Shown piece by piece: positions 1 through 64,000 of a DNA stretch of 64,000 nt. Where the stretch lies: NCBI GenBank assembly GCA_030612725.1, contig JAUWNJ010000011.1:14996-78995 (forward strand). Direction: 5' to 3'. Below the pieces are notes generated by a model, which worked only from the letters and a program-made list of their open reading frames with translations, was not told where the DNA came from and did not search any database. The DNA is from Planctomycetales bacterium (lineage in GTDB: Bacteria; Planctomycetota; Phycisphaerae; SM23-33). Numbering within the stretch: position 1 is the first letter of the stretch; each line of letters starts with the position of its first letter. The translations under genes were made by a program, and so were the position numbers.

Positions 1-136
1 TCGGGCCGATAAACTTCTCCCTCGGCAGGTCGGTCATCACCTCCAGTACGCGATCGTCGCTGATGCCGCGGGCGCGGAGCTGATGCTCAACCATCGCGCG
101 ACGCAGACCGGCAAAATTGCCTTCGCAGGTGTCCAT
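1..136 (-). CDS. pcm: protein-L-isoaspartate O-methyltransferase, N-terminal part (gene runs off the left edge)
   Basis: The reverse complement of 1-136 reads MDTCEGNFAGLRRAMVEHQLRARGISDDRVLEVMTDLPREKFIGP. This matches the usual PCMT N-terminus (GI.D..VL.AM..VPRE.F). ATG at 134-136. It is truncated, so it is absent from the ORF track. Confidence 0.6.
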   Translation of the reverse strand, partial: MDTCEGNFAGLRRAMVEHQLRARGISDDRVLEVMTDLPREKFIGP

Positions 137-190
137 TGATGAGGATATTATACACAACCGGACGACGACCAACAGGGAGACTTTTAGACA

Positions 191-1003
191 ATGGCGAAAC
201 AACGCATCGTAACGCTTTTGACCGACTTCGGATGGTCAGGCCCATACGCCGCCGAGATGAAAGGCGTGATATTGAACATCGCCGCCGGTGCGACGGTGGT
301 AGATATTACGCACGACATTCCGCCGGGCGACATCCTGGCAGGGGCGTTCGTATTGCGACAGGTTTTTCCGTACTTCCCAGCCGGGACGGTCCACTGCGTC
401 GTTGTCGATCCGACCGTCGGGACGGACCGGCGAATCATTGCCGCCAAATACGCCGCCCAGACGATAGTCTTTCCCGACAACGGCGTCATCAGCCTTATCG
501 AACGGGACCAGCCGCTCGAACAGATCGCCGTCGTGCGCAATCAAAAGTATTTCCTTACCTCGGCGGTCTCGCCGACTTTCCATGGCAGGGACATCATCGC
601 TCCAGTGTCGGCCCACCTGGCTGGGGGACTTCCGATGGATCGGTTAGGCCCGAAGCCGGACAAATTCAAACTGCTCGACATACCCGCGCCTTACGTGGAT
701 ACAGACGGTTCGCTCGTCGGGCGGATTATCTATGTGGACCATTTCGGAAACCTCATCAGCGATATATCAGCCGAGTTGCTGGAGGAAATCTGGGGCGGAG
801 AACCCGCCGACGTGGAAATCAGCCTCGCCGGCAGGGACGTCGGACCTTTGAATTTGTCCTACGCCTTCGCCGAACCCGGCGAGCCGCTGGCATTGATAAA
901 CTCAATGTCGCTGGTAGAGGTGGCTCTCAACGGCGGCAGAGCCTGCGATTCGCTCAATTCCGGTGTGGGCAGCGAAATTCGAGTTGCAAGACGGGGAAAC
1001 TGA
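191..1003 (+). CDS. SAM hydroxide adenosyltransferase / DUF62 (chlorinase-fluorinase fold) family protein
   Basis: 270 aa. Family hallmarks: N-terminal IVTLLTDFG, then VVDITHDI, then VHCVVVDPTVGTDRR. The alternative frame 136..1020 is Arg-rich nonsense. Confidence 0.8.
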   Translation: MAKQRIVTLLTDFGWSGPYAAEMKGVILNIAAGATVVDITHDIPPGDILAGAFVLRQVFPYFPAGTVHCVVVDPTVGTDRRIIAAKYAAQTIVFPDNGVISLIERDQPLEQIAVVRNQKYFLTSAVSPTFHGRDIIAPVSAHLAGGLPMDRLGPKPDKFKLLDIPAPYVDTDGSLVGRIIYVDHFGNLISDISAELLEEIWGGEPADVEISLAGRDVGPLNLSYAFAEPGEPLALINSMSLVEVALNGGRACDSLNSGVGSEIRVARRGN

Positions 1004-1190
1004 CCTGGCGATTAGCATAACATCCTTGATAATAAGAACTTACCGCCCAAGACGCCAATCCTTCCACAGGTTATCCACAAAAAAAAGATTTTTGTGCAAA
1101 AAAGTGAAAATCCCCAACGGGTTTCTGTAAGGGGTTTCTTTGTAAGGGATTATGAGAATCGGCAATCTGTAAAAAGTCTCACCGACGAGA

Positions 1191-1219
1191 TTGACAGTAT
1201 TGAACAGGCACGTTATAAT
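1191..1219 (+). promoter_or_regulatory. consensus sigma70-type promoter (TTGACA-N17-TATAAT)
   Basis: TTGACA at 1191-1196, an exact 17-nt spacer, and TATAAT at 1214-1219. Both hexamers are perfect matches. Confidence 0.6.
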
Positions 1220-1225
1220 TCCGCC

Positions 1226-1332
1226 CCTGGTTTAGGGAATGATTTCCGTTTCGAACGGATTCTTCGATACAACGGCTGTTTTGGCCGTGGCAAGCCTCCG
1301 GTCGCCCGTAAGGGTCGGCTGGAGGTTTTTTT
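1226..1332 (+). ncRNA. candidate ~105-nt small RNA or terminator-containing leader, unknown family
   Basis: It starts about 7 nt after the perfect -10. It contains three short hairpins (CCCT..AGGG, TCCGTT-TCG-AACGGA, ACGGC..GCCGT). It ends in a strong GC hairpin at 1295-1325 followed by T7 (1326-1332), an intrinsic terminator. No convincing ORF is present; the 1094..1402 ORF has no RBS or family signal. It lies 70 nt upstream of the HAD gene. Confidence 0.45.
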
Positions 1333-1401
1333 ATCCATCATTGGTATGCTTGATGAGTTTCACTATAATCGCTCGAACTGTATTGTTCAGAGATTTGTGT
1401 A

Positions 1402-2142
1402 ATGGCGAAGATTCAGGGAATCCTGTTTGATCTTGGTGATACGCTGCTGGACTTTGGTCCGGTGGACACATTGAAACTCTTCGGAGAGGGTGCTCGGAAG
1501 GCCTATGCTTATCTTCAGCAACTGGACCAGCCGCTGCCGACTTTTGCGAATTTTCACCGGCGGCAACTGCGGGCTGTGCAGTGGCAATTGTTGAAAAGCC
1601 ACCTGGTCCGGCGGGAATTCAACTCCCTTGACGTGCTTGGCCGAACCAGCAGGGCGATGGGACATGACCTCTCGCTGGAGCAGGTCGAAGAACTGGCTTG
1701 GCTGTGGTACGAACCGCTAAGCCGATGCGTTACCGTCGAGGACGGTGCCGGCGAGATGCTGGAAGGTTTTCGCCGGGACGGATTGGCTCTGGCCGTGGTG
1801 AGCAATACCTTTGTGCCGGGCCAGGTGCTCGACCGTCACATGGACCAACTGGGGCTTCTGGAGTATTTCCCGACGAGGATATACAGTTGCGACGTTCATT
1901 ATCGCAAGCCTCATCCTAAGATATTCCAAATCAGCCTTGAGCGGGTGGGGATTTCGCCGGCGGAGGCGATTTTCGTCGGCGACAAACTCCGTCCCGATAT
2001 CTTCGGGTCGGTCCGGGCCGGTATGATCTCCGTCCTGAAGGACCCCAGCGGCGTCAATCGCAGCCGCCGAATCCGCCCTCATCACCGCATCACGTCATTG
2101 CGTCAACTACCCGAAATCGTTGCCGGCTACAGCTCGCGTTGA
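1402..2142 (+). CDS. HAD-superfamily hydrolase (subfamily IA-like)
   Basis: 246 aa. Motif I is ILFDLGDTLLD, motif II is VVSNT, and motifs III/IV are K...FVGD. Confidence 0.75.
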   Translation: MAKIQGILFDLGDTLLDFGPVDTLKLFGEGARKAYAYLQQLDQPLPTFANFHRRQLRAVQWQLLKSHLVRREFNSLDVLGRTSRAMGHDLSLEQVEELAWLWYEPLSRCVTVEDGAGEMLEGFRRDGLALAVVSNTFVPGQVLDRHMDQLGLLEYFPTRIYSCDVHYRKPHPKIFQISLERVGISPAEAIFVGDKLRPDIFGSVRAGMISVLKDPSGVNRSRRIRPHHRITSLRQLPEIVAGYSSR

Positions 2143-2255
2143 TTAGCCTTACTCTTCGGCTCCGTTCCAGCAGTAAGTGCAGACCTTTTCCTTCGGCATG
2201 CCTATGTCCTCGATGAGATTCTCCAGCGTCTGGTACTTCAGCGATGTGAGATTCA

Positions 2256-2350
2256 TTCGCTCGCGGCTTGTTTATAAGCGGTAGTGGCGTAAATGGGCGT
2301 CGCCCGCGCACCGGTGGTCGGGTCGGGCTCCTGTCCGGCGTGACGTTCTA
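2256..2350 (-). pseudogene. remnant of an O-acetylhomoserine/O-acetylserine sulfhydrylase (MetY-like) N-terminus
   Basis: The minus-strand frame reads ERHAGQEPDPTTGARATPIYATTAYKQ and then stops. This is the conserved HAGQ.PDP.TG...PIY.T..Y N-terminal motif of Cys/Met-metabolism PLP enzymes. It has no start codon and only about 30 codons, directly downstream of cysK. Confidence 0.35.
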
Positions 2351-2370
2351 TTCCTTTTAGATTGATGATG

Positions 2371-3327
2371 CTATTGGTTCGACGGAAAATCAAACAATGG
2401 CGAAGAAAGATACCTTTCGCCGAAATCCGGCAGGATGACCACGATGGTCTTACCTGCATTTTCCGTCCTGTCTGCTACGACGCTGGCGGCTTTTAACGCC
2501 GCACCGGAAGAGATGCCTACAAACAGTCCTTCTTCCTTTGCCGCTCGGCGAGCGAAGTCGATGGCCTCTTTCTGGCCAACCTTGATGACTTCATCTACCG
2601 CCTCCAGGTTCATAACCTTAGGCACGAAGCCCGCGCCGATTCCTTGAATCTTGTGTGGCCCCGGCGTCATCTCTTTGCCCGCCTGCGTCTGGGAGAGCAC
2701 GGGGCTTTCAGCCGGTTCGACGGCGACGGCCTGGAAATCGCCCTTGCGCTGCTTGAGCACCTCGGCGATGCCCGTAATCGTTCCGCCTGTCCCGACGCCG
2801 GCAATTACAATGTTTACCTGCCCGTCGGTGTCATTCCAGATTTCCTCTGCCGTCGTCTTGCGATGGATCTCCGGATTGGCCGGGTTGTTGAACTGCTGTG
2901 GCATGAAGGCGCCGGGGATTTCTTCGGTAAGCCCCTCGGCCTTTTCGATAGCGCCCGGCATGCCCTCATCAGCGGGTGTCAGCACGACTTCAGCGCCCAG
3001 GGCGAGCAGCACCTTCCGGCGCTCGATGCTCATCGACTCCGGCATGGTCAGGACGCATTTGTACCCGCGGGCTGCACAGACGAAAGCCAGGGCGATACCG
3101 GTATTTCCGCTGGTCGGCTCGATTATGGTCGTAGTGGACGTGATTTTACCCTCGCGTTCACCCGCTTCGATCATCGCCAGACCGATACGGTCCTTGACCG
3201 ACGCCATCGGATTGAAACCTTCTACCTTGGCCAGGACGGTCGCGTCTGAACGGATCAGTTTGTTAATCCTGACCAGTGGCGTATTCCCAATCGTCTGCGT
3301 TATGTCATTGTAGATACGCGCCATCAT
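2371..3327 (-). CDS. cysK: cysteine synthase A (O-acetylserine sulfhydrylase)
   Basis: 318 aa. [12 protein letters not shown], the PLP-lysine motif SVKDR, and [10 protein letters not shown]. Full-length collinear CysK pattern. Confidence 0.9.
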
Positions 3328-3432
3328 CGAACTCCTTCATAATGCTCGAATAACCGCCGATGCAGGTCCGTAAATCGCACACCCAGAGGATCGACATCAG
3401 GAAATCTTTCGCTGAGACAATAGCCAATCTCA

Positions 3433-3849
3433 TCAGCGTTTTCCCACATTAGCGATGGCATCTGCTCTCCTGCCGCTCTTCTTGTGCCAGTCCTTGACCG
3501 CACTTTCGATACCTTCTTCTGCCAGGACCGAGCAGTGGATCTTAATCGGAGGCAGCGAAAGTTCCTTTGCGATTTCCATGTTCTTTATCTGAAGGGCTTG
3601 TTCGACTGTCCGCCCCTTAAGCCATTCAGTGGCCAGCGAAGCGGACGCGATCGCCGAGCCACAACCGAAGGTTTTGAACCTGGCGTCTGTGATGCGACCT
3701 TCGTCATCGACCTTAATCTGAAATTTCATCACGTCTCCGCATGCCGGAGAACCGACAACACCCGTTCCAACGTTCGGATCGTCTTCGTCCAACGTCCCGA
3801 CGTTTTTGGGGTTCATAAACAGTTCCATGAGTTTTTCGCTGTATTCCAT
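3433..3849 (-). CDS. iscU: Fe-S cluster assembly scaffold protein (IscU/NifU N-terminal type)
   Basis: 138 aa. The three ligand cysteines sit in GSPACGD, FGCGSAIAS and HCSVLAEE. Confidence 0.9.
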   Translation of the reverse strand: MEYSEKLMELFMNPKNVGTLDEDDPNVGTGVVGSPACGDVMKFQIKVDDEGRITDARFKTFGCGSAIASASLATEWLKGRTVEQALQIKNMEIAKELSLPPIKIHCSVLAEEGIESAVKDWHKKSGRRADAIANVGKR

Positions 3850-3866
3850 TGCAGTTCTCTCCTTCG

Positions 3867-5072
3867 CTATGTCCCCCGGACGCCGAAAACTTCCTGCAAC
3901 TCTTTAACAGGACTCATCTTACGACGTCTTCGGACCACCTCAACGACGCGTTCGGATGCATAATCAACCTCGTCAGTCGTATTGAAACGACCAAGACTGA
4001 AGCGGATCGAACTATGAGCCATCGCTTCCGGTACGCCCATCGCCATGAGCACGTGGCTGGATTCCAGGGATTCGCTCGAACAGGCAGAACCGGTGGACAC
4101 CGCCAATTCGTTCGCCAAACTAAGTACCACACTTTCGCCCTCAACGTAGGCGAAGCTGAGATTGACGGTATTAGGTAACCTCTCGGTTGGGTGCCCGTTA
4201 AGTGCGACATCGTTCAAGCCGTTCAATATCTCTTCCTGCAACCGGTCGCGCAGTGTGGCGATCCGTCCGGATTCCTTCAGCATTTCACTCCCTGCGATGT
4301 CGCAGGCGGTCCCCATGCCGACAATCCCCGGCACGTTCAGCGTTCCGCTTCGTTTGCCCCTCTCGTGCCCGCCGCCGTGCATCTGGATCGCCAAACGTAC
4401 TCGAGGCCCATGCCTGCGGACATACAGACCACCTATGCCCTTCGGGCCGTACATCTTGTGGGCCGAGATGCTCATAAGATCAATTCCCATCGTCTCCACA
4501 TTTACAGGCATCTTCCCTGCCGCCTGGGTGGCGTCGCTGTGAAAGATTACACCGTGATTCTTGGCCACCTTGCCGATTTCGGCAACCGGATGGAGCGCGC
4601 CGGTTTCGTTATTCGCCGCCATAAGGGAAATCAGGATTGTTCTGTCGGTTATGGCGCCTTCGACCTGCTCGGCCGTTACTCGCCCATATTCGTCGGGTTT
4701 CAGCCAGGTTATCCGGCAACCCTTCGTTTCGAGGTACTTGCACGTATCAATGACGGCCTTGTGCTCTGTCATGCAAGTGATGATGTGATTGCCTTTCTCG
4801 CGATACATCTCCGCAACGCCTTTGATGGCAAGGTTGTCGCTTTCCGTGGCTCCGGATGTAAAGATGATTTCCTCGGACTTCGCACCGATCAGGTCGGCAA
4901 CCTGACAACGGGCCTTCTCCACGGCCGCTTCAGCACGCCGACCAAAAACGTGAAACTTGCTGGCAGCGTTGCCGAAGTCGGCGCCGAGGTAGGGCATCAT
5001 CGCCTCCAGTACCCGTTTGTCCAGCGGCGTCGTTGCATTGTTGTCAAAGTAAATCGGCAAATTAACAGTCAT
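3867..5072 (-). CDS. iscS: cysteine desulfurase (NifS/IscS class I)
   Basis: 401 aa. The PLP lysine is in SAHKMYGPKGIGGLY and the catalytic loop is STGSACSS. It sits directly upstream of the scaffold gene. Confidence 0.9.
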   Translation of the reverse strand: MTVNLPIYFDNNATTPLDKRVLEAMMPYLGADFGNAASKFHVFGRRAEAAVEKARCQVADLIGAKSEEIIFTSGATESDNLAIKGVAEMYREKGNHIITCMTEHKAVIDTCKYLETKGCRITWLKPDEYGRVTAEQVEGAITDRTILISLMAANNETGALHPVAEIGKVAKNHGVIFHSDATQAAGKMPVNVETMGIDLMSISAHKMYGPKGIGGLYVRRHGPRVRLAIQMHGGGHERGKRSGTLNVPGIVGMGTACDIAGSEMLKESGRIATLRDRLQEEILNGLNDVALNGHPTERLPNTVNLSFAYVEGESVVLSLANELAVSTGSACSSESLESSHVLMAMGVPEAMAHSSIRFSLGRFNTTDEVDYASERVVEVVRRRRKMSPVKELQEVFGVRGT

Positions 5073-5133
5073 GCCCGTATCTCCTCATGCTTCGGTTAAA
5101 TGAAGGATTTCCAAAGAAACCTTCAGAAAAACC

Positions 5134-5162
5134 TTGACACAACAAGAATAATACACTAGTAT
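5134..5162 (+). promoter_or_regulatory. sigma70-type promoter for the Rrf2 regulator gene, in the divergent iscS/iscR intergenic region
   Basis: TTGACA at 5134-5139, a 17-nt spacer, and TAGTAT at 5157-5162, about 40 nt before the ATG at 5201. Confidence 0.5.
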
Positions 5163-5200
5163 CCCGATAGAGTCAATGTAATTTTGGAGATTTTCTGAAA

Positions 5201-5650
5201 ATGGGCATGTCACGGAAATGTCAATACGCATTACGAGCGGTTTTTGACTTGGCTAGGCGACACGGCGGCGGTCCGACTACCGTGGGCGAGATAGCCGAAT
5301 CCCAGGCAATCCCTCCGCGCTTCCTGGAATTGATTCTAGGCCAACTCCGCCAGGGTGGATTTGTCGAATCCCGGCGCGGTGTCCATGGCGGGTACCTTCT
5401 GGCCTTGGATCCCCAGGTGCTCACCGTGGGCGAGATAATCCAATTCATCGAAGGCCCGGTCGCACCGGTCCGATGTGTCGCTACCGACAGGGAGGCCGAC
5501 TGCCCGCTTTACGGGCACTGCGCCTTCATGGACATGTGGACTCGGGCAGGCAATGCTGCCACTGATGTCTATGACACCACTACGTTCCAGGACCTCATTG
5601 ATAAGGAACCAGCCTCCGCCGACCGCTCCGTCGGCAGTTACAGTATCTAG
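5201..5650 (+). CDS. iscR: Rrf2-family transcriptional regulator (IscR-like, Cys-liganded)
   Basis: 149 aa. N-terminal winged helix (SRKCQYALRAVFDLARR) and three clustered Cys (VRCVATDREADCPLYGHC). It is divergent from iscS-iscU-cysK. Confidence 0.7.
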   Translation: MGMSRKCQYALRAVFDLARRHGGGPTTVGEIAESQAIPPRFLELILGQLRQGGFVESRRGVHGGYLLALDPQVLTVGEIIQFIEGPVAPVRCVATDREADCPLYGHCAFMDMWTRAGNAATDVYDTTTFQDLIDKEPASADRSVGSYSI

Positions 5651-6037
5651 CCGCGTATTCACGGGAGCGGGGGCGACAGGGACAGTCTGTCCGTCCCTGG
5701 CAACCGTTATAGATTGATTAAGAGCATGTACCCCAAGACCTTTGCCTTTGACAGTCAACCGACACCTTACTCCCGTACTCACCTCAATACTTTGCTCGAC
5801 CAAGCAAAGTATGATCACAAACCGGGCAGTACTTTTCCATCTTCTCCTTCAAACGGAAGGAAGCGGCCTTTCGCAGGGATTCGTCATCTTCCCACGCCAC
5901 TTCAATCCGGACCTCCACGCCGGCGAACCGCAGGCCATCGGTCGTCTTGTTCATGATGCCCTTGGATGCACTCGAATAGGCCGTCCGGATGGCTTTCCTG
6001 AAGAATGACTCCCTCGGCAACCTGCCTTCGGCTGGCC

Positions 6038-6691
6038 TTACCGCTTGCGGCGGCGGAAGGCCAACAGGCCACCCATGCTCAATAGGGCAATGCTTGCCGG
6101 CTCGGGAACGACCGTCACGGTGAAACTCCCCGCACCGATGATCGCGTCAAGGGGGTTCGACGCGGTGATGTCGTCCCAGTAGAACGTGTTCTCGTCTGTG
6201 CCGGGCGTCAGTGTGTTCTCGTAGTCGGCCACGCTGAACGTGGTCATCTCGCCTATAACGCCGCCGCCCTGTATAGTGAATGTCGCCAGCAGCACCCGGT
6301 AGGTAGTGGCGTCAACCATCGTTGCCTGGACGCCATCGAACTCCAGCAAGTCGCGGTCGGCTATGACGACCATCGGCGGGACGTTGTTGACTACGCCGTT
6401 GAAATCCGGGTTGACCATCGACGCGGTGATTGCCGCCGGATCGCTCGGGGCCAAAGTGACATCGACGACCACGTCGAAGCTGAACAGACCGTTTTGCGCG
6501 ACCAGTTCGGACGACGAGCCGCCGGTCAGCGTCTCCTGAAGGTAGACATCAACCGACACCGTGCCGTCCGCCGCCACGTCATAGGCGGCCGGGTCGGTCA
6601 CGAAGCTATAGAGCACGTCGGCGCGGGCATAGCTGGCCGCCAATGTCATGGCGACTATTACAAGTAAGCATAGCAGCAGTTTAAGCCTCAT
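6038..6691 (-). CDS. PEP-CTERM sorting-domain secreted protein
   Basis: 217 aa. Signal peptide MRLKLLLCLLVIVAMTLAASYARA and C-terminal VPEPASIALLSMGGLLAFRRRKR (PEP motif, TM helix, basic tail). It lies 55 nt downstream of the giant gene on the same strand. Confidence 0.8.
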   Translation of the reverse strand: MRLKLLLCLLVIVAMTLAASYARADVLYSFVTDPAAYDVAADGTVSVDVYLQETLTGGSSSELVAQNGLFSFDVVVDVTLAPSDPAAITASMVNPDFNGVVNNVPPMVVIADRDLLEFDGVQATMVDATTYRVLLATFTIQGGGVIGEMTTFSVADYENTLTPGTDENTFYWDDITASNPLDAIIGAGSFTVTVVPEPASIALLSMGGLLAFRRRKR

Positions 6692-6746
6692 AGGTCTTTC
6701 CTCCGATGCACTGTCGAGCGTTCATGAATCGTACCACAATATCCTG

Positions 6747-9700
6747 TTATGTCAAGGTTTTTCTATAGTTATAGATCATCGGCATGACGTCGAAGATGTC
6801 CACGTCGCCGTCGCCGTCATAATCAAAGGCGATGTCGTAAGTCCGCAGTCCTGAGCGACTGCCATAGGTCCGAATCAGACCCATCACATCTGTGAAATCC
6901 ACGTCGAGGTCGCCGTTCCAGTCGCCGTAGAAGCGGTGGAACGAGAAGGTATCGTCCTCGCCGGTTAGCGAATTACCGCCCAAGTCGATCAGCAAATTGC
7001 GGCAGACGGTCAGCGAGTACAGGCCGTCGGCCAGAGAACCGCCCACGATGCCCGGTCCGTCGAACGTCAATACGAACGTCCGCCCGTCGCCGCTGGGGTT
7101 GGACACGCTCAGGTCCACCGTCAACCCGTCGCTTCGCGTCAGCACAAATGCCGCCGGGCTGGTCTGCACCGCCTGGTCGAACGTCACGGTCAGGCTGCTG
7201 ACCATAGATCGCTGGGCCGCGCCGTCATTGACCATTACGGATTCAATCTGTGGTTCGGCGACGCTTGTCGCTAAGGTCTGTGCCTGTGTGGTTGTTGGCT
7301 CGGGGAAGGCTGGTTCGTCGAGCCAGGTATTCAGACGACTGCGGATCTCACCCACATCAATGTCATCGACCAGCCCGTTGCCGTCGTAGTCGAATGCGCT
7401 GTTAAAGCCGGCTTGGCCGTCGCTTTTGTTCAGCGTACCGCGAATCTGGATGTAGTCGCTGCGATCCACATCGCGATCGCCGTCCACGTCGCCGAATAGG
7501 CGGAAGAATTCAAAAATGTTGTCTTCCGTCATTGGCAATTCACCCAGATTGGTCACCTTGGCGGAACGAGCACTCATTCTATACCACCCATCTGGTAGTG
7601 ACCCGCCAATCACTGCTGGATCGGTGAAGGTTATCAGGTAGGTTCTCTGATCGCCCGAGGGGTTCGTCGTGAGCGTCCCTACCGGCGTGCCGGCCTCACT
7701 GATCAGGCTGAGGGCGCCAGCATCCAGGAACACCGGCTGGTCAAAGAGCAATTTAATATCCCACACCATTGATCGCTGGATTGATCCGTCGTTTACGGTT
7801 ACCGACTCCACCGTTGGCGGTATGCCGGCGTCCCAAACATCGATTTTGTCCTCCGCGATGAATGACTCTTGCTCAATGTTGCCCGCGTTGTCCGAAGCGA
7901 TTGTGCAGAACGAATAGGTATGACCGCTTTCCCCGATGAACGGCGCTGCGGAGAATGTCGCTTGTTGCTGCCACATTTCCCAAGACCCTCCGTTGTCAGA
8001 TACGTACACATCGACGGCCGCCAACCCTGAACCGCCGGGCGCATCTGCCGCGGACCACGAGGCCGTGAATGCGGTTGTGATTGCCACGTCGTCAACGAGT
8101 TCGACTGAGGCGCTCGGCTTATCGGCATCAAGCGTGTGGGATATCTCCGGCGTGTCAATCGGCGGCTGGGTGTCGAACGTGATGGTCGCCTTGGCGTCGA
8201 TGACGGTTCCGGTGACGACGTCGTCCTTCGGACGAATCGAGTAGGTAAAGAAGCCTTGCCCGCAGCCTGTCCCATCTTCCGGCAGAAGCAGGCCAAGCGC
8301 CGGGTCCATTGTCATTTGCCCCGTCGTCGGGTCGATCGCCGTCAGCGAGAAGGTAACCTGTCCGGTGTGGATGTCCAACGCAACGTAGGCATCCACGTAA
8401 ACACCGATCGCATCCGTTGCGTCAATGCGCCCGCTGTAGAAGGTGCGGTCGGCCTCAACGCTCACCCACGTTGCGCCAAAGCCGAAGTCGCCTACTCGGA
8501 AGCTGCGCCAATCGAGGTCCTCGTCAAGTTGCTGCGTGACGACAACCTGTCTGGCGGCAGCGGTGGCGGTGGCATAGTTCTCGAAACGGATGGTGTACTC
8601 CATTGTCGAATCGGCCGCCAGCCAGTTGAGCGGCCCGTAGCCCGCCGGGCCGAGAATGTCATTCGGATCCCACGGCTCAGTGACCCACACTTTCTTCTCG
8701 TCGCTGCCGCCAGGTTGTGGGCCGTCGCCTGGCGGGTAGTTCGGGTCCTCGGTTTCGAGCCACGTGGGCAGGTTCGGGCTGATGACAAGGGCGTAGTCGG
8801 GGTGGAAGTCGCCGCCGAAACCGTCCCCGTATCCGAAGGCCCCGTGACCGTAAACCTTGACGGTGATGGCGTAGGATTCGTTCGACTTCAGGCCCGACAG
8901 GCGTACCCGTGCCACGCTGCCGCCCTTGACGACATCCTTTTGAATCTCAATGTTCCCGTTGCCATCACGCTTTTCCACAACCAGGTCGAGGTCGCCGTAG
9001 GTCTTGTCAAAGTTGATTGAGATCGTGCTTGTGTAAGTTTTGGGTTCGCCCCAACTGATTGCCGGCAGCGAGAAAGTGAACGTATCGTGCTCGTTGGCGC
9101 CATCACAACTCATGATCAGACCGTCGATTCGCCTGGTTTCGGTCAGCATCCCCAGGCCGCCGCACGTGCCATAGGCATCATCCGTGACGGAAACGCCATG
9201 GTCGATGAAGATCACATCCAGGGCCCTCTTGGCTCCGGGCCACGCATTGTAGAGAGCCATCAGGCTGCTTGTTAGAGCCGGCGCGCCCTGCATGGCAATC
9301 CGCAACTGGTACAGCGCGCCAAGGTTTCTGTAGATATCCCAGAAGATGCTGGCGATGCCGCCGAGCACCAGGTCGCCCGTGCTGGCGTTGTCGTTGACGC
9401 CATCTTTATTGAAACTGGCGGACAGGTTGCTGCTGTTGAAGATTCGCTCCGACGGACTGGTCTGGTAACCGTAGGCGTCCGCCCCCATCCAGAAATCATT
9501 CGTATCCAGGAACTGTGACGAGCGATTGTAATCCACTCGCTCATGGGACCCCGTGCTGCCGGGGTTCTGCTCGTATTGCCAACCTTCGGTGACGGCCGAG
9601 GCGAAGAACACCGCCCACCCTTCGGCGAACGCGGTATTCGTGTACGTTCCCTCTTCCGATTTGCTCTCGGTGATGAGACCGTACGGTCCGGAAGTGAACG

Positions 9701-12700
9701 TCCCATCGGACTTGTAGCCGCCATAGGAGATATCCCGATATCCGGCCAAGGCAACCTGCATCGCGTGGCCGTATTCGTGAATAGCCGTCTGGGGGCAATA
9801 CCGGGCATCGTGTGCCAACTGGATGACGTCCGTTCTCGTGTGGCAGCCGTAATCCGGGTTGCTATGTTCGATATGAATGACAGCGATCGGACGACGCTCG
9901 AACCCCGTATGCTGAAGGAACCAGTCGGCAGCGATGCGAATGCTTTCGATGGATATAAACAGGGGCATGTCGGCGGGGATGATGGTGATGCTGTCGGCAC
10001 GCAGCAGTTGTATAGTCCCGTCGGATACGTCGCACGCCAGTAACGGGCTCGTATGGCTCCAGGCTGAGAGGAGGTCAGCCCAACGGTCATCGGTTTCCGT
10101 CAGGCCGACCGGTTCGCCCTCGGGATAAAGCGAAACCCAGGTGGTATTCGGCCGATCAACTCTCGGGCATTGCACCCCGAAGGCGTACGGGTTGGCCGCC
10201 CGGATTACTATGTAATACTTTGCCAATGCCGGTGCGGTCGGGTTCGTTGGGTCAACCTCGTCATAATCCAGGTTCAGAAGGGGCAGGCCCTGGAGGTCGT
10301 TGATGTAAGTGAAGGTGCCGTCAAGGCTGGCATAGATCGAGCCGGTTTCGTCGTTGATGACAGCCACGAGGTCGTCGCACTGGTCGGTAACCTCACCGGG
10401 ATCATAGTCGCGCTGGCCGTCCTGTTCCCACAACTCGATGCGCACCTGTGCCGCCCGGTCAGATAGTTCCGGCGTCTTGCTATCGAGCGTGTAGTGAACG
10501 GTTCCGGATACGTTCACCTCGCCCACGCGCGCATCGGCGAGCAACGCTTCGCGCGTAAATGTCATCGCCGGGTTGTCTTCCATGAGCTCCGGCGGGTCCT
10601 CGTACGTAATCGGTGTCGGTGACTCGTCATCCGAACCGTCGATATGTCCGGCAGAGCCAGACGCATCGGAGGCGTCGGGCTCCCCTTCAACGACGGTTGT
10701 TGATCCGCCCTCCGCTTCACCGGTTTCCGCGGGCGCCACGAGGGCGGTCGTTAACGGGCCTGTCGATACCGAACCGTCGGTCTCCATGACGAATGTTACC
10801 GCACAGCCATCTGTTGCTTCCCCGCCGAGACCATTCCCGTTCTGGTCGAGCGTCAGGCCTGCCCGATCGCGAATACCGGCCCCCAGGACCATGCGATACT
10901 CGCCGGTCTCCGTCTGTATCGGGAAGGAAACGCGGTAAAGTCGGTCCACCACTCGCGTGATGACCAGCGGTTCAATCGACAGAGCGGACGGGCCTGTCAG
11001 GACAACCTGGTCGAGCGGGAAGTCCGCCGGGTTGATCGCTTCGCTGAAAATCAGATCGACGGCCTGCACCCCTGTCTCATCGGCAATGATGTCATGATCG
11101 ATGACGTATGGTGGGGTCGTATCGGTCAGGCCCCCGCCACCGCCAAGGGATTTGGCGAACAGGTCGCTCATAATGTCGGCAACGAGGATGTTCGGTTGGT
11201 CGCCGACGAAGGGCGATTCGACCAGTCTGTCTATGAGGCCGAGAAGCACCTCGGACCATGTTTCCCCGGCGACGGCCTCGAAGACACGCCAGTTGGCCAT
11301 CCAGACCTCGGCATCACTGGCATAGGGAGGTTGATAACGACGTCCCAGCGCGTCCCAGTCGATTACCGCGTCATCCCCGCCGACTGTGTAGCCCTCAACG
11401 GAGAAGGAGTAGTATCCTTCCTCCATCTTGGCGCAGTGAACGATGATCTGTTCACGCTGGCCCGGACGCAGGATATTCACCGGACCGGATGGACTGTAAC
11501 CGAGCAATTGAAGTTGCCCGACGCCCGCGGTCGCTCCAAGCGTGAGTCCCAACTGCGCCTCAGCGGGACCGGTCATGGCCAACAGCGGCACGAGCATGTC
11601 GGCATCGCCTGTGTTGGCATACTCGACGCGCATGCTGAACGGGCACACCAACACCGCGAAGGGGACGCCGAGACCCACATCGAGCTTGGCCCCCTGTCCT
11701 TCGACGACGGTCAAGCCGCCAATCAGCAGTGCGGAGGTTCCGTCCGGTGCGGTGACTCGCACGTCATAGGCGCCGATGGCCCGTCCCTCAAGGTCAAAGG
11801 TCGCGAAGACGGTTGCGGCATCCTGAAAGTGAACCGCCGAGGCTGCCAGGGGGTCGCCATCCGATCCGATCAACTCGCAGGTCATCGCCGGGTCGAACTG
11901 TGCGCCGCCAAGCTCCACGGTTGCGGATCCGGCGTTGCCCACCGAACCCGGCGTCACCGCGGTTACGTCGAAGGCCAGCACGTCGGCCGAGAGGTCGAAG
12001 GCGCAGTCTGCCGGGGCCGATTCGGCCCGGACCATGACGTAATAGGTTCCACCCATGGTGGTCGGAATCGTAACGCTCTGATCAGCCTGGTAAGGCTCGC
12101 CGTGAAGGTAGTCGAAATCTCCCCTTGTCGGCATGCGTTCGAAGGCCACGTAAACCTCGAACATCGCGCTATCGTCCGCCGCGTCGAGAGCAAGTCGAAC
12201 CGTCTCCCCTGCGGTTGCGTCCACACGATAACAGACGAATTCCCCGGCGGACAACACGCCCGAAACCGCACCATTGAGCGGCAGCGCCTCGCAATCGATC
12301 TCGACCGCGAGCAGGCTGGCGGCGGCATTGTTGCTTTCGTCGGTTTCCGGCAGGGCATTGAGAATGTCCGAACGCACAATCACCTTATAACTGCCCGGCG
12401 CCACCGGAGGCAGCACATCGATAAAGGTCTCGCTGTAGTTCTCTCCGGCAGCAACCGTGCCCACGTGCTCCACGCGTCCCACGAACACATCACCGATATC
12501 CCACGTATCATCCGCGGACAGATACAGGGAATCATGCCACAGGCCGATCGCGTCATTGGGTCCAAGGTTGCCGACCGAATAGGTCAGCGAAATCGACTGT
12601 CCGGGAAACGCATTGGCGGGAATGTCGATCGTGCCGGCCACCAGATCGCATGGCTCGGCCAGGCGGATGAGAACTGTCCGGGTGGACACGGCACGGTTGC

Positions 12701-15700
12701 TCTGGGGGGTGCTGTCCGATTCGTAAAGATAGGACGTGGCGTTCCAGTTCAGCACGGGAACATTGGCCGTCACGAAGACGTAGAAAAGCCCGGTCAGTCC
12801 CTGCGGCAGGATGAACGCGTGCGACGTTGTTTTCGAGCCGCTCGCAGCAATTGCCCCCACCTGGGAGGCCACCCCGAGGTATATATCGGTTTGCTTATCA
12901 AATACGGCATCTCGGGAGAGGTACACCGCGTCCATCCAGTATTTGTCGGCTTCAACAGCGCCGGCGCCGATATTGCGGAGGGTCCACGCGAGCGTCACAG
13001 ACTGCCCGGCGATTGCGCCGACCGGAACCGAAATGTCTTCGACAATAAGGTCCGGGACAGGGGTAAAGTGAATTGTGGTCGCCTGGGCGGCGGTTGTGGT
13101 GTTGTTGCTCTCGGACGGGACCTCTATGACACTGCCCGTCCACGCCGTCTTCCAGGGTGAGTCGGTCATCACGCGCACGTAGTATTCGCCGCTTATCCAT
13201 CGGGGCAGCGTGAAGACGGCATTGCTGGTATAAGTTTCTCCGACACCCAGCGACCGGGCAGAGGGCACGATTTCCAGGAACAAGGTATCGCCGGGATCGT
13301 TGACATTGATCAGGCCGACGGCGTCGCTCCACCCGATCCAGCCTGTCCCCGCCGGGCCTGTATTCTGAACGGTCCATTGCACATTCAGTTCCTGACCGGA
13401 CCAAACCACCGCGTCGGCGATCACGTTCGTCGTCACCAGGTCAGGCGTCTGAAGCGTCAGCGTCAAAGGCACGGCGTCAACATTGTTGGCCTCGCGGTCG
13501 TCTTCAAAGACCCGGTCATCGGCATCGGCCACCGCAATCAGGTAGTAATCGCCCGGCAATACCCAGGGCCACTGCGGCATCTCGACCTGAACCATGTCCG
13601 TGTATGACTGCCCCGCGTTGAGCAAGCCCGAGCGATTGAACTCGCCGACCAACGTGTCGTCGAGAGACCATTGATCGTCTGCCGAAAGGTAGAACTCCTC
13701 CAACCAGGCAGTTCTGACCGTGTCTGTCTCGCCGACGTTCGTAACCGTTATACGCACCCAGGTCGTCTGATCAATGCCCGCTACGATGGCCCCACCGGAA
13801 AGCGAAAGCGACAGGTCCGCCGCGGCAAAGGTGACGTCAATAGGCTGGCCGGACACGAGGACGTTGTTATCCTCGTCGAGTTCGCCGATCCGGTTGGACG
13901 CGTCCAGCCGGACGATCACGTAATAAGCGCCTTCTGCGTCCTCGGGCAGCGTCGCCGAAACGACCGACGTCCGCACAGCATCGATGCCGAGTCCGCCCCG
14001 GTGTATCCGCTCGCCGACTTTGACGTCCATCACATCCCACAATGCATCCCGCGAAAGATAGATCTCGTCGGTCCAGGTCGGTATGACGGTGTCGGCTGTG
14101 CCGCGGTTCGCCGTTCGGTAAGTCGCCTCAATACGATGTCCGGAAATCGCCTCGCTCGGCACAACGAAGCCGTCGCCTTCCAGGTCCGGCGCGAGAAGAT
14201 ATATGACGACCGTCTCGGTCGAGGCCGTCAGGTTGTTGGTCTCGGCAGCACGCTCATAGACGGCCCCGGGCGTCTTGTTGGCCATGAGTTCGTCGAGCAC
14301 CCACATGTCGGTGGCGACCAACACGTAATAGTCGCCATGCATCTCGGGCGGCACCACAAACGATGCGGTTGCCTCGTAGGTTTCACCGGCCGCGAGGAAG
14401 CCCTCGTGCCACGTCAGGCCCAGCCGGATATCATCGTCCGACAATTCCGTGTCGATCGAGAGATAGACGCCGTCAATCCATTCGTCTGAACCCGTCACAG
14501 CGACGCCCATGTTGCTTACCTGCCAGGTCACCGTTATCGTCTGTGTCGAGAACGCGACCGGCGGCGGTGTCACGGAGACCACCTGGAGATCGGGGGAGGG
14601 TGCGGGCTGAATCACGAAAGGACCACCGGCGGCGAAGTTGTCCGAGTCGTATTCATACTCCCAGACCTGGTGGTATATGTCGGTAACCACCAGGATGTGA
14701 TACGTCCCCTCCACGTCTTCGGGCAGCGTAAAGAGCAATGAACTGACATGACTGTCCCCGGTATCGAGATACGACACGTTCGCTACCAAGCCAAGGTAGA
14801 TGTCCTCGTTTTCACCCGTGTCGAGTTGATCGTCCTGGCTGAGCCAGACTTCGTCGTACCATCGTGCCGCGTTCGTCGAGCCTGTGCCCGCATTCGTAAC
14901 CGTCCAGGTCACCTCGATGGTCTGGCCCGAAAGCGGCGCCGCCGGAACCGTGATGTCCGAAACCTGCAGGTTCGGATACGAGCACAGCAGCACCTCAACC
15001 AGTCCCGCCGAGAGGACATTGTTGTCGTTATCCGTCTCTACAATGCTGTTGCCGCTGTCGGTCTTTACCAACAGGTAATAAGACCCCTGCTCTTCGATGG
15101 GAATGTCTAGCGTCTGGATCCGCGTGACCGATTCGCCCGGCGCCAGCGAAGCACCCGAGTAGGCAAACCCTTCCGAAATCGTGTTACCGAGCGAGCCGAT
15201 GTCATCATCTTCAGACAGCACAACCTGGTCGGTCCAGTAACCCGGGGCTTCGGCCTCGCCTGTGTTTGTCACCGTCCAGGTTACCTGCAACGGCTGACCG
15301 GAGATCACCTGTTCGGCAACGATTACCTCCGTCACGACTAGGTCTGCGCGCGGCGGATAGGCCACTTCCAGCGGCACCGCCACGATGTTGTTCGTCTCGT
15401 CTGATTCGGCCAGGCGGAAGATTTCATTGGGCTGCAGCAAAGGACAATCGACGCTGAAGAGAAGCCACCCTGCTCCCAGCGTTTCACTCGGCAGATTGAC
15501 CGTGCGATTGAAGGTGTAACTCTCTCCTTCAGCCAATAAAGGTAACGATGACACGTATCTTTTAGAGGCCACACTGCGGTCTGTCGCATCCAGCACTTCA
15601 TCCGACGACCAGTAAACGCGATCGGTCCATTCAGGCACGGCCAGGCCTTCGCCGATGTTCTCGACGGTCCAGGAGAGATCAACTGATTCGCCCGGTTCAG

Positions 15701-16964
15701 CCGTTGCCGGAGACGACGTGCCCGTCACAACCAGGTCCGGTTTCGTGATGGCCAGGGCAATGACGACCACGTTGTTGTCGTCGTTAAGTTCCGTGAGATT
15801 GTAGGTCGCGTCCGTAACCAGAATGAGAAAGCTGGAATTCGAGTCGTCCTGGGGAAGGCGGATATGGGCATTAACTACGTACTGTCCGCCGACCGCCAGG
15901 CCGACCGACTCGTTGTGCGTTACCAAGGCCAACTCCGAGTCGCTGTATCGATCCCAGATGTCATCGGTGGAGTAGTAAACACGGTCATACCAGGTTGTGC
16001 CCGACGGCACCGGCAGGTCCCCGGCGTTTTCGACAACAAATGACAGGTCGAACTCGAGACGGGGTGAGAGGGTTTGGGGGATACCTGACCACGAATCGAC
16101 AATCAGGTCGGGTCCGGCGATGTCAATCGTCACGGTGGAAGCGTTGTTCGTCGCGTCGATTTCAGGAAGCCGGGCACCGCCGTCAGCAGTGACGATGAGA
16201 TAGTAATTGCCCTCCGACTCCGGAACGGCGTTCAGCGTCACCGTCTTCGAACCGATGTAGGACGCCCCTTCGGCCAGGGCAACCTTCCGGTATGCGCTGC
16301 CAAGTGAGACGTCTTCGGCATTCAGCGTCGCGTCTCCAGACAGGTACAGGTAGTCGTACCAGGAGGTGTCACCTTCGATTTCTCCGGGGCCTTGGTTCTG
16401 GACTGTCCAGGAGACGGTGATTGATTCGCCCAGGCTGGCTGAAACAGGGGCGGTGATGTCCGTAACGACCAGGTCGCCGCTGCCTACGATGAAGGGCACG
16501 GCGAGCACATTGTTGTCGCGGGCCGAATCGACGTAGCTGTAGACGTCCGCAAGGGCAAGCAGGTAGTAGGAACCGGGCTCGACGCTGGAGGGAATGCGGA
16601 ACGATTCATTAACGGTATAAGACTCGCCGGGGTTCAGTGGATCATCGCGATCGGGTCCTGCACCGATCCACCGGTCCACGCCGTAGCCGTCCCAGACGGC
16701 GTCGGTCGAGAGAAACACCTCGTCCCACCAGTACGCTTCGCTATCGGTGGGCTCATCGCCGATGTTCTCAACCGTCCAATCGACACTGACATAGTTGCCC
16801 GGTGCACAGTGGCCCGGACTGGAGATATTAACCACCGCCAGATCGGCACTGAGCATGAGCCGTGGCTCCAGTGCCTCCATCACGGCCGGCGATCCCACGG
16901 CTACATTTCGCCCGCGCTCGACGCTGCACTCTCGTGAGTTCGTCCTGTGATGCGTTTCTGCCAT
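6747..16964 (-). CDS. giant (3405 aa) secreted multidomain protein with CARDB-like repeats, PPC and IPT-like domains, an HEXXH metalloprotease-like region, and two C-terminal Ig-like plus dockerin-type modules
   Basis: The N-terminus carries LEPRLMLSA. About 12 repeats of ~115-125 aa each start with (P/A)DL.V and contain W.V.N.G and Y.V.V.D..N...E..E.NN, which is CARDB-like. HEYGH is encoded at 9765-9779 (about aa 2396). PPC-like segments are present (DTFTFSL...GDLDLVV). There is a DPNDILGPAGYG...YTIRFEN module. Two dockerin-like EF-hand pairs are present (DVDGDRDVDRSD / DYDGNGLVDDID and GDWNGDLDVDFTD / DYDGDGDVDIFD). Confidence 0.85.
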   Translation of the reverse strand: MAETHHRTNSRECSVERGRNVAVGSPAVMEALEPRLMLSADLAVVNISSPGHCAPGNYVSVDWTVENIGDEPTDSEAYWWDEVFLSTDAVWDGYGVDRWIGAGPDRDDPLNPGESYTVNESFRIPSSVEPGSYYLLALADVYSYVDSARDNNVLAVPFIVGSGDLVVTDITAPVSASLGESITVSWTVQNQGPGEIEGDTSWYDYLYLSGDATLNAEDVSLGSAYRKVALAEGASYIGSKTVTLNAVPESEGNYYLIVTADGGARLPEIDATNNASTVTIDIAGPDLIVDSWSGIPQTLSPRLEFDLSFVVENAGDLPVPSGTTWYDRVYYSTDDIWDRYSDSELALVTHNESVGLAVGGQYVVNAHIRLPQDDSNSSFLILVTDATYNLTELNDDNNVVVIALAITKPDLVVTGTSSPATAEPGESVDLSWTVENIGEGLAVPEWTDRVYWSSDEVLDATDRSVASKRYVSSLPLLAEGESYTFNRTVNLPSETLGAGWLLFSVDCPLLQPNEIFRLAESDETNNIVAVPLEVAYPPRADLVVTEVIVAEQVISGQPLQVTWTVTNTGEAEAPGYWTDQVVLSEDDDIGSLGNTISEGFAYSGASLAPGESVTRIQTLDIPIEEQGSYYLLVKTDSGNSIVETDNDNNVLSAGLVEVLLCSYPNLQVSDITVPAAPLSGQTIEVTWTVTNAGTGSTNAARWYDEVWLSQDDQLDTGENEDIYLGLVANVSYLDTGDSHVSSLLFTLPEDVEGTYHILVVTDIYHQVWEYEYDSDNFAAGGPFVIQPAPSPDLQVVSVTPPPVAFSTQTITVTWQVSNMGVAVTGSDEWIDGVYLSIDTELSDDDIRLGLTWHEGFLAAGETYEATASFVVPPEMHGDYYVLVATDMWVLDELMANKTPGAVYERAAETNNLTASTETVVIYLLAPDLEGDGFVVPSEAISGHRIEATYRTANRGTADTVIPTWTDEIYLSRDALWDVMDVKVGERIHRGGLGIDAVRTSVVSATLPEDAEGAYYVIVRLDASNRIGELDEDNNVLVSGQPIDVTFAAADLSLSLSGGAIVAGIDQTTWVRITVTNVGETDTVRTAWLEEFYLSADDQWSLDDTLVGEFNRSGLLNAGQSYTDMVQVEMPQWPWVLPGDYYLIAVADADDRVFEDDREANNVDAVPLTLTLQTPDLVTTNVIADAVVWSGQELNVQWTVQNTGPAGTGWIGWSDAVGLINVNDPGDTLFLEIVPSARSLGVGETYTSNAVFTLPRWISGEYYVRVMTDSPWKTAWTGSVIEVPSESNNTTTAAQATTIHFTPVPDLIVEDISVPVGAIAGQSVTLAWTLRNIGAGAVEADKYWMDAVYLSRDAVFDKQTDIYLGVASQVGAIAASGSKTTSHAFILPQGLTGLFYVFVTANVPVLNWNATSYLYESDSTPQSNRAVSTRTVLIRLAEPCDLVAGTIDIPANAFPGQSISLTYSVGNLGPNDAIGLWHDSLYLSADDTWDIGDVFVGRVEHVGTVAAGENYSETFIDVLPPVAPGSYKVIVRSDILNALPETDESNNAAASLLAVEIDCEALPLNGAVSGVLSAGEFVCYRVDATAGETVRLALDAADDSAMFEVYVAFERMPTRGDFDYLHGEPYQADQSVTIPTTMGGTYYVMVRAESAPADCAFDLSADVLAFDVTAVTPGSVGNAGSATVELGGAQFDPAMTCELIGSDGDPLAASAVHFQDAATVFATFDLEGRAIGAYDVRVTAPDGTSALLIGGLTVVEGQGAKLDVGLGVPFAVLVCPFSMRVEYANTGDADMLVPLLAMTGPAEAQLGLTLGATAGVGQLQLLGYSPSGPVNILRPGQREQIIVHCAKMEEGYYSFSVEGYTVGGDDAVIDWDALGRRYQPPYASDAEVWMANWRVFEAVAGETWSEVLLGLIDRLVESPFVGDQPNILVADIMSDLFAKSLGGGGGLTDTTPPYVIDHDIIADETGVQAVDLIFSEAINPADFPLDQVVLTGPSALSIEPLVITRVVDRLYRVSFPIQTETGEYRMVLGAGIRDRAGLTLDQNGNGLGGEATDGCAVTFVMETDGSVSTGPLTTALVAPAETGEAEGGSTTVVEGEPDASDASGSAGHIDGSDDESPTPITYEDPPELMEDNPAMTFTREALLADARVGEVNVSGTVHYTLDSKTPELSDRAAQVRIELWEQDGQRDYDPGEVTDQCDDLVAVINDETGSIYASLDGTFTYINDLQGLPLLNLDYDEVDPTNPTAPALAKYYIVIRAANPYAFGVQCPRVDRPNTTWVSLYPEGEPVGLTETDDRWADLLSAWSHTSPLLACDVSDGTIQLLRADSITIIPADMPLFISIESIRIAADWFLQHTGFERRPIAVIHIEHSNPDYGCHTRTDVIQLAHDARYCPQTAIHEYGHAMQVALAGYRDISYGGYKSDGTFTSGPYGLITESKSEEGTYTNTAFAEGWAVFFASAVTEGWQYEQNPGSTGSHERVDYNRSSQFLDTNDFWMGADAYGYQTSPSERIFNSSNLSASFNKDGVNDNASTGDLVLGGIASIFWDIYRNLGALYQLRIAMQGAPALTSSLMALYNAWPGAKRALDVIFIDHGVSVTDDAYGTCGGLGMLTETRRIDGLIMSCDGANEHDTFTFSLPAISWGEPKTYTSTISINFDKTYGDLDLVVEKRDGNGNIEIQKDVVKGGSVARVRLSGLKSNESYAITVKVYGHGAFGYGDGFGGDFHPDYALVISPNLPTWLETEDPNYPPGDGPQPGGSDEKKVWVTEPWDPNDILGPAGYGPLNWLAADSTMEYTIRFENYATATAAARQVVVTQQLDEDLDWRSFRVGDFGFGATWVSVEADRTFYSGRIDATDAIGVYVDAYVALDIHTGQVTFSLTAIDPTTGQMTMDPALGLLLPEDGTGCGQGFFTYSIRPKDDVVTGTVIDAKATITFDTQPPIDTPEISHTLDADKPSASVELVDDVAITTAFTASWSAADAPGGSGLAAVDVYVSDNGGSWEMWQQQATFSAAPFIGESGHTYSFCTIASDNAGNIEQESFIAEDKIDVWDAGIPPTVESVTVNDGSIQRSMVWDIKLLFDQPVFLDAGALSLISEAGTPVGTLTTNPSGDQRTYLITFTDPAVIGGSLPDGWYRMSARSAKVTNLGELPMTEDNIFEFFRLFGDVDGDRDVDRSDYIQIRGTLNKSDGQAGFNSAFDYDGNGLVDDIDVGEIRSRLNTWLDEPAFPEPTTTQAQTLATSVAEPQIESVMVNDGAAQRSMVSSLTVTFDQAVQTSPAAFVLTRSDGLTVDLSVSNPSGDGRTFVLTFDGPGIVGGSLADGLYSLTVCRNLLIDLGGNSLTGEDDTFSFHRFYGDWNGDLDVDFTDVMGLIRTYGSRSGLRTYDIAFDYDGDGDVDIFDVMPMIYNYRKTLT

Positions 16965-17121
16965 GCTTTACGCTTCTCGCTCTTGCCCCAGACAAATGCG
17001 TTCGGGTACGCGGCGTACCGCAACAAGCACCCAAAGCGAAAACAATAGAACCTAACTGGAAACAGCACTGGAAACCGCAATCATCTCTTGAAACTCTCCT
17101 TTTATATGCACGTAGATAATC

Positions 17122-17149
17122 AGTATAATAGAAGATTGGGTTTTGTCAA
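17122..17149 (-). promoter_or_regulatory. sigma70-type promoter for the giant gene
   Basis: On the minus strand: TTGACA (plus-strand tgtcaa, 17144-17149), a 16-nt spacer, and TATACT (17122-17127), about 150 nt upstream of the start at 16964. Confidence 0.5.
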
Positions 17150-17331
17150 TCCAGAACTGCCTGAACATCGTCACTTGGTATGGCACGCGCCTTGCGCCGC
17201 TCATGCAACCCGGAGGCCGCCGGGGGCGAAATTAGTGCAATGAATGCACAAAATTCCCTTGGCTTTGTCGTCGACTTCTTGCCCCCTGTGCCGTAAGAGG
17301 TTACGGCGATTACGCATGCGTCCGGCTCCTC

Positions 17332-17649
17332 GTGGATAGAGTGACTGTTAACCGCTGGGTTGGAGGGTATATCGAATCGTTCAACGGAAAACTTAGAGAC
17401 GAGTGCCTTAATGGAGAGCTGTTCCTAAGTCTGATCGAGGCGAGATATATTGTGGATCGTTGGCAGCTGGATTATAATCACCATAGGCCGCACAGTATGT
17501 TAGATTGGATGACGCCTGCGGCGTGTACGGCGTCATGCCCCGTAAGTGTAAGTGGGTGCTCGTGTGTTCCTCCGGCTTCGGCTACGCCTCAGCCTCCGGA
17601 ACACACGAATGAGAACATGGCCCCGACTCTCACAGAAGTTGGTACATAA
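17332..17649 (+). pseudogene. IS3-family transposase (OrfB) C-terminal fragment
   Basis: GYIESFNGKLRDECLNGELFLSLIEARYIVDRWQLDYNHHRPHSMLDWMTPA is the conserved tail of the IS3 DDE integrase core. The catalytic core and OrfA are absent, and no terminal inverted repeats were seen. Confidence 0.75.
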
Positions 17650-17671
17650 TTCGGGGGCAGGTCATCGTCAA

Positions 17672-17797
17672 GGTTGTCGTCAGTGGGATATCGGTCCCCA
17701 TTGAAAAAAAATAGTCTTGACGCAACCATCTATATGACAAAGAGTTAACCTAATAATGGTAGGGTGTCCGAGTGGCCGAAGGATCCGGTCTTGAAAA
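17672..17797 (+). repeat. 126-bp direct repeat, copy 1 (upstream region plus 5' half of tRNA-Ser)
   Basis: It aligns with 30333-30458 at about 85-90% identity by eye, with 1-2 single-base indels. Similarity stops exactly after cttgaaaa, the anticodon loop. Confidence 0.85.
17758..17797 (+). pseudogene. truncated tRNA-Ser(UGA): 5' 40 nt only (acceptor 5' strand, D arm, anticodon stem 5' strand and loop)
   Basis: ggtagggtgtccgagtggccgaaggatccggtcttgaaaa matches the intact gene at 30419-30458 with one D-loop mismatch. The sequence then diverges, with no variable arm, T arm or acceptor 3' strand. Confidence 0.8.
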
Positions 17798-18185
17798 TCT
17801 TCCTTGCATTTCCTGGGAAGACCTTTGTTTTTCGTTAGTTACGGAATACGACAGGACTTAGCCTTCTGTTGGCAATACCGCCTGAACCGCCTCAAACCGC
17901 TCTACCGGTTGTCGCGACAACCGGCTTGTCTCAAGGTAACGGTTCAAGAAACCCACCGCGGGGAATCAAAACACAGGCCGCGGTTATTCCATAACAGGTT
18001 TTTTCATAATCATCCGCTGGAACGTAGCCGGTGGTTTCGAATATGTAGCGGCGTGATGCAGTCAGTTGCCGTTTCAAACACTTTCGAGTCATGCTGAACA
18101 CCTCACGATTGATTCCAGGCTGATATTCTGTAAGATTCTTCCATGGGTCGTTGTTGCCGCTGTGGTGACGAAGTGTTGAAAGTGT

Positions 18186-19355
18186 ATGAGGTTTGAATTC
18201 TTTTCTTCCGGGTCGATGGATCAGAAAAAGACAGAATATGCCGCTCTGCGGGAGCGGGTAAAAGAGCTGACGTGTCTCTACAGCCTCTCGCAGCTTGCCA
18301 CGCGGTCAGGCGCTACGCTCGAAGAGATTCTCCAGGGCTGCGTAAGACTGCTACCGCCCGCCTGGCAGTATCCTGAAATCACGGCTGGGCGCATCGTTCT
18401 CGATGACCGTTCCTATGTAACAGCGAACTTCCGAGAAAGCCCGCACAGGCAGTCGGCTGACATTGTGGTGAACGGCGAGCGGCGCGGCGCTGTTGACGTA
18501 GTGTACATCGAAGAAAGGCCGGAGTGCGACGAAGGCCCGTTTCTGAAGGAGGAGCGGCATCTCATTGCCGCCGTCGCACAGCAGATCGCCCTCATTGTCG
18601 AACGGCGGCAAGCCGCTGAAGAAAAAACTCGTTTGCGGGAGCAGTTACGCCGGGCCGACCGTCTGGCGACTATCGGACAGCTTGCCGCGGGCGTTGCGCA
18701 CGAACTGAATGAACCGCTGGGCAACATATTAGGCTTCGCTCAACTCGCACAGAAACACCCCGATCTTCCGAAACAAATATTTCAGGATATCGAGAAGATC
18801 GTTACGGCGTCGCTTCATGGCCGGGAGATTATCAAGAAGTTGATGCTGTTCGCTCGCAAAACCCCGCCCCGGAAAGAACAGGTCGATCTCAATGACGTGG
18901 TTGAACAATCGCTACATCTCCTTGAGTCGCGGTGTACCAGGAACGGCGTGGACCTTATTCTACGCTTGTCGCCGGAGATTCCGCAGATAACCGCCGATCC
19001 GTCGCAATTGCAGCAGGTACTGGTTAACCTCGTGGTCAACGCCATTCAGGCGATGCCGTCCGGAGGCGTCCTGACAATTACCACGAGCGTATTCGATAGT
19101 AACGTGGTGCTGGTCGTCGCCGACAACGGAGTCGGAATGAGTGAGCGGGAACTCAAACAGATATTCGTCCCATTCTTCACTACCAAGGACATCAATGAGG
19201 GCACGGGGCTTGGCCTTCCGGTAGTTCATGGTATCATAACATCGCACAGGGGCACGATTCGTGTTGAAAGCACTCCAGGCCAGGGCACTCGGTTCGAGGT
19301 TCGGCTTCCCATTGTCGCGGCTGATGAGTGCGAGGAAGAACACTGGAATGACTGA
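18186..19355 (+). CDS. sensor histidine kinase (cytoplasmic; N-terminal sensory domain, HisKA, HATPase_c)
   Basis: 389 aa. H-box VAHELNEPLGNILGF, N-box LVNLVVNAIQA, and G-boxes DNGVGM / GTGLGL. No TM segment is obvious. The start could instead be the Met at 18216. Confidence 0.85.
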   Translation: MRFEFFSSGSMDQKKTEYAALRERVKELTCLYSLSQLATRSGATLEEILQGCVRLLPPAWQYPEITAGRIVLDDRSYVTANFRESPHRQSADIVVNGERRGAVDVVYIEERPECDEGPFLKEERHLIAAVAQQIALIVERRQAAEEKTRLREQLRRADRLATIGQLAAGVAHELNEPLGNILGFAQLAQKHPDLPKQIFQDIEKIVTASLHGREIIKKLMLFARKTPPRKEQVDLNDVVEQSLHLLESRCTRNGVDLILRLSPEIPQITADPSQLQQVLVNLVVNAIQAMPSGGVLTITTSVFDSNVVLVVADNGVGMSERELKQIFVPFFTTKDINEGTGLGLPVVHGIITSHRGTIRVESTPGQGTRFEVRLPIVAADECEEEHWND

Positions 19356-20706
19356 CGCGAACAGGAAAGAAACGATTCTCGTCGTAGATGACGTAGCGAA
19401 TACGACCGAAGTGTTGCAGCGGAATCTCACGGCCAAGGGCTACGAAGTTTTTACGGCTCCGGGTGTGGCCGAGGCGCTCATCGTAATTCAAACCACGCCT
19501 ATCGACCTGGTGATAACAGACCTCAAGATGCCCAAAGTCAACGGCCTGGACCTGGTGCGCCATGTCCGGGACAACTTCAAGGACACCGAGGTAATCATGA
19601 TTACCGGATACCCTTCCATTGAAGGGGCGGTCGAGGCGATCAAGATCGGAGCACAGGAGTACCTGCCGAAGCCTTTTACCGACGAGGAACTCTTTTCCGC
19701 CGTCCGGCGTGCGCTTGAGAGGCTCCACGCTCGCCGCGCCGGCCAGGCCTCGATAAGTCCGCCTTCCCGTGCGCTGCACGGACTGATCGGCGAATCCAAA
19801 CCCATGCAGGAAGTTTTCAAGGCCATAAGCAAAGCCGCCTCGGCTTCGGCGACGGTGCTCATTTCAGGGGAAAGCGGCACGGGCAAGGAACTCGTCGCCA
19901 GGGCGATTCATTACAACAGCCCCAGGGCTTCGGCGGCTTTTGTGCCGGTGAATTGCGGCGGTATTCCCGAAGGGCTTCTCGAAAGCGAGTTGTTCGGCTA
20001 TGTGAAAGGTGCATTCACCGGCGCTGACGAATCTCGCGCGGGCTTCTTTCAGACTGCCGACGGCGGCACGATTTTTCTCGACGAGATCAGTGAAACAACC
20101 CTGAATATGCAGGTCAAACTGCTTCGCGTGTTGCAGGACAGAGAGGTCTGCATGGTCGGCGCGAACCGCGGCAGGCAGATGGACGTGAGGGTTCTGGCAT
20201 CGACGAATAAATCGCTGCCGGACCTGGTCGCCAAAGGACTGTTCCGCGAGGACCTCTTCTTCCGTCTTAATATTCTCACCATCGAATTGCCGACCCTTCG
20301 GCAGCGCGGTGACGACATTCTGCTGCTGATCCACCATTTTGCCGCCAAGTACGCGAAGGAATCGGGCAGACCACCGCTGCGTTTCTCAGACGAGGCGTTG
20401 GGCGTCTTGAAAACCGGCTACCGCTGGCCCGGCAACGTGCGGGAGCTGGAGAACGTCATCCACCGCCTTGTAGTCATGACGGAGAGCGACTATATCGAGG
20501 TACCGGACCTGCCGGTGCCGTTCAGATTCTCCGCTGTCGGCGGAACGGACCTGACCCGCTCGCTGGCCGAAGCCGAAGCCGAGTACATCCGCGGCGTTCT
20601 TGCAAGCGTTGGTGGCAACAAGACCCAGGCCGCCAAAGTGCTACAAATCGACCGCAAGACGCTGCGGGAAAAACTGGCAAAAGCCGAAAATCAGTCAAAT
20701 CCATGA
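19348..20706 (+). CDS. sigma54-dependent response regulator (NtrC/AtoC family)
   Basis: The start MTDANRKETILVVDD overlaps the kinase stop (ATGA). It has a receiver domain, an AAA+ domain with GESGTGKE and GAFTGA, and a C-terminal Fis-type HTH (GGNKTQAAKVLQIDRKTLREKL). Confidence 0.9.
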   Translation: MTDANRKETILVVDDVANTTEVLQRNLTAKGYEVFTAPGVAEALIVIQTTPIDLVITDLKMPKVNGLDLVRHVRDNFKDTEVIMITGYPSIEGAVEAIKIGAQEYLPKPFTDEELFSAVRRALERLHARRAGQASISPPSRALHGLIGESKPMQEVFKAISKAASASATVLISGESGTGKELVARAIHYNSPRASAAFVPVNCGGIPEGLLESELFGYVKGAFTGADESRAGFFQTADGGTIFLDEISETTLNMQVKLLRVLQDREVCMVGANRGRQMDVRVLASTNKSLPDLVAKGLFREDLFFRLNILTIELPTLRQRGDDILLLIHHFAAKYAKESGRPPLRFSDEALGVLKTGYRWPGNVRELENVIHRLVVMTESDYIEVPDLPVPFRFSAVGGTDLTRSLAEAEAEYIRGVLASVGGNKTQAAKVLQIDRKTLREKLAKAENQSNP

Positions 20707-20988
20707 TCACACCAAAGGTGCTCCGTTACGCCGGAAAAGGGATATGCGTAATGGGCATCCTGGTGTATATTGCCTGTAACGTTTTCGTTCACAAGGGAAG
20801 CAAGAGTGTTTTTGTGCGCTCCTCCGGGAACAGAAACACGGGTACGGGTAGCGTTCCCATGTTTAAGGTCAATCCTGCGGCGTCGTCCTGCCGTGAGCGA
20901 AAAGAAAAGTCTCATCTCACATGGATTTCCTTCCCCGCGAGCGATACAATTCACACCAACAGAAAAGACAAACTATCAGAGGTGCGAC

Positions 20989-22863
20989 ATGCTGAAGAAA
21001 ACATCACTGATAAAGGTGACAATGATGCTGCTTATAACCAATCAAATCCTTGCCGAGGGTCCCGTCAAACCTCCAACGGCCCAGACCGCGCTGGCGACTC
21101 TCAACAAGGCGCATCCCCGGCTGATTCTGACCGATAAGCGTCTGGCCGAGTTGAAGGAGTTGATGAAGCGTGATCCGCTGCTGAAGAAATGTTACGAGGA
21201 CGTGATAAAGCAGGCGGATGAGTATTGCACCGCGGCGCCTCTGAAGTATCGCGTCTCGAATGCGGACGGCGTTCGCCTCCTTTGGGTTAGCCGGGCGTGC
21301 GTCAGTCGCGTCTATACCCTCGGTCTGGCCTGGCGTCTGACAGGCGATGAGAAATACGCCGCCAAGGCCAAGGAAAATCTCCTGACCGTCTGCGCGTTCA
21401 AGGATTGGAACCCGCTGCATTTTCTCGACACTGCCGAGATGTCCCACGGCGTCGGCGTCGGGTACGACTGGCTGTATCATTATCTCGACGCCGAGTCGCG
21501 CGAAAAGATACGCACCGGTCTGATTACCAACGGTCTGAAGCCGGGACTGGTGCAGTACAAAGGCGAAGGAACCTGGCGGGTAAATTCGTATTTCAACTGG
21601 AACCAGGTCTGCAACGGCGGGCTGATTGTCGGGGCGTTGGCTATCGCGGAGACCGACCCTAAATACGCCGAGGTGATTATCCCCGGCGCGGTGAAGTTCC
21701 TGCCGAACGCCCTTTCGACCTACGCCCCCGACGGCGCCTGGCCGGAAGGACCGGGATATTGGAATTACGCCACCAGCCACACGGTCTATGGTCTGGCGGC
21801 ACTGAACACAGCCTTGGGGACGGACTTCGGACTCTCGAAAATGAAGGGTTTGTCGGAGACCGGTCTGTTCCCTATCTATATAACCGGTTCGACAAATCTG
21901 TATTTCAATTTCGCCGATGTCGGCACCAACCTCGGCAGCAGCAGGGAAAACATTCCATGCCTCTTCTGGCTGGCGCGAAAATTCAACAAGCCCTTCCTCG
22001 CCAAGGCAGAGCGCGAAATGCTCACAAAACGCAATGCCTTCCCGCTGGACTTTATCTGGTACGTCCCGGCGGCTAAGTCGCCGGCGCCGAGTCTCGATAA
22101 GTATTTCCGCGGACCTGTCGAGGTGGCAGTCTTCCGAAGCGCCTGGGACGATCCGAACGCCCTGTTCGTCGGCGTCAAAGCCGGGTTCAACCAGGTCAAT
22201 CATGGCCATCTGGACCTGGGAACATTCGTGATCGACGCGCTCGGCGTCCGCTGGGCGCGCGACCTGGGAAGGGAAAACTACAACCTGCCCGGATACTGGA
22301 ACAAGGGCAAGAACGCCAAACGATGGACCTACTACCGTATCAGTTCCTTCGCCCACAACGTCCCGGTCCTCGGCGGGAAGAACCAGGACGTGAAGGCCGA
22401 GACGAAGATTACGAAATTCAAAAGCACCCCGGCGAAAGGCTTCGCCGTTCTGGATTTAACCTCTGCCTACAAGGATTTCGCCAAAAAGGTAACCCGCGGC
22501 GTGTCCATCGTCGAGAACCGCCGAGCCGTTCTTGTCCAGGATGAGTTCGAGATTACAAAGCCCTGCGAGGTGGCATGGGGCATGACGACGGACGCGAAAA
22601 TCGTCGCCGACAAAAAAGGCGGAGCGGTCCTGACTATCGGCAAGAAGAAGATGACGGCACAAATACTTTCGCCTGCCGGTGCGGTATTCACGGTCGAGTC
22701 GGCCGAGCAGGAGCCTCCGCTGTATCCCAATAAGGGAATCAAACGTCTGGTAATCCGCCTGAAGGATCAGAAAGGTCCCTTGCGAATTACCGTATTCTTT
22801 GCGCCCCTCCGGCCTGACGGCGGACCGTTAACGCCAAAGGTCAAGGCTTTGGATCAGTGGTGA
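20989..22863 (+). CDS. heparinase II/III-like polysaccharide lyase, secreted
   Basis: Signal peptide MLKKTSLIKVTMMLLITNQILAEG at the internal ATG 20989. It has an N-terminal alginate-lyase/DUF4962-like (alpha/alpha) region and the C-terminal NHGHLDLGTFVIDALGVRWARDLG motif typical of heparinase II/III. Confidence 0.75.
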   Translation: MLKKTSLIKVTMMLLITNQILAEGPVKPPTAQTALATLNKAHPRLILTDKRLAELKELMKRDPLLKKCYEDVIKQADEYCTAAPLKYRVSNADGVRLLWVSRACVSRVYTLGLAWRLTGDEKYAAKAKENLLTVCAFKDWNPLHFLDTAEMSHGVGVGYDWLYHYLDAESREKIRTGLITNGLKPGLVQYKGEGTWRVNSYFNWNQVCNGGLIVGALAIAETDPKYAEVIIPGAVKFLPNALSTYAPDGAWPEGPGYWNYATSHTVYGLAALNTALGTDFGLSKMKGLSETGLFPIYITGSTNLYFNFADVGTNLGSSRENIPCLFWLARKFNKPFLAKAEREMLTKRNAFPLDFIWYVPAAKSPAPSLDKYFRGPVEVAVFRSAWDDPNALFVGVKAGFNQVNHGHLDLGTFVIDALGVRWARDLGRENYNLPGYWNKGKNAKRWTYYRISSFAHNVPVLGGKNQDVKAETKITKFKSTPAKGFAVLDLTSAYKDFAKKVTRGVSIVENRRAVLVQDEFEITKPCEVAWGMTTDAKIVADKKGGAVLTIGKKKMTAQILSPAGAVFTVESAEQEPPLYPNKGIKRLVIRLKDQKGPLRITVFFAPLRPDGGPLTPKVKALDQW

Positions 22864-23012
22864 TGCTGATTCGATTACGACAATGCAGCCTGGTTCTGAA
22901 AACATGGGGAAACATGGGAAACGCTACCCATGTTTATGTTTCAGCTTGCTGAGTGCGATTACGTTCGATCCGCGAAGGCTGCGGCCTGGCGAGATGGACA
23001 TTGCGAGAGATC

Positions 23013-24368
23013 ATGACGACACGACTTGCACAACTGGACGTTGACCTCGGCGAAAAGGCCGGCGAGATCCGGGCGCTGCACGGCGTGAACCTCGGGCCGA
23101 TCCAGAATAACGGAAGCATGGACCTGTCCGAGTGCTTCAAGGAGCTCGCCTTTCCTTCCGTTCGCCTGCACGACTGCCCCTACGTGGTGGCCGATACGGT
23201 GGACGTGCACTGCATCTTTCCCATCTTCGACGCCGACGCTGACGACCCCGGCAACTATCGTTTCGCGCCGACCGACGATTACATCCAGGCGATTCTCGAC
23301 ACCGGCTCGCAGATCGCCTACCGGCTGGGCGAGAGCATCGAGCACCACACGCGGCGCAAGTACTTCGTCCACCCGCCCAGGGACTTCCAGAAGTGGGCGG
23401 CGATATGCGTCAATATCATCCGCCACTACAACGACGGATGGGCGAACGGTTTCCGGCACAACATTCGCTATTGGGAGATATGGAACGAGCCTTGGCTGCA
23501 CCCGAAGTGCTGGACGGGAACGCACGAGCAATACTACCACCTGTACGAAATCGCCGCCAAGACGATCAAGGCCCACGACGCGAACCTGATGGTCGGCGGG
23601 CCGGCGGCGGCCGGCGGCAAGCCCTCGCCGTTCGCTGAAGGATTTCTCGAGCACTGCCGGAGGACCGACGCGCCGCTGGACTTCTACAGTTGGCACAACT
23701 ACACGCCCGAGCCGTTGGACATTACCGAAGACGCTGTGGCGTGCAAGAAGATGCTCGCGCGGTACGGTTTCGACAAGACCGAGTCCCACCTGAACGAATG
23801 GAATTATCTCCCGGCCGAGGGGTGGACTTTCCATGGCGCAGGCAAGGCGCCCGAGATGATGCGCCGCGCGTTCGCCGAGATCGGCGGGGCGTACGGCGCA
23901 GCCTTTACGGCGGCAATGCTCATCTACATGCAGGACTGTCCGATCGACATGGCTAACTTCTACTGGGCACGCGTCGGGCGTTGGGGTTTCCTCGACCAGT
24001 ATGGGGCGCCGCGGAAGAATTTCTGGGCATTCAAGGCGTTCCGATCGCTTCTGGACCACGCGAAGCGCGTCCGAACGACGCCGAACGACCCCCACACCGG
24101 ATACGCTCTGCTTGCGGGTCTGGCCGAGACGCATGAGGCGGCCATGTTGCTGGTTAATTGCCGGGCGAGGGAACACACATTCGTGGTAACCCTCAGAAAT
24201 TGGCCGTGGAAAGGCAAGGCCGTCTGCAAGCGGTATGTGCTGGACCATGCCCGCGATCTCGTCCTGACCGGGCAGGATACGCTGGAAGAGAACAACGCCA
24301 CCGTGAGGGTGCCGATGCTCGCTCCGTCCTTTTGCTACATGACGCTCACACCGGACGGGAAAGACTGA
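23013..24368 (+). CDS. glycoside hydrolase, TIM-barrel clan GH-A (GH39-like)
   Basis: The acid/base region is IRYWEIWNEPW, and the later NEWNY is a candidate nucleophile region. About 450 aa with no signal peptide. The family assignment is approximate. Confidence 0.55.
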   Translation: MTTRLAQLDVDLGEKAGEIRALHGVNLGPIQNNGSMDLSECFKELAFPSVRLHDCPYVVADTVDVHCIFPIFDADADDPGNYRFAPTDDYIQAILDTGSQIAYRLGESIEHHTRRKYFVHPPRDFQKWAAICVNIIRHYNDGWANGFRHNIRYWEIWNEPWLHPKCWTGTHEQYYHLYEIAAKTIKAHDANLMVGGPAAAGGKPSPFAEGFLEHCRRTDAPLDFYSWHNYTPEPLDITEDAVACKKMLARYGFDKTESHLNEWNYLPAEGWTFHGAGKAPEMMRRAFAEIGGAYGAAFTAAMLIYMQDCPIDMANFYWARVGRWGFLDQYGAPRKNFWAFKAFRSLLDHAKRVRTTPNDPHTGYALLAGLAETHEAAMLLVNCRAREHTFVVTLRNWPWKGKAVCKRYVLDHARDLVLTGQDTLEENNATVRVPMLAPSFCYMTLTPDGKD

Positions 24369-24558
24369 GGGGCGAGCGCATCGAACATGGGGAGTTTCGC
24401 CCCGGTGGTTCAAAATTCCCCGTCCTGCTGCTCGTCTGAGTTTGTCTTGTATCCCTTCCCTATACACATTCCTGGGAATTTCTCCACAAACCATTAGCCC
24501 GTGTTTTCGGGACTTTTATGCTCAATCCGCCGCGCCCTCCGACACGCCGCAAGAGAGA

Positions 24559-24574
24559 TGGCATACGACTTGCC
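24559..24574 (+). promoter_or_regulatory. sigma54 (-24/-12) promoter candidate
   Basis: TGGCATacgacTTGCC: GG and GC have the exact consensus spacing of TGGCAC-N5-TTGCW. It lies about 120 nt upstream of the first gene (24693) of the NuoEF/GltB-like cluster. A sigma54 activator is encoded 4 kb upstream. Confidence 0.55.
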
Positions 24575-24692
24575 TATATCTACATGCAGAAGGTTGGATT
24601 TCAGTTTTTGATGTCGCTAGCAGCGATTCGAAGCAAGTGAAAAACGCCGGTCAGGACGTTGGAAATTTGCTGCATACGAGGAGACTATTATT

Positions 24693-25034
24693 ATGTCGAG
24701 AAAGCATCCCGGCCCCAGCCCCACAGACATTCCCCAAAGCGTTTCAGGGAGAGCCTCACCTTCCGGGACACACCTGGACCTTTGCTCGACGTGCAATCAC
24801 GCAAAGACGTGCAGCAACTGCGGCACGCCGGAGCGTCCCATCCTCTTCTGTGAGCAGTTCGAAGACTCCGTCTCTGTATCAGCCTCCGCGCCGGCCTCCG
24901 GATTGCCGGAAAAGCCGGAAAGTGAACAAGACGCCGGCCAATACAAGGGGCTGTGCGTGAACTGTGAAAATCGTCAATCCTGCACTATGGCAAAGCAGGC
25001 TGGCGGAGTCTGGCATTGCGAGGAGTATCGGTAG
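24693..25034 (+). CDS. small Cys-rich protein with an internally duplicated C-x2-C-x5-C...C-E-x-(F/Y) motif
   Basis: 113 aa. LCSTCNHAKTCSNCGTPERPILFCEQFE and LCVNCENRQSCTMAKQAGGVWHCEEYR are separated by a low-complexity linker. RBS gaggag. Its stop abuts the next ATG. Confidence 0.5.
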   Translation: MSRKHPGPSPTDIPQSVSGRASPSGTHLDLCSTCNHAKTCSNCGTPERPILFCEQFEDSVSVSASAPASGLPEKPESEQDAGQYKGLCVNCENRQSCTMAKQAGGVWHCEEYR

Positions 25035-25035
25035 A

Positions 25036-25905
25036 ATGAATCAGGCTGCGACAACGGAAAGCGAAAAGGACATCCTGGAAATCCTGGCAAAGCACGGCGA
25101 CGACCAGGGAGGGCTGATCGCCATCCTTGAAGAGATACAGGCCCGGCATGGTTATCTTCCCGAAGATGCGCTCAGGACGGTGGCCGACGAAACGGGTCGA
25201 TCTCTGGTGGACATATACGGCGTCGCCACGTTCTACCATTCTTTCAGCCTCGAGCCGCGCGGCAAACATCTCGTCTCCGTGTGCGTCGGTACTGCCTGTC
25301 ACGTCCGCGGCGCGCCGATGATTGCCGAGGAATTCGAGCGGCAACTAGGCGTCGGGGCTGGTGAAACCACGCCGGACAGGGAATTCACGCTGCAAACGGT
25401 GAACTGCCTGGGCGCGTGTGCGCTCGGTCCGATTGTCGTTGTGGACGGCCATTACTTCTCCAACGTAAAACCGAGCAAGGTGGCCGGGATAATCGCCAGG
25501 ACGCGGGAGGGTCTGGACGAGATCGAGGTTGAAACCGACGAGCGTGTCTTCCCCCTGGAAGTCAACTGCCCGCACTGCAACCACAGCCTGATGGACCCGG
25601 CCCGGCCCATTGACGGCCTGCCGTCGATCCGGTTAACGATTTCTTTCGATAATCAGCACTGTGGATTCAACCGCTCCTGTCTCTATGGTAGTTTTCATAT
25701 CAAGTCGCAGATCGATATCCCGACCGATACGGTTCTCTACTTCTTCTGTCCCCACTGTTATGCGGAACTTGTGAGCGCCTCGAACTGCACGGAATGCGGT
25801 GCGCCGATGGTCCCGATGGTCCTCCGCGCCGGTGGGATGATGCAGGTCTGCTCGCGCCGAGGATGCAAATCGCATCGACTGGACCTGGAGGGCGTCCATG
25901 TTTAA
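25036..25905 (+). CDS. NuoE/HoxE-like [2Fe-2S] thioredoxin-fold subunit with a C-terminal Cys-rich (zinc-ribbon-like) extension
   Basis: The internal start MNQAATTE follows the upstream stop. 2Fe-2S ligands are in CVGTACHVRGA ... VNCLGACALGP. An extra ~120 aa tail carries CPHCNHSL, CPHCYAEL, CTECGAPM and CSRRGC. Confidence 0.85.
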   Translation: MNQAATTESEKDILEILAKHGDDQGGLIAILEEIQARHGYLPEDALRTVADETGRSLVDIYGVATFYHSFSLEPRGKHLVSVCVGTACHVRGAPMIAEEFERQLGVGAGETTPDREFTLQTVNCLGACALGPIVVVDGHYFSNVKPSKVAGIIARTREGLDEIEVETDERVFPLEVNCPHCNHSLMDPARPIDGLPSIRLTISFDNQHCGFNRSCLYGSFHIKSQIDIPTDTVLYFFCPHCYAELVSASNCTECGAPMVPMVLRAGGMMQVCSRRGCKSHRLDLEGVHV

Positions 25906-25959
25906 TCGTCGAACCCGTTCACTCCTGCAAACGCACAAAAGCACAGGGTTATATTACAA

Positions 25960-27810
25960 ATGCTGAAATTGAAATCACTTGACGACTTCAGGACGCTTCA
26001 GGACAGGTTGCGAACCGGCCGGGATAGCGATATTCCCACCATTGTCATTCCTGCAGGAACTTGCGGCCAGGCCAGCGGCGCCAGCGACATCATCCGCGTG
26101 GCAAAGCGCGAAATCCTCGCAAAAGAACTGACCGGAAAAGTCAAACTTCGAATCACCGGTTGCCACGGATTCTGCCAGATCGAACCTTCCGTACTGATCG
26201 AACCGGCCCGTACGGTCTATCCCAACGTCGGCCTGAAGGAGATGGCGCGGATCGTTGAGGCTGTGGCGAAAGGCGAGGTGCTTACAGACCTTCTTTTGAA
26301 GGATCCCCAAACCGGCGAGCAGATCGAAAAGCAGGACGACCTCCCGTTTTTCAGTAAACAGGTTCGGACGTTGCTTGACCGAAACGAGAAAGTCGATCCC
26401 ATCCGGGTTTATAACTACCTGGAACATGGCGGATACAGTTCTCTTGTCAAGGCGCTTGATAAGCGTAACCCCGCGTGGGTGATAGAGCAGGTGAAGGCTT
26501 CGGGTTTGCGAGGCCGGGGCGGCGCAGGGTTCCCAACGGGATTGAAGTGGGAAATGCTGGCCAAACAGCCCAACGGCCGAGAGAAGTTTCTCGTTTGTAA
26601 CGCCGACGAAGGCGATCCGGGCGCATACATGGACCGCAGCGTACTCGAGGGCAATCCGCACAGCATCATCGAAGGCATGCTTATCGGCGCTTACGGCACC
26701 GGCTCCAAACACGGGGTGATATACGTCCGCAATGAATACCCGCTTGCCATCAAACATCTCATCATCGCGCTTCGCCAGGCGTCGGAACTAAGCCTTCTGG
26801 GCGAGAACATCCTCGGTACGGGATTTTCCTTCGATATTCAGATTGTTCGAGGCGCAGGTGCGTTCGTCTGCGGCGAGGAGACCGCGCTGATTCGGTCAAT
26901 CGAAGGCAAGATGGGCGAGCCGCGTCAGCGACCGCCGTTCCCCATCCAAAAAGGCATCGACGGAAAACCCACTGCCATCAACAACGTCGAAACGTGGGCG
27001 AATATCCCGGTTATCATCGACAGTGAAGCCGAGGCGTTTGCGAAAACCGGAACGAAAAACAACTCCGGTACGAAGATTTTCAGCTTGGTCGGAAAGATCA
27101 GGAATACCGGCCTTGTCGAAGTACCGATGGGCATCACGATAGAAGAGATCGTCTATGACATCGGCGGTGGACCGTCGGGCAAAGCCAAAATCAAGGCAGT
27201 GCAGACAGGCGGACCGTCGGGCGGTTGCATACCCGCCGACAAGTTCGACCTTGCCGTCGATTACGACAGTTTGACCGAGGCCGGTTCGATTATGGGTTCC
27301 GGCGGCATGATCGTCATGGACGAGAACACCTGCATGGTCGATGTCGCCAAATACTTCATGAATTTCCTCAAAGACGAGTCATGCGGAAAGTGCTTCACCT
27401 GCCGCAAGGGCACGCAGCGGATGTACGAAATTCTCGACGATATTTCAGCCGGCAAAGGCACACCGGAGCACCTGGACCTTCTTGAAGAACTCGCAGTCGT
27501 AGTCAGAGATACGACGATGTGCGGCCTCGGGCAGACAGCGCCGAATCCCGTACTTTCCACATTGCGATACTTCCGGGACGAATATCTCGAACACATTGAA
27601 AATAAGCGATGCCCGGCAGGCGTGTGCAGGGAACTTATCCACTATTCGATTAATGAAAACTGCGTGGGATGCCAGGCCTGCGTCAAAGCCTGCCCGGAAG
27701 GTGCGATTACGGGTGAGAAAAAACAACCCCACACGATTGACGCCGACAAGTGTATCAAGTGCGGCGCGTGCAGGAGCGTCTGTAAATTCGAGGCAGTGGA
27801 CGTAACGTAG
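25960..27810 (+). CDS. NuoF/HydB-like NAD(H)- and FMN-binding Fe-S subunit with a C-terminal 2x[4Fe-4S] ferredoxin domain
   Basis: 616 aa. FMN site GRGGAGFPTGLKW, N3 cluster CGKCFTCRKG, an N-terminal thioredoxin-like domain (CHGFCQ), and C-terminal CVGCQACVKACP / CIKCGACRSVC. Confidence 0.9.
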   Translation: MLKLKSLDDFRTLQDRLRTGRDSDIPTIVIPAGTCGQASGASDIIRVAKREILAKELTGKVKLRITGCHGFCQIEPSVLIEPARTVYPNVGLKEMARIVEAVAKGEVLTDLLLKDPQTGEQIEKQDDLPFFSKQVRTLLDRNEKVDPIRVYNYLEHGGYSSLVKALDKRNPAWVIEQVKASGLRGRGGAGFPTGLKWEMLAKQPNGREKFLVCNADEGDPGAYMDRSVLEGNPHSIIEGMLIGAYGTGSKHGVIYVRNEYPLAIKHLIIALRQASELSLLGENILGTGFSFDIQIVRGAGAFVCGEETALIRSIEGKMGEPRQRPPFPIQKGIDGKPTAINNVETWANIPVIIDSEAEAFAKTGTKNNSGTKIFSLVGKIRNTGLVEVPMGITIEEIVYDIGGGPSGKAKIKAVQTGGPSGGCIPADKFDLAVDYDSLTEAGSIMGSGGMIVMDENTCMVDVAKYFMNFLKDESCGKCFTCRKGTQRMYEILDDISAGKGTPEHLDLLEELAVVVRDTTMCGLGQTAPNPVLSTLRYFRDEYLEHIENKRCPAGVCRELIHYSINENCVGCQACVKACPEGAITGEKKQPHTIDADKCIKCGACRSVCKFEAVDVT

Positions 27811-27834
27811 CGTCTTGAAGGAATAGAGATACCG

Positions 27835-28515
27835 ATGATTAATCTTGTCATTAACGGATTGAACGTTTCAGTCGAAGATGGCAGCACCGTGCTGGAAGCG
27901 GCGCGGTTTTTGGGATTTTCCATCCCGACGCTCTGCCACGTGGACGGCCTGTCGCCCTACGGTGCTTGCCGGCTGTGCGTGGTGGAGATAGGAGAAGGTC
28001 CCAGGGCAAAACTCGTCTCCTCCTGCACATACCCAGCCGAAGAGGGCCTGAAGGTCCGCACCGCGTCGGCGCGCGTGATTCGCGCGCGAAAGATGATTCT
28101 CGAACTCCTGCTGGCCTCCTGCCCGCAATCCAAAACGATACAGGACCTTGCCGCCGCACACGATGTGCGTCAGCAGCGGTTCAAACAGGAATATGAGGAT
28201 TGCATCCTTTGCGGGCTGTGCGTGCGGATGTGTGAAGAGCAGATGATGGCCAAGGCCATCGGCTTCCGCGGCAGGGGCGAGAAGAGAAGCATCGGAACGC
28301 CGTTTGACATCAAATCGGACGTCTGCCGGCTGTGCGGCGCCTGCATGTATATATGCCCCGCCTGCCAGTTGCGATGTACTTACAACGAACCGGAAAAAGC
28401 AATCTGCGGCGCTTGTGCAAATCTCGCCCCACCTTGTGTTGAGAAAGACCAGTTCGACGACATGATGTGCTATATGGACCCTTGCGTCGCCTGCGAGATA
28501 CAAAAAGACAAATAA
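27835..28515 (+). CDS. [2Fe-2S] plus 2x[4Fe-4S] ferredoxin-type subunit (like the N-terminal part of NuoG/HydA, with no catalytic domain)
   Basis: 226 aa. It opens MINLVINGLNVSVEDGSTVLEAA...CHVDGLSPYGACRLCVVEI and then has CILCGLCVRMCE and CRLCGACMYICP. Confidence 0.8.
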   Translation: MINLVINGLNVSVEDGSTVLEAARFLGFSIPTLCHVDGLSPYGACRLCVVEIGEGPRAKLVSSCTYPAEEGLKVRTASARVIRARKMILELLLASCPQSKTIQDLAAAHDVRQQRFKQEYEDCILCGLCVRMCEEQMMAKAIGFRGRGEKRSIGTPFDIKSDVCRLCGACMYICPACQLRCTYNEPEKAICGACANLAPPCVEKDQFDDMMCYMDPCVACEIQKDK

Positions 28516-28536
28516 GAAAAGAAGGAGTCAAATATA

Positions 28537-30126
28537 ATGTCAGTTACGTTTTCAAAGATAAACGCCTCGGCAGCAACTCTTACGAAGAATCGAACGGAAG
28601 GTTCCGTTTCGCCGGCATCGGGTATGTGCACAACCTGCGTGGACGGATGCATCGGCATGTGCGAGATCGGCAAGAGCGCCTATCGCGGACACGAGGTTAT
28701 TTATCCGCAACCGTTCGGCGTGATAACCACTGCCGCCGAGAAGACCTATCCCATCGATTACTCCCACTTTAACATCATGGGAACGGCAGTCGGCGCGCAC
28801 GGTATCGAGGCCGACAGCGATAAAGCCGTCTTCCCCGCCGTTAATCTGGAAGTCGCCTTCGGCCACGACAAGGGACTGAAATTCCGTCTTCCGTGGATCA
28901 TTCCGGGGATCGGCTCGACGAATATCGCCAAGAACAACTGGGAAGGTCTGGCCATCGGGTCTGCTCTGGCGGGGACCGGTCTGACCATCGGCGAGAACGT
29001 CGTCGGTATGGACCACGAGTCCGTCATCAAAGACGGTCAGATAATTGATACGGTCGATCTGAAGCGCCGCGTAAAGCTTTACAAGGATAATCAGCGCGAC
29101 GGTTACGGCGCTATTGTTTTGCAGGCGAACATTGAGGACACGCGGCTTGGCGTGCAGGAATACGGCATTGAAAAACTCGGCGTTGAGTGCGTGGAGCTCA
29201 AATGGGGTCAGGGCGCGAAAGACATCGGCGGCGAAGTGAAAATCGCAGACCTCAAAAAGGCCCAGATGCTTTACGACCGCGGCTACATTGTAATGCCGAA
29301 TCCGACCGATCCTGACGTTATCAAGGCCTTCGAGCATGGCGCGTTCAAGGAGTTTGAGCGGCATTCGCGCGTTGGTATGGTTACCGAAGAAGCGTTCGCC
29401 AGGCGAGTTGAGGAATTGCGAAGCGCAGGCGCAAAATACATCTTCCTCAAGACCGGCGCGTATCGGCCTGCGGATTTGGCGCGAGCGGTCTTGTTCGCCT
29501 CACGTTACAAACTCGACCTTCTTACCGTCGATGGCGCAGGCGGTGGCACGGGCATGAGTCCCTGGCGAATGATGAATGAATGGGGCGTCCCGCCCGTCGA
29601 ACTGCACTCGCTTATGTATCAGTACGCCAAGCGATTCGCCGACAAGGGCGAGCACGTGCCCGCACTCGCTCCAGCCGGTGGCTTTGTCTTCGAGGATCAA
29701 ATTTTCAAAGGTCTGGCCATGGGCGCGCCGTTCACGAAACTTATCGGCATGGCCCGTGCTCCTCTCGCCGCGGCAATGGGCGGCAAGACAATCGGACGCA
29801 CAATCGACGACAACCAGGTTCCGGTGTACATTGAACGCTTCGGTAATTCGAAGGATGAAATCTTCGTAACCGCAAGCGAGTTGCGCAAGGAACTGGGGGA
29901 CAAAGAGTTCGAGAAATTGCCGACCGGCGCGTTGGGGCTTTATACCTATTACGAACGCCTTGCCCAGGGCTTGCGTCAGATAATGGCCGGCAGCCGGAAA
30001 TTCGCCCTGGAGCACATAGCAAGAGGCGACCTGGCGGCACTGACGCGCGAGGCGGCACAGGTTAGCGGAATAACCTATATCACGGATGTGGACAAGGAAG
30101 AGGTTGAGACAATTCTTAACGGATAA
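28537..30126 (+). CDS. glutamate-synthase-related FMN (GltB central domain-like, TIM barrel) oxidoreductase
   Basis: 529 aa. N-terminal Cys cluster CTTCVDGCIGMCEIG. It is collinear with stand-alone GltS FMN-domain proteins (LELKWGQGAK-like ELKWGQGAKDIGG, and DGAGGGTG). Good RBS (gaaggag). Confidence 0.75.
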   Translation: MSVTFSKINASAATLTKNRTEGSVSPASGMCTTCVDGCIGMCEIGKSAYRGHEVIYPQPFGVITTAAEKTYPIDYSHFNIMGTAVGAHGIEADSDKAVFPAVNLEVAFGHDKGLKFRLPWIIPGIGSTNIAKNNWEGLAIGSALAGTGLTIGENVVGMDHESVIKDGQIIDTVDLKRRVKLYKDNQRDGYGAIVLQANIEDTRLGVQEYGIEKLGVECVELKWGQGAKDIGGEVKIADLKKAQMLYDRGYIVMPNPTDPDVIKAFEHGAFKEFERHSRVGMVTEEAFARRVEELRSAGAKYIFLKTGAYRPADLARAVLFASRYKLDLLTVDGAGGGTGMSPWRMMNEWGVPPVELHSLMYQYAKRFADKGEHVPALAPAGGFVFEDQIFKGLAMGAPFTKLIGMARAPLAAAMGGKTIGRTIDDNQVPVYIERFGNSKDEIFVTASELRKELGDKEFEKLPTGALGLYTYYERLAQGLRQIMAGSRKFALEHIARGDLAALTREAAQVSGITYITDVDKEEVETILNG

Positions 30127-30332
30127 AACCCCCGTGTGGTGTTTTATCTTACATGTGCAGGTTGGCCCTGTTTACGACTTGACGGGAGGGACATGCAGAC
30201 TTCCTTGACCGTAACACCATCAGGCGATAGATTGCTCTTTGGTTGGCGGCCAGCGTGAAGATCTGCGGCGACTGAGTGATAACGGTCAAGGGCGGCTTGA
30301 GAGGTCAATAATATCGTTCTACTGTGCAGGCC

Positions 30333-30458
30333 GGTTGTCGTCCAGTGGCAATATCGGTCCCCATTGAAAAAATGTCCTTGACGCAACTATCTATGTGAAA
30401 AAGACTTAATCTGATAATGGTAGGGTGTCCGAGTGGCTGAAGGATCCGGTCTTGAAAA
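30333..30458 (+). repeat. 126-bp direct repeat, copy 2 (upstream region plus 5' half of the intact tRNA-Ser)
   Basis: See 17672-17797. This copy continues into a complete tRNA. Confidence 0.85.
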
Positions 30459-30505
30459 CCGGTGTGGGCGCAAGTCCACCGTGGGTTCGAATCCCACCCC
30501 TACCG
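30419..30505 (+). tRNA. tRNA-Ser (anticodon UGA), class II with a long variable arm
   Basis: Folded by hand: acceptor GGTAGGG/CCCTACC, D stem TCC/GGA, anticodon stem CCGGT/ACCGG with loop CTTGAAA, a 6-bp variable arm (GTGGGC-GCAA-GTCCAC), and T arm GTGGG-TTCGAAT-CCCAC. CCA is not encoded. Confidence 0.95.
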
Positions 30506-30610
30506 TTTTTTTGCGGAGGTTTCCGCCTCCGTCAGACCAGCGAGGCCGGGACGAAATTCCGCTTCATATCTGATTTGCCGAAATAATAATTACCTCGTCG
30601 GCGTGAAGTG

Positions 30611-31855
30611 TTACAGAACGCAGTTGCAACGTCCTATGCAGTCCGTCAACCCCGCTGCCTGCCAAATGCGATGTTCTTCGAGGCAAAGGGCCAGTGCCAG
30701 ATCGGGGCGGATTTCCCGCGCGATGCGAATCACGTGGCCATACATTCGCGCTCTGATGTCGCTTTTGTAACGAAGTCGTCCGTCCGGTGATGTTGACTGT
30801 CTACGGGTTAAGTCCGATACGTCATTGGCCTTGCCCCACTTGCGTTCCATCAGATGCGAGGCGTTCCTGTAACTACAGATTCCACCAAGTGTCAAACGCT
30901 CCAGCCTCACCGCCCCCAGTAGCCGGCGAACGAAATCGGCATAGATGTCCTCCCAATTTTCAACCGGGATCATGGGCATCATTACCGCACGGATGGGGTA
31001 TCCGTACTCTACGCACCGCTGCATCGCATCGAAACGATCATCGACAGATGGGACGTTCTCTTCCGAACGCTGAACCACTTCGGGGGGATTGATGCTCCAG
31101 GAAAGGATTGTGTGCCCCCCGTGATCCAGGCCGAGCAGGCGAGTTACATCGGCGCTCTTGGTAAGAATGATTTGTCTGGCATATCGGTGCCGGGCAAAGA
31201 AAGGCGTCAGTATCGTGGAATAGGCGGTCAAAGGATCGAGCGCCAAACCGTCCTGGAGTTTCCCCAGGTAGAAGGCGGTGGGTTCAGCCAGGCGGTTCGC
31301 GGTCGCGTCGATCTTTTGGATAATCTCGGGAAGGTTGACGTAAATCTTGACCGTCGGCGAGAACCACACTCCCGGCGTGCCGGCCAGGTAACAATACTTG
31401 CATCCATAGGGGCAAAAGGAATATGGCGAGAAGTGCCAGTAGTTTGGGCAGGTGTTTTGCTCCTCGCTGCTGAACCGGACTGAATCACCGAGTTCCCCGA
31501 AAACAAGTGTCCGTTTGCCTTTTCGATGGCGGGCCAGCGGGTCCGGCTCGCCAAGGTCGATCTTGTTGTGAGGGGTGTCCAGACGCTCGGCTACCTCGGC
31601 ATCGCCGAAGCACCGGCAGATACGCTCAACAAATTGCTTTCGGTCATCAGAAGACAGACTGCCCTTGCTAAGATAGATACGCTCCGGGTGAAAATGCTCG
31701 GGTACGACAGGCTGATAATCCACCGGAAGCCGAGGTTCCGGCTTACTCGCATCGATAAAAGATAGTTGCTGATACACTGTCGAAGCCCCACGGTTTGCTG
31801 TTAGATTATGTCGTGAGTTCCAACCGTACGGAGCATCACGTTCCCTTCGTCCCAT
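30611..31855 (-). CDS. radical SAM protein, spore-photoproduct-lyase-like (COG1533 DNA-photolyase-like family)
   Basis: The CPYGCKYCY motif is the CxxxCxxC radical SAM cluster. The surrounding pattern (NYWHFSPYSFCPYGCKYCYLAG) and overall length fit SPL-like proteins. The start is uncertain: the ORF opens with GTG at 31897, ATG at 31855 overlaps the toxin gene by 55 nt, and GTG at 31777 would avoid the overlap. Confidence 0.65.
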   Translation of the reverse strand: MGRRERDAPYGWNSRHNLTANRGASTVYQQLSFIDASKPEPRLPVDYQPVVPEHFHPERIYLSKGSLSSDDRKQFVERICRCFGDAEVAERLDTPHNKIDLGEPDPLARHRKGKRTLVFGELGDSVRFSSEEQNTCPNYWHFSPYSFCPYGCKYCYLAGTPGVWFSPTVKIYVNLPEIIQKIDATANRLAEPTAFYLGKLQDGLALDPLTAYSTILTPFFARHRYARQIILTKSADVTRLLGLDHGGHTILSWSINPPEVVQRSEENVPSVDDRFDAMQRCVEYGYPIRAVMMPMIPVENWEDIYADFVRRLLGAVRLERLTLGGICSYRNASHLMERKWGKANDVSDLTRRQSTSPDGRLRYKSDIRARMYGHVIRIAREIRPDLALALCLEEHRIWQAAGLTDCIGRCNCVL

Positions 31856-32064
31856 GTGAAGGTTATGCGCAGTGACCGGCTGGCTCTGATATACCACATC
31901 CCTCTTGATTTTGGTGAGAGTTTGCTCGTCTGAAGGCTTGGATGATAGGAATTCTCGGCAAACATGCGAATAGCGGTTTCAACCCGATCTTGATCTACTC
32001 TGGACAGTTTTTTGAAGCGCTTCTTGAAATGGGACGTGCGCCTTATCCGCATCGGCCGGGCCAC
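31801..32064 (-). CDS. type II toxin, RelE/ParE-superfamily mRNA interferase-like
   Basis: 83-87 aa (GTG at 32064 or ATG at 32052). SHFKKRFKKL ... HPSL ... WYIRASRSLRITF ... VMLRTVGTHDII is the RelE/StbE-type pattern. It directly follows a small acidic-tailed ORF. Confidence 0.7.
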   Translation of the reverse strand: MARPMRIRRTSHFKKRFKKLSRVDQDRVETAIRMFAENSYHPSLQTSKLSPKSRGMWYIRASRSLRITFTWDEGNVMLRTVGTHDII

Positions 32065-32403
32065 CTAGGACCGAAGGTCTCTAATCAGATCGTCCACGTT
32101 GTCGAAGGTGGCAACTCGGCCCGCCTCAATGTCAGCATCAGCTTCGGCCTCGGAGGCTTGATGTTCCTTTGAGAAAAACCAAGCTTCATCAGCAAGGTGG
32201 CTCCGTTCTTCCTGCACACGGCTATCCGAAGACAGATACGGCCAAGAATTCGCATGCACAGAATATGCGCGGAACATGCCTTCGCCGGCGTCTTCCTCCA
32301 CACGAAACACGTATCGCGCCGAAGATGGCTGGCCCCAAGTTTCCTTCTCGACCATTTCCTGCTCGTCAAGGCGGGTTTCTTCTAATCCTGGTATAGGTGC
32401 CAT
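32065..32403 (-). CDS. putative cognate antitoxin
   Basis: 112 aa from ATG 32403 (RBS aaaggaaa). The C-terminal SEAEADADIEAGRVATFDNVDDLIRDL resembles the tail of Phd/YefM- or RelB-type antitoxins. Its stop abuts the toxin start. The N-terminal part is not recognisable. Confidence 0.45.
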   Translation of the reverse strand: MAPIPGLEETRLDEQEMVEKETWGQPSSARYVFRVEEDAGEGMFRAYSVHANSWPYLSSDSRVQEERSHLADEAWFFSKEHQASEAEADADIEAGRVATFDNVDDLIRDLRS

Positions 32404-32436
32404 ATGTGTTTTCCTTTCTTTCAAAGTCCTCACTTT

Positions 32437-33150
32437 TTACTCGTGTTGCCCAAGAAACTCCAATGCTTCCTTCATTCCGTATTCTTCAACTTCCCTCAGT
32501 ATTCCTTCAGGGTCAATATTATCATTAGGCTCAAGCGGGTTTTCCCACCTGAATTGCGTCTCGATAAACACCTTCCCCGCGTCTTCAAAGTATGATTCTA
32601 TTTTCAGCTCGACAAAGGCGTCTTCGGGCTTTTTGTCTTCGGGCTTTTTGGGAGGCATGACGACCCGTAGGCCACCGCCTAAAACTTTACGATTGAGTAC
32701 GGAAAGTTTTTTTTCTGTTTGTCCGAGCATGCCTTCCCACAGATACTTAAATGCGTGTTCGCCTTCTGTCGGATAAAGGTGCCTTATCGCCACGTCACGG
32801 TGTACTATCTGGTACTTTCCAGGCCACGTTTTTGTGAAAGAGTTACAGGCAGCCTTTGCTTCCTTGATAAACACCTCAAGAGTCCGATTTGGTCGGGAAG
32901 CAACTATAAGAATCTGCCCAACCTGTGGCCCAACTTCGCCAACCGTGACTTGGAGCGACCCAGGATCAGATTCTCTGTTGAATATCCATTTTGTCGGATT
33001 TGACTCTTTTTTGAGAGCATTGAAAAACAGTCCTTCCTTAATCAGATTCTTTTGGAACTCGAGATGGGATTTGTCCCCAAGTTCCCGGAGAGGCGCAAGC
33101 ACGAAATTCACGCCAAAATGCAGCGACATTTTATCGTCAGTCTTTATCAT
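32437..33150 (-). CDS. hypothetical protein in a low-GC patch
   Basis: 237 aa with a long clean ORF. The codon usage is visibly more AT-rich than its neighbours. No family was recognised. Confidence 0.5.
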   Translation of the reverse strand: MIKTDDKMSLHFGVNFVLAPLRELGDKSHLEFQKNLIKEGLFFNALKKESNPTKWIFNRESDPGSLQVTVGEVGPQVGQILIVASRPNRTLEVFIKEAKAACNSFTKTWPGKYQIVHRDVAIRHLYPTEGEHAFKYLWEGMLGQTEKKLSVLNRKVLGGGLRVVMPPKKPEDKKPEDAFVELKIESYFEDAGKVFIETQFRWENPLEPNDNIDPEGILREVEEYGMKEALEFLGQHE

Positions 33151-33366
33151 CACTTACGCAAGCAACCATCTCTCAAAACCCAATCGATCTACCTCCCTGT
33201 GAGAACGTTGAAAGTAACAGGCTCCATCCACATAACCATTATAGCAACAATTCCAACAACTGGTACAAGATTTTTATCGGACGATTCTGTCCGAGTCCTT
33301 GCCTTTTAAATCAGCCGGTTCCAGTCTTACTGCTTTTGGAGTGCATAACGCATAAGGATACTATCG

Positions 33367-33594
33367 CTACTGCGGCAAGGTCTGTAGCAGTTTTTTGTCT
33401 TTGCGGCGGGACCACCATGCTGATGCTGCGGCGATTGCAATTGCCGCAAGAAATGCGCCCAGGCTGGCGGCGGTGTCTTTGGTGATGTTTTCTACGCCGG
33501 TTTTGGCGGCAAGTGCGGCGGTGGCCCAGAGGATTCCGCGTGCGAGCGTTCCGCCGAGCAGTTTTATTGCTTCAGTCTTATCCACGATTACCAA
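33367..33594 (-). CDS. small two-TM membrane protein, holin-like
   Basis: 72-75 aa (TTG at 33594, or GTG at 33585 nine nt after GGAGA). Two hydrophobic helices (GILWATAALAA; LGAFLAAIAIAAASAWW) and a basic tail RRKDKK. It is the last gene of the phage-like block. Confidence 0.5.
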   Translation of the reverse strand: MVIVDKTEAIKLLGGTLARGILWATAALAAKTGVENITKDTAASLGAFLAAIAIAAASAWWSRRKDKKLLQTLPQ

Positions 33595-33625
33595 TCTCCA
33601 AAAAAGTCTCCACGCCGTCGCAGCG

Positions 33626-33949
33626 TTAAAGCCCGGCAGCCGCGAGCGCGACTGCCAAGAGTATCCTCATCAGGGCTGTCAGTGCCGACTTCTGCAGCGC
33701 AATGCGTTCTGCGTTGCGGGCGTTCGCCTCTGTCCAATCGGCGTTCAGACTGTCCCATTCATTCAGAAGGGCGGAATTGTCCATCTTCGCCAACAGGCTG
33801 CGGTAGGCAGCCTCAATGTCGCCGACGATAAGCCGGTTGAGCCATGCCTTGAATTCGTCGCCGGTCATCGCCAGCAGCGCCGGGCCGTATTCATCGACCC
33901 AGGGCTGCAACTTTTCGGGAACCTTCGCTTTGAGTTCGTCGATGGTCAT
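33626..33949 (-). CDS. C-terminally membrane-anchored small protein (lysis-module associated)
   Basis: 107 aa. A soluble helical N-terminal part and a C-terminal TM helix LMRILLAVALAAAGL. Its ATG overlaps the upstream stop (ATGA). Confidence 0.5.
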   Translation of the reverse strand: MTIDELKAKVPEKLQPWVDEYGPALLAMTGDEFKAWLNRLIVGDIEAAYRSLLAKMDNSALLNEWDSLNADWTEANARNAERIALQKSALTALMRILLAVALAAAGL

Positions 33950-34230
33950 TTATCCTGCCCGTCCTTTCCGCTTGTGGCTTTGCCATCACGTGCATCCCTG
34001 AACTTCCGCCAGGTTTCGGACTGCTTGACGAGCGCCTCGGTCATTTCATCTTGTGTCAGCGCGCCGACCTTTGCCCGTGTAGCCGTCTCGATCGACAAGG
34101 TCGTAGTCTTGTCCAGAAGTGCCGAGTATTCGGCGTTCATGATGACGCCTGAGCATCCAGCCACGACGGGAAGGACAACCAGCACCGCCAGAAGGCACAG
34201 CACCGACAATCTCTTACTTCTGTCTTCCAT
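33946..34230 (-). CDS. small lipoprotein, o-spanin-like
   Basis: 94 aa. Signal peptide with lipobox LPVVAGC. RBS gaggag. It overlaps the preceding gene by 17 nt. Confidence 0.55.
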   Translation of the reverse strand: MEDRSKRLSVLCLLAVLVVLPVVAGCSGVIMNAEYSALLDKTTTLSIETATRAKVGALTQDEMTEALVKQSETWRKFRDARDGKATSGKDGQDK

Positions 34231-34492
34231 TTCGAATCTCCTCTTTCAGGTCCGCCATTGCCCGGCGGACGAATTGTTGCGTTTCGGCGAAACGCGTCAT
34301 AACGGCCGTATTGTGTTCGACGACTTCGATGAGTTCGCTGAGGCGTTGCTCGTCGCGGATTATCCTGCCATGGGCTTCGGTGAGTTGTTCTTCTCTGGTT
34401 CTGCTGTTTCGTCGTTCCCAAAGCCACATTCCGCCCATAAGACCGGCAGCGCCGAAACTCGCCAGGTCGCTGATAAGACTTGGGCCTAACAT
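34214..34492 (-). CDS. N-terminal TM plus coiled-coil protein, i-spanin-like
   Basis: 92 aa. TM segment ISDLASFGAAGLMGGMWLW followed by a charged helical region (EEQLTEAHGRIIRDEQRLSELIEVVEH). RBS aaaggag. Confidence 0.5.
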   Translation of the reverse strand: MLGPSLISDLASFGAAGLMGGMWLWERRNSRTREEQLTEAHGRIIRDEQRLSELIEVVEHNTAVMTRFAETQQFVRRAMADLKEEIRNGRQK

Positions 34493-34523
34493 TGCAATTG
34501 CTCCTTTTTAGAAAAGAATTTCG

Positions 34524-34625
34524 CCGCAGAGAACGCAGAGAACGCAGAGGTAAAAAAACAGATGTCATTGTTGTTTTTATTTCTTTTTATACTAAACATC
34601 TCTGCGTCCTTTGCGTTCTCTGCGG
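34524..34625. repeat. 26-bp near-perfect inverted repeat with a 50-nt AT-rich spacer
   Basis: ccgcagagaacgcagagaacgcagag (34524-34549) pairs with ctctgcgtcctttgcgttctctgcgg (34600-34625), with 2 mismatches. The arms are themselves 9-mer tandem repeats (GCAGAGAAC). It lies between the tail genes and the lysis-like genes. Confidence 0.8.
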
Positions 34626-34692
34626 TAAATTCCGTTTCTTCTGTTTCTTTCGATACATTCGCGTTTTCTGCGGTTCATTTTGTTATGGTTTC

Positions 34693-35733
34693 TTAGTTTG
34701 GCGGCGAGTCGAGGTCGAACTCGACGGTCAGTTCGCCGGAGACGGCGATAGTTTGGTATCCGGTATCGCTTCGACGTATGAGGAAGTTCTGCTCTGACCC
34801 GTCGATCATGTTCTGGACGGCGGTAACCAGGGCGGTGTTCGAGAGTTGCCCGGCTACATTGGCTGTCAGGCTCATCGCTCCGATATATGTCGCGTCGCCT
34901 GCACCCGTCCCGCCGGGCGTAGCCCATGATGCCGACGCGCTCGGGTCGTACTTGTTCCAGGTCGGCGGGTCGCCGGTAAAATCAATCGCGCGGAGACAGT
35001 GATAGATCTCGACGTTACAGGTCGTATCAGCGGTCAGTTTGATTTTTGTGGATGATCGCGCGGTAACGTTCGTCAATCCCAGAGGCGGCGAGTCGCTCGT
35101 GCGTGCGCGGACGAATCCGACGCATCGCAGTTCGTTCGTGCCGTTGTTGGCTATCGAAGAACCTATCCAGGGCGTATTTGGTAGTTGCGAGAATATCCCG
35201 CCTGAGAGATAAATCGGAAATTTCCATCGTCCGCGTCGGATGTATTCGATGGCTTGTCGAAGTTCGTTGAAATGTACTGCCCGGACGGAGGATTGTCCTG
35301 CGGTCAGCGTTACGTCGGTCCACACGCTCGTACCGTTGAGTTTGCCGAAGAATGCGACTTCGCCGCTTCCGGGGTTCATCACGACGAGAGTTTTGTTTTC
35401 GTCGGCGTCGGCGACAGGCCAAAGCCAGTCCATTCCCGCGGGCGAGGCGGGGCTTCCGCCGAGTCCTCCGATAGCCGGTTCGAGAATGTCGCTGGTAATA
35501 GACGAGCGGAAATTTTTGAACGGAGGGGGAAACTGCGTAGCGATTGTAGTAACCCAGACCGATTTACCCGCACCGATCTGCGAGGAGAAATCCTGCCCGG
35601 GCAGATACACCAGGCGTCGTCGGCGATTAGTGGCGCCGGCCTGTTCGGACGCATCGTCGTCGCGGATGGAGTGCGCTCCGGCGTCGAGTCGGCCTTGGGC
35701 GTTAGCGTTTGTCCATGTAGCGGCGTAAGTCAT
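34693..35733 (-). CDS. phage-like structural protein (distal tail/fibre region; function unassigned)
   Basis: 346 aa, part of the coupled minus-strand operon. No family was recognised. Confidence 0.6.
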   Translation of the reverse strand: MTYAATWTNANAQGRLDAGAHSIRDDDASEQAGATNRRRRLVYLPGQDFSSQIGAGKSVWVTTIATQFPPPFKNFRSSITSDILEPAIGGLGGSPASPAGMDWLWPVADADENKTLVVMNPGSGEVAFFGKLNGTSVWTDVTLTAGQSSVRAVHFNELRQAIEYIRRGRWKFPIYLSGGIFSQLPNTPWIGSSIANNGTNELRCVGFVRARTSDSPPLGLTNVTARSSTKIKLTADTTCNVEIYHCLRAIDFTGDPPTWNKYDPSASASWATPGGTGAGDATYIGAMSLTANVAGQLSNTALVTAVQNMIDGSEQNFLIRRSDTGYQTIAVSGELTVEFDLDSPPN

Positions 35734-35737
35734 AAAT

Positions 35738-36295
35738 TCAATCCAGATATTTGGCGTATGCGGGATGGTCGAAGACGTACCGGGTAGTCGCCGGTGTTCC
35801 GTTGTCGGTGATCGTCAGCGCCAGAATGATCGTGTCGTTTCCGACGGCTGCTCCGGGTCCGAGAGACAGTTCCGCCAGGTTATGCGCCGTCAGGTTCGTC
35901 GCGCCGGGCGCGTCGGTGAAAGTACCGGCTCCGGTGGCGACCTGCTCGCGGACGGTGTATGCGGCATTACCTTGGGAGGCGGTTATCTTTGCCGGGAACA
36001 TCGCCGATCCCGTCGGCCTGATGAAGACGATCCACCGCCCGCCGACGTCTATTGCGACAGCCTTGGTGTTATCCGGTAGAAGCCCGTCGGTATCGGTCGG
36101 TTCGGCAAGGTTGGTAACTGTCATCGTTTCGCTGCCTACGGTTTCGGCTTCTCCGGCGGCGTCGAAAGCGATGGGTCTGGCGGTGTACTTATTTAACTGG
36201 TCGTGCGTGGTTATTTTGACCAATTGTGCCGCTTTGCTTCCGGCAACTTCCGTCCACCGCTCCAGTGCGTCGTAATAATTGTTTTTTCCGGACAT
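35738..36295 (-). CDS. phage-like structural protein (function unassigned)
   Basis: 185 aa from ATG 36295 (MSGKNNYYDALERW), 2 nt after the upstream TAA. Confidence 0.6.
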   Translation of the reverse strand: MSGKNNYYDALERWTEVAGSKAAQLVKITTHDQLNKYTARPIAFDAAGEAETVGSETMTVTNLAEPTDTDGLLPDNTKAVAIDVGGRWIVFIRPTGSAMFPAKITASQGNAAYTVREQVATGAGTFTDAPGATNLTAHNLAELSLGPGAAVGNDTIILALTITDNGTPATTRYVFDHPAYAKYLD

Positions 36296-36297
36296 GA

Positions 36298-38046
36298 TTA
36301 TCCGCTCACTTTCAAATGTGTTGCCCATTCCTCACCGCAGCGGTGTTCGACGGCGCGGACGTACGCCCAGGAACCGGGATAACCGCCGAGGGTCAATCCC
36401 CTGCCTTCAATCTGCTCGATTATGTCGCCGACGTTGCAGGTCGGATCAATTCGTCCGAGCGTCAGGTCAGCCTCGATTATGCCTGCGTTGGATTCGCTGA
36501 TGTTGTGAGCCAATTGTTTCAGGCGTGCCGAATCGTCGCGTTCTGCCGGGGCCGGCAGGTCTTGGCATTGGTAAAATATGCTGCTGTCGTGCACCTTCGA
36601 CCATTGGGCAGAGGGAATCTGTATTATTTCGGTCGGTACCGAGACGTCGCCCGAAACCTCGGCGCTGATATGCCTGTCCGAAGCGAGGGTGGCCGTTACG
36701 CGGACCTTTATGGTTGCGTCAATGGCGACGGCCTGGAAGTAATCGGCAGGAAGTGCGTCGTCGGACAGATAGATTGCGCATTCGTCGCGGGCGACTCGAA
36801 TTGCCCCGCCGTAGCGCCGCCAGGCGGCTCCGTCGTCGTAACTGACCTCGACGACGATTCCCAGACTTTCACCGGATGGGTTCACCGACAGGCAAGGCTC
36901 GAATCGCCTGTTAATCGACAGGAGGAAATCGTCGCTGCTGATGTCGGCGAAATCGAATTTTTCAAGGTTGCCGGGCCCGTCGCAGTATTGCCCCGATTCG
37001 TTCAGCACCCACTTCCTGAACACCTCGGACGCTGCGGGCCAATCGTCTGATTCGTCGCGGATGAAATCGCGGTAGTGGTAGGATTCCAGTGCAGTGTCCC
37101 ATCCTTTTTTGAGCGTGAAGGTTGATTCGTACCGTTTCAGGTCGCCGATGATCGAGACTTCCCGGCGGGCGGGTCGGCGGTTGAACGCAACCTTACCTTT
37201 CCAGAGATTGCTTCGCTCCCCGTCGAGAGTTTCGCCGGCCCGTTGTAGTCGAATCGCCCTGCGCCTTCCTGTCCTGCCCGGACGATAAAAAATCAGGGAT
37301 GAAGGACCGCCGCCCCAGCCGCTTCGTATCGACAGACCTGCAAGAGCAGCCGTTCGCGCAAGCGCCTCGCGCACAGGCAACCCCGTCAGAGACAACCGAG
37401 GGGGATAAATTGCCCAGGCTGGGCTTTCGGGTTCTTCATAACCGAATGCATCAATGTCCGACGGGACGCAGCAAGCGAGGAGATAATTCAGAATATCGGC
37501 GACGGACCAGAGTTGTCCACCGGAATCTGCTGAAAATATCCGGCAGGAGCGGGAATTGACCTGGTAAGTTTCTTCACTTGCCAATCCGGTCGGTTCGGTG
37601 TTGAAAACGCACTTTCCGGTGGGCACAAACTTTGCGGATGCCTCGTTTTCCTGCCGGCGTCCACCAATGGCATGGTTCAGGCGCGTTGCCAGGACGTTTT
37701 CGGCTTCTATGGCGAGAGATTCTTCATCGGGACCGGCGCCGGCAAGATGACGGGAGACGTAACCGTCGAACACCACATGCTCACCGACGTCGGCCAGGCG
37801 TATTTGCAGACTTTCGCCGATTGCCGGAAGGACGCCGACGTCCTCAATGCGACGGTTCGGACGATACCTGCCCGACATGGCCATTACGATTTTCGCACGG
37901 GCGAAATCAGGAGCCGGAAGTATGCTCCAATTCTCCACGTGCAGGTCCCGCCTTCGCAGGCCGTTGACATAGACCGGCATCGGTGGGGGGCTTGTTACGT
38001 TTGTCGTCGCCGAATCCGGATGAATGGTCAAATCGCTCACCTTCAC
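36298..38046 (-). CDS. phage-like large tail/baseplate-type protein (function unassigned)
   Basis: 582 aa. Same operon, 3-nt gap to the upstream gene. Confidence 0.6.
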   Translation of the reverse strand: MKVSDLTIHPDSATTNVTSPPPMPVYVNGLRRRDLHVENWSILPAPDFARAKIVMAMSGRYRPNRRIEDVGVLPAIGESLQIRLADVGEHVVFDGYVSRHLAGAGPDEESLAIEAENVLATRLNHAIGGRRQENEASAKFVPTGKCVFNTEPTGLASEETYQVNSRSCRIFSADSGGQLWSVADILNYLLACCVPSDIDAFGYEEPESPAWAIYPPRLSLTGLPVREALARTAALAGLSIRSGWGGGPSSLIFYRPGRTGRRRAIRLQRAGETLDGERSNLWKGKVAFNRRPARREVSIIGDLKRYESTFTLKKGWDTALESYHYRDFIRDESDDWPAASEVFRKWVLNESGQYCDGPGNLEKFDFADISSDDFLLSINRRFEPCLSVNPSGESLGIVVEVSYDDGAAWRRYGGAIRVARDECAIYLSDDALPADYFQAVAIDATIKVRVTATLASDRHISAEVSGDVSVPTEIIQIPSAQWSKVHDSSIFYQCQDLPAPAERDDSARLKQLAHNISESNAGIIEADLTLGRIDPTCNVGDIIEQIEGRGLTLGGYPGSWAYVRAVEHRCGEEWATHLKVSG

Positions 38047-38049
38047 TCC

Positions 38050-40179
38050 TCACAAAATCTGGATGGACGCCGGGGCTGAAACCAGGGGTACGAACACGAT
38101 TTCACTTATCGGACCGACCTGTTCGCCCCGACGTGCGCGGACGGCCAGAAGCACCGGCGTGTCGGGCCTGTCGATGGGGACCTCAAAGTCGAACCGGTCA
38201 TTCCGCGACTTTTCAACCGTCGCGACGGGGTTTTCAAGGTCCAGTTGCCCCGTACCGTTGTCGCTGAGAACATCGAAACCGTCGGCATCTGCAAAACCGA
38301 TCGGCGTCAGATAAGTAAATCCGATTAGCAAGGCGCTGTGCTGCACCTCAACCGTCGGGTCTTTCGGGCGCGTGAGCGGAGCGGGCAGGAGAATTCCCTG
38401 CTCGTCGGTATTGGCGTATGCAATGACGTGGGTATTGCGCTCCTGGACACCCGATGATGAGACAGATCGGACGGCATAGATGTAACGCTGTCCGGGCGAC
38501 AGGTTCTGCGAGAGTGTGATGCTGTTGGGTCCGGGCATGAGATACGCAATAGGATTTTCCCATTCGATGCCCTCGAGACCGCCGAGACCTCGATAGACGT
38601 TGTTGCCAGTGGTCGAAAATGCCACTGTCATAAGCGGCGAGCCGACGGCTGCGGCGAGGTAATCGAGGTGCTCGACCGCCACGGCGAACGCCTCGGCCAG
38701 TGAGCCGCCGATGCGGAGCATCTCGAAGAAACTTTCGGCATCGACGTTTATCCCGTCGTTACCGGCGCTACCCATCGCGGCGGCGTAAAGCGCCGTCAGC
38801 ACGGCTTCGCTGCATTCGGTCGTAGCGGCCCGCATTGTCCCCAGGCTGGCTACAGAAGGGTCCACAAAGACCGCCCTGCTGCCGGCGGAACCCCAGTCGG
38901 GCATGGTATTGCCCCAGACAAAAGCGTCGTCGGCGAATGTTCCAAGCCCCGCCGTGATAATCCGTAGATGCTGACAAGCGAGGCTCGCTCGATAAGCCGA
39001 ATCGTTACTGAAAAGTTTGTCCGTGGCGGGAAGAAATCCGCAATCCGCAATCCGCAATCCGCAATCCAGCACGTCTTTAGAGTGCTGCAACGTATCGGCG
39101 TCGATCCGCGTGCAGAGATACTTTCCGCCCATCGCCGCTTTCGTCAGCCTGGCGACTGTGGCGGGGTTGTAGAGCGGGTTCGTCGTCTGCGACGAAAACG
39201 CCGTTCCATAGTTCATCAGTCGGCTTGTGGCCGAATGCTTCAAGCCGCCGGAAGTGAAATATCCAGGCACGCCGTAGCCGAGCAGGAAGCACGAGCAATT
39301 AGCCGCCACTGTCGGATTCAGCGTCAGCCAGGCGGCAAGGTCGGTCTCCACTTCGGCCTCGAACGTCGCGTAGTCTGCGAGAGATTCGTTCGCCGTGGCG
39401 TTCGGCAGCGGGCAGAGATTCGCACGGGGGATGTCCAGTTCGCTTACGCAGTAATCGGCGAACTCCCTTGATTCCGAATCGTCCCGCCTGAACAGAACGA
39501 CAGTCCGGGCCGCTTCGGGATAATCGGTCAGTGGCGTCGACGTGAATGGTTCGGGGTATTCATCGAGTGCGATTTTTACCTCGTCGAAATCGTACCAGTA
39601 ACCGTCGCGTGGCCCCGCCGGGCAACCCATTCGCAGTAAGTCCACGGATGCGAAACGGTCGTAATTGTCTATACCCGTAGCCTCATCGAGCAGTTGACCG
39701 TCGAAATATAAACGCAGAACGCCGTCGTTGGCGGCGACGCCGCTTGACCGTCGCAGCGCGAAAACAAGATAAGAAAAACGGTCAAGGACAAGACCGGTTA
39801 CATAACCGGCGGTGTGAGCAGCGCCTCCGTCGTCCTTTGTGCTTACCTTTATTTGCAGGTCAGTCAAAAGCAGCGAGTACAGGCCGGTCGTTGAACCAAG
39901 GGCGTCTTTCACCATTAAGGGATACGTATAATTCGACGGGTAACTGCCGGGCCTCATCCAGAAGCCGAAATAAATCCAGCCGCCGGGGTCAAGCGAAACA
40001 TTGAGGTTTTTCTGCACGTAAGCGACATCGGTTCCGACGATAGTCGTTCGCAGCACTGCATCGCCGCGACCGCAGGCATCTCCGGCAACTGGAACGATGG
40101 TCGAATCACCGGCTTCAAATTTTAAATCCCACTCGCCGAGAGCGGGTACCTCGTTGTCGATGTAATGAAGGAGGCTCAT
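38050..40179 (-). CDS. putative receptor-binding/tail-fibre-like protein with an N-terminal LamG/concanavalin-like region and a TIGR03790-like domain
   Basis: 709 aa from ATG 40179 (MSLLHYIDNE, RBS aggagg). The longer ORF to 40368 runs through heptamer repeats and is unlikely to be real. LRLYFDGQLLDE is a LamG-like segment. VVLFRRDDSESREFADYCVSELDIPRANLCPLP...FLLGYGVPGYF resembles TIGR03790 family proteins (from memory). It contains an in-frame (AATCCGC)4 block at 39035-39062. Confidence 0.6.
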   Translation of the reverse strand: MSLLHYIDNEVPALGEWDLKFEAGDSTIVPVAGDACGRGDAVLRTTIVGTDVAYVQKNLNVSLDPGGWIYFGFWMRPGSYPSNYTYPLMVKDALGSTTGLYSLLLTDLQIKVSTKDDGGAAHTAGYVTGLVLDRFSYLVFALRRSSGVAANDGVLRLYFDGQLLDEATGIDNYDRFASVDLLRMGCPAGPRDGYWYDFDEVKIALDEYPEPFTSTPLTDYPEAARTVVLFRRDDSESREFADYCVSELDIPRANLCPLPNATANESLADYATFEAEVETDLAAWLTLNPTVAANCSCFLLGYGVPGYFTSGGLKHSATSRLMNYGTAFSSQTTNPLYNPATVARLTKAAMGGKYLCTRIDADTLQHSKDVLDCGLRIADCGFLPATDKLFSNDSAYRASLACQHLRIITAGLGTFADDAFVWGNTMPDWGSAGSRAVFVDPSVASLGTMRAATTECSEAVLTALYAAAMGSAGNDGINVDAESFFEMLRIGGSLAEAFAVAVEHLDYLAAAVGSPLMTVAFSTTGNNVYRGLGGLEGIEWENPIAYLMPGPNSITLSQNLSPGQRYIYAVRSVSSSGVQERNTHVIAYANTDEQGILLPAPLTRPKDPTVEVQHSALLIGFTYLTPIGFADADGFDVLSDNGTGQLDLENPVATVEKSRNDRFDFEVPIDRPDTPVLLAVRARRGEQVGPISEIVFVPLVSAPASIQIL
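39035..39069. repeat. tandem heptamer array (AATCCGC)x4 plus one degenerate unit, inside the 709-aa gene
   Basis: Read directly: aatccgc aatccgc aatccgc aatccgc aatccag. It is the reverse complement of the array at 40192-40223. Confidence 0.9.
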
Positions 40180-40556
40180 ATTTCGCCTCCTGATTGCGGA
40201 TTGCGGATTGCGGATTGAGGATTTTCGACAACAGACAGAAGGTCTTCTGTGATAGACGCGAGGCGGGATTCGTCGTCGGCGGGATGCCCATGATTCAATT
40301 GTACAAAGACAGGGCGTAGGGCGTAGGGCGTAGGGTGTAGGTTGTTTTCGCCTGGTCCCAAGTCCCAAGTCCCAAGTCCCTGAATCTCGTAGAAACGAGA
40401 TTCGTGCGTCGGATGCCGTTCCGTCCGCTTGTGCTCGGCTTCGACGCTCGGCGGTTCGCCGTCGGTCAGATACTTCGGGTCGATCCGCTCTGCTCGGAGC
40501 GTCAGCGTCCGCTTCTCGCCTTTACTGAACGGCGGATTGTGAATTGAAAATTCCAT
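40176..40556 (-). CDS. questionable small ORF spanning the heptamer-repeat region
   Basis: 126 aa. ATG at 40556, and its TGA overlaps the next ATG (ATGA), which argues for translation. However, about half of it is encoded by four tandem heptamer arrays, and no family was recognised. Confidence 0.3.
   Translation of the reverse strand: MEFSIHNPPFSKGEKRTLTLRAERIDPKYLTDGEPPSVEAEHKRTERHPTHESRFYEIQGLGTWDLGPGENNLHPTPYALRPVFVQLNHGHPADDESRLASITEDLLSVVENPQSAIRNPQSGGEI
40192..40223. repeat. tandem heptamer array (GATTGCG)x3 plus degenerate units
   Basis: gattgcg gattgcg gattgcg gattgag gatt, located 13 nt upstream of the ATG at 40179. Confidence 0.9.
40312..40341 (+). repeat. tandem heptamer array (GGGCGTA)x3 plus GGGTGTAGG; canonical G-quadruplex motif on the plus strand
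   Basis: There are four G3 tracts at 40312, 40319, 40326 and 40333, separated by 4-nt loops, then a terminal GG at 40340. Confidence 0.85.
40357..40380 (-). repeat. tandem heptamer array (GGGACTT)x3 plus GGG on the minus strand; G-quadruplex motif in the mRNA sense
   Basis: The plus strand reads ccc aagt ccc aagt ccc aagt ccc. Confidence 0.85.
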
Positions 40557-40568
40557 TCTTTCTGTTTT

Positions 40569-40593
40569 CCCCTATTCCCTATTCCCTATTCCC
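40569..40593 (-). repeat. tandem heptamer array (GGGAATA)x3 plus GGGG on the minus strand; G-quadruplex motif
   Basis: The plus strand reads cccc tatt ccc tatt ccc tatt ccc, between the stop at 40607 and the ATG at 40556. Confidence 0.85.
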
Positions 40594-40606
40594 AAGTCCG
40601 TGTCTG

Positions 40607-41599
40607 TTAGCGGCATGGAATAATCGCCTGCGCCTTTCCGATTTCGGCGTGTCCGTTCGACGAGCCGCCGGTATCGTCGGTTTCGAAGGCCACCTCGACG
40701 TAAAGTATGTCGCCCGGCGCGAGTTCGTCGCCGGTCGCGTCGCCGTCGATTGTGAAATCCTGATCGGCGAACGCCGTTACCGCTTTGAGGTCTTTCGCAG
40801 CCGTCAGGCATAAGTCGGTGGCGTCCAGCCCGGCGTTGGTTACACGCTTGACAACCACGTCCAGCAGCGACTCGGCGTTGCGGGCTACGTCCACCTTCGC
40901 GTTCAGGCGGATAGTGACGTCGGCCTGTGCGATGTACTCTCTGGGTAGCACAAGGTAGAACGCGGCCTTCTCATTGACCTGCGTATTGTTTGTGGTCGAG
41001 CCGACAATCACGCTTCCGGCGGCGTCTGCGAGGCCGAGATACGTACCGTCGCCGGCGTCGGGCAGGGCGTCCTTCATCGCGTCGTGCTTGAGAAGGCTGG
41101 TGACGGGGATGCCGATTGTGTTGCTCGATCCGCAGACGTTGATGAACATTCGGCCTCGATAGTCGGTTATGTCGCCGCCTTCGGAGAGGTCGCGTCCGTC
41201 GTAGGTCCCTGCGTCGGTCAGTATCGTCGCCAGCGGGATGTGGGCCGTAACCGACGGCGTGGGAAAGCCCGTCGTGTTGACCGTCAGGACACCGGCGGCG
41301 GTCAGGTAGATGTAATTCGTCTGATTGTTCGTCAGCGCCTGGGCCAGCACTTCGGCGTAATTGACGGCGGTGTCGCCGTTGTAATATCGTCCCGCCCGGA
41401 CGCCGAAGGTAAGGTCGTCGTCCTTGAAGACTCGGCAGTCGCCGCTTCGTCTGGCGACTTTCAAAAGTCGATAGAGCGTCTTGTAGAAACTTGTGTAGTA
41501 GGGCGCTTCGCCGGTGGTAATAAACAGGACTTCCTGTTCGTTGTCCGTCGTCCCCGAAAGTCCGTTCAGTTCTGCATCCGATGGGTACTGTTCCGTCAT
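40607..41599 (-). CDS. phage-like structural protein (possible tail/fibre or decoration protein)
   Basis: 330 aa. The HIPLATILTDAGTYDGRDLSEGGDITDYRG segment resembles motifs seen in phage tail-fibre N-terminal regions. The assignment is tentative. Confidence 0.6.
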   Translation of the reverse strand: MTEQYPSDAELNGLSGTTDNEQEVLFITTGEAPYYTSFYKTLYRLLKVARRSGDCRVFKDDDLTFGVRAGRYYNGDTAVNYAEVLAQALTNNQTNYIYLTAAGVLTVNTTGFPTPSVTAHIPLATILTDAGTYDGRDLSEGGDITDYRGRMFINVCGSSNTIGIPVTSLLKHDAMKDALPDAGDGTYLGLADAAGSVIVGSTTNNTQVNEKAAFYLVLPREYIAQADVTIRLNAKVDVARNAESLLDVVVKRVTNAGLDATDLCLTAAKDLKAVTAFADQDFTIDGDATGDELAPGDILYVEVAFETDDTGGSSNGHAEIGKAQAIIPCR

Positions 41600-41609
41600 G
41601 GTTATCTCC

Positions 41610-42344
41610 CTAATAAATCTGAAGAGTCAGTTGTTTTTGCTGGTGGTCGTAGTTTGTTACCGATAAACCTTCCGCTGCATCGGGCAGGGGGTTTGCGTCG
41701 ATGTACATTGGGTCTGAATCCGCAACCTGCCCGTCGGCCCGGCGTGATCGCAGGACGATTTGGTGCGAGCCTTCTTCCGGAAGGTCGGCTTCGAGGTCGA
41801 TAAGGTCGGCGTTTATTCCGAACATACCGGCTCCGAATGCTCCCTCGCCCGCCCCCGGTGCACATGTACCGTCGTATCCGAATCCGCCTTTTCCGAATTG
41901 GTCTTCTCCGAACTGCCATCGCGGAACCCATGCCGGCCAGGTTTGGGTCGATGCCAACGGTGTCTCCGACACCTCGCCACCACCGGCATGATTTCCCAGA
42001 ACCTCGACCGTGTCGTCGGGGCGACCGGAAACAGGCCTGGGGATTTGTGGGCGAAAAACCCAGGAAGGATTGCGATCATCGACCGGTAATTGTTCGGATA
42101 AGTCTGTTGTGCGGTATTTACCCTCAACGGCCGCCACGCAAACAGCCGTCGGTGCGATGTCCGGTTCGTCGATGAAAAATTGTCGTTGACCCGGCGTATC
42201 CGTCCAGTCGGAGAGTCTGCCGTTGAGGTATAATTGATGATGCAGATCGGCATTGTCCGAACTGAAGCGAACGGACCATCCCCCGGCAAAACTCATCTCG
42301 CCGATGACGTACTCGATCCCGGTTGTAATCAGTGTAGCGGTCAT
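41610..42344 (-). CDS. phage-like structural protein (function unassigned)
   Basis: 244 aa. 4-nt start/stop overlap with the upstream gene. Confidence 0.6.
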   Translation of the reverse strand: MTATLITTGIEYVIGEMSFAGGWSVRFSSDNADLHHQLYLNGRLSDWTDTPGQRQFFIDEPDIAPTAVCVAAVEGKYRTTDLSEQLPVDDRNPSWVFRPQIPRPVSGRPDDTVEVLGNHAGGGEVSETPLASTQTWPAWVPRWQFGEDQFGKGGFGYDGTCAPGAGEGAFGAGMFGINADLIDLEADLPEEGSHQIVLRSRRADGQVADSDPMYIDANPLPDAAEGLSVTNYDHQQKQLTLQIY

Positions 42345-42706
42345 GGTAATTGGCGATACTCGATCTCATAGTCGCAGTAGAATCCCCTGCTGTGTTGCAA
42401 CGGGGTGGTGGTTCGGAATCGTTCCAGTATCACATGCTGGTGGGACTGGTTGTGGTTATCGAGAAGGACGTGCTCGGCTCCGTCGCAGAGTGCGTTGATG
42501 TCGTCCAGTATTTCGTTCAGGTTATTGGCGGTGTCGGCTTGGAGTCGTCCCGTCTGCGTGATTTGTCGTGAACGGAGTCCGAGGTCCAGGACGATTTCAC
42601 CATTGACGCCGGCAAAGCCTCGACGCTGCACGCTTCTTTCCCAATACCCGAAACGGAAGGCGTTGGGGCCTGAACCGAAAAGATTTTCCCCGGCGTAGGA
42701 ACTCAT
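42341..42706 (-). CDS. phage-like small structural protein (connector/adaptor size class)
   Basis: 121 aa. ATGA overlaps on both sides. Confidence 0.6.
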   Translation of the reverse strand: MSSYAGENLFGSGPNAFRFGYWERSVQRRGFAGVNGEIVLDLGLRSRQITQTGRLQADTANNLNEILDDINALCDGAEHVLLDNHNQSHQHVILERFRTTTPLQHSRGFYCDYEIEYRQLP

Positions 42707-43113
42707 ACCTGTGCCTCCTGTGAAGCGAACGGGTCGGTGTCGCCTTCATTGGCTTGGGCGGTAAAGGTCAGTTTCGCAACGGCAGGGGCGGATTGCTCGT
42801 ATTGGAACTCAATCCCTATCAGTACGGCGTCGGTTATGGAGATGCTCCGTCCGTTCTGTTCGCTGCGAGTGGGGGCTATTTCGACGGCCAGAACGCCTGC
42901 CTGTCCAAGAGAAAGACTCTCGGCAACGGCTGTGTCGCGAATGCGAATCTCGATATTAATTACAGGTCTGGACAGCTGGATACTAATGGAAAATGCGTCG
43001 TTGTCGCCGCCCATCGGAGCCGGTTTGGCCTGTCGTAGAATCCTGACGGAAACGGGTCCTGACAGGGCGGTCTGGTCGAAGGTCGCGCTGGTAATGTCGC
43101 CGTAACGTTCCAT
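42703..43113 (-). CDS. phage-like small structural protein (connector/adaptor size class)
   Basis: 136 aa. Translationally coupled. Confidence 0.6.
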   Translation of the reverse strand: MERYGDITSATFDQTALSGPVSVRILRQAKPAPMGGDNDAFSISIQLSRPVINIEIRIRDTAVAESLSLGQAGVLAVEIAPTRSEQNGRSISITDAVLIGIEFQYEQSAPAVAKLTFTAQANEGDTDPFASQEAQV

Positions 43114-43547
43114 TATTGCGCCTCCTCCGATTCAAAGTTGCAGCGGATTTCAAACGTAACCGCAAGGTAGGGTTTTTTGACTTTCGGTTCGATTTTGAGA
43201 GGCCCTGTTTCCGTCGCTTTTCCCGTCGGTAAGTCCCTGCACATGTTGGTTCGGAAGCGGTCGGTCAGAAGCGATTCACAGGCCGATGCCGCCAGGTCCA
43301 GCGCGCGGGCGAAGGCGTCCGAAGTGTTGTGACAACGGACGTGGACGCATACTTTTGCCCGCAGGGTGTAGAATTTTCCGGTGGGACTGTCGGTTGCATT
43401 CGATTCATCCATACCGATGAGGTTCACCTCCGCGCGGGGAATCTGTGCCGAATCGGCGTCAGACCCGATCGTAACGGCGGCGAATAAGTCGGCGACCCGA
43501 AGGGTGTCGCGGATGTCGATCAGGATGTTGCGGGCTTGGATTGACAT
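43113..43547 (-). CDS. phage-like small structural protein (head-completion size class)
   Basis: 144 aa. Translationally coupled. Confidence 0.6.
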   Translation of the reverse strand: MSIQARNILIDIRDTLRVADLFAAVTIGSDADSAQIPRAEVNLIGMDESNATDSPTGKFYTLRAKVCVHVRCHNTSDAFARALDLAASACESLLTDRFRTNMCRDLPTGKATETGPLKIEPKVKKPYLAVTFEIRCNFESEEAQ

Positions 43548-43552
43548 GATTT

Positions 43553-44203
43553 TCAGGTTCTCCGTAGCGAGATGTTTGCAAGCGTCCGGGTCTGCTCGGC
43601 GAAACCGTCGCCGTCGATGTCTTTTGCCAATCTCAGCGCAGCGACGGCGGCGACGTGCTGCCTGCGATAGAATTCGGCCTTTACCCAGTTCGCGTCGGAA
43701 TCTGCGGCGTTGGATGCCTGTGCCGTGAACACAGACGACAATACCGCAAAGGCAATCGCTTTACGCATCTGCGACGAATCAACGAAATTAGTCGCGGAAA
43801 TACCGTTGGCTTCACCGATCTGTCGGAGTTTTTCGTGTAGTGTCGCTTCGCAATCGGCAATTTGAGGTCTGAAGGTGTGGATGTTATATTGCAGATCGGA
43901 CTCTGCCGGTGGTGCGATAGCCTCGGCTTCGCGATCCGCGCGAAGAACCGATATCGTCAGCATCGAAGGTGAATCCACCGAGATAATTTCATAACACCGC
44001 CCCTCCGACGGAACAGTCGAATAGACGCACAGCACCATACCGGGCTGGATATCCACGGATTGAAAATTACCCGATGCACTGAAAGTCGTTCCGCTGATGG
44101 TGCCGTAATCCCCGGATGCCGGTTGCTGGGAATTGAATCCTCCACCGGTGAATACATCCGGCTCGATGGCCAGAAGGTCGCGGTCTTTACATTCGTTCGC
44201 CAT
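43553..44203 (-). CDS. phage-like protein downstream of the capsid gene (head-tail adaptor position)
   Basis: 216 aa. Its position immediately after the major capsid gene is the only evidence. Confidence 0.55.
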   Translation of the reverse strand: MANECKDRDLLAIEPDVFTGGGFNSQQPASGDYGTISGTTFSASGNFQSVDIQPGMVLCVYSTVPSEGRCYEIISVDSPSMLTISVLRADREAEAIAPPAESDLQYNIHTFRPQIADCEATLHEKLRQIGEANGISATNFVDSSQMRKAIAFAVLSSVFTAQASNAADSDANWVKAEFYRRQHVAAVAALRLAKDIDGDGFAEQTRTLANISLRRT

Positions 44204-44314
44204 TTTTCTTGTCCTTGTCCGGCTTTTCCGCCCCCCGCCCGGTAGGCGGGAGGCGTCAAAGCGATCATCGCCGTTCCGGTCGAAGATACGCCTGGGCGGG
44301 CGATGGTTAAATTC

Positions 44315-45475
44315 CTAGGCTGTATCAAGCCCTTTGATGATCCCGTGTGCGTTTTCGTTACGCAGTTCCATCGTGTACTCGCCGATGACTTCGCCGGCTT
44401 CGTAATCGCCGACTGCCGCCAGGGGCTTGTAGTAGAAACTTCGTCCTGCAAGCGGAAGCACGCCGGTTCGGGACGAATCCAGAAGAAGGACGCAATCGGC
44501 GGGAACCGCCCTGCACAAGATGACCCGGCAGACGCCGAAATCGCTCTCATAGACGCCGACCATATCGCGGTAGGCCTCGTCCGAAGGTCCGTACGCTCTG
44601 CTTGAGGTGATGAAGGAGTTAATCCGTCGCTTCTGGTATCCCGATACGACGACGGTGTCGATCCGACTGGATGCCTGCTCCCAGACCAACCGCAGCGCGA
44701 GGTTCAGTTGCGCCTCGGTCAGGTCGGTGTCAGCCGGGAATCCGCCGACGTTGGGTTTGAAGATGTTCGTCGCCAGGTGCGGGACAATCCCCTTCATCGT
44801 CCGCCGGACGCTGCTGCTGCCCTGCGGGTCGGACGATGGACTCGTACCGTTGATTACCGTCGCTTCCAGATCGCGGAGCAGTTCGCGCAGACGTTCGGTC
44901 TTCTGGTAGTCCAGTTCGTCGGCGACCGAGAGTTTTCTGACCGCATGGTCCGATCCGCTGACGCGAACGGCGGCGGTGAAAATCTGCGTCCAGTTACCTT
45001 TTCGGGTGCGATTGGTGAATCGCACCGACGGAGAATCGTCGCCTTCCAAGGCTGCGTTTCCGAGGATGTGCAGCACCTGGTCGTCGTTGAGATTTTCCGG
45101 CGTGGTCCCGCCGTAGCCTCTCGTAACGGTGATAGTACCTGCTCCGGTGTCGTGGGATGTTACCAGAAGCAGTTCGCTCGAACCGGCCGGTCTGACCTGG
45201 TCGCCGATGCGGAAGCGGTCTGCGTTGTCGATACCGAAGGTCGTATCAACGGCAGGATCGGTCCAGACGGCGTCGTCGATTGTGTCGATGTTCGGAAGCA
45301 GTTCGTCTTCAAGCCACTCGTGATACGTGCTCGAAGCCGGTCTGATCGGGTCTCCGAGGTGGTCCAGAAGCGGCGTCTCGTACGGTGAGACGATGCTTAC
45401 GATGTCGGAAACGTCTTCTGCAATTTCCGGTAACGTTGAACCGGATGAATATGTCGCTTTACCTGTAAATGCCAT
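44315..45475 (-). CDS. major capsid protein, HK97-fold (DUF5309 / SU10-type family)
   Basis: 386 aa. The N-terminal EDVSDIVSIVSPYETPLLDHLGDPIRPASSTYHEWLEDEL matches the remembered family pattern (..IsP.eTPf...lG......t.heW.eD.L). It follows a scaffold-like gene and a portal-like gene. Confidence 0.75.
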   Translation of the reverse strand: MAFTGKATYSSGSTLPEIAEDVSDIVSIVSPYETPLLDHLGDPIRPASSTYHEWLEDELLPNIDTIDDAVWTDPAVDTTFGIDNADRFRIGDQVRPAGSSELLLVTSHDTGAGTITVTRGYGGTTPENLNDDQVLHILGNAALEGDDSPSVRFTNRTRKGNWTQIFTAAVRVSGSDHAVRKLSVADELDYQKTERLRELLRDLEATVINGTSPSSDPQGSSSVRRTMKGIVPHLATNIFKPNVGGFPADTDLTEAQLNLALRLVWEQASSRIDTVVVSGYQKRRINSFITSSRAYGPSDEAYRDMVGVYESDFGVCRVILCRAVPADCVLLLDSSRTGVLPLAGRSFYYKPLAAVGDYEAGEVIGEYTMELRNENAHGIIKGLDTA

Positions 45476-45515
45476 TTTGTTTCTCCATGATTGTTCCGTA
45501 GGGATGCCTACGGCA

Positions 45516-46136
45516 TTAGTAGTTATTGTTTTCCTGTCGTCGCAGGCGCAGGTATTCAGCTACGTCCCGTCGGTTCCCCGTTTGGGCGGCCTGTGTGGCC
45601 GATCGCGTCAGGCGAGCAGCGGCATCGACGCCGTCAACTCGCGCAGAAGCGGTTTTTCCGGGAAGCCCCGTCGGGACCGAAGTCAGGATGGGTTTGGTCT
45701 GAAGAAGTTGATCAACGGCTTGACGCATCTGCTTTTCGTCGATGTCGTTGGAAAAGACGATGCGTTTTTCCAGAAGCGCCATTGCCGTTTCGATGTCCGC
45801 TACACCGGCGTCGCGAAGCATTCGCTCTGCCGACGATTGCGTATGCAGCGTGTCGATTTGATGCCGGAATTCGTCACGCTGCGATTCCGCTTTAGCCAAC
45901 TGATCCAGACGTTCTTCCAACTGCGTCTGTGTATCCTCGAGCCTCTGCTCAAACTGTTGGAGCACGGATTCCGCCTGCTGGGCGCGACGACGATATTTTA
46001 TCGCCTCGCTGACCGGTATAAGTCTGGACTCCGGCCCGGCAGTGGGAGTGTGAGGTTCCGCATCAGCAGACTGTGAAACTTCCTGTGTTTGCTCCGGTGA
46101 TTGGTTCGTCATTTGTCTATTCCTTTCGATGTTCAT
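45516..46136 (-). CDS. capsid scaffolding protein-like (coiled coil)
   Basis: 206 aa. Q/E/R-rich heptad-like helices (QQAESVLQQFEQRLEDTQTQLEERLDQLAKAESQRDEFRHQIDTLH). It lies between the portal and capsid genes. Confidence 0.5.
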   Translation of the reverse strand: MNIERNRQMTNQSPEQTQEVSQSADAEPHTPTAGPESRLIPVSEAIKYRRRAQQAESVLQQFEQRLEDTQTQLEERLDQLAKAESQRDEFRHQIDTLHTQSSAERMLRDAGVADIETAMALLEKRIVFSNDIDEKQMRQAVDQLLQTKPILTSVPTGLPGKTASARVDGVDAAARLTRSATQAAQTGNRRDVAEYLRLRRQENNNY

Positions 46137-47710
46137 TTCTTGTTGGAGGTGTTCAGGCTTTCGGTGTCGTATCCGAGTTCGGCGAGGACGCGATCGGCGG
46201 GAACCCCCAGAGACGCCTTGACCTGGGCGTCGGCGAGACGCTGGGTCTGGTCTTCAGGAAGGGGGCTTGGCCAGTGAATCTCGACGCGACGATCTTCGGC
46301 GTCGGTTCGCAGCACGCCGGCCTTGTCGAGCAGGTCCAGAACAAGTGAGATAATCTCGCCAAGCCCGTGCCCGTAAGTAATCCGCTTCTTCTCGGTCCGG
46401 CTGATGAGTCCACTCAGCAGGACTTTCAGGGCAGTCGCGCTCGTCAGGTTTCCGACGTTTCCCCGAAGAAGTCCCGCTGCCAGACCGGTTACGCCGGAGA
46501 CTTTGTCCATCGCCTCGCGGATTTGCTCGATGTGAATATCTTCGCTGGGCGAGCCTGAATCGTGCCCGAACTCCTGCACCGATGCGTCGGGATTATGCGT
46601 TGACCACATCTGGCCGGGACCGACGGGTCTGTCCAGGAAATCGTCGATACCCTTGGCGAGGTACATCTTGAACGACTGATAAGTTACGCGATAGGCCCGA
46701 TCGCTAAGCCGGGTGTTGAGTTCGTCCTGGAGCGAAAGCATCGGCTCGACGTCGCTGATTCCCTCGTAACTTCCCGGAAGCGAGACGTTTTGGATATGCA
46801 CGAGCGGGATTCGCCCCAGCGAGTTGGGGCCTTCAGCCACAAGGAGACGGTCTTCGTATCGTTGCCACCAGTTGGCTCCGAGTATTTCCACTACTTCGAC
46901 GGTTTTTGGATGGACGTCGCGCCGCCCCGACCATCCGAAACTCATGATACCGTGATTGACGCCTTCGAGTTGCGAGGTCTGTTTGCGGAAACACTGAATC
47001 CAGTAACGCGCGGTGCGGAAATCGTTTTCATCGAGGATGGGGATAATCCGCGCCGCCTCAACGACCTCCAGCGTCAGCCGGCGCACGAGTTTTCCGATAG
47101 GCGGGACCGGCAGGGAAGAATCCCGCTGATTCTGGGCTTCTTCCCCTGCCGGCGGGTTGGGACGGGTGAAAGGAGGTTTATTCGCGTTGGCGGGCCAATC
47201 GACGGGCATCCGAAGGATTACGTCCACGAATCCATAGACCGATCCCATCAACGCCAGCGTCTGAAAAAACGTCTGGCCACCGTTGGCGTCAAAGAGATTT
47301 TTTATGACCGATTCGATTATCTCAGCCGTTGCCGGTTCGCGGGCCAGACTTCGGATACTGACGGGTTTTCCGAAAAGAAAATCCACCATCGTGTGTATCC
47401 GCCAGGCAATGTCGTTTTCGATGACCACTTCCTTGCGGGCAAGGTTTGTTACGTGCTCTGCGCCGATACCGAAGCGGTTGATTCCGGTAATCCTCGCAGG
47501 CAGACCGATCTCCTGTGCCTGAAAATAGGGCCTGCTGTTGGTATTGAGCGCGTCGGCGGCCAGACCTACTGCCGGTGCGATAGGATTGCGGAAATAATCC
47601 CAAAGCCTGGAAAAATGCAGATGTGCATCCGTCGCTTCGGCGTCCACGAGATAACCGACGTAATCAGTTTCCAGCGTCGGGTCGTTGAAGTTTTTCAGTT
47701 TGAAACCCAT
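46133..47710 (-). CDS. phage portal protein-like
   Basis: 525 aa from ATG 47710 (RBS ggtgaggagag); the track ORF opens with GTG at 47725. It has the right size, is the first gene of the head module, and its N-terminal RLWDYFRNP resembles the R...L..YY.G motif of SPP1-type portals. Not verified by search. Confidence 0.55.
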   Translation of the reverse strand: MGFKLKNFNDPTLETDYVGYLVDAEATDAHLHFSRLWDYFRNPIAPAVGLAADALNTNSRPYFQAQEIGLPARITGINRFGIGAEHVTNLARKEVVIENDIAWRIHTMVDFLFGKPVSIRSLAREPATAEIIESVIKNLFDANGGQTFFQTLALMGSVYGFVDVILRMPVDWPANANKPPFTRPNPPAGEEAQNQRDSSLPVPPIGKLVRRLTLEVVEAARIIPILDENDFRTARYWIQCFRKQTSQLEGVNHGIMSFGWSGRRDVHPKTVEVVEILGANWWQRYEDRLLVAEGPNSLGRIPLVHIQNVSLPGSYEGISDVEPMLSLQDELNTRLSDRAYRVTYQSFKMYLAKGIDDFLDRPVGPGQMWSTHNPDASVQEFGHDSGSPSEDIHIEQIREAMDKVSGVTGLAAGLLRGNVGNLTSATALKVLLSGLISRTEKKRITYGHGLGEIISLVLDLLDKAGVLRTDAEDRRVEIHWPSPLPEDQTQRLADAQVKASLGVPADRVLAELGYDTESLNTSNKK

Positions 47711-47741
47711 ATATGCTCTCCTCACCCTTTACTTTTGCGTT

Positions 47742-47763
47742 CGCGTTTGCGCGCGCAAACGCG
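47742..47763. repeat. 22-bp perfect palindrome cgcgtttgcgcgcgcaaacgcg (copy 1)
   Basis: Read directly. It lies 32 nt upstream of the portal ATG. The same 22-mer recurs at 47851-47872. Confidence 0.9.
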
Positions 47764-47847
47764 CACAAAAAAACCATCGGGGCGGCATAAGTCCTTGGGG
47801 CCCAACGAAATTATTTTTTTACTTTTTTTGTTCCCCCTGATTTTTAC

Positions 47848-47875
47848 GTTCGCGTTTGCGCGCGCAAACGCGAAC
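47848..47875. repeat. 28-bp perfect palindrome gttcgcgtttgcgcgcgcaaacgcgaac (copy 2, extended)
   Basis: Read directly. Its centre is about 109 bp from the centre of copy 1. Confidence 0.9.
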
Positions 47876-47965
47876 ACAATGCAGTTAAGGTGGCGTGCCC
47901 CCCGAAAACTGTACCAGTTGAAATGGGAGATTTTTCGAGAGAAAAAGGTGATCAATCGGAGTTGT

Positions 47966-48048
47966 CCAGCGAGCCGCGACCGCAAAGAAGCGGACACAGC
48001 ACACCGATTCCCGCAAAAATCCGCTTCCTTGCGGTCGCGGCTCGCTGG
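47966..48048. repeat. 29-bp inverted repeat (one mismatch) with a 25-nt loop
   Basis: ccagcgagccgcgaccgcaaagaagcgga (47966-47994) pairs with tccgcttccttgcggtcgcggctcgctgg (48020-48048). Confidence 0.85.
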
Positions 48049-48099
48049 GCCGTTTAGGCAAGATGGGTAAGGATCATTTCATCCCCGTCGGAATAAAAC

Positions 48100-48139
48100 A
48101 AAAGGTCGCCGCGTTCTGCGGCGACCTTTTGGTTTTTTT
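48100..48139 (-). terminator. intrinsic terminator of the cyclophilin gene (bidirectional shape)
   Basis: The 9-bp GC stem ggtcgccgc/gcggcgacc has loop gttct. It is flanked by an A-run on one side and a T-run on the other, 28 nt after the stop at 48167. Confidence 0.7.
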
Positions 48140-48166
48140 GCGGACCAGTGCGATTTCCCCAAAGGG

Positions 48167-48874
48167 TTATTTTTTGCGTCTCCGCCTTACCATTGCCAAA
48201 CCGCCAACAGTCAACAGTCCCAACGTGGTCGGTTCGGGAACGGATACATTAACGAATACGACATTATCGTCTGTTATCGGAACAAAATTATCATAGTCGT
48301 CCTGGGTGTAGTTCCGCAGGGGCATCTCGCTGAAAGGACTGGCAAAAACAAAAGTATCCACCGCGGCAATCGCATCTACAACATCCATACCGTCGCCGAG
48401 AACCTCTCCGAATACAGTGAACCCACCGCTGTTCGAGGGGTTGTCCAGGGATGCGGAGTTGTCGCTTAGGTTAAAGAAAAATTGGCTGGTTGCGCTGTCA
48501 GGGTCGCTGGTCTTGGCCATAGCGATAGTCCCGCGAACGTTTGACCTTGATGGGTCAAATTCGTTGACGATCGGATCGAAGGCAGGCACGGCTTCGACAT
48601 ACGGATGGTCATATGTGAAACCGCCGCCCTGGACTATGAAATCCGTCACCGATCGGTGTATGAACGAGTCCTGATACCGCCCACTGGTAACGTAAGCCAA
48701 AAAGTTCTGAACCGTAATCGGGGTGGCTGTGTCATACAATTGGACGTCGAACGAACCGAGGGACGTGTCAAAGCGCGCAATTGTGTCTGCACTTGCCGCC
48801 GGCAAACTGAAAAACAGCGTAATGCACAGAAAAAGACCTAAAGCCGCTGACCTGAAACCAAAAAAACGAGCCAT
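48167..48874 (-). CDS. cyclophilin-type peptidyl-prolyl cis-trans isomerase with signal peptide and PEP-CTERM anchor
   Basis: 235 aa from ATG 48874 (RBS aggagga; MARFFGFRSAALGLFLCITLFFSLPAASA). Cyclophilin motifs: FHRSVTDFIVQGGGF-like IHRSVTDFIVQGGGF, and GTIAMAKT...SQFFFNL. C-terminal VPEPTTLGLLTVGGLAMVRRRRKK. Confidence 0.85.
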   Translation of the reverse strand: MARFFGFRSAALGLFLCITLFFSLPAASADTIARFDTSLGSFDVQLYDTATPITVQNFLAYVTSGRYQDSFIHRSVTDFIVQGGGFTYDHPYVEAVPAFDPIVNEFDPSRSNVRGTIAMAKTSDPDSATSQFFFNLSDNSASLDNPSNSGGFTVFGEVLGDGMDVVDAIAAVDTFVFASPFSEMPLRNYTQDDYDNFVPITDDNVVFVNVSVPEPTTLGLLTVGGLAMVRRRRKK

Positions 48875-49030
48875 GAGCAAATCCTCCTGAAAAAGCAGAA
48901 TGGAAATCGACCATTCTTCCGCTGAAAAAGAGGCCTGATGCTCCGGGACGACCGAAACGAGCAAAGCCTCCTCCTTTCGAACAAATGCAAAATCCAAGCA
49001 ACAGCAATTGAGCACTAATCGCGAAAAAAC

Positions 49031-49059
49031 ATCATAAGGGCAAATGGGCTTTTTGTCAA
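49031..49059 (-). promoter_or_regulatory. sigma70-type promoter for the cyclophilin gene
   Basis: On the minus strand: TTGACA (49054-49059), N17, TATGAT (49031-49036). Confidence 0.5.
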
Positions 49060-49195
49060 CCCGTTTTCCGATAAAAATCAGGAAAGCAGGGAGACGAATA
49101 TGTATTACGAGGTGTATTTCGTAGAATATCTCATACCGATCAACCGATCAACCAGTTGACCAATCAACCAGTGAACGGTTAAACTATCATCTATT

Positions 49196-50626
49196 ATGAA
49201 AGACCACATCGAATACGAAAGTCCGTTGGCTGGGCGGTATGCAGGGTTGGAAATGCGGGAACTGTTCGGCGCACAACGCAAGTTCTCGACCTGGCGGCGA
49301 CTTTGGCTGACACTGGCCGAAGTCCAGCAGAAACTGGGCTTGAACATTTCCGACGAGCAGCTCAAGGATATGTCCGACCACCTCTACGACATTGACTTCG
49401 CCGCAGCGGCCCAATACGAGAAAAAGTTCCGACATGACGTAATGGCGCACATTCACACCTTCGGCGACGCCGCCCCCTCGGCAAGGGGGATAATCCACCT
49501 CGGCGCTACCAGCCAGTTCGTCGTCGATAATACCGACCTGATACTGATGCGCGAGGCGATGGACATTCTCGCCGGTTCACTTGCCGGCGTCATCGACGCC
49601 TTCGGCTCGCTGGCGAAGCGATACCGATCTCTGCCCTGCCTGGGATTTACGCATTATCAGCCGGCACAACTGACGACCATAGGGAAGCGGGCTGCTGTGT
49701 GGTGCTATGATTTCGTAACGGACCTGGGCGAACTTCAGCATCGTCTTGACTCGCTGGAGTTCCGGTCCGTCAAGGGCACTACCGGCACGCAGGACAGTTT
49801 CCTGGCATTGTTCGACGGCGACCATGCGAAAGTCCAGTCGCTGGAAAAGGCGGTGGCTGAAAAGATGGGCTTCGAGCGGATTTGTCCCGTTACGGGTCAG
49901 ACCTATAGCCGAAAGGTCGATGCCCGGATCGCAGCGACCCTGGCCGGTATCGGCGCGTCGGTACACAAGTTCTGCAACGATATTCGCCTGATGAGCGGAA
50001 TGAAGGAAGTGGACGAGCCGTTCGGATCGAAGCAGGTCGGCTCCAGCGCAATGCCTTACAAGCGTAACCCGATGCGATGCGAGCGGGCGACAGCTTTGGC
50101 GCGGTTCCTGATGGACGTGTCGGTTTCGCCGTTGCACACTGCCGCCGAGCAGTGGCTTGAGCGGTCGCTGGACGATTCAGCCAATAAGCGTCTGGCGATT
50201 CCCGAAGCCTTCCTGGCCGCTGACGGAATCCTGCGGATTGTCCTGAACGTCGCACGCGGGCTGGTTGTGTATGAGGGGTCAATCGCCGCGCACGTCGCAG
50301 CCGAGTTGCCGTTTATGGCTACCGAGCGCATCCTGATGGAAGCAGTCAAGTCCGGCGGCGACAGGCAGGACCTGCACGAGAAGATACGCCAACACTCCAT
50401 CGCCGCCGGCGAGCAGGTCAAAGTCCACGGCCGGCCTAACGATTTGATTTCACGCCTCAAGGCCGATGCCGCCTTCGCGGAGGTCGATATTGATTCACTG
50501 CTGAAGCCAGCCGGTTTTATCGGGCGAGCGCCGCAGCAGGTCGATGAATTCATCGCCGCCCACGTCGAACCCGTCCGCCGCCACTACGCCCACAAACTAA
50601 ACGCCGACGCGGAACTGGAAGTTTGA
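49196..50626 (+). CDS. purB: adenylosuccinate lyase
   Basis: 476 aa. Fumarate-lyase signature SSAMPYKRNP. Collinear PurB pattern. Confidence 0.9.
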   Translation: MKDHIEYESPLAGRYAGLEMRELFGAQRKFSTWRRLWLTLAEVQQKLGLNISDEQLKDMSDHLYDIDFAAAAQYEKKFRHDVMAHIHTFGDAAPSARGIIHLGATSQFVVDNTDLILMREAMDILAGSLAGVIDAFGSLAKRYRSLPCLGFTHYQPAQLTTIGKRAAVWCYDFVTDLGELQHRLDSLEFRSVKGTTGTQDSFLALFDGDHAKVQSLEKAVAEKMGFERICPVTGQTYSRKVDARIAATLAGIGASVHKFCNDIRLMSGMKEVDEPFGSKQVGSSAMPYKRNPMRCERATALARFLMDVSVSPLHTAAEQWLERSLDDSANKRLAIPEAFLAADGILRIVLNVARGLVVYEGSIAAHVAAELPFMATERILMEAVKSGGDRQDLHEKIRQHSIAAGEQVKVHGRPNDLISRLKADAAFAEVDIDSLLKPAGFIGRAPQQVDEFIAAHVEPVRRHYAHKLNADAELEV

Positions 50627-50712
50627 TAAGTTCGAAAACTTGAAATTCCATTTTGGAACATCAAGTGAGTAATGACTTGAGGCGCCAATCTGGCACCTCA
50701 AGTTGGAGTAGT

Positions 50713-50745
50713 AAAGCCGACGGATATCTATCCGTCGGTTTTTGT
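50713..50745 (+). terminator. hairpin plus T-run between convergent purB and murD (shared palindromic element)
   Basis: aaagccgacggata-tc-tatccgtcggt followed by ttttgtt. The murD stop codon sits in the loop. The 26-nt core aaagccgacggatatctatccgtcgg is identical to that at 54612-54637. Confidence 0.6.
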
Positions 50746-52044
50746 TCCAACCAGTCGCACGAACGTTTCACCGCGTTGTTCGTAGTTGCGGAATTGGTCG
50801 AAACTGGCGCAGGCGGGCGAGAGAAGCACAATGTCGTCGGGGTCAGCGAGGTCGCCAGCGGCGGCGACGGCGGCGGCGAACTCCGGCGTGCGAATGACAG
50901 ATGGTACACCAGCATCACCCCGTGCATGTTCGACGCCATCGGCGATTGCTTCGCCGGTCTGTCCTGTTGCAACAATGGCTTTGGCGCGATCGGCCAAGGC
51001 GGAGCACAGATCACCGAAATCCACTTTTTTGTCGTAGCCACCGACGATGATGACAACGCTGCGAGGGGCAAAGGCCTCGAGCGCAACGACAGCCCCTGCC
51101 GGTGTGGTGCATTTGGAGTCGTTGAAATATCGCACGCCGTCGCGCTCGGCGATGAGTTGGAGTCTGTGCGGCAGGCCTGTGAAACCCGACAAAACCTCAG
51201 CTGCAGCGGAACGGGAAACGCCGAATTGTCGCGCCACCGACCACGCAGCCTGCGCGTTGGCCTGGTTGTGCGAGCCGGGAACATTCAGGTCGAACGGCTC
51301 GTCGTCGGCGCTGAAGGTGTCTGTTCTGCCGGAGGCCTGGTGAGTCCAGGACGCCACTTCGGAATCGTCGCGGTTGACGATCAGCACGTCGTCGGCGCAT
51401 TGGAAGCGGAAGATATTCTTCTTGGCGTCGGCGTAATCGGTCATGTTGCCGTGGCGGTCGAGATGGTTCGGGTGGAGATTGGTAACTAATGCTACGTGCG
51501 GGCTTTGCGCGAGCAGCGGCAGGTACGACAATTGGAAACTTGACAGTTCCAGAACGACGACGTGGCCTGGTTTAATCTCCGGCAGGTTTTCCAGCAGACT
51601 TCGACCGATGTTTCCGCCGACGTGGGTGGGCTTGACGTTTGCAAGTATCTCGCCGGTCATAGCGGTGGTGGTTGATTTTCCGACCGAGCCTGTAATCCCG
51701 ACGACCGGCGCGGCGCAGCGGGCGAGGAAGAGGTTTATCTCGGTCGTCAGTTCGACGCCGGCGTCGCGAGCGGCCCGGATGTACGGCGAGTCGAACGGAA
51801 CGGCAGGATTGACGACAACCAGGTCGGCATCGGTGAAGTCCGATTGTTCGTGCCCGCCGAGATGCAGCGTTACGTCCAGCCCCGCCAGTGCGGAAAGCGG
51901 TTCGGCGAGTTCATCGGCTCCGGCTTGGTCGGAAACCGTTACGCGAGCGCCCTGTTCGACAAGCCAGCGAGTTACGCCGAGTCCGCCTCCGAATCGGCCC
52001 AGGCCCATTACGGTTACTCGCTTGTCGGAAAAGAGGTTACTCAT
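50728..52044 (-). CDS. murD: UDP-N-acetylmuramoylalanine--D-glutamate ligase
   Basis: 438 aa. N-terminal VTVMGLGRFGGG Rossmann motif and GITGSVGKSTT P-loop. Confidence 0.9.
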   Translation of the reverse strand: MSNLFSDKRVTVMGLGRFGGGLGVTRWLVEQGARVTVSDQAGADELAEPLSALAGLDVTLHLGGHEQSDFTDADLVVVNPAVPFDSPYIRAARDAGVELTTEINLFLARCAAPVVGITGSVGKSTTTAMTGEILANVKPTHVGGNIGRSLLENLPEIKPGHVVVLELSSFQLSYLPLLAQSPHVALVTNLHPNHLDRHGNMTDYADAKKNIFRFQCADDVLIVNRDDSEVASWTHQASGRTDTFSADDEPFDLNVPGSHNQANAQAAWSVARQFGVSRSAAAEVLSGFTGLPHRLQLIAERDGVRYFNDSKCTTPAGAVVALEAFAPRSVVIIVGGYDKKVDFGDLCSALADRAKAIVATGQTGEAIADGVEHARGDAGVPSVIRTPEFAAAVAAAGDLADPDDIVLLSPACASFDQFRNYEQRGETFVRLVGTKTDG

Positions 52045-53263
52045 TCGGTCCCAGCGTCAGTGTTGTCGTGGCGTTCAGGTCGAACTGTTTCGTGAGTTCG
52101 TGAACCTGCTCGGAAGTAACGGCGAAGATTTGCTCGATGTGATCGGACATCGGTTTGTATTCCTGCCGATAGACCCAATCGAACCCCAGCGCGGTGAGTC
52201 TTCCCATCGGAAGTTCACCCTTGAGCGTAGCGGCGGAGGCGATCTTGTTGGCGGAGGCGGTCATCTCCTGATCGGTCGGACCATCGGCCATGAATTTGTC
52301 GTATTCGTCTCGCGCGATTTTAACGGCTTGGGATGCACGGTCGGGATCGGCGCTGATGAAAGTCATGAATATGCCGGTCCCGTCCATCGGTTCATAGGAA
52401 CAGGAGGCCTCTTCCGCAATTGCCGGTTCGATGAGCGCGTAGAAGAGTCTGCTTCCGACAAAATCTCCGAGGATCATTGCCAGCATGTATGCTGCGTATC
52501 GTCGCTCGTCCTGCGCGCCGGGTCCTGCCGACATTTCCCCGATATGCTGGCGCAGGAGTTTGCTGTCCACGACGGAGCCCGATTGGCGCGTTCCGGAGTT
52601 TTCGGGCGTATCGCGCGAGACCGAATAATCTTTCCAGTGTCCGCACGCCGAAGACGCCTTGGCGACGAGCGCGTCCCAGTCCAAATTACCCGCTGCCACC
52701 AGAGTTACGTTACCCGGACTGTAACGGCGGTTGAAATAGTCCAGCATATCGTCGCGTTTCAAGGCCCGGATCGATTCGGGCGTACCGAGGACGCTGTGCG
52801 AAAGCGGATGCTCGCCGAAATGTCTGGCCATGAGTTTCTCGAAAAGTCGGAACTGCGGGCGGTCCTGGTAGAGGGCGATTTCCTCCAGTATGACTTTCTT
52901 TTCTGTCTGGAAGTCATCTTCCCGCAGTGCGGGCCTCATCATATCGGAAAGAAGGTCCAGGACACGGTCCTGAAATTCCGGCAGCACCGCTCCGAAGTAC
53001 ACAGTGTTCTCTTCGGAGGTGAAGGCGTTGTAAGCCGCCCCCATTTCGTCGAATTCGCGGTTGATGTCGAATGGGCTTCGTCGGTCGGTTCCCTTGAACA
53101 TCATATGTTCGAGGAAGTGGCTCACGCCGGAAATCGGCAGCGTGGGCGATTCGTCCCGGCTTCCGGTGCGGACAAAAAATCCCGTCGCCATTGAAGCGGC
53201 GGATGGATTTACCTCGGCGATTATCGTCAGGCCGTTTGGGAGGGTCTGTTGCTCGAACTGCAT
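52037..53263 (-). CDS. M16-family zinc peptidase (active-type subunit)
   Basis: 408 aa. Inverted zinc motif HFLEHMMFKGT (HxxEH). Confidence 0.85.
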   Translation of the reverse strand: MQFEQQTLPNGLTIIAEVNPSAASMATGFFVRTGSRDESPTLPISGVSHFLEHMMFKGTDRRSPFDINREFDEMGAAYNAFTSEENTVYFGAVLPEFQDRVLDLLSDMMRPALREDDFQTEKKVILEEIALYQDRPQFRLFEKLMARHFGEHPLSHSVLGTPESIRALKRDDMLDYFNRRYSPGNVTLVAAGNLDWDALVAKASSACGHWKDYSVSRDTPENSGTRQSGSVVDSKLLRQHIGEMSAGPGAQDERRYAAYMLAMILGDFVGSRLFYALIEPAIAEEASCSYEPMDGTGIFMTFISADPDRASQAVKIARDEYDKFMADGPTDQEMTASANKIASAATLKGELPMGRLTALGFDWVYRQEYKPMSDHIEQIFAVTSEQVHELTKQFDLNATTTLTLGPNE

Positions 53264-53281
53264 GTGGATCTCCGTTGTGTG

Positions 53282-54523
53282 TTATGTCGGATTCGGAGCC
53301 TGGAGTTTATCGGGTCCGATGGTCAATGTTGTCAGGTTCTCGGCTGGGTACGCGCGGACGTATTCCATTACGTCATTGACGGCTACGGCGTCGATTGCCC
53401 TGGAGATTTCATCCAGACCTCGCAGACGACCCAGGTGATGGAAGTCTCCCGCCAGTGCATCGGCGCGGGCGGACGTTGATTCGCCCTGCATAATCAGGGC
53501 GCTCTTTAGTTGTATCTTTGCGCGTGCCAGTTCATCTTCGGACACGCCTTCAGCCAGGCGGCGCAACTCGCCGACCGTTACGTCAAGGGTCTCCTGTGCC
53601 CGTTGCGGCGTCGTACCGGCATAGACAAACAAACCGGCGAAATCCTTGAGGCTGTGATACCGGGCCGCTATGGCATAGACCAACGCCCGCTTTTCGCGGA
53701 CCTCGGTGAACAGCCTCGCGCCCATCCCGCCGCTGAGGATCATCTGCGTTACCCGTGCGGCGTAATAGAGTTCGCCGTTAATCGTCGCAGCCGGATACGC
53801 CAGCGTTATCTGGACCTGGGCGGTGTCCTTGGTTATATGCGTTGTGCCCTGTTGGGCCGGGCTGGTTGACACTTCGGCCGGCGCAGGACCTTCCCAGTCG
53901 CCGAAGTGTTTCTCAATCGTTCCGGAGAGTTTTTCCCAGTCGAATTGTCCCGCTATTGCCATAATCGTTCCGTTCGGCGTCAGGCGGTTTTTCAGGTGCG
54001 ACCGTAACGATTTGGGTTTCAAATCGGCCAGGGACTCCTTCGTACCAAGCGGGTGATTGCCCAATGGCGGCGGATAAAACTTTTCGCGGATAAGTATGTT
54101 GCAGTTGCGCATCGGCTCATCTTCCAGACCGTCGAGCGTTTGCGCGACGAGGTCTCGGCAGGGGCTGAAGGTCTCGTCAGACAGGCGTGGTCTGCGGAGG
54201 ATGTCGCTGTAGATTTCGAGTAGTTCCGGGAGGTTTTTTCCCAGTTGGGCAGACGAGACGAGCAGGTGCTCGCTCTGGGCGGCTTCGTGGTGCTGGCATC
54301 CGAGCGAATCCAGCACGTCGTTGATTTGACGTGTGTCGCGGTCGCCTGCTCCCCGAAGCAGCCAGAGCGACGCTGTCGAGGCGGATCCTGCGGAGTCGTC
54401 GGGATCGCAGGACACCCCTGCCGATAGGGCGATTGTTATCGCCGATGAGGAAACATGCGGCATCCGCTGGGCTACCAGCGTCAGTCCGTTATCAAATTCG
54501 CGAGTGAAAAATTCTTCCGCCAC
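53282..54523 (-). CDS. M16-family peptidase-like protein (HxxEH motif absent; probable non-catalytic partner)
   Basis: 413 aa with M16 fold-like collinearity. The corresponding site reads ASLWLLRGAG, without His/Glu. Confidence 0.75.
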   Translation of the reverse strand: MAEEFFTREFDNGLTLVAQRMPHVSSSAITIALSAGVSCDPDDSAGSASTASLWLLRGAGDRDTRQINDVLDSLGCQHHEAAQSEHLLVSSAQLGKNLPELLEIYSDILRRPRLSDETFSPCRDLVAQTLDGLEDEPMRNCNILIREKFYPPPLGNHPLGTKESLADLKPKSLRSHLKNRLTPNGTIMAIAGQFDWEKLSGTIEKHFGDWEGPAPAEVSTSPAQQGTTHITKDTAQVQITLAYPAATINGELYYAARVTQMILSGGMGARLFTEVREKRALVYAIAARYHSLKDFAGLFVYAGTTPQRAQETLDVTVGELRRLAEGVSEDELARAKIQLKSALIMQGESTSARADALAGDFHHLGRLRGLDEISRAIDAVAVNDVMEYVRAYPAENLTTLTIGPDKLQAPNPT

Positions 54524-54611
54524 GGTTGGGATCCTTTCAGAATCAAACTGGAGACCATTGTAATACTATTTACGGCGCTTACCACCGCGAAGAATGAAAC
54601 TTTGAAAAAAC

Positions 54612-54641
54612 AAAGCCGACGGATATCTATCCGTCGGCTTT
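54612..54641 (-). terminator. perfect 14-bp-arm palindrome downstream of folC (shared element)
   Basis: aaagccgacggata-tc-tatccgtcggcttt, 32 nt after the folC stop. A/T runs on both flanks. Confidence 0.6.
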
Positions 54642-54672
54642 GGATGCTCAATGTAACAAAGCGTTATCTGCT

Positions 54673-56061
54673 TTATTTCTCAAGTAGTTTTTTTGCTTCG
54701 CCGACGAGGTAGAAACTTCCCGTTATGCAGATGATGTCTCCGCGAGTAACGGCGTTGTTGGCGATGCGGACGGCTTCGGCGAGTGTGGGTGCTATTTGTG
54801 CGGGTTTTCCTGATCGCTCTTCATATCGTTGAGCCAGGTCGGCGGGGTCGGCGGCGCGCGGGTTGTCGCTTGCGGTGAAGATGACTTTGTCGGCTCCACG
54901 CATCAACTGACCGAGCATTCCGGGAATTTCCTTGTCGCCGGCACATCCGAAAATTACCACCATTGAGTCGTAGTGGATATATTGCCCGACGGACCGCATC
55001 AGCGCCTCCATCGAAGCGCCGTTATGAGCGCCATCGACGAGGATTCGCGGGTTTTCCCTGATCAGTTCCATCCTGCCCGGAAGAGAGACTCTGGAAAGCC
55101 CTTCAATGGCGGCGGCATCGTCGATATCAAAACCATGGTCCTTTAGTTGATCCAGCAGCGCAAGGGCAAGTCCGCAATTCAACGCCTGGTGCTCGCCCAT
55201 CAACGGGACGGGAAGGTGCTCGAACTTGCTGCGAGATGTGGTCAGGCAGACTCGCGTCTGCGGACCGGTCTCACGCGACGACTCGAAACGATAACTGAAG
55301 TCGATATTCTTTCCTGTAATCAGCAGCGGCGTATCGACCTTCTTGGCCGCCTTTACCAGAACTGCTTCAGCGGCGGGAACCTGACGGACCGACACTGCCG
55401 GTACGCCACGCTTGAGTATCCCCGCCTTTTCACCGGCAATGGCTTCAACCGTGTCGCCAAGCTGGTGAATGTGATCCAGGGAGATGTTGGTGAATCCGAC
55501 CACCATCGGTTTGACGACGTTGGTACTGTCAAGCCGGCCACCGAGACCTGTCTCAAGAACGGCTACGTCGATCTCCTCGTCCACGAAATACATAAAGGCG
55601 ATGGCAGTGAATATCTCGAAGAAAGTCGGCTTGTCGTCGCCCATCTGTTTGACGTGCGGAGCCACTTTGTTGATGTATCGCGTCAGGGCGGCGCGTGTGA
55701 TGAGTTCGCCGTTTATCTGTATCCGCTCGCGGATGTCCATCAGGTGCGGTGAGGTGTAAAGCCCGACCTTGTGCCCGCAGGAATGGAGCATCGCCGAGAG
55801 CATTGTCGCGGTGGAACCTTTGCCTTTTGTCCCTGCGATATGGACGCTGCGCAACTTCTTATGCGGATCGCCAAGACGCTTCAGGAGCGACCTCATACGA
55901 ACCAGGCTGAAGGTGTCGCTGTTGTAACGAACCCGAAGCATTCGCTCGTAGTCCGTCTGCGCAAAAAGATACCTCAATGCCGCGTCGTAAGTGCGAATCG
56001 GCAGCCTGAGAGCTCGCCCTGACTTTCCAGGGGATGTTTTTGGGGAAATCGACGTTGCCAT
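54673..56061 (-). CDS. folC: bifunctional folylpolyglutamate synthase / dihydrofolate synthase
   Basis: About 462 aa from ATG 56061 (MATSISPK). P-loop HIAGTKGKGST. Mur-ligase-type middle and C-terminal domains. Confidence 0.85.
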   Translation of the reverse strand: MATSISPKTSPGKSGRALRLPIRTYDAALRYLFAQTDYERMLRVRYNSDTFSLVRMRSLLKRLGDPHKKLRSVHIAGTKGKGSTATMLSAMLHSCGHKVGLYTSPHLMDIRERIQINGELITRAALTRYINKVAPHVKQMGDDKPTFFEIFTAIAFMYFVDEEIDVAVLETGLGGRLDSTNVVKPMVVGFTNISLDHIHQLGDTVEAIAGEKAGILKRGVPAVSVRQVPAAEAVLVKAAKKVDTPLLITGKNIDFSYRFESSRETGPQTRVCLTTSRSKFEHLPVPLMGEHQALNCGLALALLDQLKDHGFDIDDAAAIEGLSRVSLPGRMELIRENPRILVDGAHNGASMEALMRSVGQYIHYDSMVVIFGCAGDKEIPGMLGQLMRGADKVIFTASDNPRAADPADLAQRYEERSGKPAQIAPTLAEAVRIANNAVTRGDIICITGSFYLVGEAKKLLEK

Positions 56062-56240
56062 AACTCCCAGAATATACCACACAGTGATTGTATTTGTCAA
56101 GGGATTCCGCCCGTAAGCGGTAAAAATACATAAAATTTCGCTGATTCCGGGCATGATAAAAATCGTAAGTCCCGTATCCCCAAATCTTTGTCTCTTGATA
56201 CCGATGCGGGACGGATATGCAGGGGGAAATACGTCTTTAT

Positions 56241-56280
56241 TTTAAAAACCAAGCCCACGGAGCGCAGGCCGCGGGCTTGG
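56241..56280 (-). terminator. intrinsic terminator after the PEP-CTERM gene at 56325
   Basis: On the minus strand: ccaagcccgcgg...ccgtgggcttgg (12-bp stem, one mismatch) followed by TTTTTAAAAT. Confidence 0.7.
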
Positions 56281-56324
56281 GGATACTCCTACTCTTTCAA
56301 CCAATCAACCAGTCAACTAATTTA

Positions 56325-57092
56325 CTATTTCCGGCGTCGTCTCATCAGCACGCCGATTCCGCCCAGAATCAGCAGACTCATCGTTCCCGGTTCGGGAGTG
56401 ATTACGAACGCCATGTCCAGCGACATTTCGGGAAATTCCGGGTCACGCAGTTCAACCCAGCCGCCTTCGCCCGTACCATACAGGTCCGGATGCCAAAAGA
56501 CCGCATCGTCGTTCCAGTGATCCTGTGATGTCTTCCAGCCGATCGGCGGATTTTGATCCTCTATCATATCCACACGAATGTCGAGCCAGTAGATAGTGCC
56601 CTCTTGCTGGGTATAGGCTTCCGATTCGGGGATAAGCACGTTAATCTGGAAGAACTGCTGGTGATCGGGACGCTGCCAGAAATCATCTATCGGACAGTAC
56701 CATCCCTGGTCGCCGAAATCGGGGTCCCGCCACCGGAAATTCAGGGTGTCATATCTCCAAAGTTCTTCTCCGGGCATACTGTAACCGCTTGTGCTTTCTT
56801 CCTTCGGTATGTCTTTGTGAAGGCTTAAATGGAGATTGGTTATCTCTGGCCACAATACGTCGTCGCTTCTCCATGAAGCCCAGAAATGGACGTCGAGAAT
56901 CGGACCGGTCTGCGTACACATGAAATCGTCCGCAATTGTCTGGTGCACGAGGCAGACGTCCCAGCCGTCCGGGTCGGGAAGCTGTGGGTAGTGCATCTTG
57001 TGCCCGTCGTCCCAATCCCAGTCTGCCGTCGCCGGTGCGGCTACAAACGCCAGTACAGCAATAAGCATCAGTGTTTTTGTCGCAGTTTTCAT
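56325..57092 (-). CDS. PEP-CTERM sorting-domain secreted protein
   Basis: 255 aa from ATG 57092 (MKTATKTLMLIAVLAFVAAPATA). C-terminal TPEPGTMSLLILGGIGVLMRRRRK. Confidence 0.85.
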   Translation of the reverse strand: MKTATKTLMLIAVLAFVAAPATADWDWDDGHKMHYPQLPDPDGWDVCLVHQTIADDFMCTQTGPILDVHFWASWRSDDVLWPEITNLHLSLHKDIPKEESTSGYSMPGEELWRYDTLNFRWRDPDFGDQGWYCPIDDFWQRPDHQQFFQINVLIPESEAYTQQEGTIYWLDIRVDMIEDQNPPIGWKTSQDHWNDDAVFWHPDLYGTGEGGWVELRDPEFPEMSLDMAFVITPEPGTMSLLILGGIGVLMRRRRK

Positions 57093-57174
57093 TTTTTCGC
57101 TCCTTTTCTGAATTCCCACATTCCAATTAACCAAACCAATAACTATCCAAACGAACGATTTGTATTAACTTCTG

Positions 57175-57822
57175 TTATTTTTTCCTGCGGACGAGCAGGG
57201 CGATGCCGCCCAGAACCAGAAGGCTCATCGTCGCCGGTTCGGGAACCGCAATGATGCTGCCCGTCGAGGGAGGCCAGCCGCCGCTCCTGCCGGCAATACC
57301 CAGGCTATCGAAGGGCGTAGGTGAGCCGCCCATCTGATTGAAGAAATCCTGAATGATGAACTCCCACGTTTCGTTGGCCTGGAAGATGTTGTCCACTATC
57401 ATGCTCTCGAAGACCAAGGGTTTATTGATTCCGATGTTGTCGATCACGAAGGCGAATTGTGCGTCTGACGTCCCCATGTTGCCGATCCTCCCGTCGAAGT
57501 TGCTAATAATGGTTTCCGGATCAGCAACATAATGAACATCATACCAATCAACCCTGGTAAGGTTGGTCATGGTTACCAGCACGTTGAGTATGGCCGGGTC
57601 GTCGTTGCCGTCCCAGCACGCCGTATCTTCCGTGGGACGATCGAATGATTCGATCAATTCGTTGAGCGGGAACCCGTCGCCCAACTCGTGTACCGGACCT
57701 TCGATGAACAACGGATCCTGAGGGCCGTCCTGACTGTACACATCCACAGGGTTCGCCATCGCCGGTGCGGCTACAAACGCCAGTACAGCAATAAGCATCA
57801 GTGTTTTTGTTGCAGTTTTCAT
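57175..57822 (-). CDS. PEP-CTERM sorting-domain secreted protein
   Basis: 215 aa. Its signal peptide is identical to the neighbour's apart from one residue. C-terminal VPEPATMSLLVLGGIALLVRRKK. Confidence 0.85.
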   Translation of the reverse strand: MKTATKTLMLIAVLAFVAAPAMANPVDVYSQDGPQDPLFIEGPVHELGDGFPLNELIESFDRPTEDTACWDGNDDPAILNVLVTMTNLTRVDWYDVHYVADPETIISNFDGRIGNMGTSDAQFAFVIDNIGINKPLVFESMIVDNIFQANETWEFIIQDFFNQMGGSPTPFDSLGIAGRSGGWPPSTGSIIAVPEPATMSLLVLGGIALLVRRKK

Positions 57823-57908
57823 TTTTTTGCTCCTTTTCTGAATTGTTTCCCTGTTCGCTAACTGTTTCCAAATTCCGATAAATCGACTTTTTATAACTTC
57901 ACCTCTCT

Positions 57909-58046
57909 TTATCTTTTCCGGCGGAGGATTAAGCCGGCAGAATCAGGCAGTGTCAGCGCGAACGGTTCGGGAACATTTGCAGCCTAATCGCTGTGCAATC
58001 AGAACAAGTCTGGGACATTCCCCTGTTTCTTGCGGTGAACGGCCAT
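57909..58046 (-). pseudogene. collapsed PEP-CTERM gene remnant
   Basis: The minus strand reads ATG-MAVHRKKQGNVPDLF*-LHSD*-AANVPEPFALTLPDSAGLILRRKR*. The start context is shared with the gene at 61049. There are two in-frame stops and then an intact-looking PEP-CTERM tag. Confidence 0.6.
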
Positions 58047-58431
58047 TTTTCCTTTTGTCTCTGTTGTCTCCTTTGGGTTTCACGGGGTGCTTTCGGCGGG
58101 CTATGATCTCCGTCGTCGCACTGGTTTAATGCGTTTGTCCTGTCGGGGATTGAGCGGTTTCACTGATGAGCGGGCGTTTATCTCCGCCTAGACCACTTAG
58201 CCTGCCGACACGAAAAATCTATTCTCCGATGTTTCTCGGCAAATGCCCAAGGCAAGCAAATAAGCACTCCTTGCAAGACGTGGGAACCCGGCTTGACGGC
58301 CTGAGCAGGCCCGAACCCAGCGAGACCCGCATCCTGTTCCAATTTGAGACAAACGAATTTCGTTGCTTTCTGAATGATAGCCTGAGAATTGGAGCGATAA
58401 TTAAGTATACCGCGTTTTGGGGTTTTGTCAA
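58044..58431 (-). promoter_or_regulatory. conserved promoter plus ~350-nt leader element, copy A
   Basis: On the minus strand: TTGACA (58426-58431), N16, TATACT (58404-58409), followed by a leader that aligns in blocks with 61047-61402. Confidence 0.65.
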
Positions 58432-58480
58432 GGAAAAAACGGTAGAAAGGAGACCCTGCCCGTTGTGCTCACGGTATAAC

Positions 58481-58517
58481 CTATTGTCCGGTGTCCCTTT
58501 AGGACACCGGACAATAG
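58481..58517. terminator. 16-bp perfect-stem hairpin between the two PEP-CTERM operons
   Basis: ctattgtccggtgtcc-cttta-ggacaccggacaatag, 48 nt after the stop at 58565. There is no T-run, so it may be a terminator or insulator, or a protein-binding site. Confidence 0.4.
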
Positions 58518-58564
58518 TGAAAACCAAACCTGCCCCACAAGTGCAGGGTAGGATTGTTTGCAAC

Positions 58565-59197
58565 TTATTTCCGGCGTCGCTTTATCAGCGCGCCGATTCC
58601 GCCAAGAACCAGCAGGCTCATCGTCGCCGGTTCGGGGATGCACTCGTGAGTGATGCACCCGTCGAGAACGAAGTTGAATCCTCGAATATCGACCGATATC
58701 CATTCCGGATTGTAGTCCGGAATGATAATCGAGTCGATGATACAAATCGGATCGCCAGAGAGCTCTCCTACGAAGATTGACGGGTCTGCGCGCATGATCC
58801 ACTCGTTTTCCAGTTCGAGCGGCAGGCCATCCGGAAGAGGCGGCTCGCCGGGGTTAGGCGGATAAAACGGCGTTGACCAATTATACGTAACCTCGGCCCA
58901 GCTATCCAGCGCCAAATCGAGCGGTGCAATGGTGAAGGCAATATCAATCTTTTTCCATCGTGTCGGGTCATAGGGATGGTCGTAGAACCACACGTTCCAC
59001 CAATCGGTATTTTCGTAGTAATACCATTCGCCTCCATTGAAACCGCTGCCGCCACCGCCGATAACGCCATTCTCGCCGACCTCAACCCAGAAGGTGTCAG
59101 TGATCGGTCCATCAGGCTGGGCAACTGCTGCATCAGCGGTAATCAGCAACAGACCGAAGGCCGCCATGATTACTAAAATTCTCATTTCACTCCTCAT
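58565..59197 (-). CDS. PEP-CTERM sorting-domain secreted protein
   Basis: 210 aa from ATG 59197 (RBS aaaggag 7 nt upstream); the ORF extends to 59215. Signal peptide MRILVIMAAFGLLLITADAAVA. C-terminal IPEPATMSLLVLGGIGALIKRRRK. Confidence 0.85.
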   Translation of the reverse strand: MRSEMRILVIMAAFGLLLITADAAVAQPDGPITDTFWVEVGENGVIGGGGSGFNGGEWYYYENTDWWNVWFYDHPYDPTRWKKIDIAFTIAPLDLALDSWAEVTYNWSTPFYPPNPGEPPLPDGLPLELENEWIMRADPSIFVGELSGDPICIIDSIIIPDYNPEWISVDIRGFNFVLDGCITHECIPEPATMSLLVLGGIGALIKRRRK

Positions 59198-59276
59198 CTT
59201 CTTACTCCTTTCCATTTGTACAGAACCTCTCTTGGGCCCGCTACGAGCGGACTCATTTCGTGTGCCGTTAATATTT

Positions 59277-59981
59277 TTATTTCTTCCTGCGTCGCAGAAT
59301 CACGCCGATCCCACCCAATACCAGCAGGCTCATCGTCGCCGGTTCGGGAATGCACTCGGTATCAACGACGATCTGGTCGATTACCGTGCAGTACGGAACT
59401 TCAATTATGATTTGCTCCGATTCCGGGTTCGGGCGAATCGTCAGGCCGTAGTTGTAGGTGTACCACGAACTACCGGGAAACGGCGGCGCGGGGGTACCTT
59501 CTTGGGCACTGGGCCTGCCGGTTGGAAACGTTCCGGGCACGTACTCGCTTGCGCCGCCGGAACCCGTTACCGTAACGCCCGTAGGCTGCTTGGAGGAGGT
59601 GATCTGGAGGAAGATACGCTTGTACTCATTTGGTTCTTCGTTGTTCGCGATTGTCAGCACAATTTTTCCGCCTTCCGGACTGGTACAGTGCCAACCGCTG
59701 CACACGCCGCTACCGCTTCCTTCCGGGTCTCCTATTCCCGGAGGGCACGGCCAGCCGTCCGACCATTCCCATCCGCCGGTGGGGAATTCAGCAGAAGGAT
59801 CGCCGAAGGGGTTCGTAAATTCCTCGGGGTAAGATGGCAACTGTTCCGTGCTGAATTCCCAGTGCGCGAACGTGCTGTAATCGGCGGTGCGGTCCCACCC
59901 GTCAAGCGGACCGTAGTCCCTTGCCAAGGCTGGGGTGGCCAGTAACGCCAAAACCGCCAGAAGCATTAGTGTCTTTTTCAT
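59277..59981 (-). CDS. PEP-CTERM sorting-domain secreted protein
   Basis: 234 aa. Signal peptide MKKTLMLLAVLALLATPALA. C-terminal IPEPATMSLLVLGGIGVILRRRKK. Confidence 0.85.
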   Translation of the reverse strand: MKKTLMLLAVLALLATPALARDYGPLDGWDRTADYSTFAHWEFSTEQLPSYPEEFTNPFGDPSAEFPTGGWEWSDGWPCPPGIGDPEGSGSGVCSGWHCTSPEGGKIVLTIANNEEPNEYKRIFLQITSSKQPTGVTVTGSGGASEYVPGTFPTGRPSAQEGTPAPPFPGSSWYTYNYGLTIRPNPESEQIIIEVPYCTVIDQIVVDTECIPEPATMSLLVLGGIGVILRRRKK

Positions 59982-60071
59982 TTTCCGTACTCCTGTCTGT
60001 TTCTATTTTTTCCAGCGTAACTTTACCAGATCCGCAACGAGCGGCCTGTGCCATGCCGGATTCTTCAATGT

Positions 60072-61049
60072 TCACTTTTTTTTTCTGCGGATGAGCAGGC
60101 CTATTCCGCCCATAACCAGCAGGCTCATTGTTGCCGGTTCGGGGACGTCGTGTACGTAATCATTTTGCCACCAGTGAAAGTCCACCGGGACGCGCACATA
60201 TTGCCCTGTGGAGCCCCAGCCGTCCTGACAGATGAAATACTCGTCGCCATTATAGACAGCCGGAGTTAAATCGTAATATCCGACGCCGACGACCGAGTGC
60301 GACTCGCCCGTAAGCCAGGCGTACTCTTCGATTGTTGCTCCGGGAAATGTTGCGTTGTCCCACGGCAGGATCGGTATAGTCGTATCCACCCAATTGACGA
60401 AGGTGCATTCAACCGGACGCCCGGCGTCGATCTCGGCGGTGTACGTGGGCCACATGGCGGCCAGGGGCGTACCCTGTGGATCTGTTGTTACATTGACATT
60501 CGGATAGGCGACCTTGACGATACCGGTGCCGGGTGCCGGAACGGGCAGGGGATAACTGTTATCAACCCACGCTCCCGTGGCATATCCAATCAGTCCCACG
60601 GCGATCATAGGCAACTGGGTACCGCTGGTGTTGGGTGGAAACGGGATGGGGGGGCCAAGACCCTGCCAACCGCCCGTATTCATGTGCCAACCCATCTCGA
60701 TTTGACCGTCGTTGAACAGACCCTGCTGCCACGTGCCTGGGGTGGCAGGATAGCCCGGGCCGGCCGATTCAACCTGCCGGTCGGTTAGTCCTGTGCAACC
60801 TTTGACATCTTCCCAATAGCCCATGATGTTCCCACCGGCTGTCGGACTGCACCAGCCCGGATAGCCGGCGACCCCATAGGCAGAAGGCTGATTCCAGTCC
60901 GGCACATTGGAGATTAAGGCGTCCGCTGACGCATTCGGGACAGACCACGCCAGAAGAATACCAACAACCATAATTGTCGCAATTCGCTTGCGTTTCATTG
61001 TCATTCTCCTACTTGCAAAATATTCTTGTTTCTCACAGAAAAGATTCAT
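60072..61049 (-). CDS. PEP-CTERM sorting-domain secreted protein with a possible papain-like (C39/BtrH-like) cysteine peptidase domain
   Basis: The signal peptide MKRKRIATIMVVGILLAWSVPNASA starts at the Met at 60998 (RBS aggaga). The ORF ATG at 61049 coincides with the end of the conserved leader. VPDWNQP...GWCSPTAGGNIMGYW and SHSVVGVGY look like Cys and His catalytic motifs. C-terminal VPEPATMSLLVMGGIGLLIRRKKK. Confidence 0.8.
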   Translation of the reverse strand: MNLFCEKQEYFASRRMTMKRKRIATIMVVGILLAWSVPNASADALISNVPDWNQPSAYGVAGYPGWCSPTAGGNIMGYWEDVKGCTGLTDRQVESAGPGYPATPGTWQQGLFNDGQIEMGWHMNTGGWQGLGPPIPFPPNTSGTQLPMIAVGLIGYATGAWVDNSYPLPVPAPGTGIVKVAYPNVNVTTDPQGTPLAAMWPTYTAEIDAGRPVECTFVNWVDTTIPILPWDNATFPGATIEEYAWLTGESHSVVGVGYYDLTPAVYNGDEYFICQDGWGSTGQYVRVPVDFHWWQNDYVHDVPEPATMSLLVMGGIGLLIRRKKK

Positions 61050-61402
61050 TTTCCCTTTTGTCTTCTCTACGCTCTATAGGGTGCTTTCGGCGAGCTGCCA
61101 TCGCACCGGTTTAACGTTTTTGCCCTGTCGATGGACGAGGTGGCCTTGGAACAACGAGCGGGCATTTATTCCTGCCCAAGTCACTCCGCTTACCGACACG
61201 AAAAAAACCATTTTCCAGTACCTTTCGACAAAAGCCTGAATAGGCAAAAACACACTCCGTAAGACGTGGGAACTAGGCCAAGAGGCCTGAGCAGGCTTGA
61301 ATGAGCGAGATTCGCTCCTGCTCATATGAGATGAATAGCTCCGCCGCTCCCTGAGCGAGCTAGAGCAACAATTAAGTATATCACACTTTGGGGTTTTGTC
61401 AA
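61047..61402 (-). promoter_or_regulatory. conserved promoter plus ~320-nt leader element, copy B
   Basis: On the minus strand: TTGACA (61397-61402), N16, TATACT (61375-61380). The leader aligns with copy A and ends in caaaagggaaaATG. Confidence 0.65.
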
Positions 61403-61435
61403 GGAAAAAACGCGGGAAAATGGGGAGGATTTGCC

Positions 61436-62551
61436 TTACCGTCCCAGGCGGGCGAGGATTTTCAGACCTTCTGCGAGTTTTTCGTTGCTGGTGGCGTAGG
61501 AGAGGCGGAAATGCGTATCCCGTTCGGAAAAGACGTTTCCGGGGATAATCAGAACGTTATTTTCAATTGCCCGTTCAACGAACTCGCTGCTGGTCATTCC
61601 CTTGGGCGCGGGTACGAATGCGTAGAACGCTCCGCCCGGTTTTATCAGGCCAAAGGGTTCAGCCAGGGCTTCCTGGACCATATCGCGCTTGCGACGGTAT
61701 TCGGCGACCTGCTGCGACATGTCGCACGCCAGTGCCGCTGCACCGGCTGCCTGGGCCATACTGGGCGCGCAGACGAAACTGTACTGCTGGAGCATGGTCA
61801 TTTTTTCGATGATTTTGACGGGTCCCGTACACCATCCCATCCGCCACCCGGTCATCGCGTAACTTTTGGAGAATCCCCGCATCAGCAGCGTGTTTTCATA
61901 CACCGACGCCATTGAGGCAAAGGGCGTATCATAGCAGAAGAGATTGTATATCTCGTCGGAGACCACCAACAATCCCGCTTGCTCGGCGACCTCGGCGACG
62001 GCTCGCAGTTCGTCGGATGAATAGACCCGTCCGGTGGGATTTCCCGGCGAGTTGACGACCAGGAGGGTCGTGCGATCTGTAACGGCGTCGGATATTCTTT
62101 CGGGATCGGGTGTAAAGTCCGGATAGGTATCGACTATAACAGTCTTACCCCCGGCGAGGTGAACAAGGTGCTTGTACATTACGAAATACGGGTCGAGGAG
62201 GATGACTTCGTCGCCGGGGTTGATAAGTGTCATAAACGCCAGAAGCAGCGCGCCGGAGACGCCTGATGTAATCAGATAAGGTTTCTGATCGTCCCATCCG
62301 AACTCTTCGGCAGCCGCCGAAGCGACGGCGGCGCGGAGGTCGGGATCGCCTTGGGTCTGGGTGTACTTGTTGAAACCCCGCTCTATGGCGGCGATGGCTT
62401 CGACCTTGGCCGGCGCGGGCACGTCAAAGTCCGGCTGGCCTATGGAAAGGTTAATCGGGTCGGGCAACTTGGCGGCCAGATCGAAGACCTTGCGGATACC
62501 CGAAGCGTCCAGCAGTTTCATCCTCTCGGCAATATGACAGCGAGTGGGCAT
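61436..62551 (-). CDS. class I/II PLP-dependent aminotransferase (aspartate/aromatic type)
   Basis: 371 aa. PLP lysine in SFSKSYAMTGWRMGW, plus NPGNPTG-like NSPGNPTG. Confidence 0.85.
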   Translation of the reverse strand: MPTRCHIAERMKLLDASGIRKVFDLAAKLPDPINLSIGQPDFDVPAPAKVEAIAAIERGFNKYTQTQGDPDLRAAVASAAAEEFGWDDQKPYLITSGVSGALLLAFMTLINPGDEVILLDPYFVMYKHLVHLAGGKTVIVDTYPDFTPDPERISDAVTDRTTLLVVNSPGNPTGRVYSSDELRAVAEVAEQAGLLVVSDEIYNLFCYDTPFASMASVYENTLLMRGFSKSYAMTGWRMGWCTGPVKIIEKMTMLQQYSFVCAPSMAQAAGAAALACDMSQQVAEYRRKRDMVQEALAEPFGLIKPGGAFYAFVPAPKGMTSSEFVERAIENNVLIIPGNVFSERDTHFRLSYATSNEKLAEGLKILARLGR

Positions 62552-62608
62552 AGATATACTCGGAGCCTACCAGCATCGCAGGCGTGAATTCGTGCATTGA
62601 GAGTCGTT

Positions 62609-62869
62609 TTATGACGAGGCGATTTCGTCGGTTTCAGCGGCTTGGTTTTGTTCACCTTCGGTGGTTTCGTCCGCGTTTTCCTCGACCTTCTTCGACTTGG
62701 TACCGGCCTTGCTGTGGCGAACCTTTACCTTGGGTAATCCAAGCGGTCGTCCGGTTTCGGGGTCGAATTTTTCTTCATCGACGAGGCGAGCAATTCTTTC
62801 CGCCCGCGTCAGGACGCTACGATTTTTTGCCAACCCGCCATGGGTTCTGAGTGTTCTGTCCATGCTCAT
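62609..62869 (-). CDS. small basic protein (TIGR04137-like)
   Basis: 86 aa from ATG 62869 (RBS aggagaag). MSMDRTLRTHGGLAKNRSVLTRAERIARLVDEEKFDPETGRPLGLPKVKV matches the remembered family pattern. Confidence 0.7.
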   Translation of the reverse strand: MSMDRTLRTHGGLAKNRSVLTRAERIARLVDEEKFDPETGRPLGLPKVKVRHSKAGTKSKKVEENADETTEGEQNQAAETDEIASS

Positions 62870-62888
62870 TGCAGTGTCTTCTCCTGTG

Positions 62889-63692
62889 TTACTTTTCAGT
62901 TTCCATCCAGATTCCGGTGTTGCTTGTTTGTTTGAAGTTATATCGACCTTTCTGTCGGCCATATTCCCGCCCAAGTCGCTCGATATGCGCGACGTATTCA
63001 GCGATGTCGGCGATAGTTTGCGCTGAGCGAATGTTCTGGAAACCGTGCATATCCTTGACCATGTATTTACGGATGCTCATCCGGTGGATCGTCGCGCTGA
63101 CACCCTTGCCGTGAAGGAACCGCTTGATGTCCCATGCTTGTTTGAGCGTATCTATACCGCCCTGGATGACGAGGTAACTATAACCCTTTGTGCGCGGTTT
63201 GTCGTTGGGGACCATCTCTGAGCCGTTCGGTTTGGGCTGGTCCGGTTTGGGCTTGGGAATTACATCCGCAGGTCCCGTACCGGACTTGATCACATTGGGA
63301 TTATGCGGCGCTTTGATTCCATCAGGTGAGGCCGAGGTATTCTGCGAATTCATTCGGCCTAGCATGTACGCCCCGATACCAAGCAGTATTATTGCCACAA
63401 ACACCACAACGGCGCTGATCTGGTTTAGGGAAATAACCAACCGTCCTGATGAAACGGATAATATCGGTTCGGCGCGTGTTGTCGTCCCTGATGGAATGGG
63501 CGTAGGCGTTACCATCGGCGAAATCTTCGCCCGCTCGATGACAGGGCGGTCATCAGTCGGGGGTTTCTGCCCGTCCTGGTCAAACCACGACGGGACGTTC
63601 ATCGACCCGCCGCTGTGCGACGCGTCGTTCCCGATAACTTCAAACAATGATTTGCCGTCTTTCTTCCTGGCCACAGGTCTGGTTCCACCCAA
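62889..63692 (-). CDS. single-pass membrane protein, possibly with a SPOR-like C-terminal domain
   Basis: 267 aa (TTG start in the track; the true start is uncertain). TM segment AVVVFVAIILLGIGAYML, a Pro-rich linker, and a C-terminal YLVIQGGIDTLKQAWDIKRFLHGKGVSATIH...YMVKDMHGF segment that is loosely SPOR-like. Confidence 0.5.
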   Translation of the reverse strand: MGGTRPVARKKDGKSLFEVIGNDASHSGGSMNVPSWFDQDGQKPPTDDRPVIERAKISPMVTPTPIPSGTTTRAEPILSVSSGRLVISLNQISAVVVFVAIILLGIGAYMLGRMNSQNTSASPDGIKAPHNPNVIKSGTGPADVIPKPKPDQPKPNGSEMVPNDKPRTKGYSYLVIQGGIDTLKQAWDIKRFLHGKGVSATIHRMSIRKYMVKDMHGFQNIRSAQTIADIAEYVAHIERLGREYGRQKGRYNFKQTSNTGIWMETEK

Positions 63693-63843
63693 TCGACTTT
63701 TTTATCCACTTGCGGTAATTACAATAGCTCCGCAGAGGACTTGAAAGATACCTTAATTACCCTGGGCTGTCAAGATACCATAAATGCGATGATTAGTTGC
63801 CTTGACGGGATATTTCGCGTAATATCATTTCAAGGTAAGAAAA

Positions 63844-63874
63844 GGGATCAGGGGCTAGGGATTTAGGGACTGGG
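63844..63874 (+). repeat. G-quadruplex-type G3 tract cluster (degenerate heptamers)
   Basis: Five G3-4 tracts are separated by 3-5 nt: GGG(63844) GGGG(63851) GGG(63858) GGG(63866) GGG(63872). It lies about 47 nt upstream of the ispD ATG and is followed by tacgccc tgcgccc. Confidence 0.8.
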
Positions 63875-63920
63875 AAAAAACGGAATCAGTCTTACGCCCT
63901 GCGCCCTGTCTGTTAATGCA

Positions 63921-64000
63921 ATGAAAGTTTCGGTGATTATTCCGGCGGCTGGGGCGTCGAAACGCTTCGGCTCGAAGAGAAAGAAAATTTTCGAGCGGAT
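63921..64000 (+). CDS. ispD: 2-C-methyl-D-erythritol 4-phosphate cytidylyltransferase, N-terminal part (runs off the right edge)
   Basis: MKVSVIIPAAGASKRFGSKRKKIFER is the typical IspD N-terminus (IIPAAG.G.RFG...K.F). Confidence 0.7.
   Translation, partial: MKVSVIIPAAGASKRFGSKRKKIFER

Follow-up and report, generated by a model that had tools for sequence, protein, structure and literature searches.

A block of 17 intact co-directional genes, on the minus strand from position 47710 down to 33367 of the 64,000-nucleotide stretch of Planctomycetales DNA analysed here (the window), is probably a phage-derived cluster for particle production that was domesticated long ago and is inherited vertically in the Phycisphaerae (Planctomycetota); it would be GTA-like ('viriform'), with any terminase unlinked. 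The block is about 14 kb in size and contains phage head, tail and membrane-protein genes (Table 1). As it is kept intact at one chromosomal spot in hundreds of Phycisphaerae species, it looks tamed rather than like a dying prophage. The GTA label is used for the block, which is known here from its genes alone, as an analogy only, since the packaging motor was not found near it. No description of such a cluster was found in the searchable literature.

The original prediction described about 20 co-directional minus-strand genes packed with overlaps. Co-directionality was confirmed for the 17 genes of the block and for four further minus-strand genes (33153-30611) between it and tRNA-Ser; however, only six of the 16 gene junctions of the block overlap, and three gaps measure 111, 200 and 427 nt. 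The ORFs are long and unbroken, as had been stated, and the start of the 709-aa gene, formerly placed at 40368, was corrected to 40179. Base composition is host-like, as also proposed (GC content of 57.6 versus 57.5%), and codon usage shows an RSCU correlation of 0.948 between block and host; the corresponding value for one half of the host genes against the other is 0.953. The codon usage of the block is thus fully host-like, which indicates amelioration. Related loci compared with the block of the window are designated L002-L098.

Table 1. Position, strand and supporting evidence of the features of the block and its flanks, in window coordinates
Feature	Coordinates	Strand	Evidence or remarks
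Hairpin	47966..48048	.	29-nt arms, 97% complementary, 25-nt loop; unique in window
Control region, candidate paired operator	47725..47879	-	Two 46-nt direct repeats (47725-47770 and 47834-47879), 109 nt apart
Portal protein, 525 aa	46133..47710	-	PF05133 1e-16; phrog_104 4e-25
Scaffolding protein, 206 aa	45516..46136	-	phrog_15003 1e-5; ATGA overlap with portal gene
Major capsid protein, SU10/DUF5309 type, 386 aa	44315..45475	-	PF17236 SU10_MCP 5.5e-78; phrog_1328 6e-65
Conserved 216-aa protein, candidate neck/adaptor or head accessory	43553..44203	-	Position
144-aa protein, neck-sized, lineage-restricted	43113..43547	-	Present in purB clade
136-aa protein, neck-sized, lineage-restricted	42703..43113	-	dN/dS 0.12-0.16
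121-aa protein, kept in all clades; tail completion, terminator or tube candidate	42341..42706	-	
244-aa protein, conserved central glycine/phenylalanine-rich segment	41610..42344	-	Alignment of homologues
Modular tail fibre/receptor-binding protein, 330 aa	40607..41599	-	N-terminal anchor and exchangeable C-terminal domain
Non-coding spacer, 427 nt	40180..40606	.	Four different heptamer tandem arrays
709-aa tail protein	38050..40179	-	N-terminal concanavalin-A-like lectin/lyase-like domain; C-terminal FN3-like domain
Predicted baseplate hub, 582 aa, gp27/Mu gp44/VgrG/Afp8 fold	36298..38046	-	AF2 and Foldseek
185-aa protein, spike-tip candidate by position only	35738..36295	-	Directly after hub gene
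346-aa distal tail protein, conserved	34693..35733	-	Alignment of homologues; dN/dS 0.13
92-aa protein, weakly hydrophobic N-terminus and coiled coil; first of cassette	34214..34492	-	phrog_2429 1e-6
94-aa lipoprotein, outer-membrane spanin-like	33946..34230	-	Signal peptide and lipobox VAGC; sequence reading, hydropathy scan
107-aa protein, membrane anchor at C-terminus	33626..33949	-	Hydropathy scan
Small holin-like protein, ~72-75 aa, two hydrophobic helices; last gene of block	33367..33594	-	Hydropathy scan
Lineage-specific genes, outside conserved core	30611..33153	-	Between block and tRNA-Ser

Portal, scaffold and capsid are the best-conserved genes of the block, and their assignment, including that of an HK97-fold DUF5309-type capsid protein, was upheld by profile searches. 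The portal has more than 2885 homologues, and its gene (dN/dS of 0.10-0.15) is intact in 78 of 85 loci and truncated in only two. The scaffold orthologue of L087 shows a weak PF06810 match. The major capsid protein has a median identity of 64% across loci; its gene (dN/dS of 0.07-0.10) is intact in 73 of 77 loci, the other four end at contig ends and none is broken. With portal, scaffold and capsid present and intact, a tailocin, which has tail genes only, was rejected, and the description 'tailocin-like' was abandoned.

Between capsid and fibre genes are neck-sized and other small structural genes. The gene of the 216-aa protein is present in 66 loci and intact in 62, and its product shows no match in Pfam, PHROG, NCBIfam or PDB sequences; family searches with the 144-, 121- and 244-aa proteins also gave no match. 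The 144-aa gene is apparently fused with the next gene in L002 and L098 (278-282 aa), the 121-aa gene is present in 61 loci with a dN/dS of 0.13-0.22, and the 244-aa gene in 52 loci.

The fibre has an N-terminal anchor of about 155 residues, which shows 35-80% identity in 43 loci, while overall length ranges from 194 to 734 aa and homologues carry DUF2793, Phage_depo_C or K1-lyase_C past the anchor. Its AF2 model (pLDDT 83.7) predicts a CBM-like jelly roll in the C-terminal half, which also resembles the tail fibre of cyanophage A-1(L); the gene has a dN/dS of 0.34-0.38. The 709-aa protein matches Laminin_G_3 (0.003) and the PDB profiles of glucuronan lyase (2e-5) and CBM40 (5e-4), and its middle region shows a weak likeness to TIGR03790 (1.4e-4), under the family cut-off. 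Both are predicted to be receptor-binding proteins that bind or degrade glycans, the fibre having an exchangeable tip. At the position of the spacer between their genes, relatives carry a small gene (45-154 aa). The heptamer arrays reported earlier are present inside the block, at 39035 and 40192-40593, the former being an in-frame GCGGATT array of 4.7 copies in the 709-aa gene (39035-39067); however, the output of Tandem Repeats Finder has no entry near 63.8 kb, where they had also been reported, and GCGGATT arrays occur in the window only at 39035 and 40196.

The AF2 model of the hub (pLDDT 86.8, pTM 0.81) gave 43 Foldseek matches in the PDB with E <= 1e-3 (best 1.8e-12), nearly all of them hubs or spikes of contractile systems, Mu-like phages, siphophage tail tips and T6SS, and in BFVD it resembles siphovirus and myovirus tail proteins. 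The hub gene shows a dN/dS of 0.16-0.19. A short tail of the podovirus type, as originally proposed, was rejected on the modelled presence of this gp27/Mu gp44/VgrG-type hub, typical of long-tailed phages, contractile injection systems and RcGTA g13, and because sequence searches found no adaptor or nozzle family. At the level of sequence searches, as distinct from the folds of small proteins, no tail tube, tape measure or sheath was matched in the block, and no endolysin was recognised in it; a fold is yet to be assigned to eight of its structural proteins. The 185-aa protein shows a mean column identity of 58% in its alignment, and neither it nor the 346-aa protein has a family or PDB match.

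The last four genes of the block form a conserved membrane cassette, putatively holin/spanin-like by its architecture. The 92-aa protein is 99% identical to its L086 orthologue (dN/dS of 0.03), and the cassette architecture around its gene is repeated in L087, L089, L090 and L097. In relatives, the lipoprotein counterpart of the 94-aa protein has 166-170 aa, and the holin-like gene is kept in place in L086, L087, L089, L090, L096 and L097.

The reported absence of terminase, integrase, repressor and replication genes was confirmed for the 64 kb with Pfam, covering most other long ORFs, and with TerL and TerS queries, which had zero matches in the window. The Pfam scan left out a 3405-aa ORF, and the cysK, iscU, iscS, ntrC-like and nuoF-like ORFs were named by eye, as was a 226-aa Fe-S-type ORF (27835-28515) beside them. 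Neither terminase nor integrase is listed in the precomputed Pfam annotation for 14 related loci, which come from 12 relatives and in several cases lie on contigs of 170 kb to 2.4 Mb. When all ORFs of 91 loci were searched with TerL and TerS, the sole match was an unrelated TerS in L085. Upstream ORFs common to at least three loci are, among those inspected, host genes (purB, murD, argB, ribokinase, glycoside hydrolase and M16 peptidase), and none is terminase-like. A functional temperate prophage was rejected, as no integrase, att, repressor/Cro, replication gene or terminase was found. The window and the 14 loci thus show what is expected of a GTA, a structural cluster in the host chromosome without replication, integration and lysogeny-control genes. 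A GTA is also expected to have a terminase that packages DNA, and none was found, whether in the cluster itself, in the rest of the 64 kb or, for about 90 related loci, at distances of up to about 10 kb from the block.

The latter absence would agree with a domesticated particle that does not package DNA and needs no terminase, killing competitors in the manner of PBSX or carrying protein or other cargo, a reading that we consider unlikely. Receptor-binding tips that change as fast as these would be in keeping with a strain-specific weapon, and the PHROG of the 92-aa gene is labelled 'bacteriocin production or immunity', although this label is weak (1e-6) and generic. PBSX-like prophages and tailocins resemble the block as host-retained phage structural modules unable to self-propagate, whose receptor-binding proteins diversify. 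However, the most conserved genes of the block are those of the head, and the portal is the docking ring and channel for DNA, whereas known tailocins have lost their head genes and PBSX retains a terminase and packages DNA.

Portal relatives were found in 352 species-level genomes, but among the 2.9 million viral contigs of IMG/VR only one has them. purB is the divergently oriented neighbour of the portal gene, 230-1040 bp away, in nearly all members of a group of 27 loci with a portal identity of 54-73%; a second clade has argB as the neighbour, and a third has a glycoside hydrolase with a ribokinase. Comparison of the syntenic locus, which the original prediction suggested, showed that neighbours are constant within each clade and that the layout without terminase and integrase is conserved in about 90 loci of different species. 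Averaged over pairs, portal identity is 61% and PurB identity 68%, with a Mantel r of 0.34-0.46 (p 0.007-0.02). An underpowered test of tree congruence with purB, on 10 taxa, gave one shared split (p = 0.27). Across all block genes measured, dN/dS is 0.03-0.38; selection is purifying and pseudogenes are almost absent, the opposite of the relaxed selection or pseudogenisation that would have counted against the original prediction. Vertical inheritance, purifying selection and host-like composition, with weakly supportive tree congruence, agree with the host maintenance expected of a GTA. The conserved layout, purifying selection and host-like codon usage also bear out the proposal that this is not a normal prophage, nor a recently deleted one.

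The closest relative, L004 (portal identity of 92%), has an upstream neighbour that differs from that of the window, which indicates that the block moves or that its surroundings rearrange. This would be consistent with a helper-dependent, satellite-like element that borrows terminase, replication and excision from a co-resident phage; the functions missing from the block are exactly those that a helper could give. Nevertheless, we regard such an element as improbable, because the chromosomal position is fixed and clade-specific across species, codon usage is host-like, the block is nearly absent from viral contigs, and no integrase, att site, replication or interference genes were found. On the IMG/VR contig L085, a small-terminase gene lies near the block, but the portal there is truncated and the neighbours have no homologues in any other locus. 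To our knowledge, phage satellites carry no complete tail. The described satellites (PICI, cf-PICI and P4-like) were rejected, as integrase, replication, primase and interference genes were not found and a full set of tail-tip genes is present.

The portal gene is preceded by 456 bp of non-coding DNA (47711-48166) with repeats, a hairpin and the cyclophilin terminator, in line with the earlier description of about 440 bp of palindrome-rich DNA followed by a host gene with its own terminator. The hairpin sits between this terminator and the control region. Each 46-nt repeat of the control region is centred on the palindrome TTGCGCGCGCAA, a 12-mer with two copies in the 64 kb, both located here. 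Measured from the portal start, L004, L009 and L060 have the pair at identical positions, and the palindrome is found as a single copy in L012, L022, L023, L025 and L050; there are 11 matches in 27.9 kb of upstream DNA versus five in 931 kb elsewhere, an enrichment of about 70-fold upstream of the portal. Homology of the upstream DNA to L003/L004 stops at 47878. The paired palindrome is a candidate for a conserved operator-like site of the portal-led operon.

The window also holds a cyclophilin gene upstream of the block and tRNA-Ser near its distal side. The lack of an att duplication was confirmed: the sole shared 13-mer (30505 and 48132) is the T-run of a terminator tail, about 0.1 such match being expected by chance. 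A scan of 14 related loci showed nine without a tRNA at the distal end; L086 alone repeats the tRNA-Ser(tga) junction, and the four other tRNAs found are of different species and located elsewhere in the flanks. The nearby tRNA-Ser gene, an adjoining toxin-antitoxin pair and the phage-derived, incomplete gene content are what an ordinary defective prophage remnant would show, functionless for the host after deletion of early region, terminase and integrase. This reading is highly improbable and already contradicted by the comparative data, since the identical 'deletion' and boundaries occur in about 90 species-level loci, the upstream regulatory motif is conserved, and the distal tRNA, the range of dN/dS and the rarity of truncated portals are as given above.

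In a domesticated GTA-like cluster, the reading preferred here, a host regulator would act on the paired palindrome and turn the operon on in some cells, where proheads would be built on the portal. They would be loaded by a terminase from another locus of the genome, most likely with host DNA, since the cluster has no replication module or recognisable packaging gene. Neck, hub and fibres would be joined on, the small membrane proteins would let the particles out, and the fibres may attach to surface polysaccharides of related cells.

The RcGTA-type GTAs of Rhodobacter capsulatus and Caulobacter crescentus are, like the block, chromosomal structural clusters of about 14-15 kb without replication, integration and lysogeny genes; they are also vertically inherited under purifying selection, with host-like composition, and have a gp27-like hub in the tail tip, as predicted for the block. 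DUF2793, carried by some fibre homologues of the block, is a domain of the RcGTA tail fibre Rcc00171, and GTA genomes can be split, that of RcGTA over five loci (PMC5026251); functions at other loci are possible for the block too. In contrast, the RcGTA cluster begins with small and large terminase, whereas the block, from a different phylum, begins with the portal with no terminase nearby, has a membrane-protein cassette within the cluster and shows no recognisable prohead protease, tube or tape measure. Homology to RcGTA genes g1-g15 was rejected, as no GTA family was found in Pfam/NCBIfam and the capsid is of the SU10/DUF5309 type; the overlap comprises only the fibre domain in some homologues and the hub fold. 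VSH-1, the GTA of Brachyspira hyodysenteriae, was shown by experiment to package and transfer DNA and has head, tail and lysis genes in a cluster, as in the block, which differs in its unrelated host and, as far as tested, genes, and in being known at the gene level alone. As cited in PMC5026251, the VSH-1 genome is divided between two chromosomal loci, and it is a precedent for essential functions outside the main cluster.

Sporosarcina phage Lietuvens, Clostridium phage CB452P1 and Pelagibacter phage HTVC106P have an SU10/DUF5309-type capsid and an SPP1-type portal, and phages of this type share with the block the portal, scaffold and capsid families and the order portal-scaffold-capsid. Unlike the block, phages with a related capsid gene have TerL directly or one gene before the portal and full genomes of 37-65 kb. 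The nearest GenBank phage capsid proteins reach at most about 33% identity to that of the block (30% over full length), and the tail genes of these phages show no detectable sequence similarity to it. The four genes between the block and tRNA-Ser, which encode a 238-aa unknown protein, a 122-aa putative antitoxin with an 87-aa RelE/ParE-like toxin, and a radical-SAM enzyme of the spore-photoproduct-lyase family, are common only to the window and the close relative L086.

The unit under study consists of 17 minus-strand genes, from the portal gene at 47710 down to 33367, and belongs to a co-directional run bounded by a tRNA-Ser(tga) gene and a PEP-CTERM cyclophilin gene. The first three genes encode a portal protein, a scaffolding protein and a major capsid protein of the SU10/DUF5309 family, and profile searches upheld the portal and capsid assignments of the original prediction. 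The ten genes after the capsid gene show no Pfam, PHROG or NCBIfam family, with the sole exception of the gene encoding a 709-aa protein, which gave a weak Laminin_G_3 match and a sub-threshold TIGR03790 match, the latter being all that the NCBIfam search returned. Besides the 582-, 330- and 709-aa proteins, these ten genes encode proteins of 216, 144, 136, 121, 244, 185 and 346 aa, to which no fold was assigned. The final four genes encode small proteins (92, 94, 107 and about 75 aa), show the same architecture in distant relatives and, from their predicted features, resemble a holin/spanin-like set; no endolysin was recognised in the block. The 16 gene junctions are tightly spaced, as had been claimed, although start/stop overlap is not general: six show an overlap of 1-17 nt and seven a gap of 2-40 nt, and the three longest gaps are 111, 200 and 427 nt.

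Features of the block, its control region and its surroundings (window coordinates unless a related locus is named)
Feature	Coordinates	Strand	Evidence or remark
Portal protein	46133-47710	-	PF05133 1e-16, phrog_104 4e-25 (profile search)
Scaffolding protein	45516-46136	-	phrog_15003 1e-5 (profile search)
Major capsid protein	44315-45475	-	PF17236 5.5e-78 (profile search)
Fibre protein, 330 aa	40607-41599	-	
Spacer between fibre and 709-aa genes	40180-40606		427 nt
709-aa protein	38050-40179	-	
GCGGATT array in 709-aa gene	39035-39067		4.7 copies, in frame
582-aa protein	36298-38046	-	
Small gene 1		-	coiled-coil protein, hydrophobic N-terminus; phrog_2429 1e-6
Small gene 2		-	lipoprotein with lipobox
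Small gene 3		-	tail-anchored protein
Small gene 4		-	two hydrophobic helices
Direct-repeat pair	47725-47770, 47834-47879		46 nt each, 109 nt apart; upstream of portal gene
Unique hairpin	47966-48048		29-nt arms; further upstream of TTGCGCGCGCAA pair
Bidirectional terminator of cyclophilin gene			further upstream of TTGCGCGCGCAA pair
PEP-CTERM cyclophilin gene	48167-49015		signal peptide and PEP-CTERM anchor
GTTTTTTTGCGGA copies	30505-30517, 48132-48144		13 nt
tRNA-Ser(tga)	30418-30506	+	
Radical-SAM protein	30611-31897		spore-photoproduct-lyase family
RelE/ParE-like toxin, 87 aa	within 31801-32433		phrog_1213 9e-7, sub-threshold ParE-like Pfam match
Fe-S-type ORF, 226 aa	27835-28515		
IS-type transposase fragment, 105 aa	17332-17649		rve_3 3e-20
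3405-aa ORF	6747-16964	-	
Other PEP-CTERM proteins	6038-6691, 56325-57134, 57175-57822, 60072-61049		56325-57134 with DUF7901
Small membrane protein, L015	9249-9671		
Small membrane protein, L097	772-1101		MamF_MmsF family
LigD_N gene, L087	15240-15611		
LigD_N gene, L089	14698-15087		
LigD_N gene, L090	4409-4774		
LigD_N gene, L097	14727-15134		

The 582-aa protein was modelled with AlphaFold2 from an alignment of 30 homologues, and the model was confident (pLDDT 86.8, pTM 0.81). Foldseek found 43 PDB matches at E <= 1e-3 (best 1.8e-12), nearly all of them central baseplate hubs or spikes, including those of the Anabaena and Algoriphagus contractile injection systems, MuSo2, Mu gp44, PVC, Afp8, VgrG, T4 gp27, pyocin R2 and the tail tips of phages 80alpha, Bxb1 and HFTV1; among predicted viral structures, siphovirus and myovirus tail proteins were matched. 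The model thus identifies the 582-aa protein as a predicted gp27-type baseplate hub. This fold is a hallmark of long-tailed phages and their derivatives, and not of P22-, T7- or phi29-type podoviruses. Because the protein is such a hub, the podovirus-like tail originally proposed is unsupported and was rejected, and a tailocin was rejected because the head genes are kept.

The 330-aa protein is a modular receptor-binding fibre. Its N-terminal part of approximately 155 aa is conserved (35-80% identity across 43 loci), and its C-terminal part varies by genome in length and content, giving total lengths of 194-734 aa. The homologues carry one of three C-terminal domains: DUF2793, phage-depolymerase C-terminal or K1-lyase C-terminal, and DUF2793 is a domain of Rcc00171, the tail fibre of the gene transfer agent from Rhodobacter capsulatus (RcGTA), and of phage fibres (PMC5026251). 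The C-terminal part of the window fibre itself shows a CBM-like jelly roll, also matching the tail fibre of cyanophage A-1(L). The 709-aa protein shows a concanavalin-A-like N-terminal domain (glucuronan lyase 2e-5, CBM40 5e-4) and an FN3-like C-terminal domain. PDB profile searches with the 216, 244, 121, 185 and 346-aa proteins gave no credible match, and 85 homologues of the unassigned tail genes, scanned against PHROG, yielded isolated, scattered matches only.

No terminase, phage integrase, repressor or replication gene was found in the 64-kb window, and TerL and TerS (large and small terminase) queries detected no trace of either gene there, the 456-bp spacer that precedes the portal gene included. 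Pfam annotated HAD hydrolase, heparinase-like, GH39, nuoE-like, glutamate-synthase-like, purB, murD, two M16 peptidase, Mur ligase, aminotransferase and several PEP-CTERM genes of the host, and covered most other long ORFs, the 3405-aa ORF excepted; cysK, iscU, iscS, an NtrC-type regulator, a nuoF-like gene and the 226-aa Fe-S-type ORF were recognised by eye only. The sole integrase signal comes from the IS-type transposase fragment, which lies in 2 kb of gene-poor, lower-GC DNA and has no relation to the block. Among related loci in other genomes (L numbers), precomputed Pfam annotation of 14 loci from 12 relatives, several on contigs of 170 kb to 2.4 Mb, showed neither terminase nor integrase, and the block runs there from the portal to the four small genes, flanked by host genes at either end; in L097 the whole element lies between purB and homoserine dehydrogenase. 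Carriers of the cluster include the 2.4-Mb contig CAXXMC010000004.1 and contigs of 643 kb (L089) and 403 kb (L001). When the upstream ORFs of 73 loci were clustered, the inspected clusters present in at least three loci were host genes, none terminase-like. Phmmer with four TerL and two TerS against all ORFs of at least 80 aa in 91 loci and the window returned only the TerS of the viral contig L085 matching itself, and a PHROG scan of 96 flanking-ORF representatives showed no terminase among the 25 families listed. In the four GenBank phages with a related capsid protein that were inspected, all four have TerL directly or one gene before the portal. What weighs most is that the absence first noted in the window is not peculiar to it: the related loci examined likewise lack both genes, and a recent deletion derivative was rejected on this evidence.

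Without these modules the block might be read as an inert remnant, which is unlikely; selection on its genes is not relaxed. Measured against relatives at 57-99% protein identity, dN/dS was 0.03-0.38 for all genes measured, with the lowest values in the 92-aa membrane protein, at 0.03, and in the capsid protein, at 0.07-0.10; the highest are those of the fibre, at 0.34-0.38, the scaffold, at 0.27-0.32, and the 709-aa protein, at 0.26-0.33. Of 85 loci, 78 keep an intact portal gene, and truncation is clear only in L060 and L085; four other portal genes show a single stop within the alignment, probably their normal terminal stop. Among 77 capsid genes, 73 are intact and the remaining four are cut by contig ends. 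Furthermore, the host-like composition already noted was borne out: GC content is 57.6% in the block versus 57.5% in the host, and the RSCU correlation between block and host (r 0.948) is indistinguishable from that between two halves of the host genes (r 0.953).

Portal homologues numbered more than 2885 in the protein collection; the best 120 of these show 54-92% identity, and the named ones belong to Phycisphaerae or Planctomycetota MAGs. Motifs of the portal are T[YF]QSFKMY and GPGQMW[AS]T. A scan of one genome per species found portal relatives in 352 species, whereas the same query against 2.9 million IMG/VR viral contigs returned one, L085 (UViG_3300031673_016560, region 51-9576). A helper-dependent satellite, which would accord with a terminase-less block, is an unlikely reading given this distribution. 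The L085 portal gene lacks its first 138 codons; upstream, the opposite strand carries a gene for a small terminase (PF03592, 1.4e-26) and an HTH gene, together with two radical-SAM genes and an HsdM methylase, and these neighbours have no homologue at any other locus. With its truncated portal gene and unrelated neighbours, L085 is no evidence for a complete phage of the family, and it looks like a rearranged copy picked up by a virus predictor. The nearest capsid proteins among 50,697 GenBank phage records reach at most about 33% identity (30% full-length), and the median within the family is 64%.

The chromosomal position of the block is conserved clade by clade. In the purB clade (27 loci, portals 54-73% identical to that of the window), a divergent purB precedes the portal gene by 230-1040 bp in almost all cases (L033: 2.8 kb), often with murD beside it, as in the window. 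The block adjoins argB in seven loci (portal identity 51-52%) and a glycoside hydrolase and ribokinase in at least 14 (48-51%). Only in the window lineage is a cyclophilin gene inserted between purB and the block; in L001, L009 and L010 purB directly adjoins the portal gene. Twelve loci of one subclade, L015 and L097 among them, show a small membrane protein (109-145 aa) between purB and portal, on the purB strand. Pairwise identity averages 61% for the portal against 68% for PurB, which makes the evolution of the portal roughly as slow as that of a housekeeping enzyme. The correlation between the distance matrices is weak but significant (Mantel r 0.34, p 0.007, 18 taxa; r 0.46, p 0.02, 10 taxa); the 10-taxon neighbour-joining trees of purB and the element are star-like and share just one split (p 0.27), and congruence is therefore not established. 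The borders do rearrange, since the upstream neighbour of the closest relative, L004 (92%), differs from that of the window and the homology between the window and L086 ends exactly at the tRNA-Ser 5' end.

No att duplication was found, as previously reported. The only candidate, GTTTTTTTGCGGA, occurs at the tRNA-Ser 3' end and in the cyclophilin terminator tail, bracketing the whole region; it is T-rich and of low complexity, about 0.1 such matches are expected by chance, and the pair disagrees with the homology breakpoints at 47878 and 30419. It was judged a coincidence.

Upstream of the portal gene, each 46-nt repeat is centred on the 12-nt TTGCGCGCGCAA inside a 22-28-bp perfect palindrome, and the 12-mer has no further copy in the 64 kb. 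With at most one mismatch, 11 copies lie in the 27.9 kb of DNA that precedes the portal gene in relatives, versus five in the other 931 kb, and the 12-mer is paired at the same spots in L004, L009 and L060 (about -33 to -47 and -143 to -158 from the portal start). The pair looks like a candidate paired operator to which a dimeric regulator could bind; the block has no linked regulator gene. Together with the conserved purB-portal junction, it offers a simple marker for recognising such loci, which are likely to be misread as viruses or remnants by prophage predictors.

The profile searches, the comparison of relatives and the dN/dS analysis, which address the refuting conditions of the original prediction, all favour domestication. 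The best explanation of the block would be a cluster for particle production that the host maintains and inherits vertically, analogous to a gene transfer agent (GTA). Because portal, scaffold and capsid are strongly conserved, we argue that heads are made and filled; filled heads would imply a terminase encoded elsewhere in the genome, the weakest step of this explanation, and that enzyme would fill them from its unlinked locus. Unlinked functions have precedents: the RcGTA genome is split over five loci and that of VSH-1, the GTA of Brachyspira hyodysenteriae, over two (PMC5026251). The main rival is a particle without DNA, acting as a killer or carrying cargo, with which the absence of a terminase from all these loci would fit and against which the conserved head genes argue.

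The block shows no detectable sequence homology to RcGTA genes; all that the two have in common is the fold of the hub and, for some homologues, DUF2793 in the fibre. A full-text literature search for a GTA or conserved capsid cluster in Planctomycetes, Planctomycetota or Phycisphaerae found nothing relevant. The PVC group comprises Planctomycetota, Verrucomicrobiota and Chlamydiota. Our tentative joint reading, to which we give slightly less than an even chance, is that a tailed phage was independently domesticated in ancient times at the base of a large section of the Phycisphaerae, giving the first GTA-like system of the PVC group, with DNA-containing particles filled by a terminase from a separate locus and a tail of undescribed type that combines a gp27-type hub with modular, glycan-binding fibres and shows no recognisable tube or tape measure. 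Judged from gene content, we rate the block as a putative GTA-like viriform in a new phylum, with the terminase unlinked or absent and an undescribed tail organisation. Phycisphaerae are abundant and mostly uncultured in sediments, soils, waters and digesters, and to our knowledge almost nothing is known of the phages of the phylum. If true, the cluster would represent a route of gene exchange or cell killing in Planctomycetota and a natural example of a head-tail cluster working without a linked terminase. Known independent GTA lineages are a handful, and reviews question their true prevalence (PMC11841831); a class-wide, selection-maintained capsid-plus-tail cluster in Phycisphaerae would add one.

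The spacer between the fibre and 709-aa genes contains four distinct heptamer tandem arrays (GGGAATA, GGGACTT, CCCTACG and AATCCGC in minus-strand reading, 3.4-4.6 copies each). The last unit, as GCGGATT, recurs within the 709-aa gene, where gain or loss of one unit would shift the frame, and this array could be a site of phase variation. It is absent at that site in L003 and L007; in L086, GCGGATT arrays lie elsewhere, one right beside the tRNA-Ser at the breakpoint of homology with the window.

In four divergent lineages, a stand-alone LigD_N gene (PF13298, 121-135 aa), encoding the 3'-phosphoesterase domain of DNA ligase D, directly follows the four small membrane genes on the same strand. 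In the lineage of the window, the genes at this end of the block include a different DNA-repair-type enzyme, the radical-SAM protein, and the particle cluster may be linked to the repair of DNA ends or damage. The RelE/ParE-like toxin is preceded by a 122-aa acidic protein, probably its antitoxin, and the pair is common to the window and L086 only. Finally, the window encodes at least five PEP-CTERM proteins besides the cyclophilin, one of them following the 3405-aa ORF.

Follow-up and report, generated by a model that had tools for sequence, protein, structure and literature searches.

A candidate structured 5′ leader RNA preceding PEP-CTERM genes in uncultured sediment Phycisphaerae

The leaders of ompA and S-layer genes are 5′ UTRs that stabilise the mRNAs of abundant envelope proteins, and leader elements of the JUMPStart/ops-RfaH, EAR and LoaP types belong to polysaccharide and surface operons. 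Sediment Phycisphaerae are uncultured, and to our knowledge the control of PEP-CTERM proteins and other exosortase substrates is essentially unknown outside Proteobacteria. Within Methylophaga nitratireducenticrescens GP59, c-di-GMP-I (GEMM) riboswitches precede clustered PEP-CTERM / VPLPA-CTERM genes (four within 18 kb, PMC12530212). A further group of described systems are the orphan leader motifs, which are conserved and covarying, stand before a coherent set of genes and are riboswitch or protein-binding candidates without a known ligand (Weinberg et al. 2007, 2010, 2017: PMC1950547, PMC2864571, PMC5737381); among these motif papers, those listed by a text search make no mention of PEP-CTERM.

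Here we analyzed a window of 64 kb (the whole stretch of DNA under study) in which two PEP-CTERM gene groups are headed by copies of one element. We put the probability at roughly 55% that this element represents a previously undescribed family of structured cis-acting 5′ leader RNAs for PEP-CTERM (exosortase-substrate) genes and a candidate regulator of them; the range of the family is a clade of uncultured sediment Phycisphaerae/Planctomycetota. Like the GEMM riboswitches, it is a cis RNA that sits in the 5′ leaders of genes for exosortase substrates and recurs ahead of several adjacent operons within a single locus, close to exopolysaccharide genes. However, its helix layout and phylum differ, and the models of c-di-GMP-I (RF01051) and c-di-GMP-II (RF01786) gave no match at any threshold tried. 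With the orphan motifs it shares conservation and covariation before a coherent gene set as well as the status of a riboswitch or protein-binding candidate, but it lies outside Rfam 15 and comprises about eight sequences from one clade.

Both copies lie on the minus strand, copy A at 58441-58044 and copy B at 61412-61047. In a global alignment they are 70% identical (269 of 383 aligned positions; BLASTN in the 64-kb window, E = 1e-23), and the islands of near identity reported in an initial annotation of the sequence were recovered as the identical runs CGTTTTTTCCTTGACAAAACCCCAAA, TATACTTAATT, GCCTGCTCAGGCC, GTTCCCACGTCTT, TTTTTCGTGTCGG, GCCCGCTC, CGACAGG, TTAAACC, CGCCGAAAGCACCC and AGACAAAAGG. 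BLASTN, a covariance model and nhmmer found no third copy within the 64-kb window. The near-identical promoter with a 16-nt spacer, also part of the initial description, was retrieved by our promoter scan in both copies: in copy B (61375-61402) the −35 box TTGACA occupies 61402-61397 and the −10 box TATACT 61380-61375, and in copy A (58404-58431) the same boxes are found at 58431-58426 and 58409-58404. Each of these sigma-70-like promoters has 11/12 consensus matches, and in that region the folC promoter is the only one that equals them in score. A T-tract extends just 5′ of the copy B promoter to about 61412. No terminal inverted repeats common to A and B bound the copies, so they do not qualify as a MITE or IS remnant. 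A protein-coding gene was likewise dropped: a single-nucleotide indel, GGA(T)GCG, falls inside the most conserved block (the core, see below) and the frames differ across GTTCCCACGTCTT, which excludes a conserved ORF and agrees with the earlier observation that the copies have no ORF in common.

The element was found in seven further loci of uncultured Phycisphaerae/Planctomycetota from sediment and cold-seep assemblies. Six core copies outside the window (L002, L014a, L014b, L010, L017 and L020) make eight together with A and B, while L004 and L018 show only the 3′ part of the element because their contigs end. In every case a TTGACA/TATAAT-type promoter stands on one side of the element and a PEP-CTERM gene on the other (in L002 the gene is cut before its C-terminus), and the −10 box is located 107-122 nt upstream of the GUUCCC end in 8/8 core copies. 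The PEP-CTERM proteins encoded downstream belong to several unrelated families (C39-like, metallophosphatase, DUF7901 and others). In L002 the element is arranged divergently to a polysaccharide-export gene (Wza-like) and an exosortase, and homologues of these two genes were not found in the window.

For evaluation of the conservation we compared the core with the fourfold-degenerate sites of flanking genes. Core identity is 66-73% (copy B versus L010, L017 and L020) and the core is kept across genomes of 53-67% GC, L017 having 67%. Between the window and L020 the core is 69% identical compared to 34-41% at the fourfold-degenerate sites, and between the window and L010 the values are 73% and 49%, so that in both genome pairs the core is conserved above the neutral rate and is under purifying selection. 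As the element is more conserved than neutral sites, a recent segmental duplication with random decay, one of the outcomes named as refuting the initial proposal, is ruled against; another, that no further copies exist, is contradicted by the further loci. In other Phycisphaerae the orthologues of the C39-like gene stand behind long leaders whose sequences are unrelated: those of the distant PEP-CTERM orthologues in L005, L009, L011, L019, L022 and L023 measure about 185-390 nt and follow sigma-70-like promoters, and they gave no model match and no mutual alignment except L022 with L023. The element is thus clade-restricted and dispensable for the C39-like gene family. A sequence pattern built from islands 1 and 2 had three matches in the genome collection; the matches L001 and L003 were discarded as chance, since they fall in coding sequence of high GC and their flanks show no similarity. 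The pattern of islands 2 and 3 gave 0 matches in metagenomes and the scan of viral contigs 0 as well. Such exact-pattern scans underestimate the distribution because they are strict; L014a and L014b would escape them.

The initial annotation had described a conserved element of about 350 nt. A recurrent promoter-plus-leader element does exist, but it is modular and its most conserved unit is a core comprising the first ~110 nt after the promoter, counted from the predicted start site. This core is composed of the hairpins P1, P2/P2a and P3, followed by an invariant single-stranded AGUUCCC tail. P1 is a composite hairpin bearing GGGAGCGGCGGAG, P2 is a 7-8-bp helix closing the small hairpin P2a with its invariant loop CUCGCUC, and P3 is a GGCC-N4-GGCC hairpin 3′ of P2. 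The core of copy B (61374-61260, minus strand) scores 129 bits (E 3e-41) with covariance model R1 and contains P1 at 61366-61338 (including GGGAGCGGCGGAGC), P2 at 61323-61317 paired with 61295-61289 and enclosing P2a (within 61317-61303, loop CUCGCUC), P3 at 61288-61275 (GGCC-N4-GGCC) and the tail AGUUCCCAC at 61274-61266. The corresponding 5′ module of copy A (58403-58274, minus strand) reaches 85.8 bits, the second lowest value among the eight copies (79-133 bits), with P2 at 58339-58333 paired with 58309-58303, P3 at 58302-58290 and the tail GGUUCCCAC at 58288-58280. Its P1 region is degenerate compared to all other copies, reading GAAAGCAACGAAAUU in place of GGGAGCGGCGGAGCU, and population variants of copy A in other runs read ...CGGAGUU, which is nearer the consensus.

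Pairing in the core is kept in 96% of cells across the eight sequences. Both sides change in 11 of 24 pairs, compared to 4.1 ± 1.6 in shuffled alignments (0/500) and 0-3 in slid controls, a count of compensatory pairs beyond the controls that derives from few lineages with several close relatives, from an alignment (A6) fitted to the model and from a P1 whose register is ambiguous, two alternative pairings having similar scores. Copy A, which is poorly alignable, contributes part of the apparent P1 covariation; without it we counted 8 double-changed pairs versus 2.8 in shuffled alignments (0/2000). Unambiguous compensations are present in P2 (A-U to G-C in L010 and L020, G-C to A-U in L020) and in 3/4 pairs of P2a, while P3 and most loop and tail elements are uninformative for covariation because they are invariant. 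The fold was assigned to the gene-sense strand because many of its G-U pairs are A-C on the other strand. Single-sequence folding was unexceptional (z-scores −0.02 to −2.4). Compensatory changes and strand-specific G-U changes leave the pairing intact, which points to an RNA structure.

Long leaders extend the core by about 150-250 nt, which hold the helices P4-P7, SD-like repeats rich in purines and, ahead of the real SD, a pseudo-start; in the short leaders L014a, L017 and L020 this middle and 3′ part is absent and the core stands alone. From the alignment and RNAalifold prediction of six long leaders, with pair counts, we located in copy B (61080-61268, minus strand) P4 at 61268-61251, the long-range helix P5 at 61201-61193 with 61131-61124, the P6 hairpin (GGCA-loop-UGCC) at 61177-61160 and P7 formed by GGUGC (61107-61103) and GCACC (61084-61080). 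The equivalents in copy A (58044-58282, minus strand) are P4 at 58282-58265, P5 at 58213-58205 with 58146-58139, P6 (GGCG-loop-CGCC) at 58189-58173 and P7 at 58122-58118 with 58090-58086. In the six sequences 87% of cells are paired, and double-sided changes affect 16 of 56 pairs versus 7.1 ± 2.1 in shuffled alignments and 3-5 in slid controls. The compensatory hairpin first read from the two copies (GGCG/CGCC in A, GGCA/UGCC in B) gains a third form, GGCU/AGCC, in L010, so that the closing pair of P6 occurs as G-C, A-U and U-A. A GUGC...GCAC pairing that had also been pointed out is kept in both copies and has GGCG...CGCC as its L010 counterpart; P7 and P5 each show a change from U-A to C-G in L010.

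The terminal aaaATG of the two copies (61049 and 58046) had been taken for the gene start, a view we abandoned: relatives show ATA, ATC or a short stop-terminated frame at this site. Near its end (61059-60996) the leader of copy B carries the SD-like pseudo-start AAGGGAAAAUG (61059-61047), with the true SD further on, and copy A carries AAGGAAAAAUG at 58056-58044, so that this ATG falls within the leader; the upstream ATG is replaced by AUA in L002 and AUC in L004, and a frame of 7-16 codons starts at an SD-like AAGGA with AUG/GUG in A, L014b, L018 and L010. In copy B the frame of the pseudo-start continues in frame into the first gene, and the SD, the ATG and the signal-peptide codons of this gene are conserved. 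Attenuation by a leader peptide (uORF) was considered and dropped on the grounds that peptides and stops vary and that L002 has AUA and L004 AUC.

Copy B indeed heads an operon of three PEP-CTERM genes, but the operon begins at 60998 and not at 61049, its true SD AGGAGA and ATG lying at 61010-60996 (ATG at 60998). All three genes of this operon (58565-60998, minus strand) have Pfam and NCBIfam PEP-CTERM matches; gene 1 (60998-60072) is C39-like with a weak Peptidase_C39_2 match, and genes 2 and 3 occupy 59981-59277 and 59197-58565. Reading the sequence further, we find a terminator-like hairpin with a U-run, CCCUGC...GCAGG-UUUGGUUUU (58548-58520, minus strand), and after it a perfect 16-bp hairpin (inverted repeat I1, 58517-58481, minus strand); the same hairpin pair also stands before copy b in L014. 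Because terminator-like hairpins end operon B, copy A probably belongs to a separate transcription unit. Sequence and Pfam bear out the earlier statement that copy A heads a collapsed gene remnant plus two PEP-CTERM genes (all minus strand). The collapsed gene (57909-58043) consists of an SD/start-region remnant joined to a PEP-CTERM tail (VPEPFALTL...RRKR*, 57974-57909; positions 57948-57974 belong to repeat family D2), and the genes at 57822-57175 and 57092-56325 (DUF7901), each with its own SD, are followed by an intrinsic terminator at 56280-56244 (terminator scan), the two genes and the terminator together occupying 57837-56244. Another PEP-CTERM gene (48873-48172) has its own promoter and leader, in which the element is absent. 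Two unrelated PEP-CTERM genes are 97% identical over 90 nt covering the SD and signal peptide (repeat D4), the 3′ tails of PEP-CTERM genes are alike (repeat D1), and in L014, a close relative of the window, the genes that follow the leaders stand in a different order. The leaders appear to serve as portable promoter-leader(-signal peptide) cassettes, with swaps or deletions of the gene bodies downstream of them.

The Rfam scan suggested with the initial annotation assigned the element to no family. At the gathering threshold Rfam 15 reported only tRNA in the window, at E ≤ 10 the region 57800-61500 gave only chance matches to eukaryotic/viral families, and at E ≤ 5 the eight related loci had no match on any leader. 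Copies B and L002 carry a GEMM-like 10-mer, ACAGGGCAAA, which prompted us to consider a GEMM identity; we rejected this identity because three of the six long leaders (L014b, L010 and L018) do not conserve the motif and cmscan was negative. Downstream of the core we found no conserved intrinsic terminator of the kind that transcription attenuation calls for: a weak U-rich run follows P6 in copy B only, and A, L002, L010, L014b and L018 have no U-run. Nor did we identify a conserved SD- or start-sequestering helix in the leaders, the mean unpaired probability of the 22 nt before the start being 0.26-0.79, like that of the whole leader, in partition-function folds, which are unreliable for long RNAs. 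A classical attenuating riboswitch platform is therefore not evident, and to this extent the original notion of the long leader as a structured regulatory RNA has to be narrowed, although recurrence, kept pairing and the association with exosortase substrates speak for it.

Turning to transcripts, the window sequence had no match in the RNA runs. Related leader sequences are present in cold-seep metatranscriptome contigs, with a depth like that of the coding region. One of these contigs, from a related copy, crosses the promoter and reaches 69 nt past the −35 box, which could reflect read-through, another start or DNA carry-over; hence the contigs do not fix the start site. We propose that the leader RNA would be transcribed from its own strong sigma-70-type promoter, distal to the genes, along with the PEP-CTERM genes, and that a trans factor, either an RNA-binding protein or a small-molecule signal, would dock on the folded core. 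Acting after transcription initiation, this putative factor would adjust in parallel the output of several exosortase-substrate operons. Control would most likely act via mRNA stability or translation and not via intrinsic termination, given that no conserved terminator follows the core.

Another explanation, which we consider unlikely but which fares best among the alternatives, is a constitutive expression cassette, that is, a non-sensing 5′ UTR whose 5′ hairpins block 5′-end-dependent decay and whose SD-like purine repeats boost translation. It would liken the element to the ompA and S-layer leaders: a long leader without a terminator follows a strong, near-consensus promoter, a hairpin lies near the 5′ end (the structured core begins a few nucleotides from the predicted one), no SD-sequestering helix is conserved, purine-rich AAGGAG repeats occupy the 3′ part and the genes headed encode secreted surface proteins. 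However, a generic stabiliser needs a stem only, whereas here the unpaired CUCGCUC loop, GGGAGCGG and the AGUUCCC tail are invariant, and this across genomes with synonymous sites near saturation. The invariance of loop and single-stranded sequences, by which the element differs from the ompA and S-layer leaders, suggests specific recognition. The enrichment of GGA motifs, too, is weak (5-15 per leader versus 3-12 expected from shuffles, never above about 2.3 sd); CsrA-site enrichment is not significant, and CAGGAUG is present in P2 of some copies.

Going beyond a regulatory leader as such, the core could function as the aptamer in a riboswitch class of a new kind that senses a lifestyle signal, e.g. 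a cyclic-dinucleotide second messenger, in the manner of GEMM ahead of proteobacterial PEP-CTERM genes, and switches the whole exosortase-substrate set on or off in Planctomycetota, a proposal that is speculative and that we hold to be quite unlikely. Within it, the invariant segments (GGGAGC/GUUCCC; CUCGCUC loop/GAGCG) might form a pseudoknot or alternative conformers.

Improbable in our judgement is that the conserved block acts as DNA, as an operator for a repressor or activator just past the start site, or as an ops/JUMPStart-like site that recruits a specialised NusG paralogue for processive antitermination, as known from polysaccharide and surface-structure operons. The element does lie directly 3′ of the promoter in every copy, its genes are surface/exopolysaccharide-related and in L002 it adjoins the exosortase/Wza-like locus, GCCTGCTCAGGC is palindromic in the A/B alignment, and the invariant GGCGGAGC resembles the ops sequence GGCGGTAG. 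As in the JUMPStart/ops-RfaH, EAR and LoaP systems, a conserved element with a G-rich GGCGG motif is found in long leaders of surface operons. However, the ops sequence GGCGGTAGnnTG is missing and the leaders read GGCGGAGCU; the octamer is unmatched because no copy has the T of GGCGGTAG, all of them reading GGCGGAGC instead. L010 and L020 retain the helices but not the palindrome itself, and what is conserved, unlike in those systems, is RNA pairing, with partners that co-vary and G-U pairs that work only in the sense-strand RNA. Moreover, operons as short as these (1.5-2.5 kb) have little need of antitermination. That the copies are functionless remnants of segmental duplication, gene conversion or cassette shuffling, with islands left by uneven decay or conversion tracts, would suit the clear exchange of ends among PEP-CTERM genes (D4, D1), the differing gene order in L014 and a copy A with degenerate P1 before a collapsed gene, but it is very improbable in view of the 66-73% core identity against 34-49% at fourfold sites across 53-67% GC, of substitutions that preserve pairing and of a promoter/PEP-CTERM position that is constant in 8/8 copies.

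Taken together, an RNA leader shared by unrelated PEP-CTERM genes would point to a post-initiation regulon for cell-surface remodelling, and the core offers a concrete 110-nt RNA for ligand- and protein-binding tests. If the element were a stabilising UTR only, it would nonetheless represent a compact module for strong expression in a phylum that is poorly tractable. In either case, the cassette-like leaders bear on the diversification of surface-protein repertoires.

Aligning copy A (58441-58044) with copy B (61412-61047), both on the minus strand, we observed 70% identity (269/383 aligned positions) with identical runs of 7-26 nt. Both copies begin with TTGACA-16 nt-TATACT, matching the consensus at 11 of 12 positions, and in a promoter scan of 56000-61600 an equal score was reached only by the folC promoter. 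The initial annotation had described the two copies with their listed identical runs, the shared promoter and two hairpins, all of which we recovered. Its statement that no ORF is conserved was upheld as well, since the best-conserved block carries a 1-nt indel and the reading frames disagree, which excludes a shared ORF. BLASTN, nhmmer and the covariance model matched only A and B, and no third copy was found in the 64 kb.

A first exact-pattern scan, using one genome per species, yielded one true copy, in a 'Planctomycetales' MAG (L002), where a Wza-like export gene and an exosortase lie in divergent orientation to it; two other matches, located in coding DNA, were rejected as chance. Other copies were reached via homologues of the first gene of B and their contigs (L014, L010, L020, L004 and L018). 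L014, of which L015 and L016 are further assemblies, is closely related, shares the aminotransferase...folC...M16 gene order and likewise has two copies: L014a, cut short at about 110-115 nt, stands before a different PEP-CTERM gene, and the full-length L014b before the C39-like gene. L010 has a full but diverged copy (63% GC), L020 a short leader, again after the aminotransferase, that matches the covariance model of the core (R1), while contig ends leave only the 3' parts of L004 and L018. With a second metagenome pattern we found the high-GC L017, in which the core plus a short leader precede a PEP-CTERM metallophosphatase. All eight core copies have a TTGACA/TATAAT-type promoter upstream, and their -10 box lies 107-122 nt from the end of GUUCCC. 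The element is clade-restricted, because more distant C39-like orthologues have long promoter-distal leaders of unrelated sequence.

The core common to the copies comprises the first ~110 nt after the predicted start (61374-61260 in B, 58403-58274 in A). It opens with the composite hairpin P1, whose 3' strand and loop (GGGAGCGGCGGAG) are invariant; a semi-conserved linker leads to P2 (GAGCAGG/CCUGCUC), which closes P2a (GRRN-CUCGCUC-NYYC), followed by P3 (GGCC-N4-GGCC) and the invariant tail AGUUCCC. In copy A P1 is degenerate (GAAAGCAACGAAAUU), a state consistent with relaxed constraint, as the first gene behind this copy is dead; population variants of this copy in other runs read ...CGGAGUU, nearer the consensus. 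Long leaders continue with P4 (CACGUCUU...AAGAGUG), a CCGG hairpin, the long-range helix P5 (UCGG/CCGA) enclosing the previously named GGCG/CGCC hairpin P6, and P7 (GGYGC...GCRCC). At their 3' end AAGGAG-type purine repeats, an SD-like pseudo-start and the true SD follow each other. The pseudo-start contains the aaaATG that had been taken for the gene start, a reading we had to correct: relatives have ATA or ATC at this position, or a codon that begins a short frame ended by a stop. Some 50 nt further downstream, an AGGAGA-N-ATG motif is conserved together with signal-peptide codons, and the first gene of B therefore starts at 60998. The SD-like AAGGA with AUG or GUG, ~50 nt upstream of the real start (61047-61059 and 58044-58056; 4820-4850 in L014, 255-312 in L018), begins a frame of 7-16 codons in A, L014b, L018 and L010; in copy B this frame continues into the first gene, and in L018 the stop codon and the real start share bases (UGAUG). 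A conserved uORF was dropped as an explanation, the start codon being AUA or AUC in L002 and L004; the site may serve as a facultative uORF or provide ribosomes with a standby site.

For evaluation of the proposed helices we counted pairs in which both sides had changed. In the eight-sequence alignment 96% of the core cells were standard pairs, and 11 of 24 pairs showed both-side changes compared to 4.1 ± 1.6 in column shuffles (0/500), a statistic that, like those below, rests on few, partly related sequences. Sliding the 3' partner gave 0-3 such pairs, a MAFFT alignment not fitted to the model 9 (vs 3.6), and the core alignment minus copy A 8 (vs 2.8; 0/2000). Compensations include A-U to G-C at position 2 of P2 (L010 and L020), G-C to A-U at its position 7 (L020) and clean changes in three of the four P2a pairs. 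In the middle and 3' part of six leaders 87% of the cells were paired and 16 of 56 pairs were doubly changed (7.1 ± 2.1 in shuffles, 3-5 in slid controls); the closing pair of P6 occurs as three pair types, and L010 exchanges U-A for C-G in both P5 and P7. Invariance makes P3, the loops and the tail uninformative, the register of P1 is ambiguous, and single-sequence folding z-scores were ordinary.

Leader B heads a minus-strand operon of three PEP-CTERM genes, the first weakly C39-peptidase-like, whose end is marked by a terminator-like hairpin with a U-run, followed by a perfect hairpin of 16 bp (58548-58481). Copy A follows with its own promoter. Its collapsed first gene (57909-58043) consists of a degenerate SD/start-region remnant and, fused to it with almost nothing in between, a PEP-CTERM tail (VPEPFALTL...RRKR*); two intact minus-strand PEP-CTERM genes, each with its own SD (57822-57175 and 57092-56325), and an intrinsic terminator (56280-56244) complete the unit. 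These two genes are otherwise unrelated and share a 97% identical 90-nt block (D4; 57025-57114 and 57755-57844) that takes in the SD and the signal peptide. At the DNA level, six genes also resemble one another in their 3' PEP-CTERM tails (D1). Such ends give the impression of having been homogenised, in the manner of gene conversion or cassette exchange. Comparing 56325-62551 with 1669-6626 of L014 (also L015 and L016; aminotransferase 93% identical in nucleotides), we observed a different gene order behind the leaders: the C39-like gene stands behind the first leader in the window and behind the second in L014, where the first leader, reduced to the core, precedes another gene. Recombination at the leaders may allow PEP-CTERM gene cassettes to be swapped. 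A third PEP-CTERM locus (48172-49075, minus strand; cyclophilin-type PPIase domain by eye) has its own TTGACA...TATGAT promoter and a ~165-nt leader, from which the element is missing; only the short stretch CATCAGGCCTCTT recalls P2/P3.

Further repeats were observed elsewhere in the window. A 92-nt direct repeat (17706-17797 and 30367-30458, 89% identical) spans a TTGAC...box that resembles a promoter as well as the 5' half of tRNA-Ser(TGA) (30418-30506); ARAGORN and Rfam give only this one tRNA, and 17706-17797 may be a truncated tRNA duplicate at the edge of an inserted 12.7-kb segment. The 30-nt palindromic, bidirectional-terminator-like hairpin AAAGCCGACGGATATCTATCCGTCGG(C/T)TTT (D17; 50713-50742 and 54612-54641, 97% identical) has a very similar counterpart in L002 (6444-6473), where it immediately precedes the leader promoter; an intergenic hairpin common to separate genomes is unusual. 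The GC-rich palindrome CGTTCGCGTTTGCGCGCGCAAACGCGAACG (D14) occurs twice, 109 nt apart (47725-47770 and 47834-47879), ahead of a minus-strand gene whose start lies near 47709, and the pair look like operator sites. Repeat families D3, D6 and D13 at 13356-16806, spaced about 369-381 nt (about 123-127 aa), would indicate a large protein of tandem domain repeats.

Sequencing-run look-up placed the organism in cold-seep or sediment metagenomes. No RNA run containing the window sequence was found; related leader contigs are present in a cold-seep metatranscriptome from the same study as L002. One covers an A-type middle region (58075-58247) at about 92% identity and a depth of 7, one a B-type core (61261-61395, depth 3.2), and another connects the 3' end of the leader to the SD and signal peptide. 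The contig over the core extends 69 nt beyond the -35 box, so that read-through, another start site and DNA carry-over are not separable and the start site is a predicted one. In metatranscriptome run X9 (record 2), a 180-nt RNA-library contig of depth 7.6 shows similarity to the 35-nt P1 hairpin alone (61333-61367; 2 differences); its flanks are unrelated, and a TAAGAT box lies just upstream. P1 may also be an independent promoter-proximal module in other transcripts.

At fourfold-degenerate sites the window is 41% (aminotransferase) and 34% (C39-like) identical to L020 and 49% to L010, and the core is 69% and 73% identical, respectively. Although synonymous sites are thus near-saturated, the unpaired CUCGCUC loop, GGGAGCGG and AGUUCCC are invariant, which favours specific recognition over the idea of a generic protective hairpin. 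We consider the element, with a probability of about 0.55, to be a factor-binding cis-regulatory leader that would act on mRNA stability or translation. No conserved terminator was found after the core, predicted SD accessibility was unremarkable, and GGA motifs were not significantly enriched in the leaders. The invariance of unpaired elements speaks against a constitutive stabilising or translation-enhancing UTR, which we regard as the less likely explanation. The frequent G-U pairs assign the fold to the gene-sense strand; a signal at the DNA level or for a NusG paralogue seems rather improbable. That the copies are a non-functional duplication is very doubtful. Mutual complementarity of invariant segments (GGGAGC/GUUCCC and CUCGCUC/GAGCG) makes a pseudoknot or alternative conformers possible.

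No Rfam 15 family matches the element, and a full-text literature search returned no RNA motif for PEP-CTERM genes except the c-di-GMP riboswitches of Methylophaga, described as standing before clustered PEP-CTERM genes (PMC12530212). These are the nearest functional analogue; membership was excluded by model search and by a GEMM-like 10-mer that is not conserved. The element is best filed as an orphan structured 5' leader motif, a well-known kind. Thinly supported as it is, it offers a testable handle on the control of exosortase substrates in an uncultured phylum.
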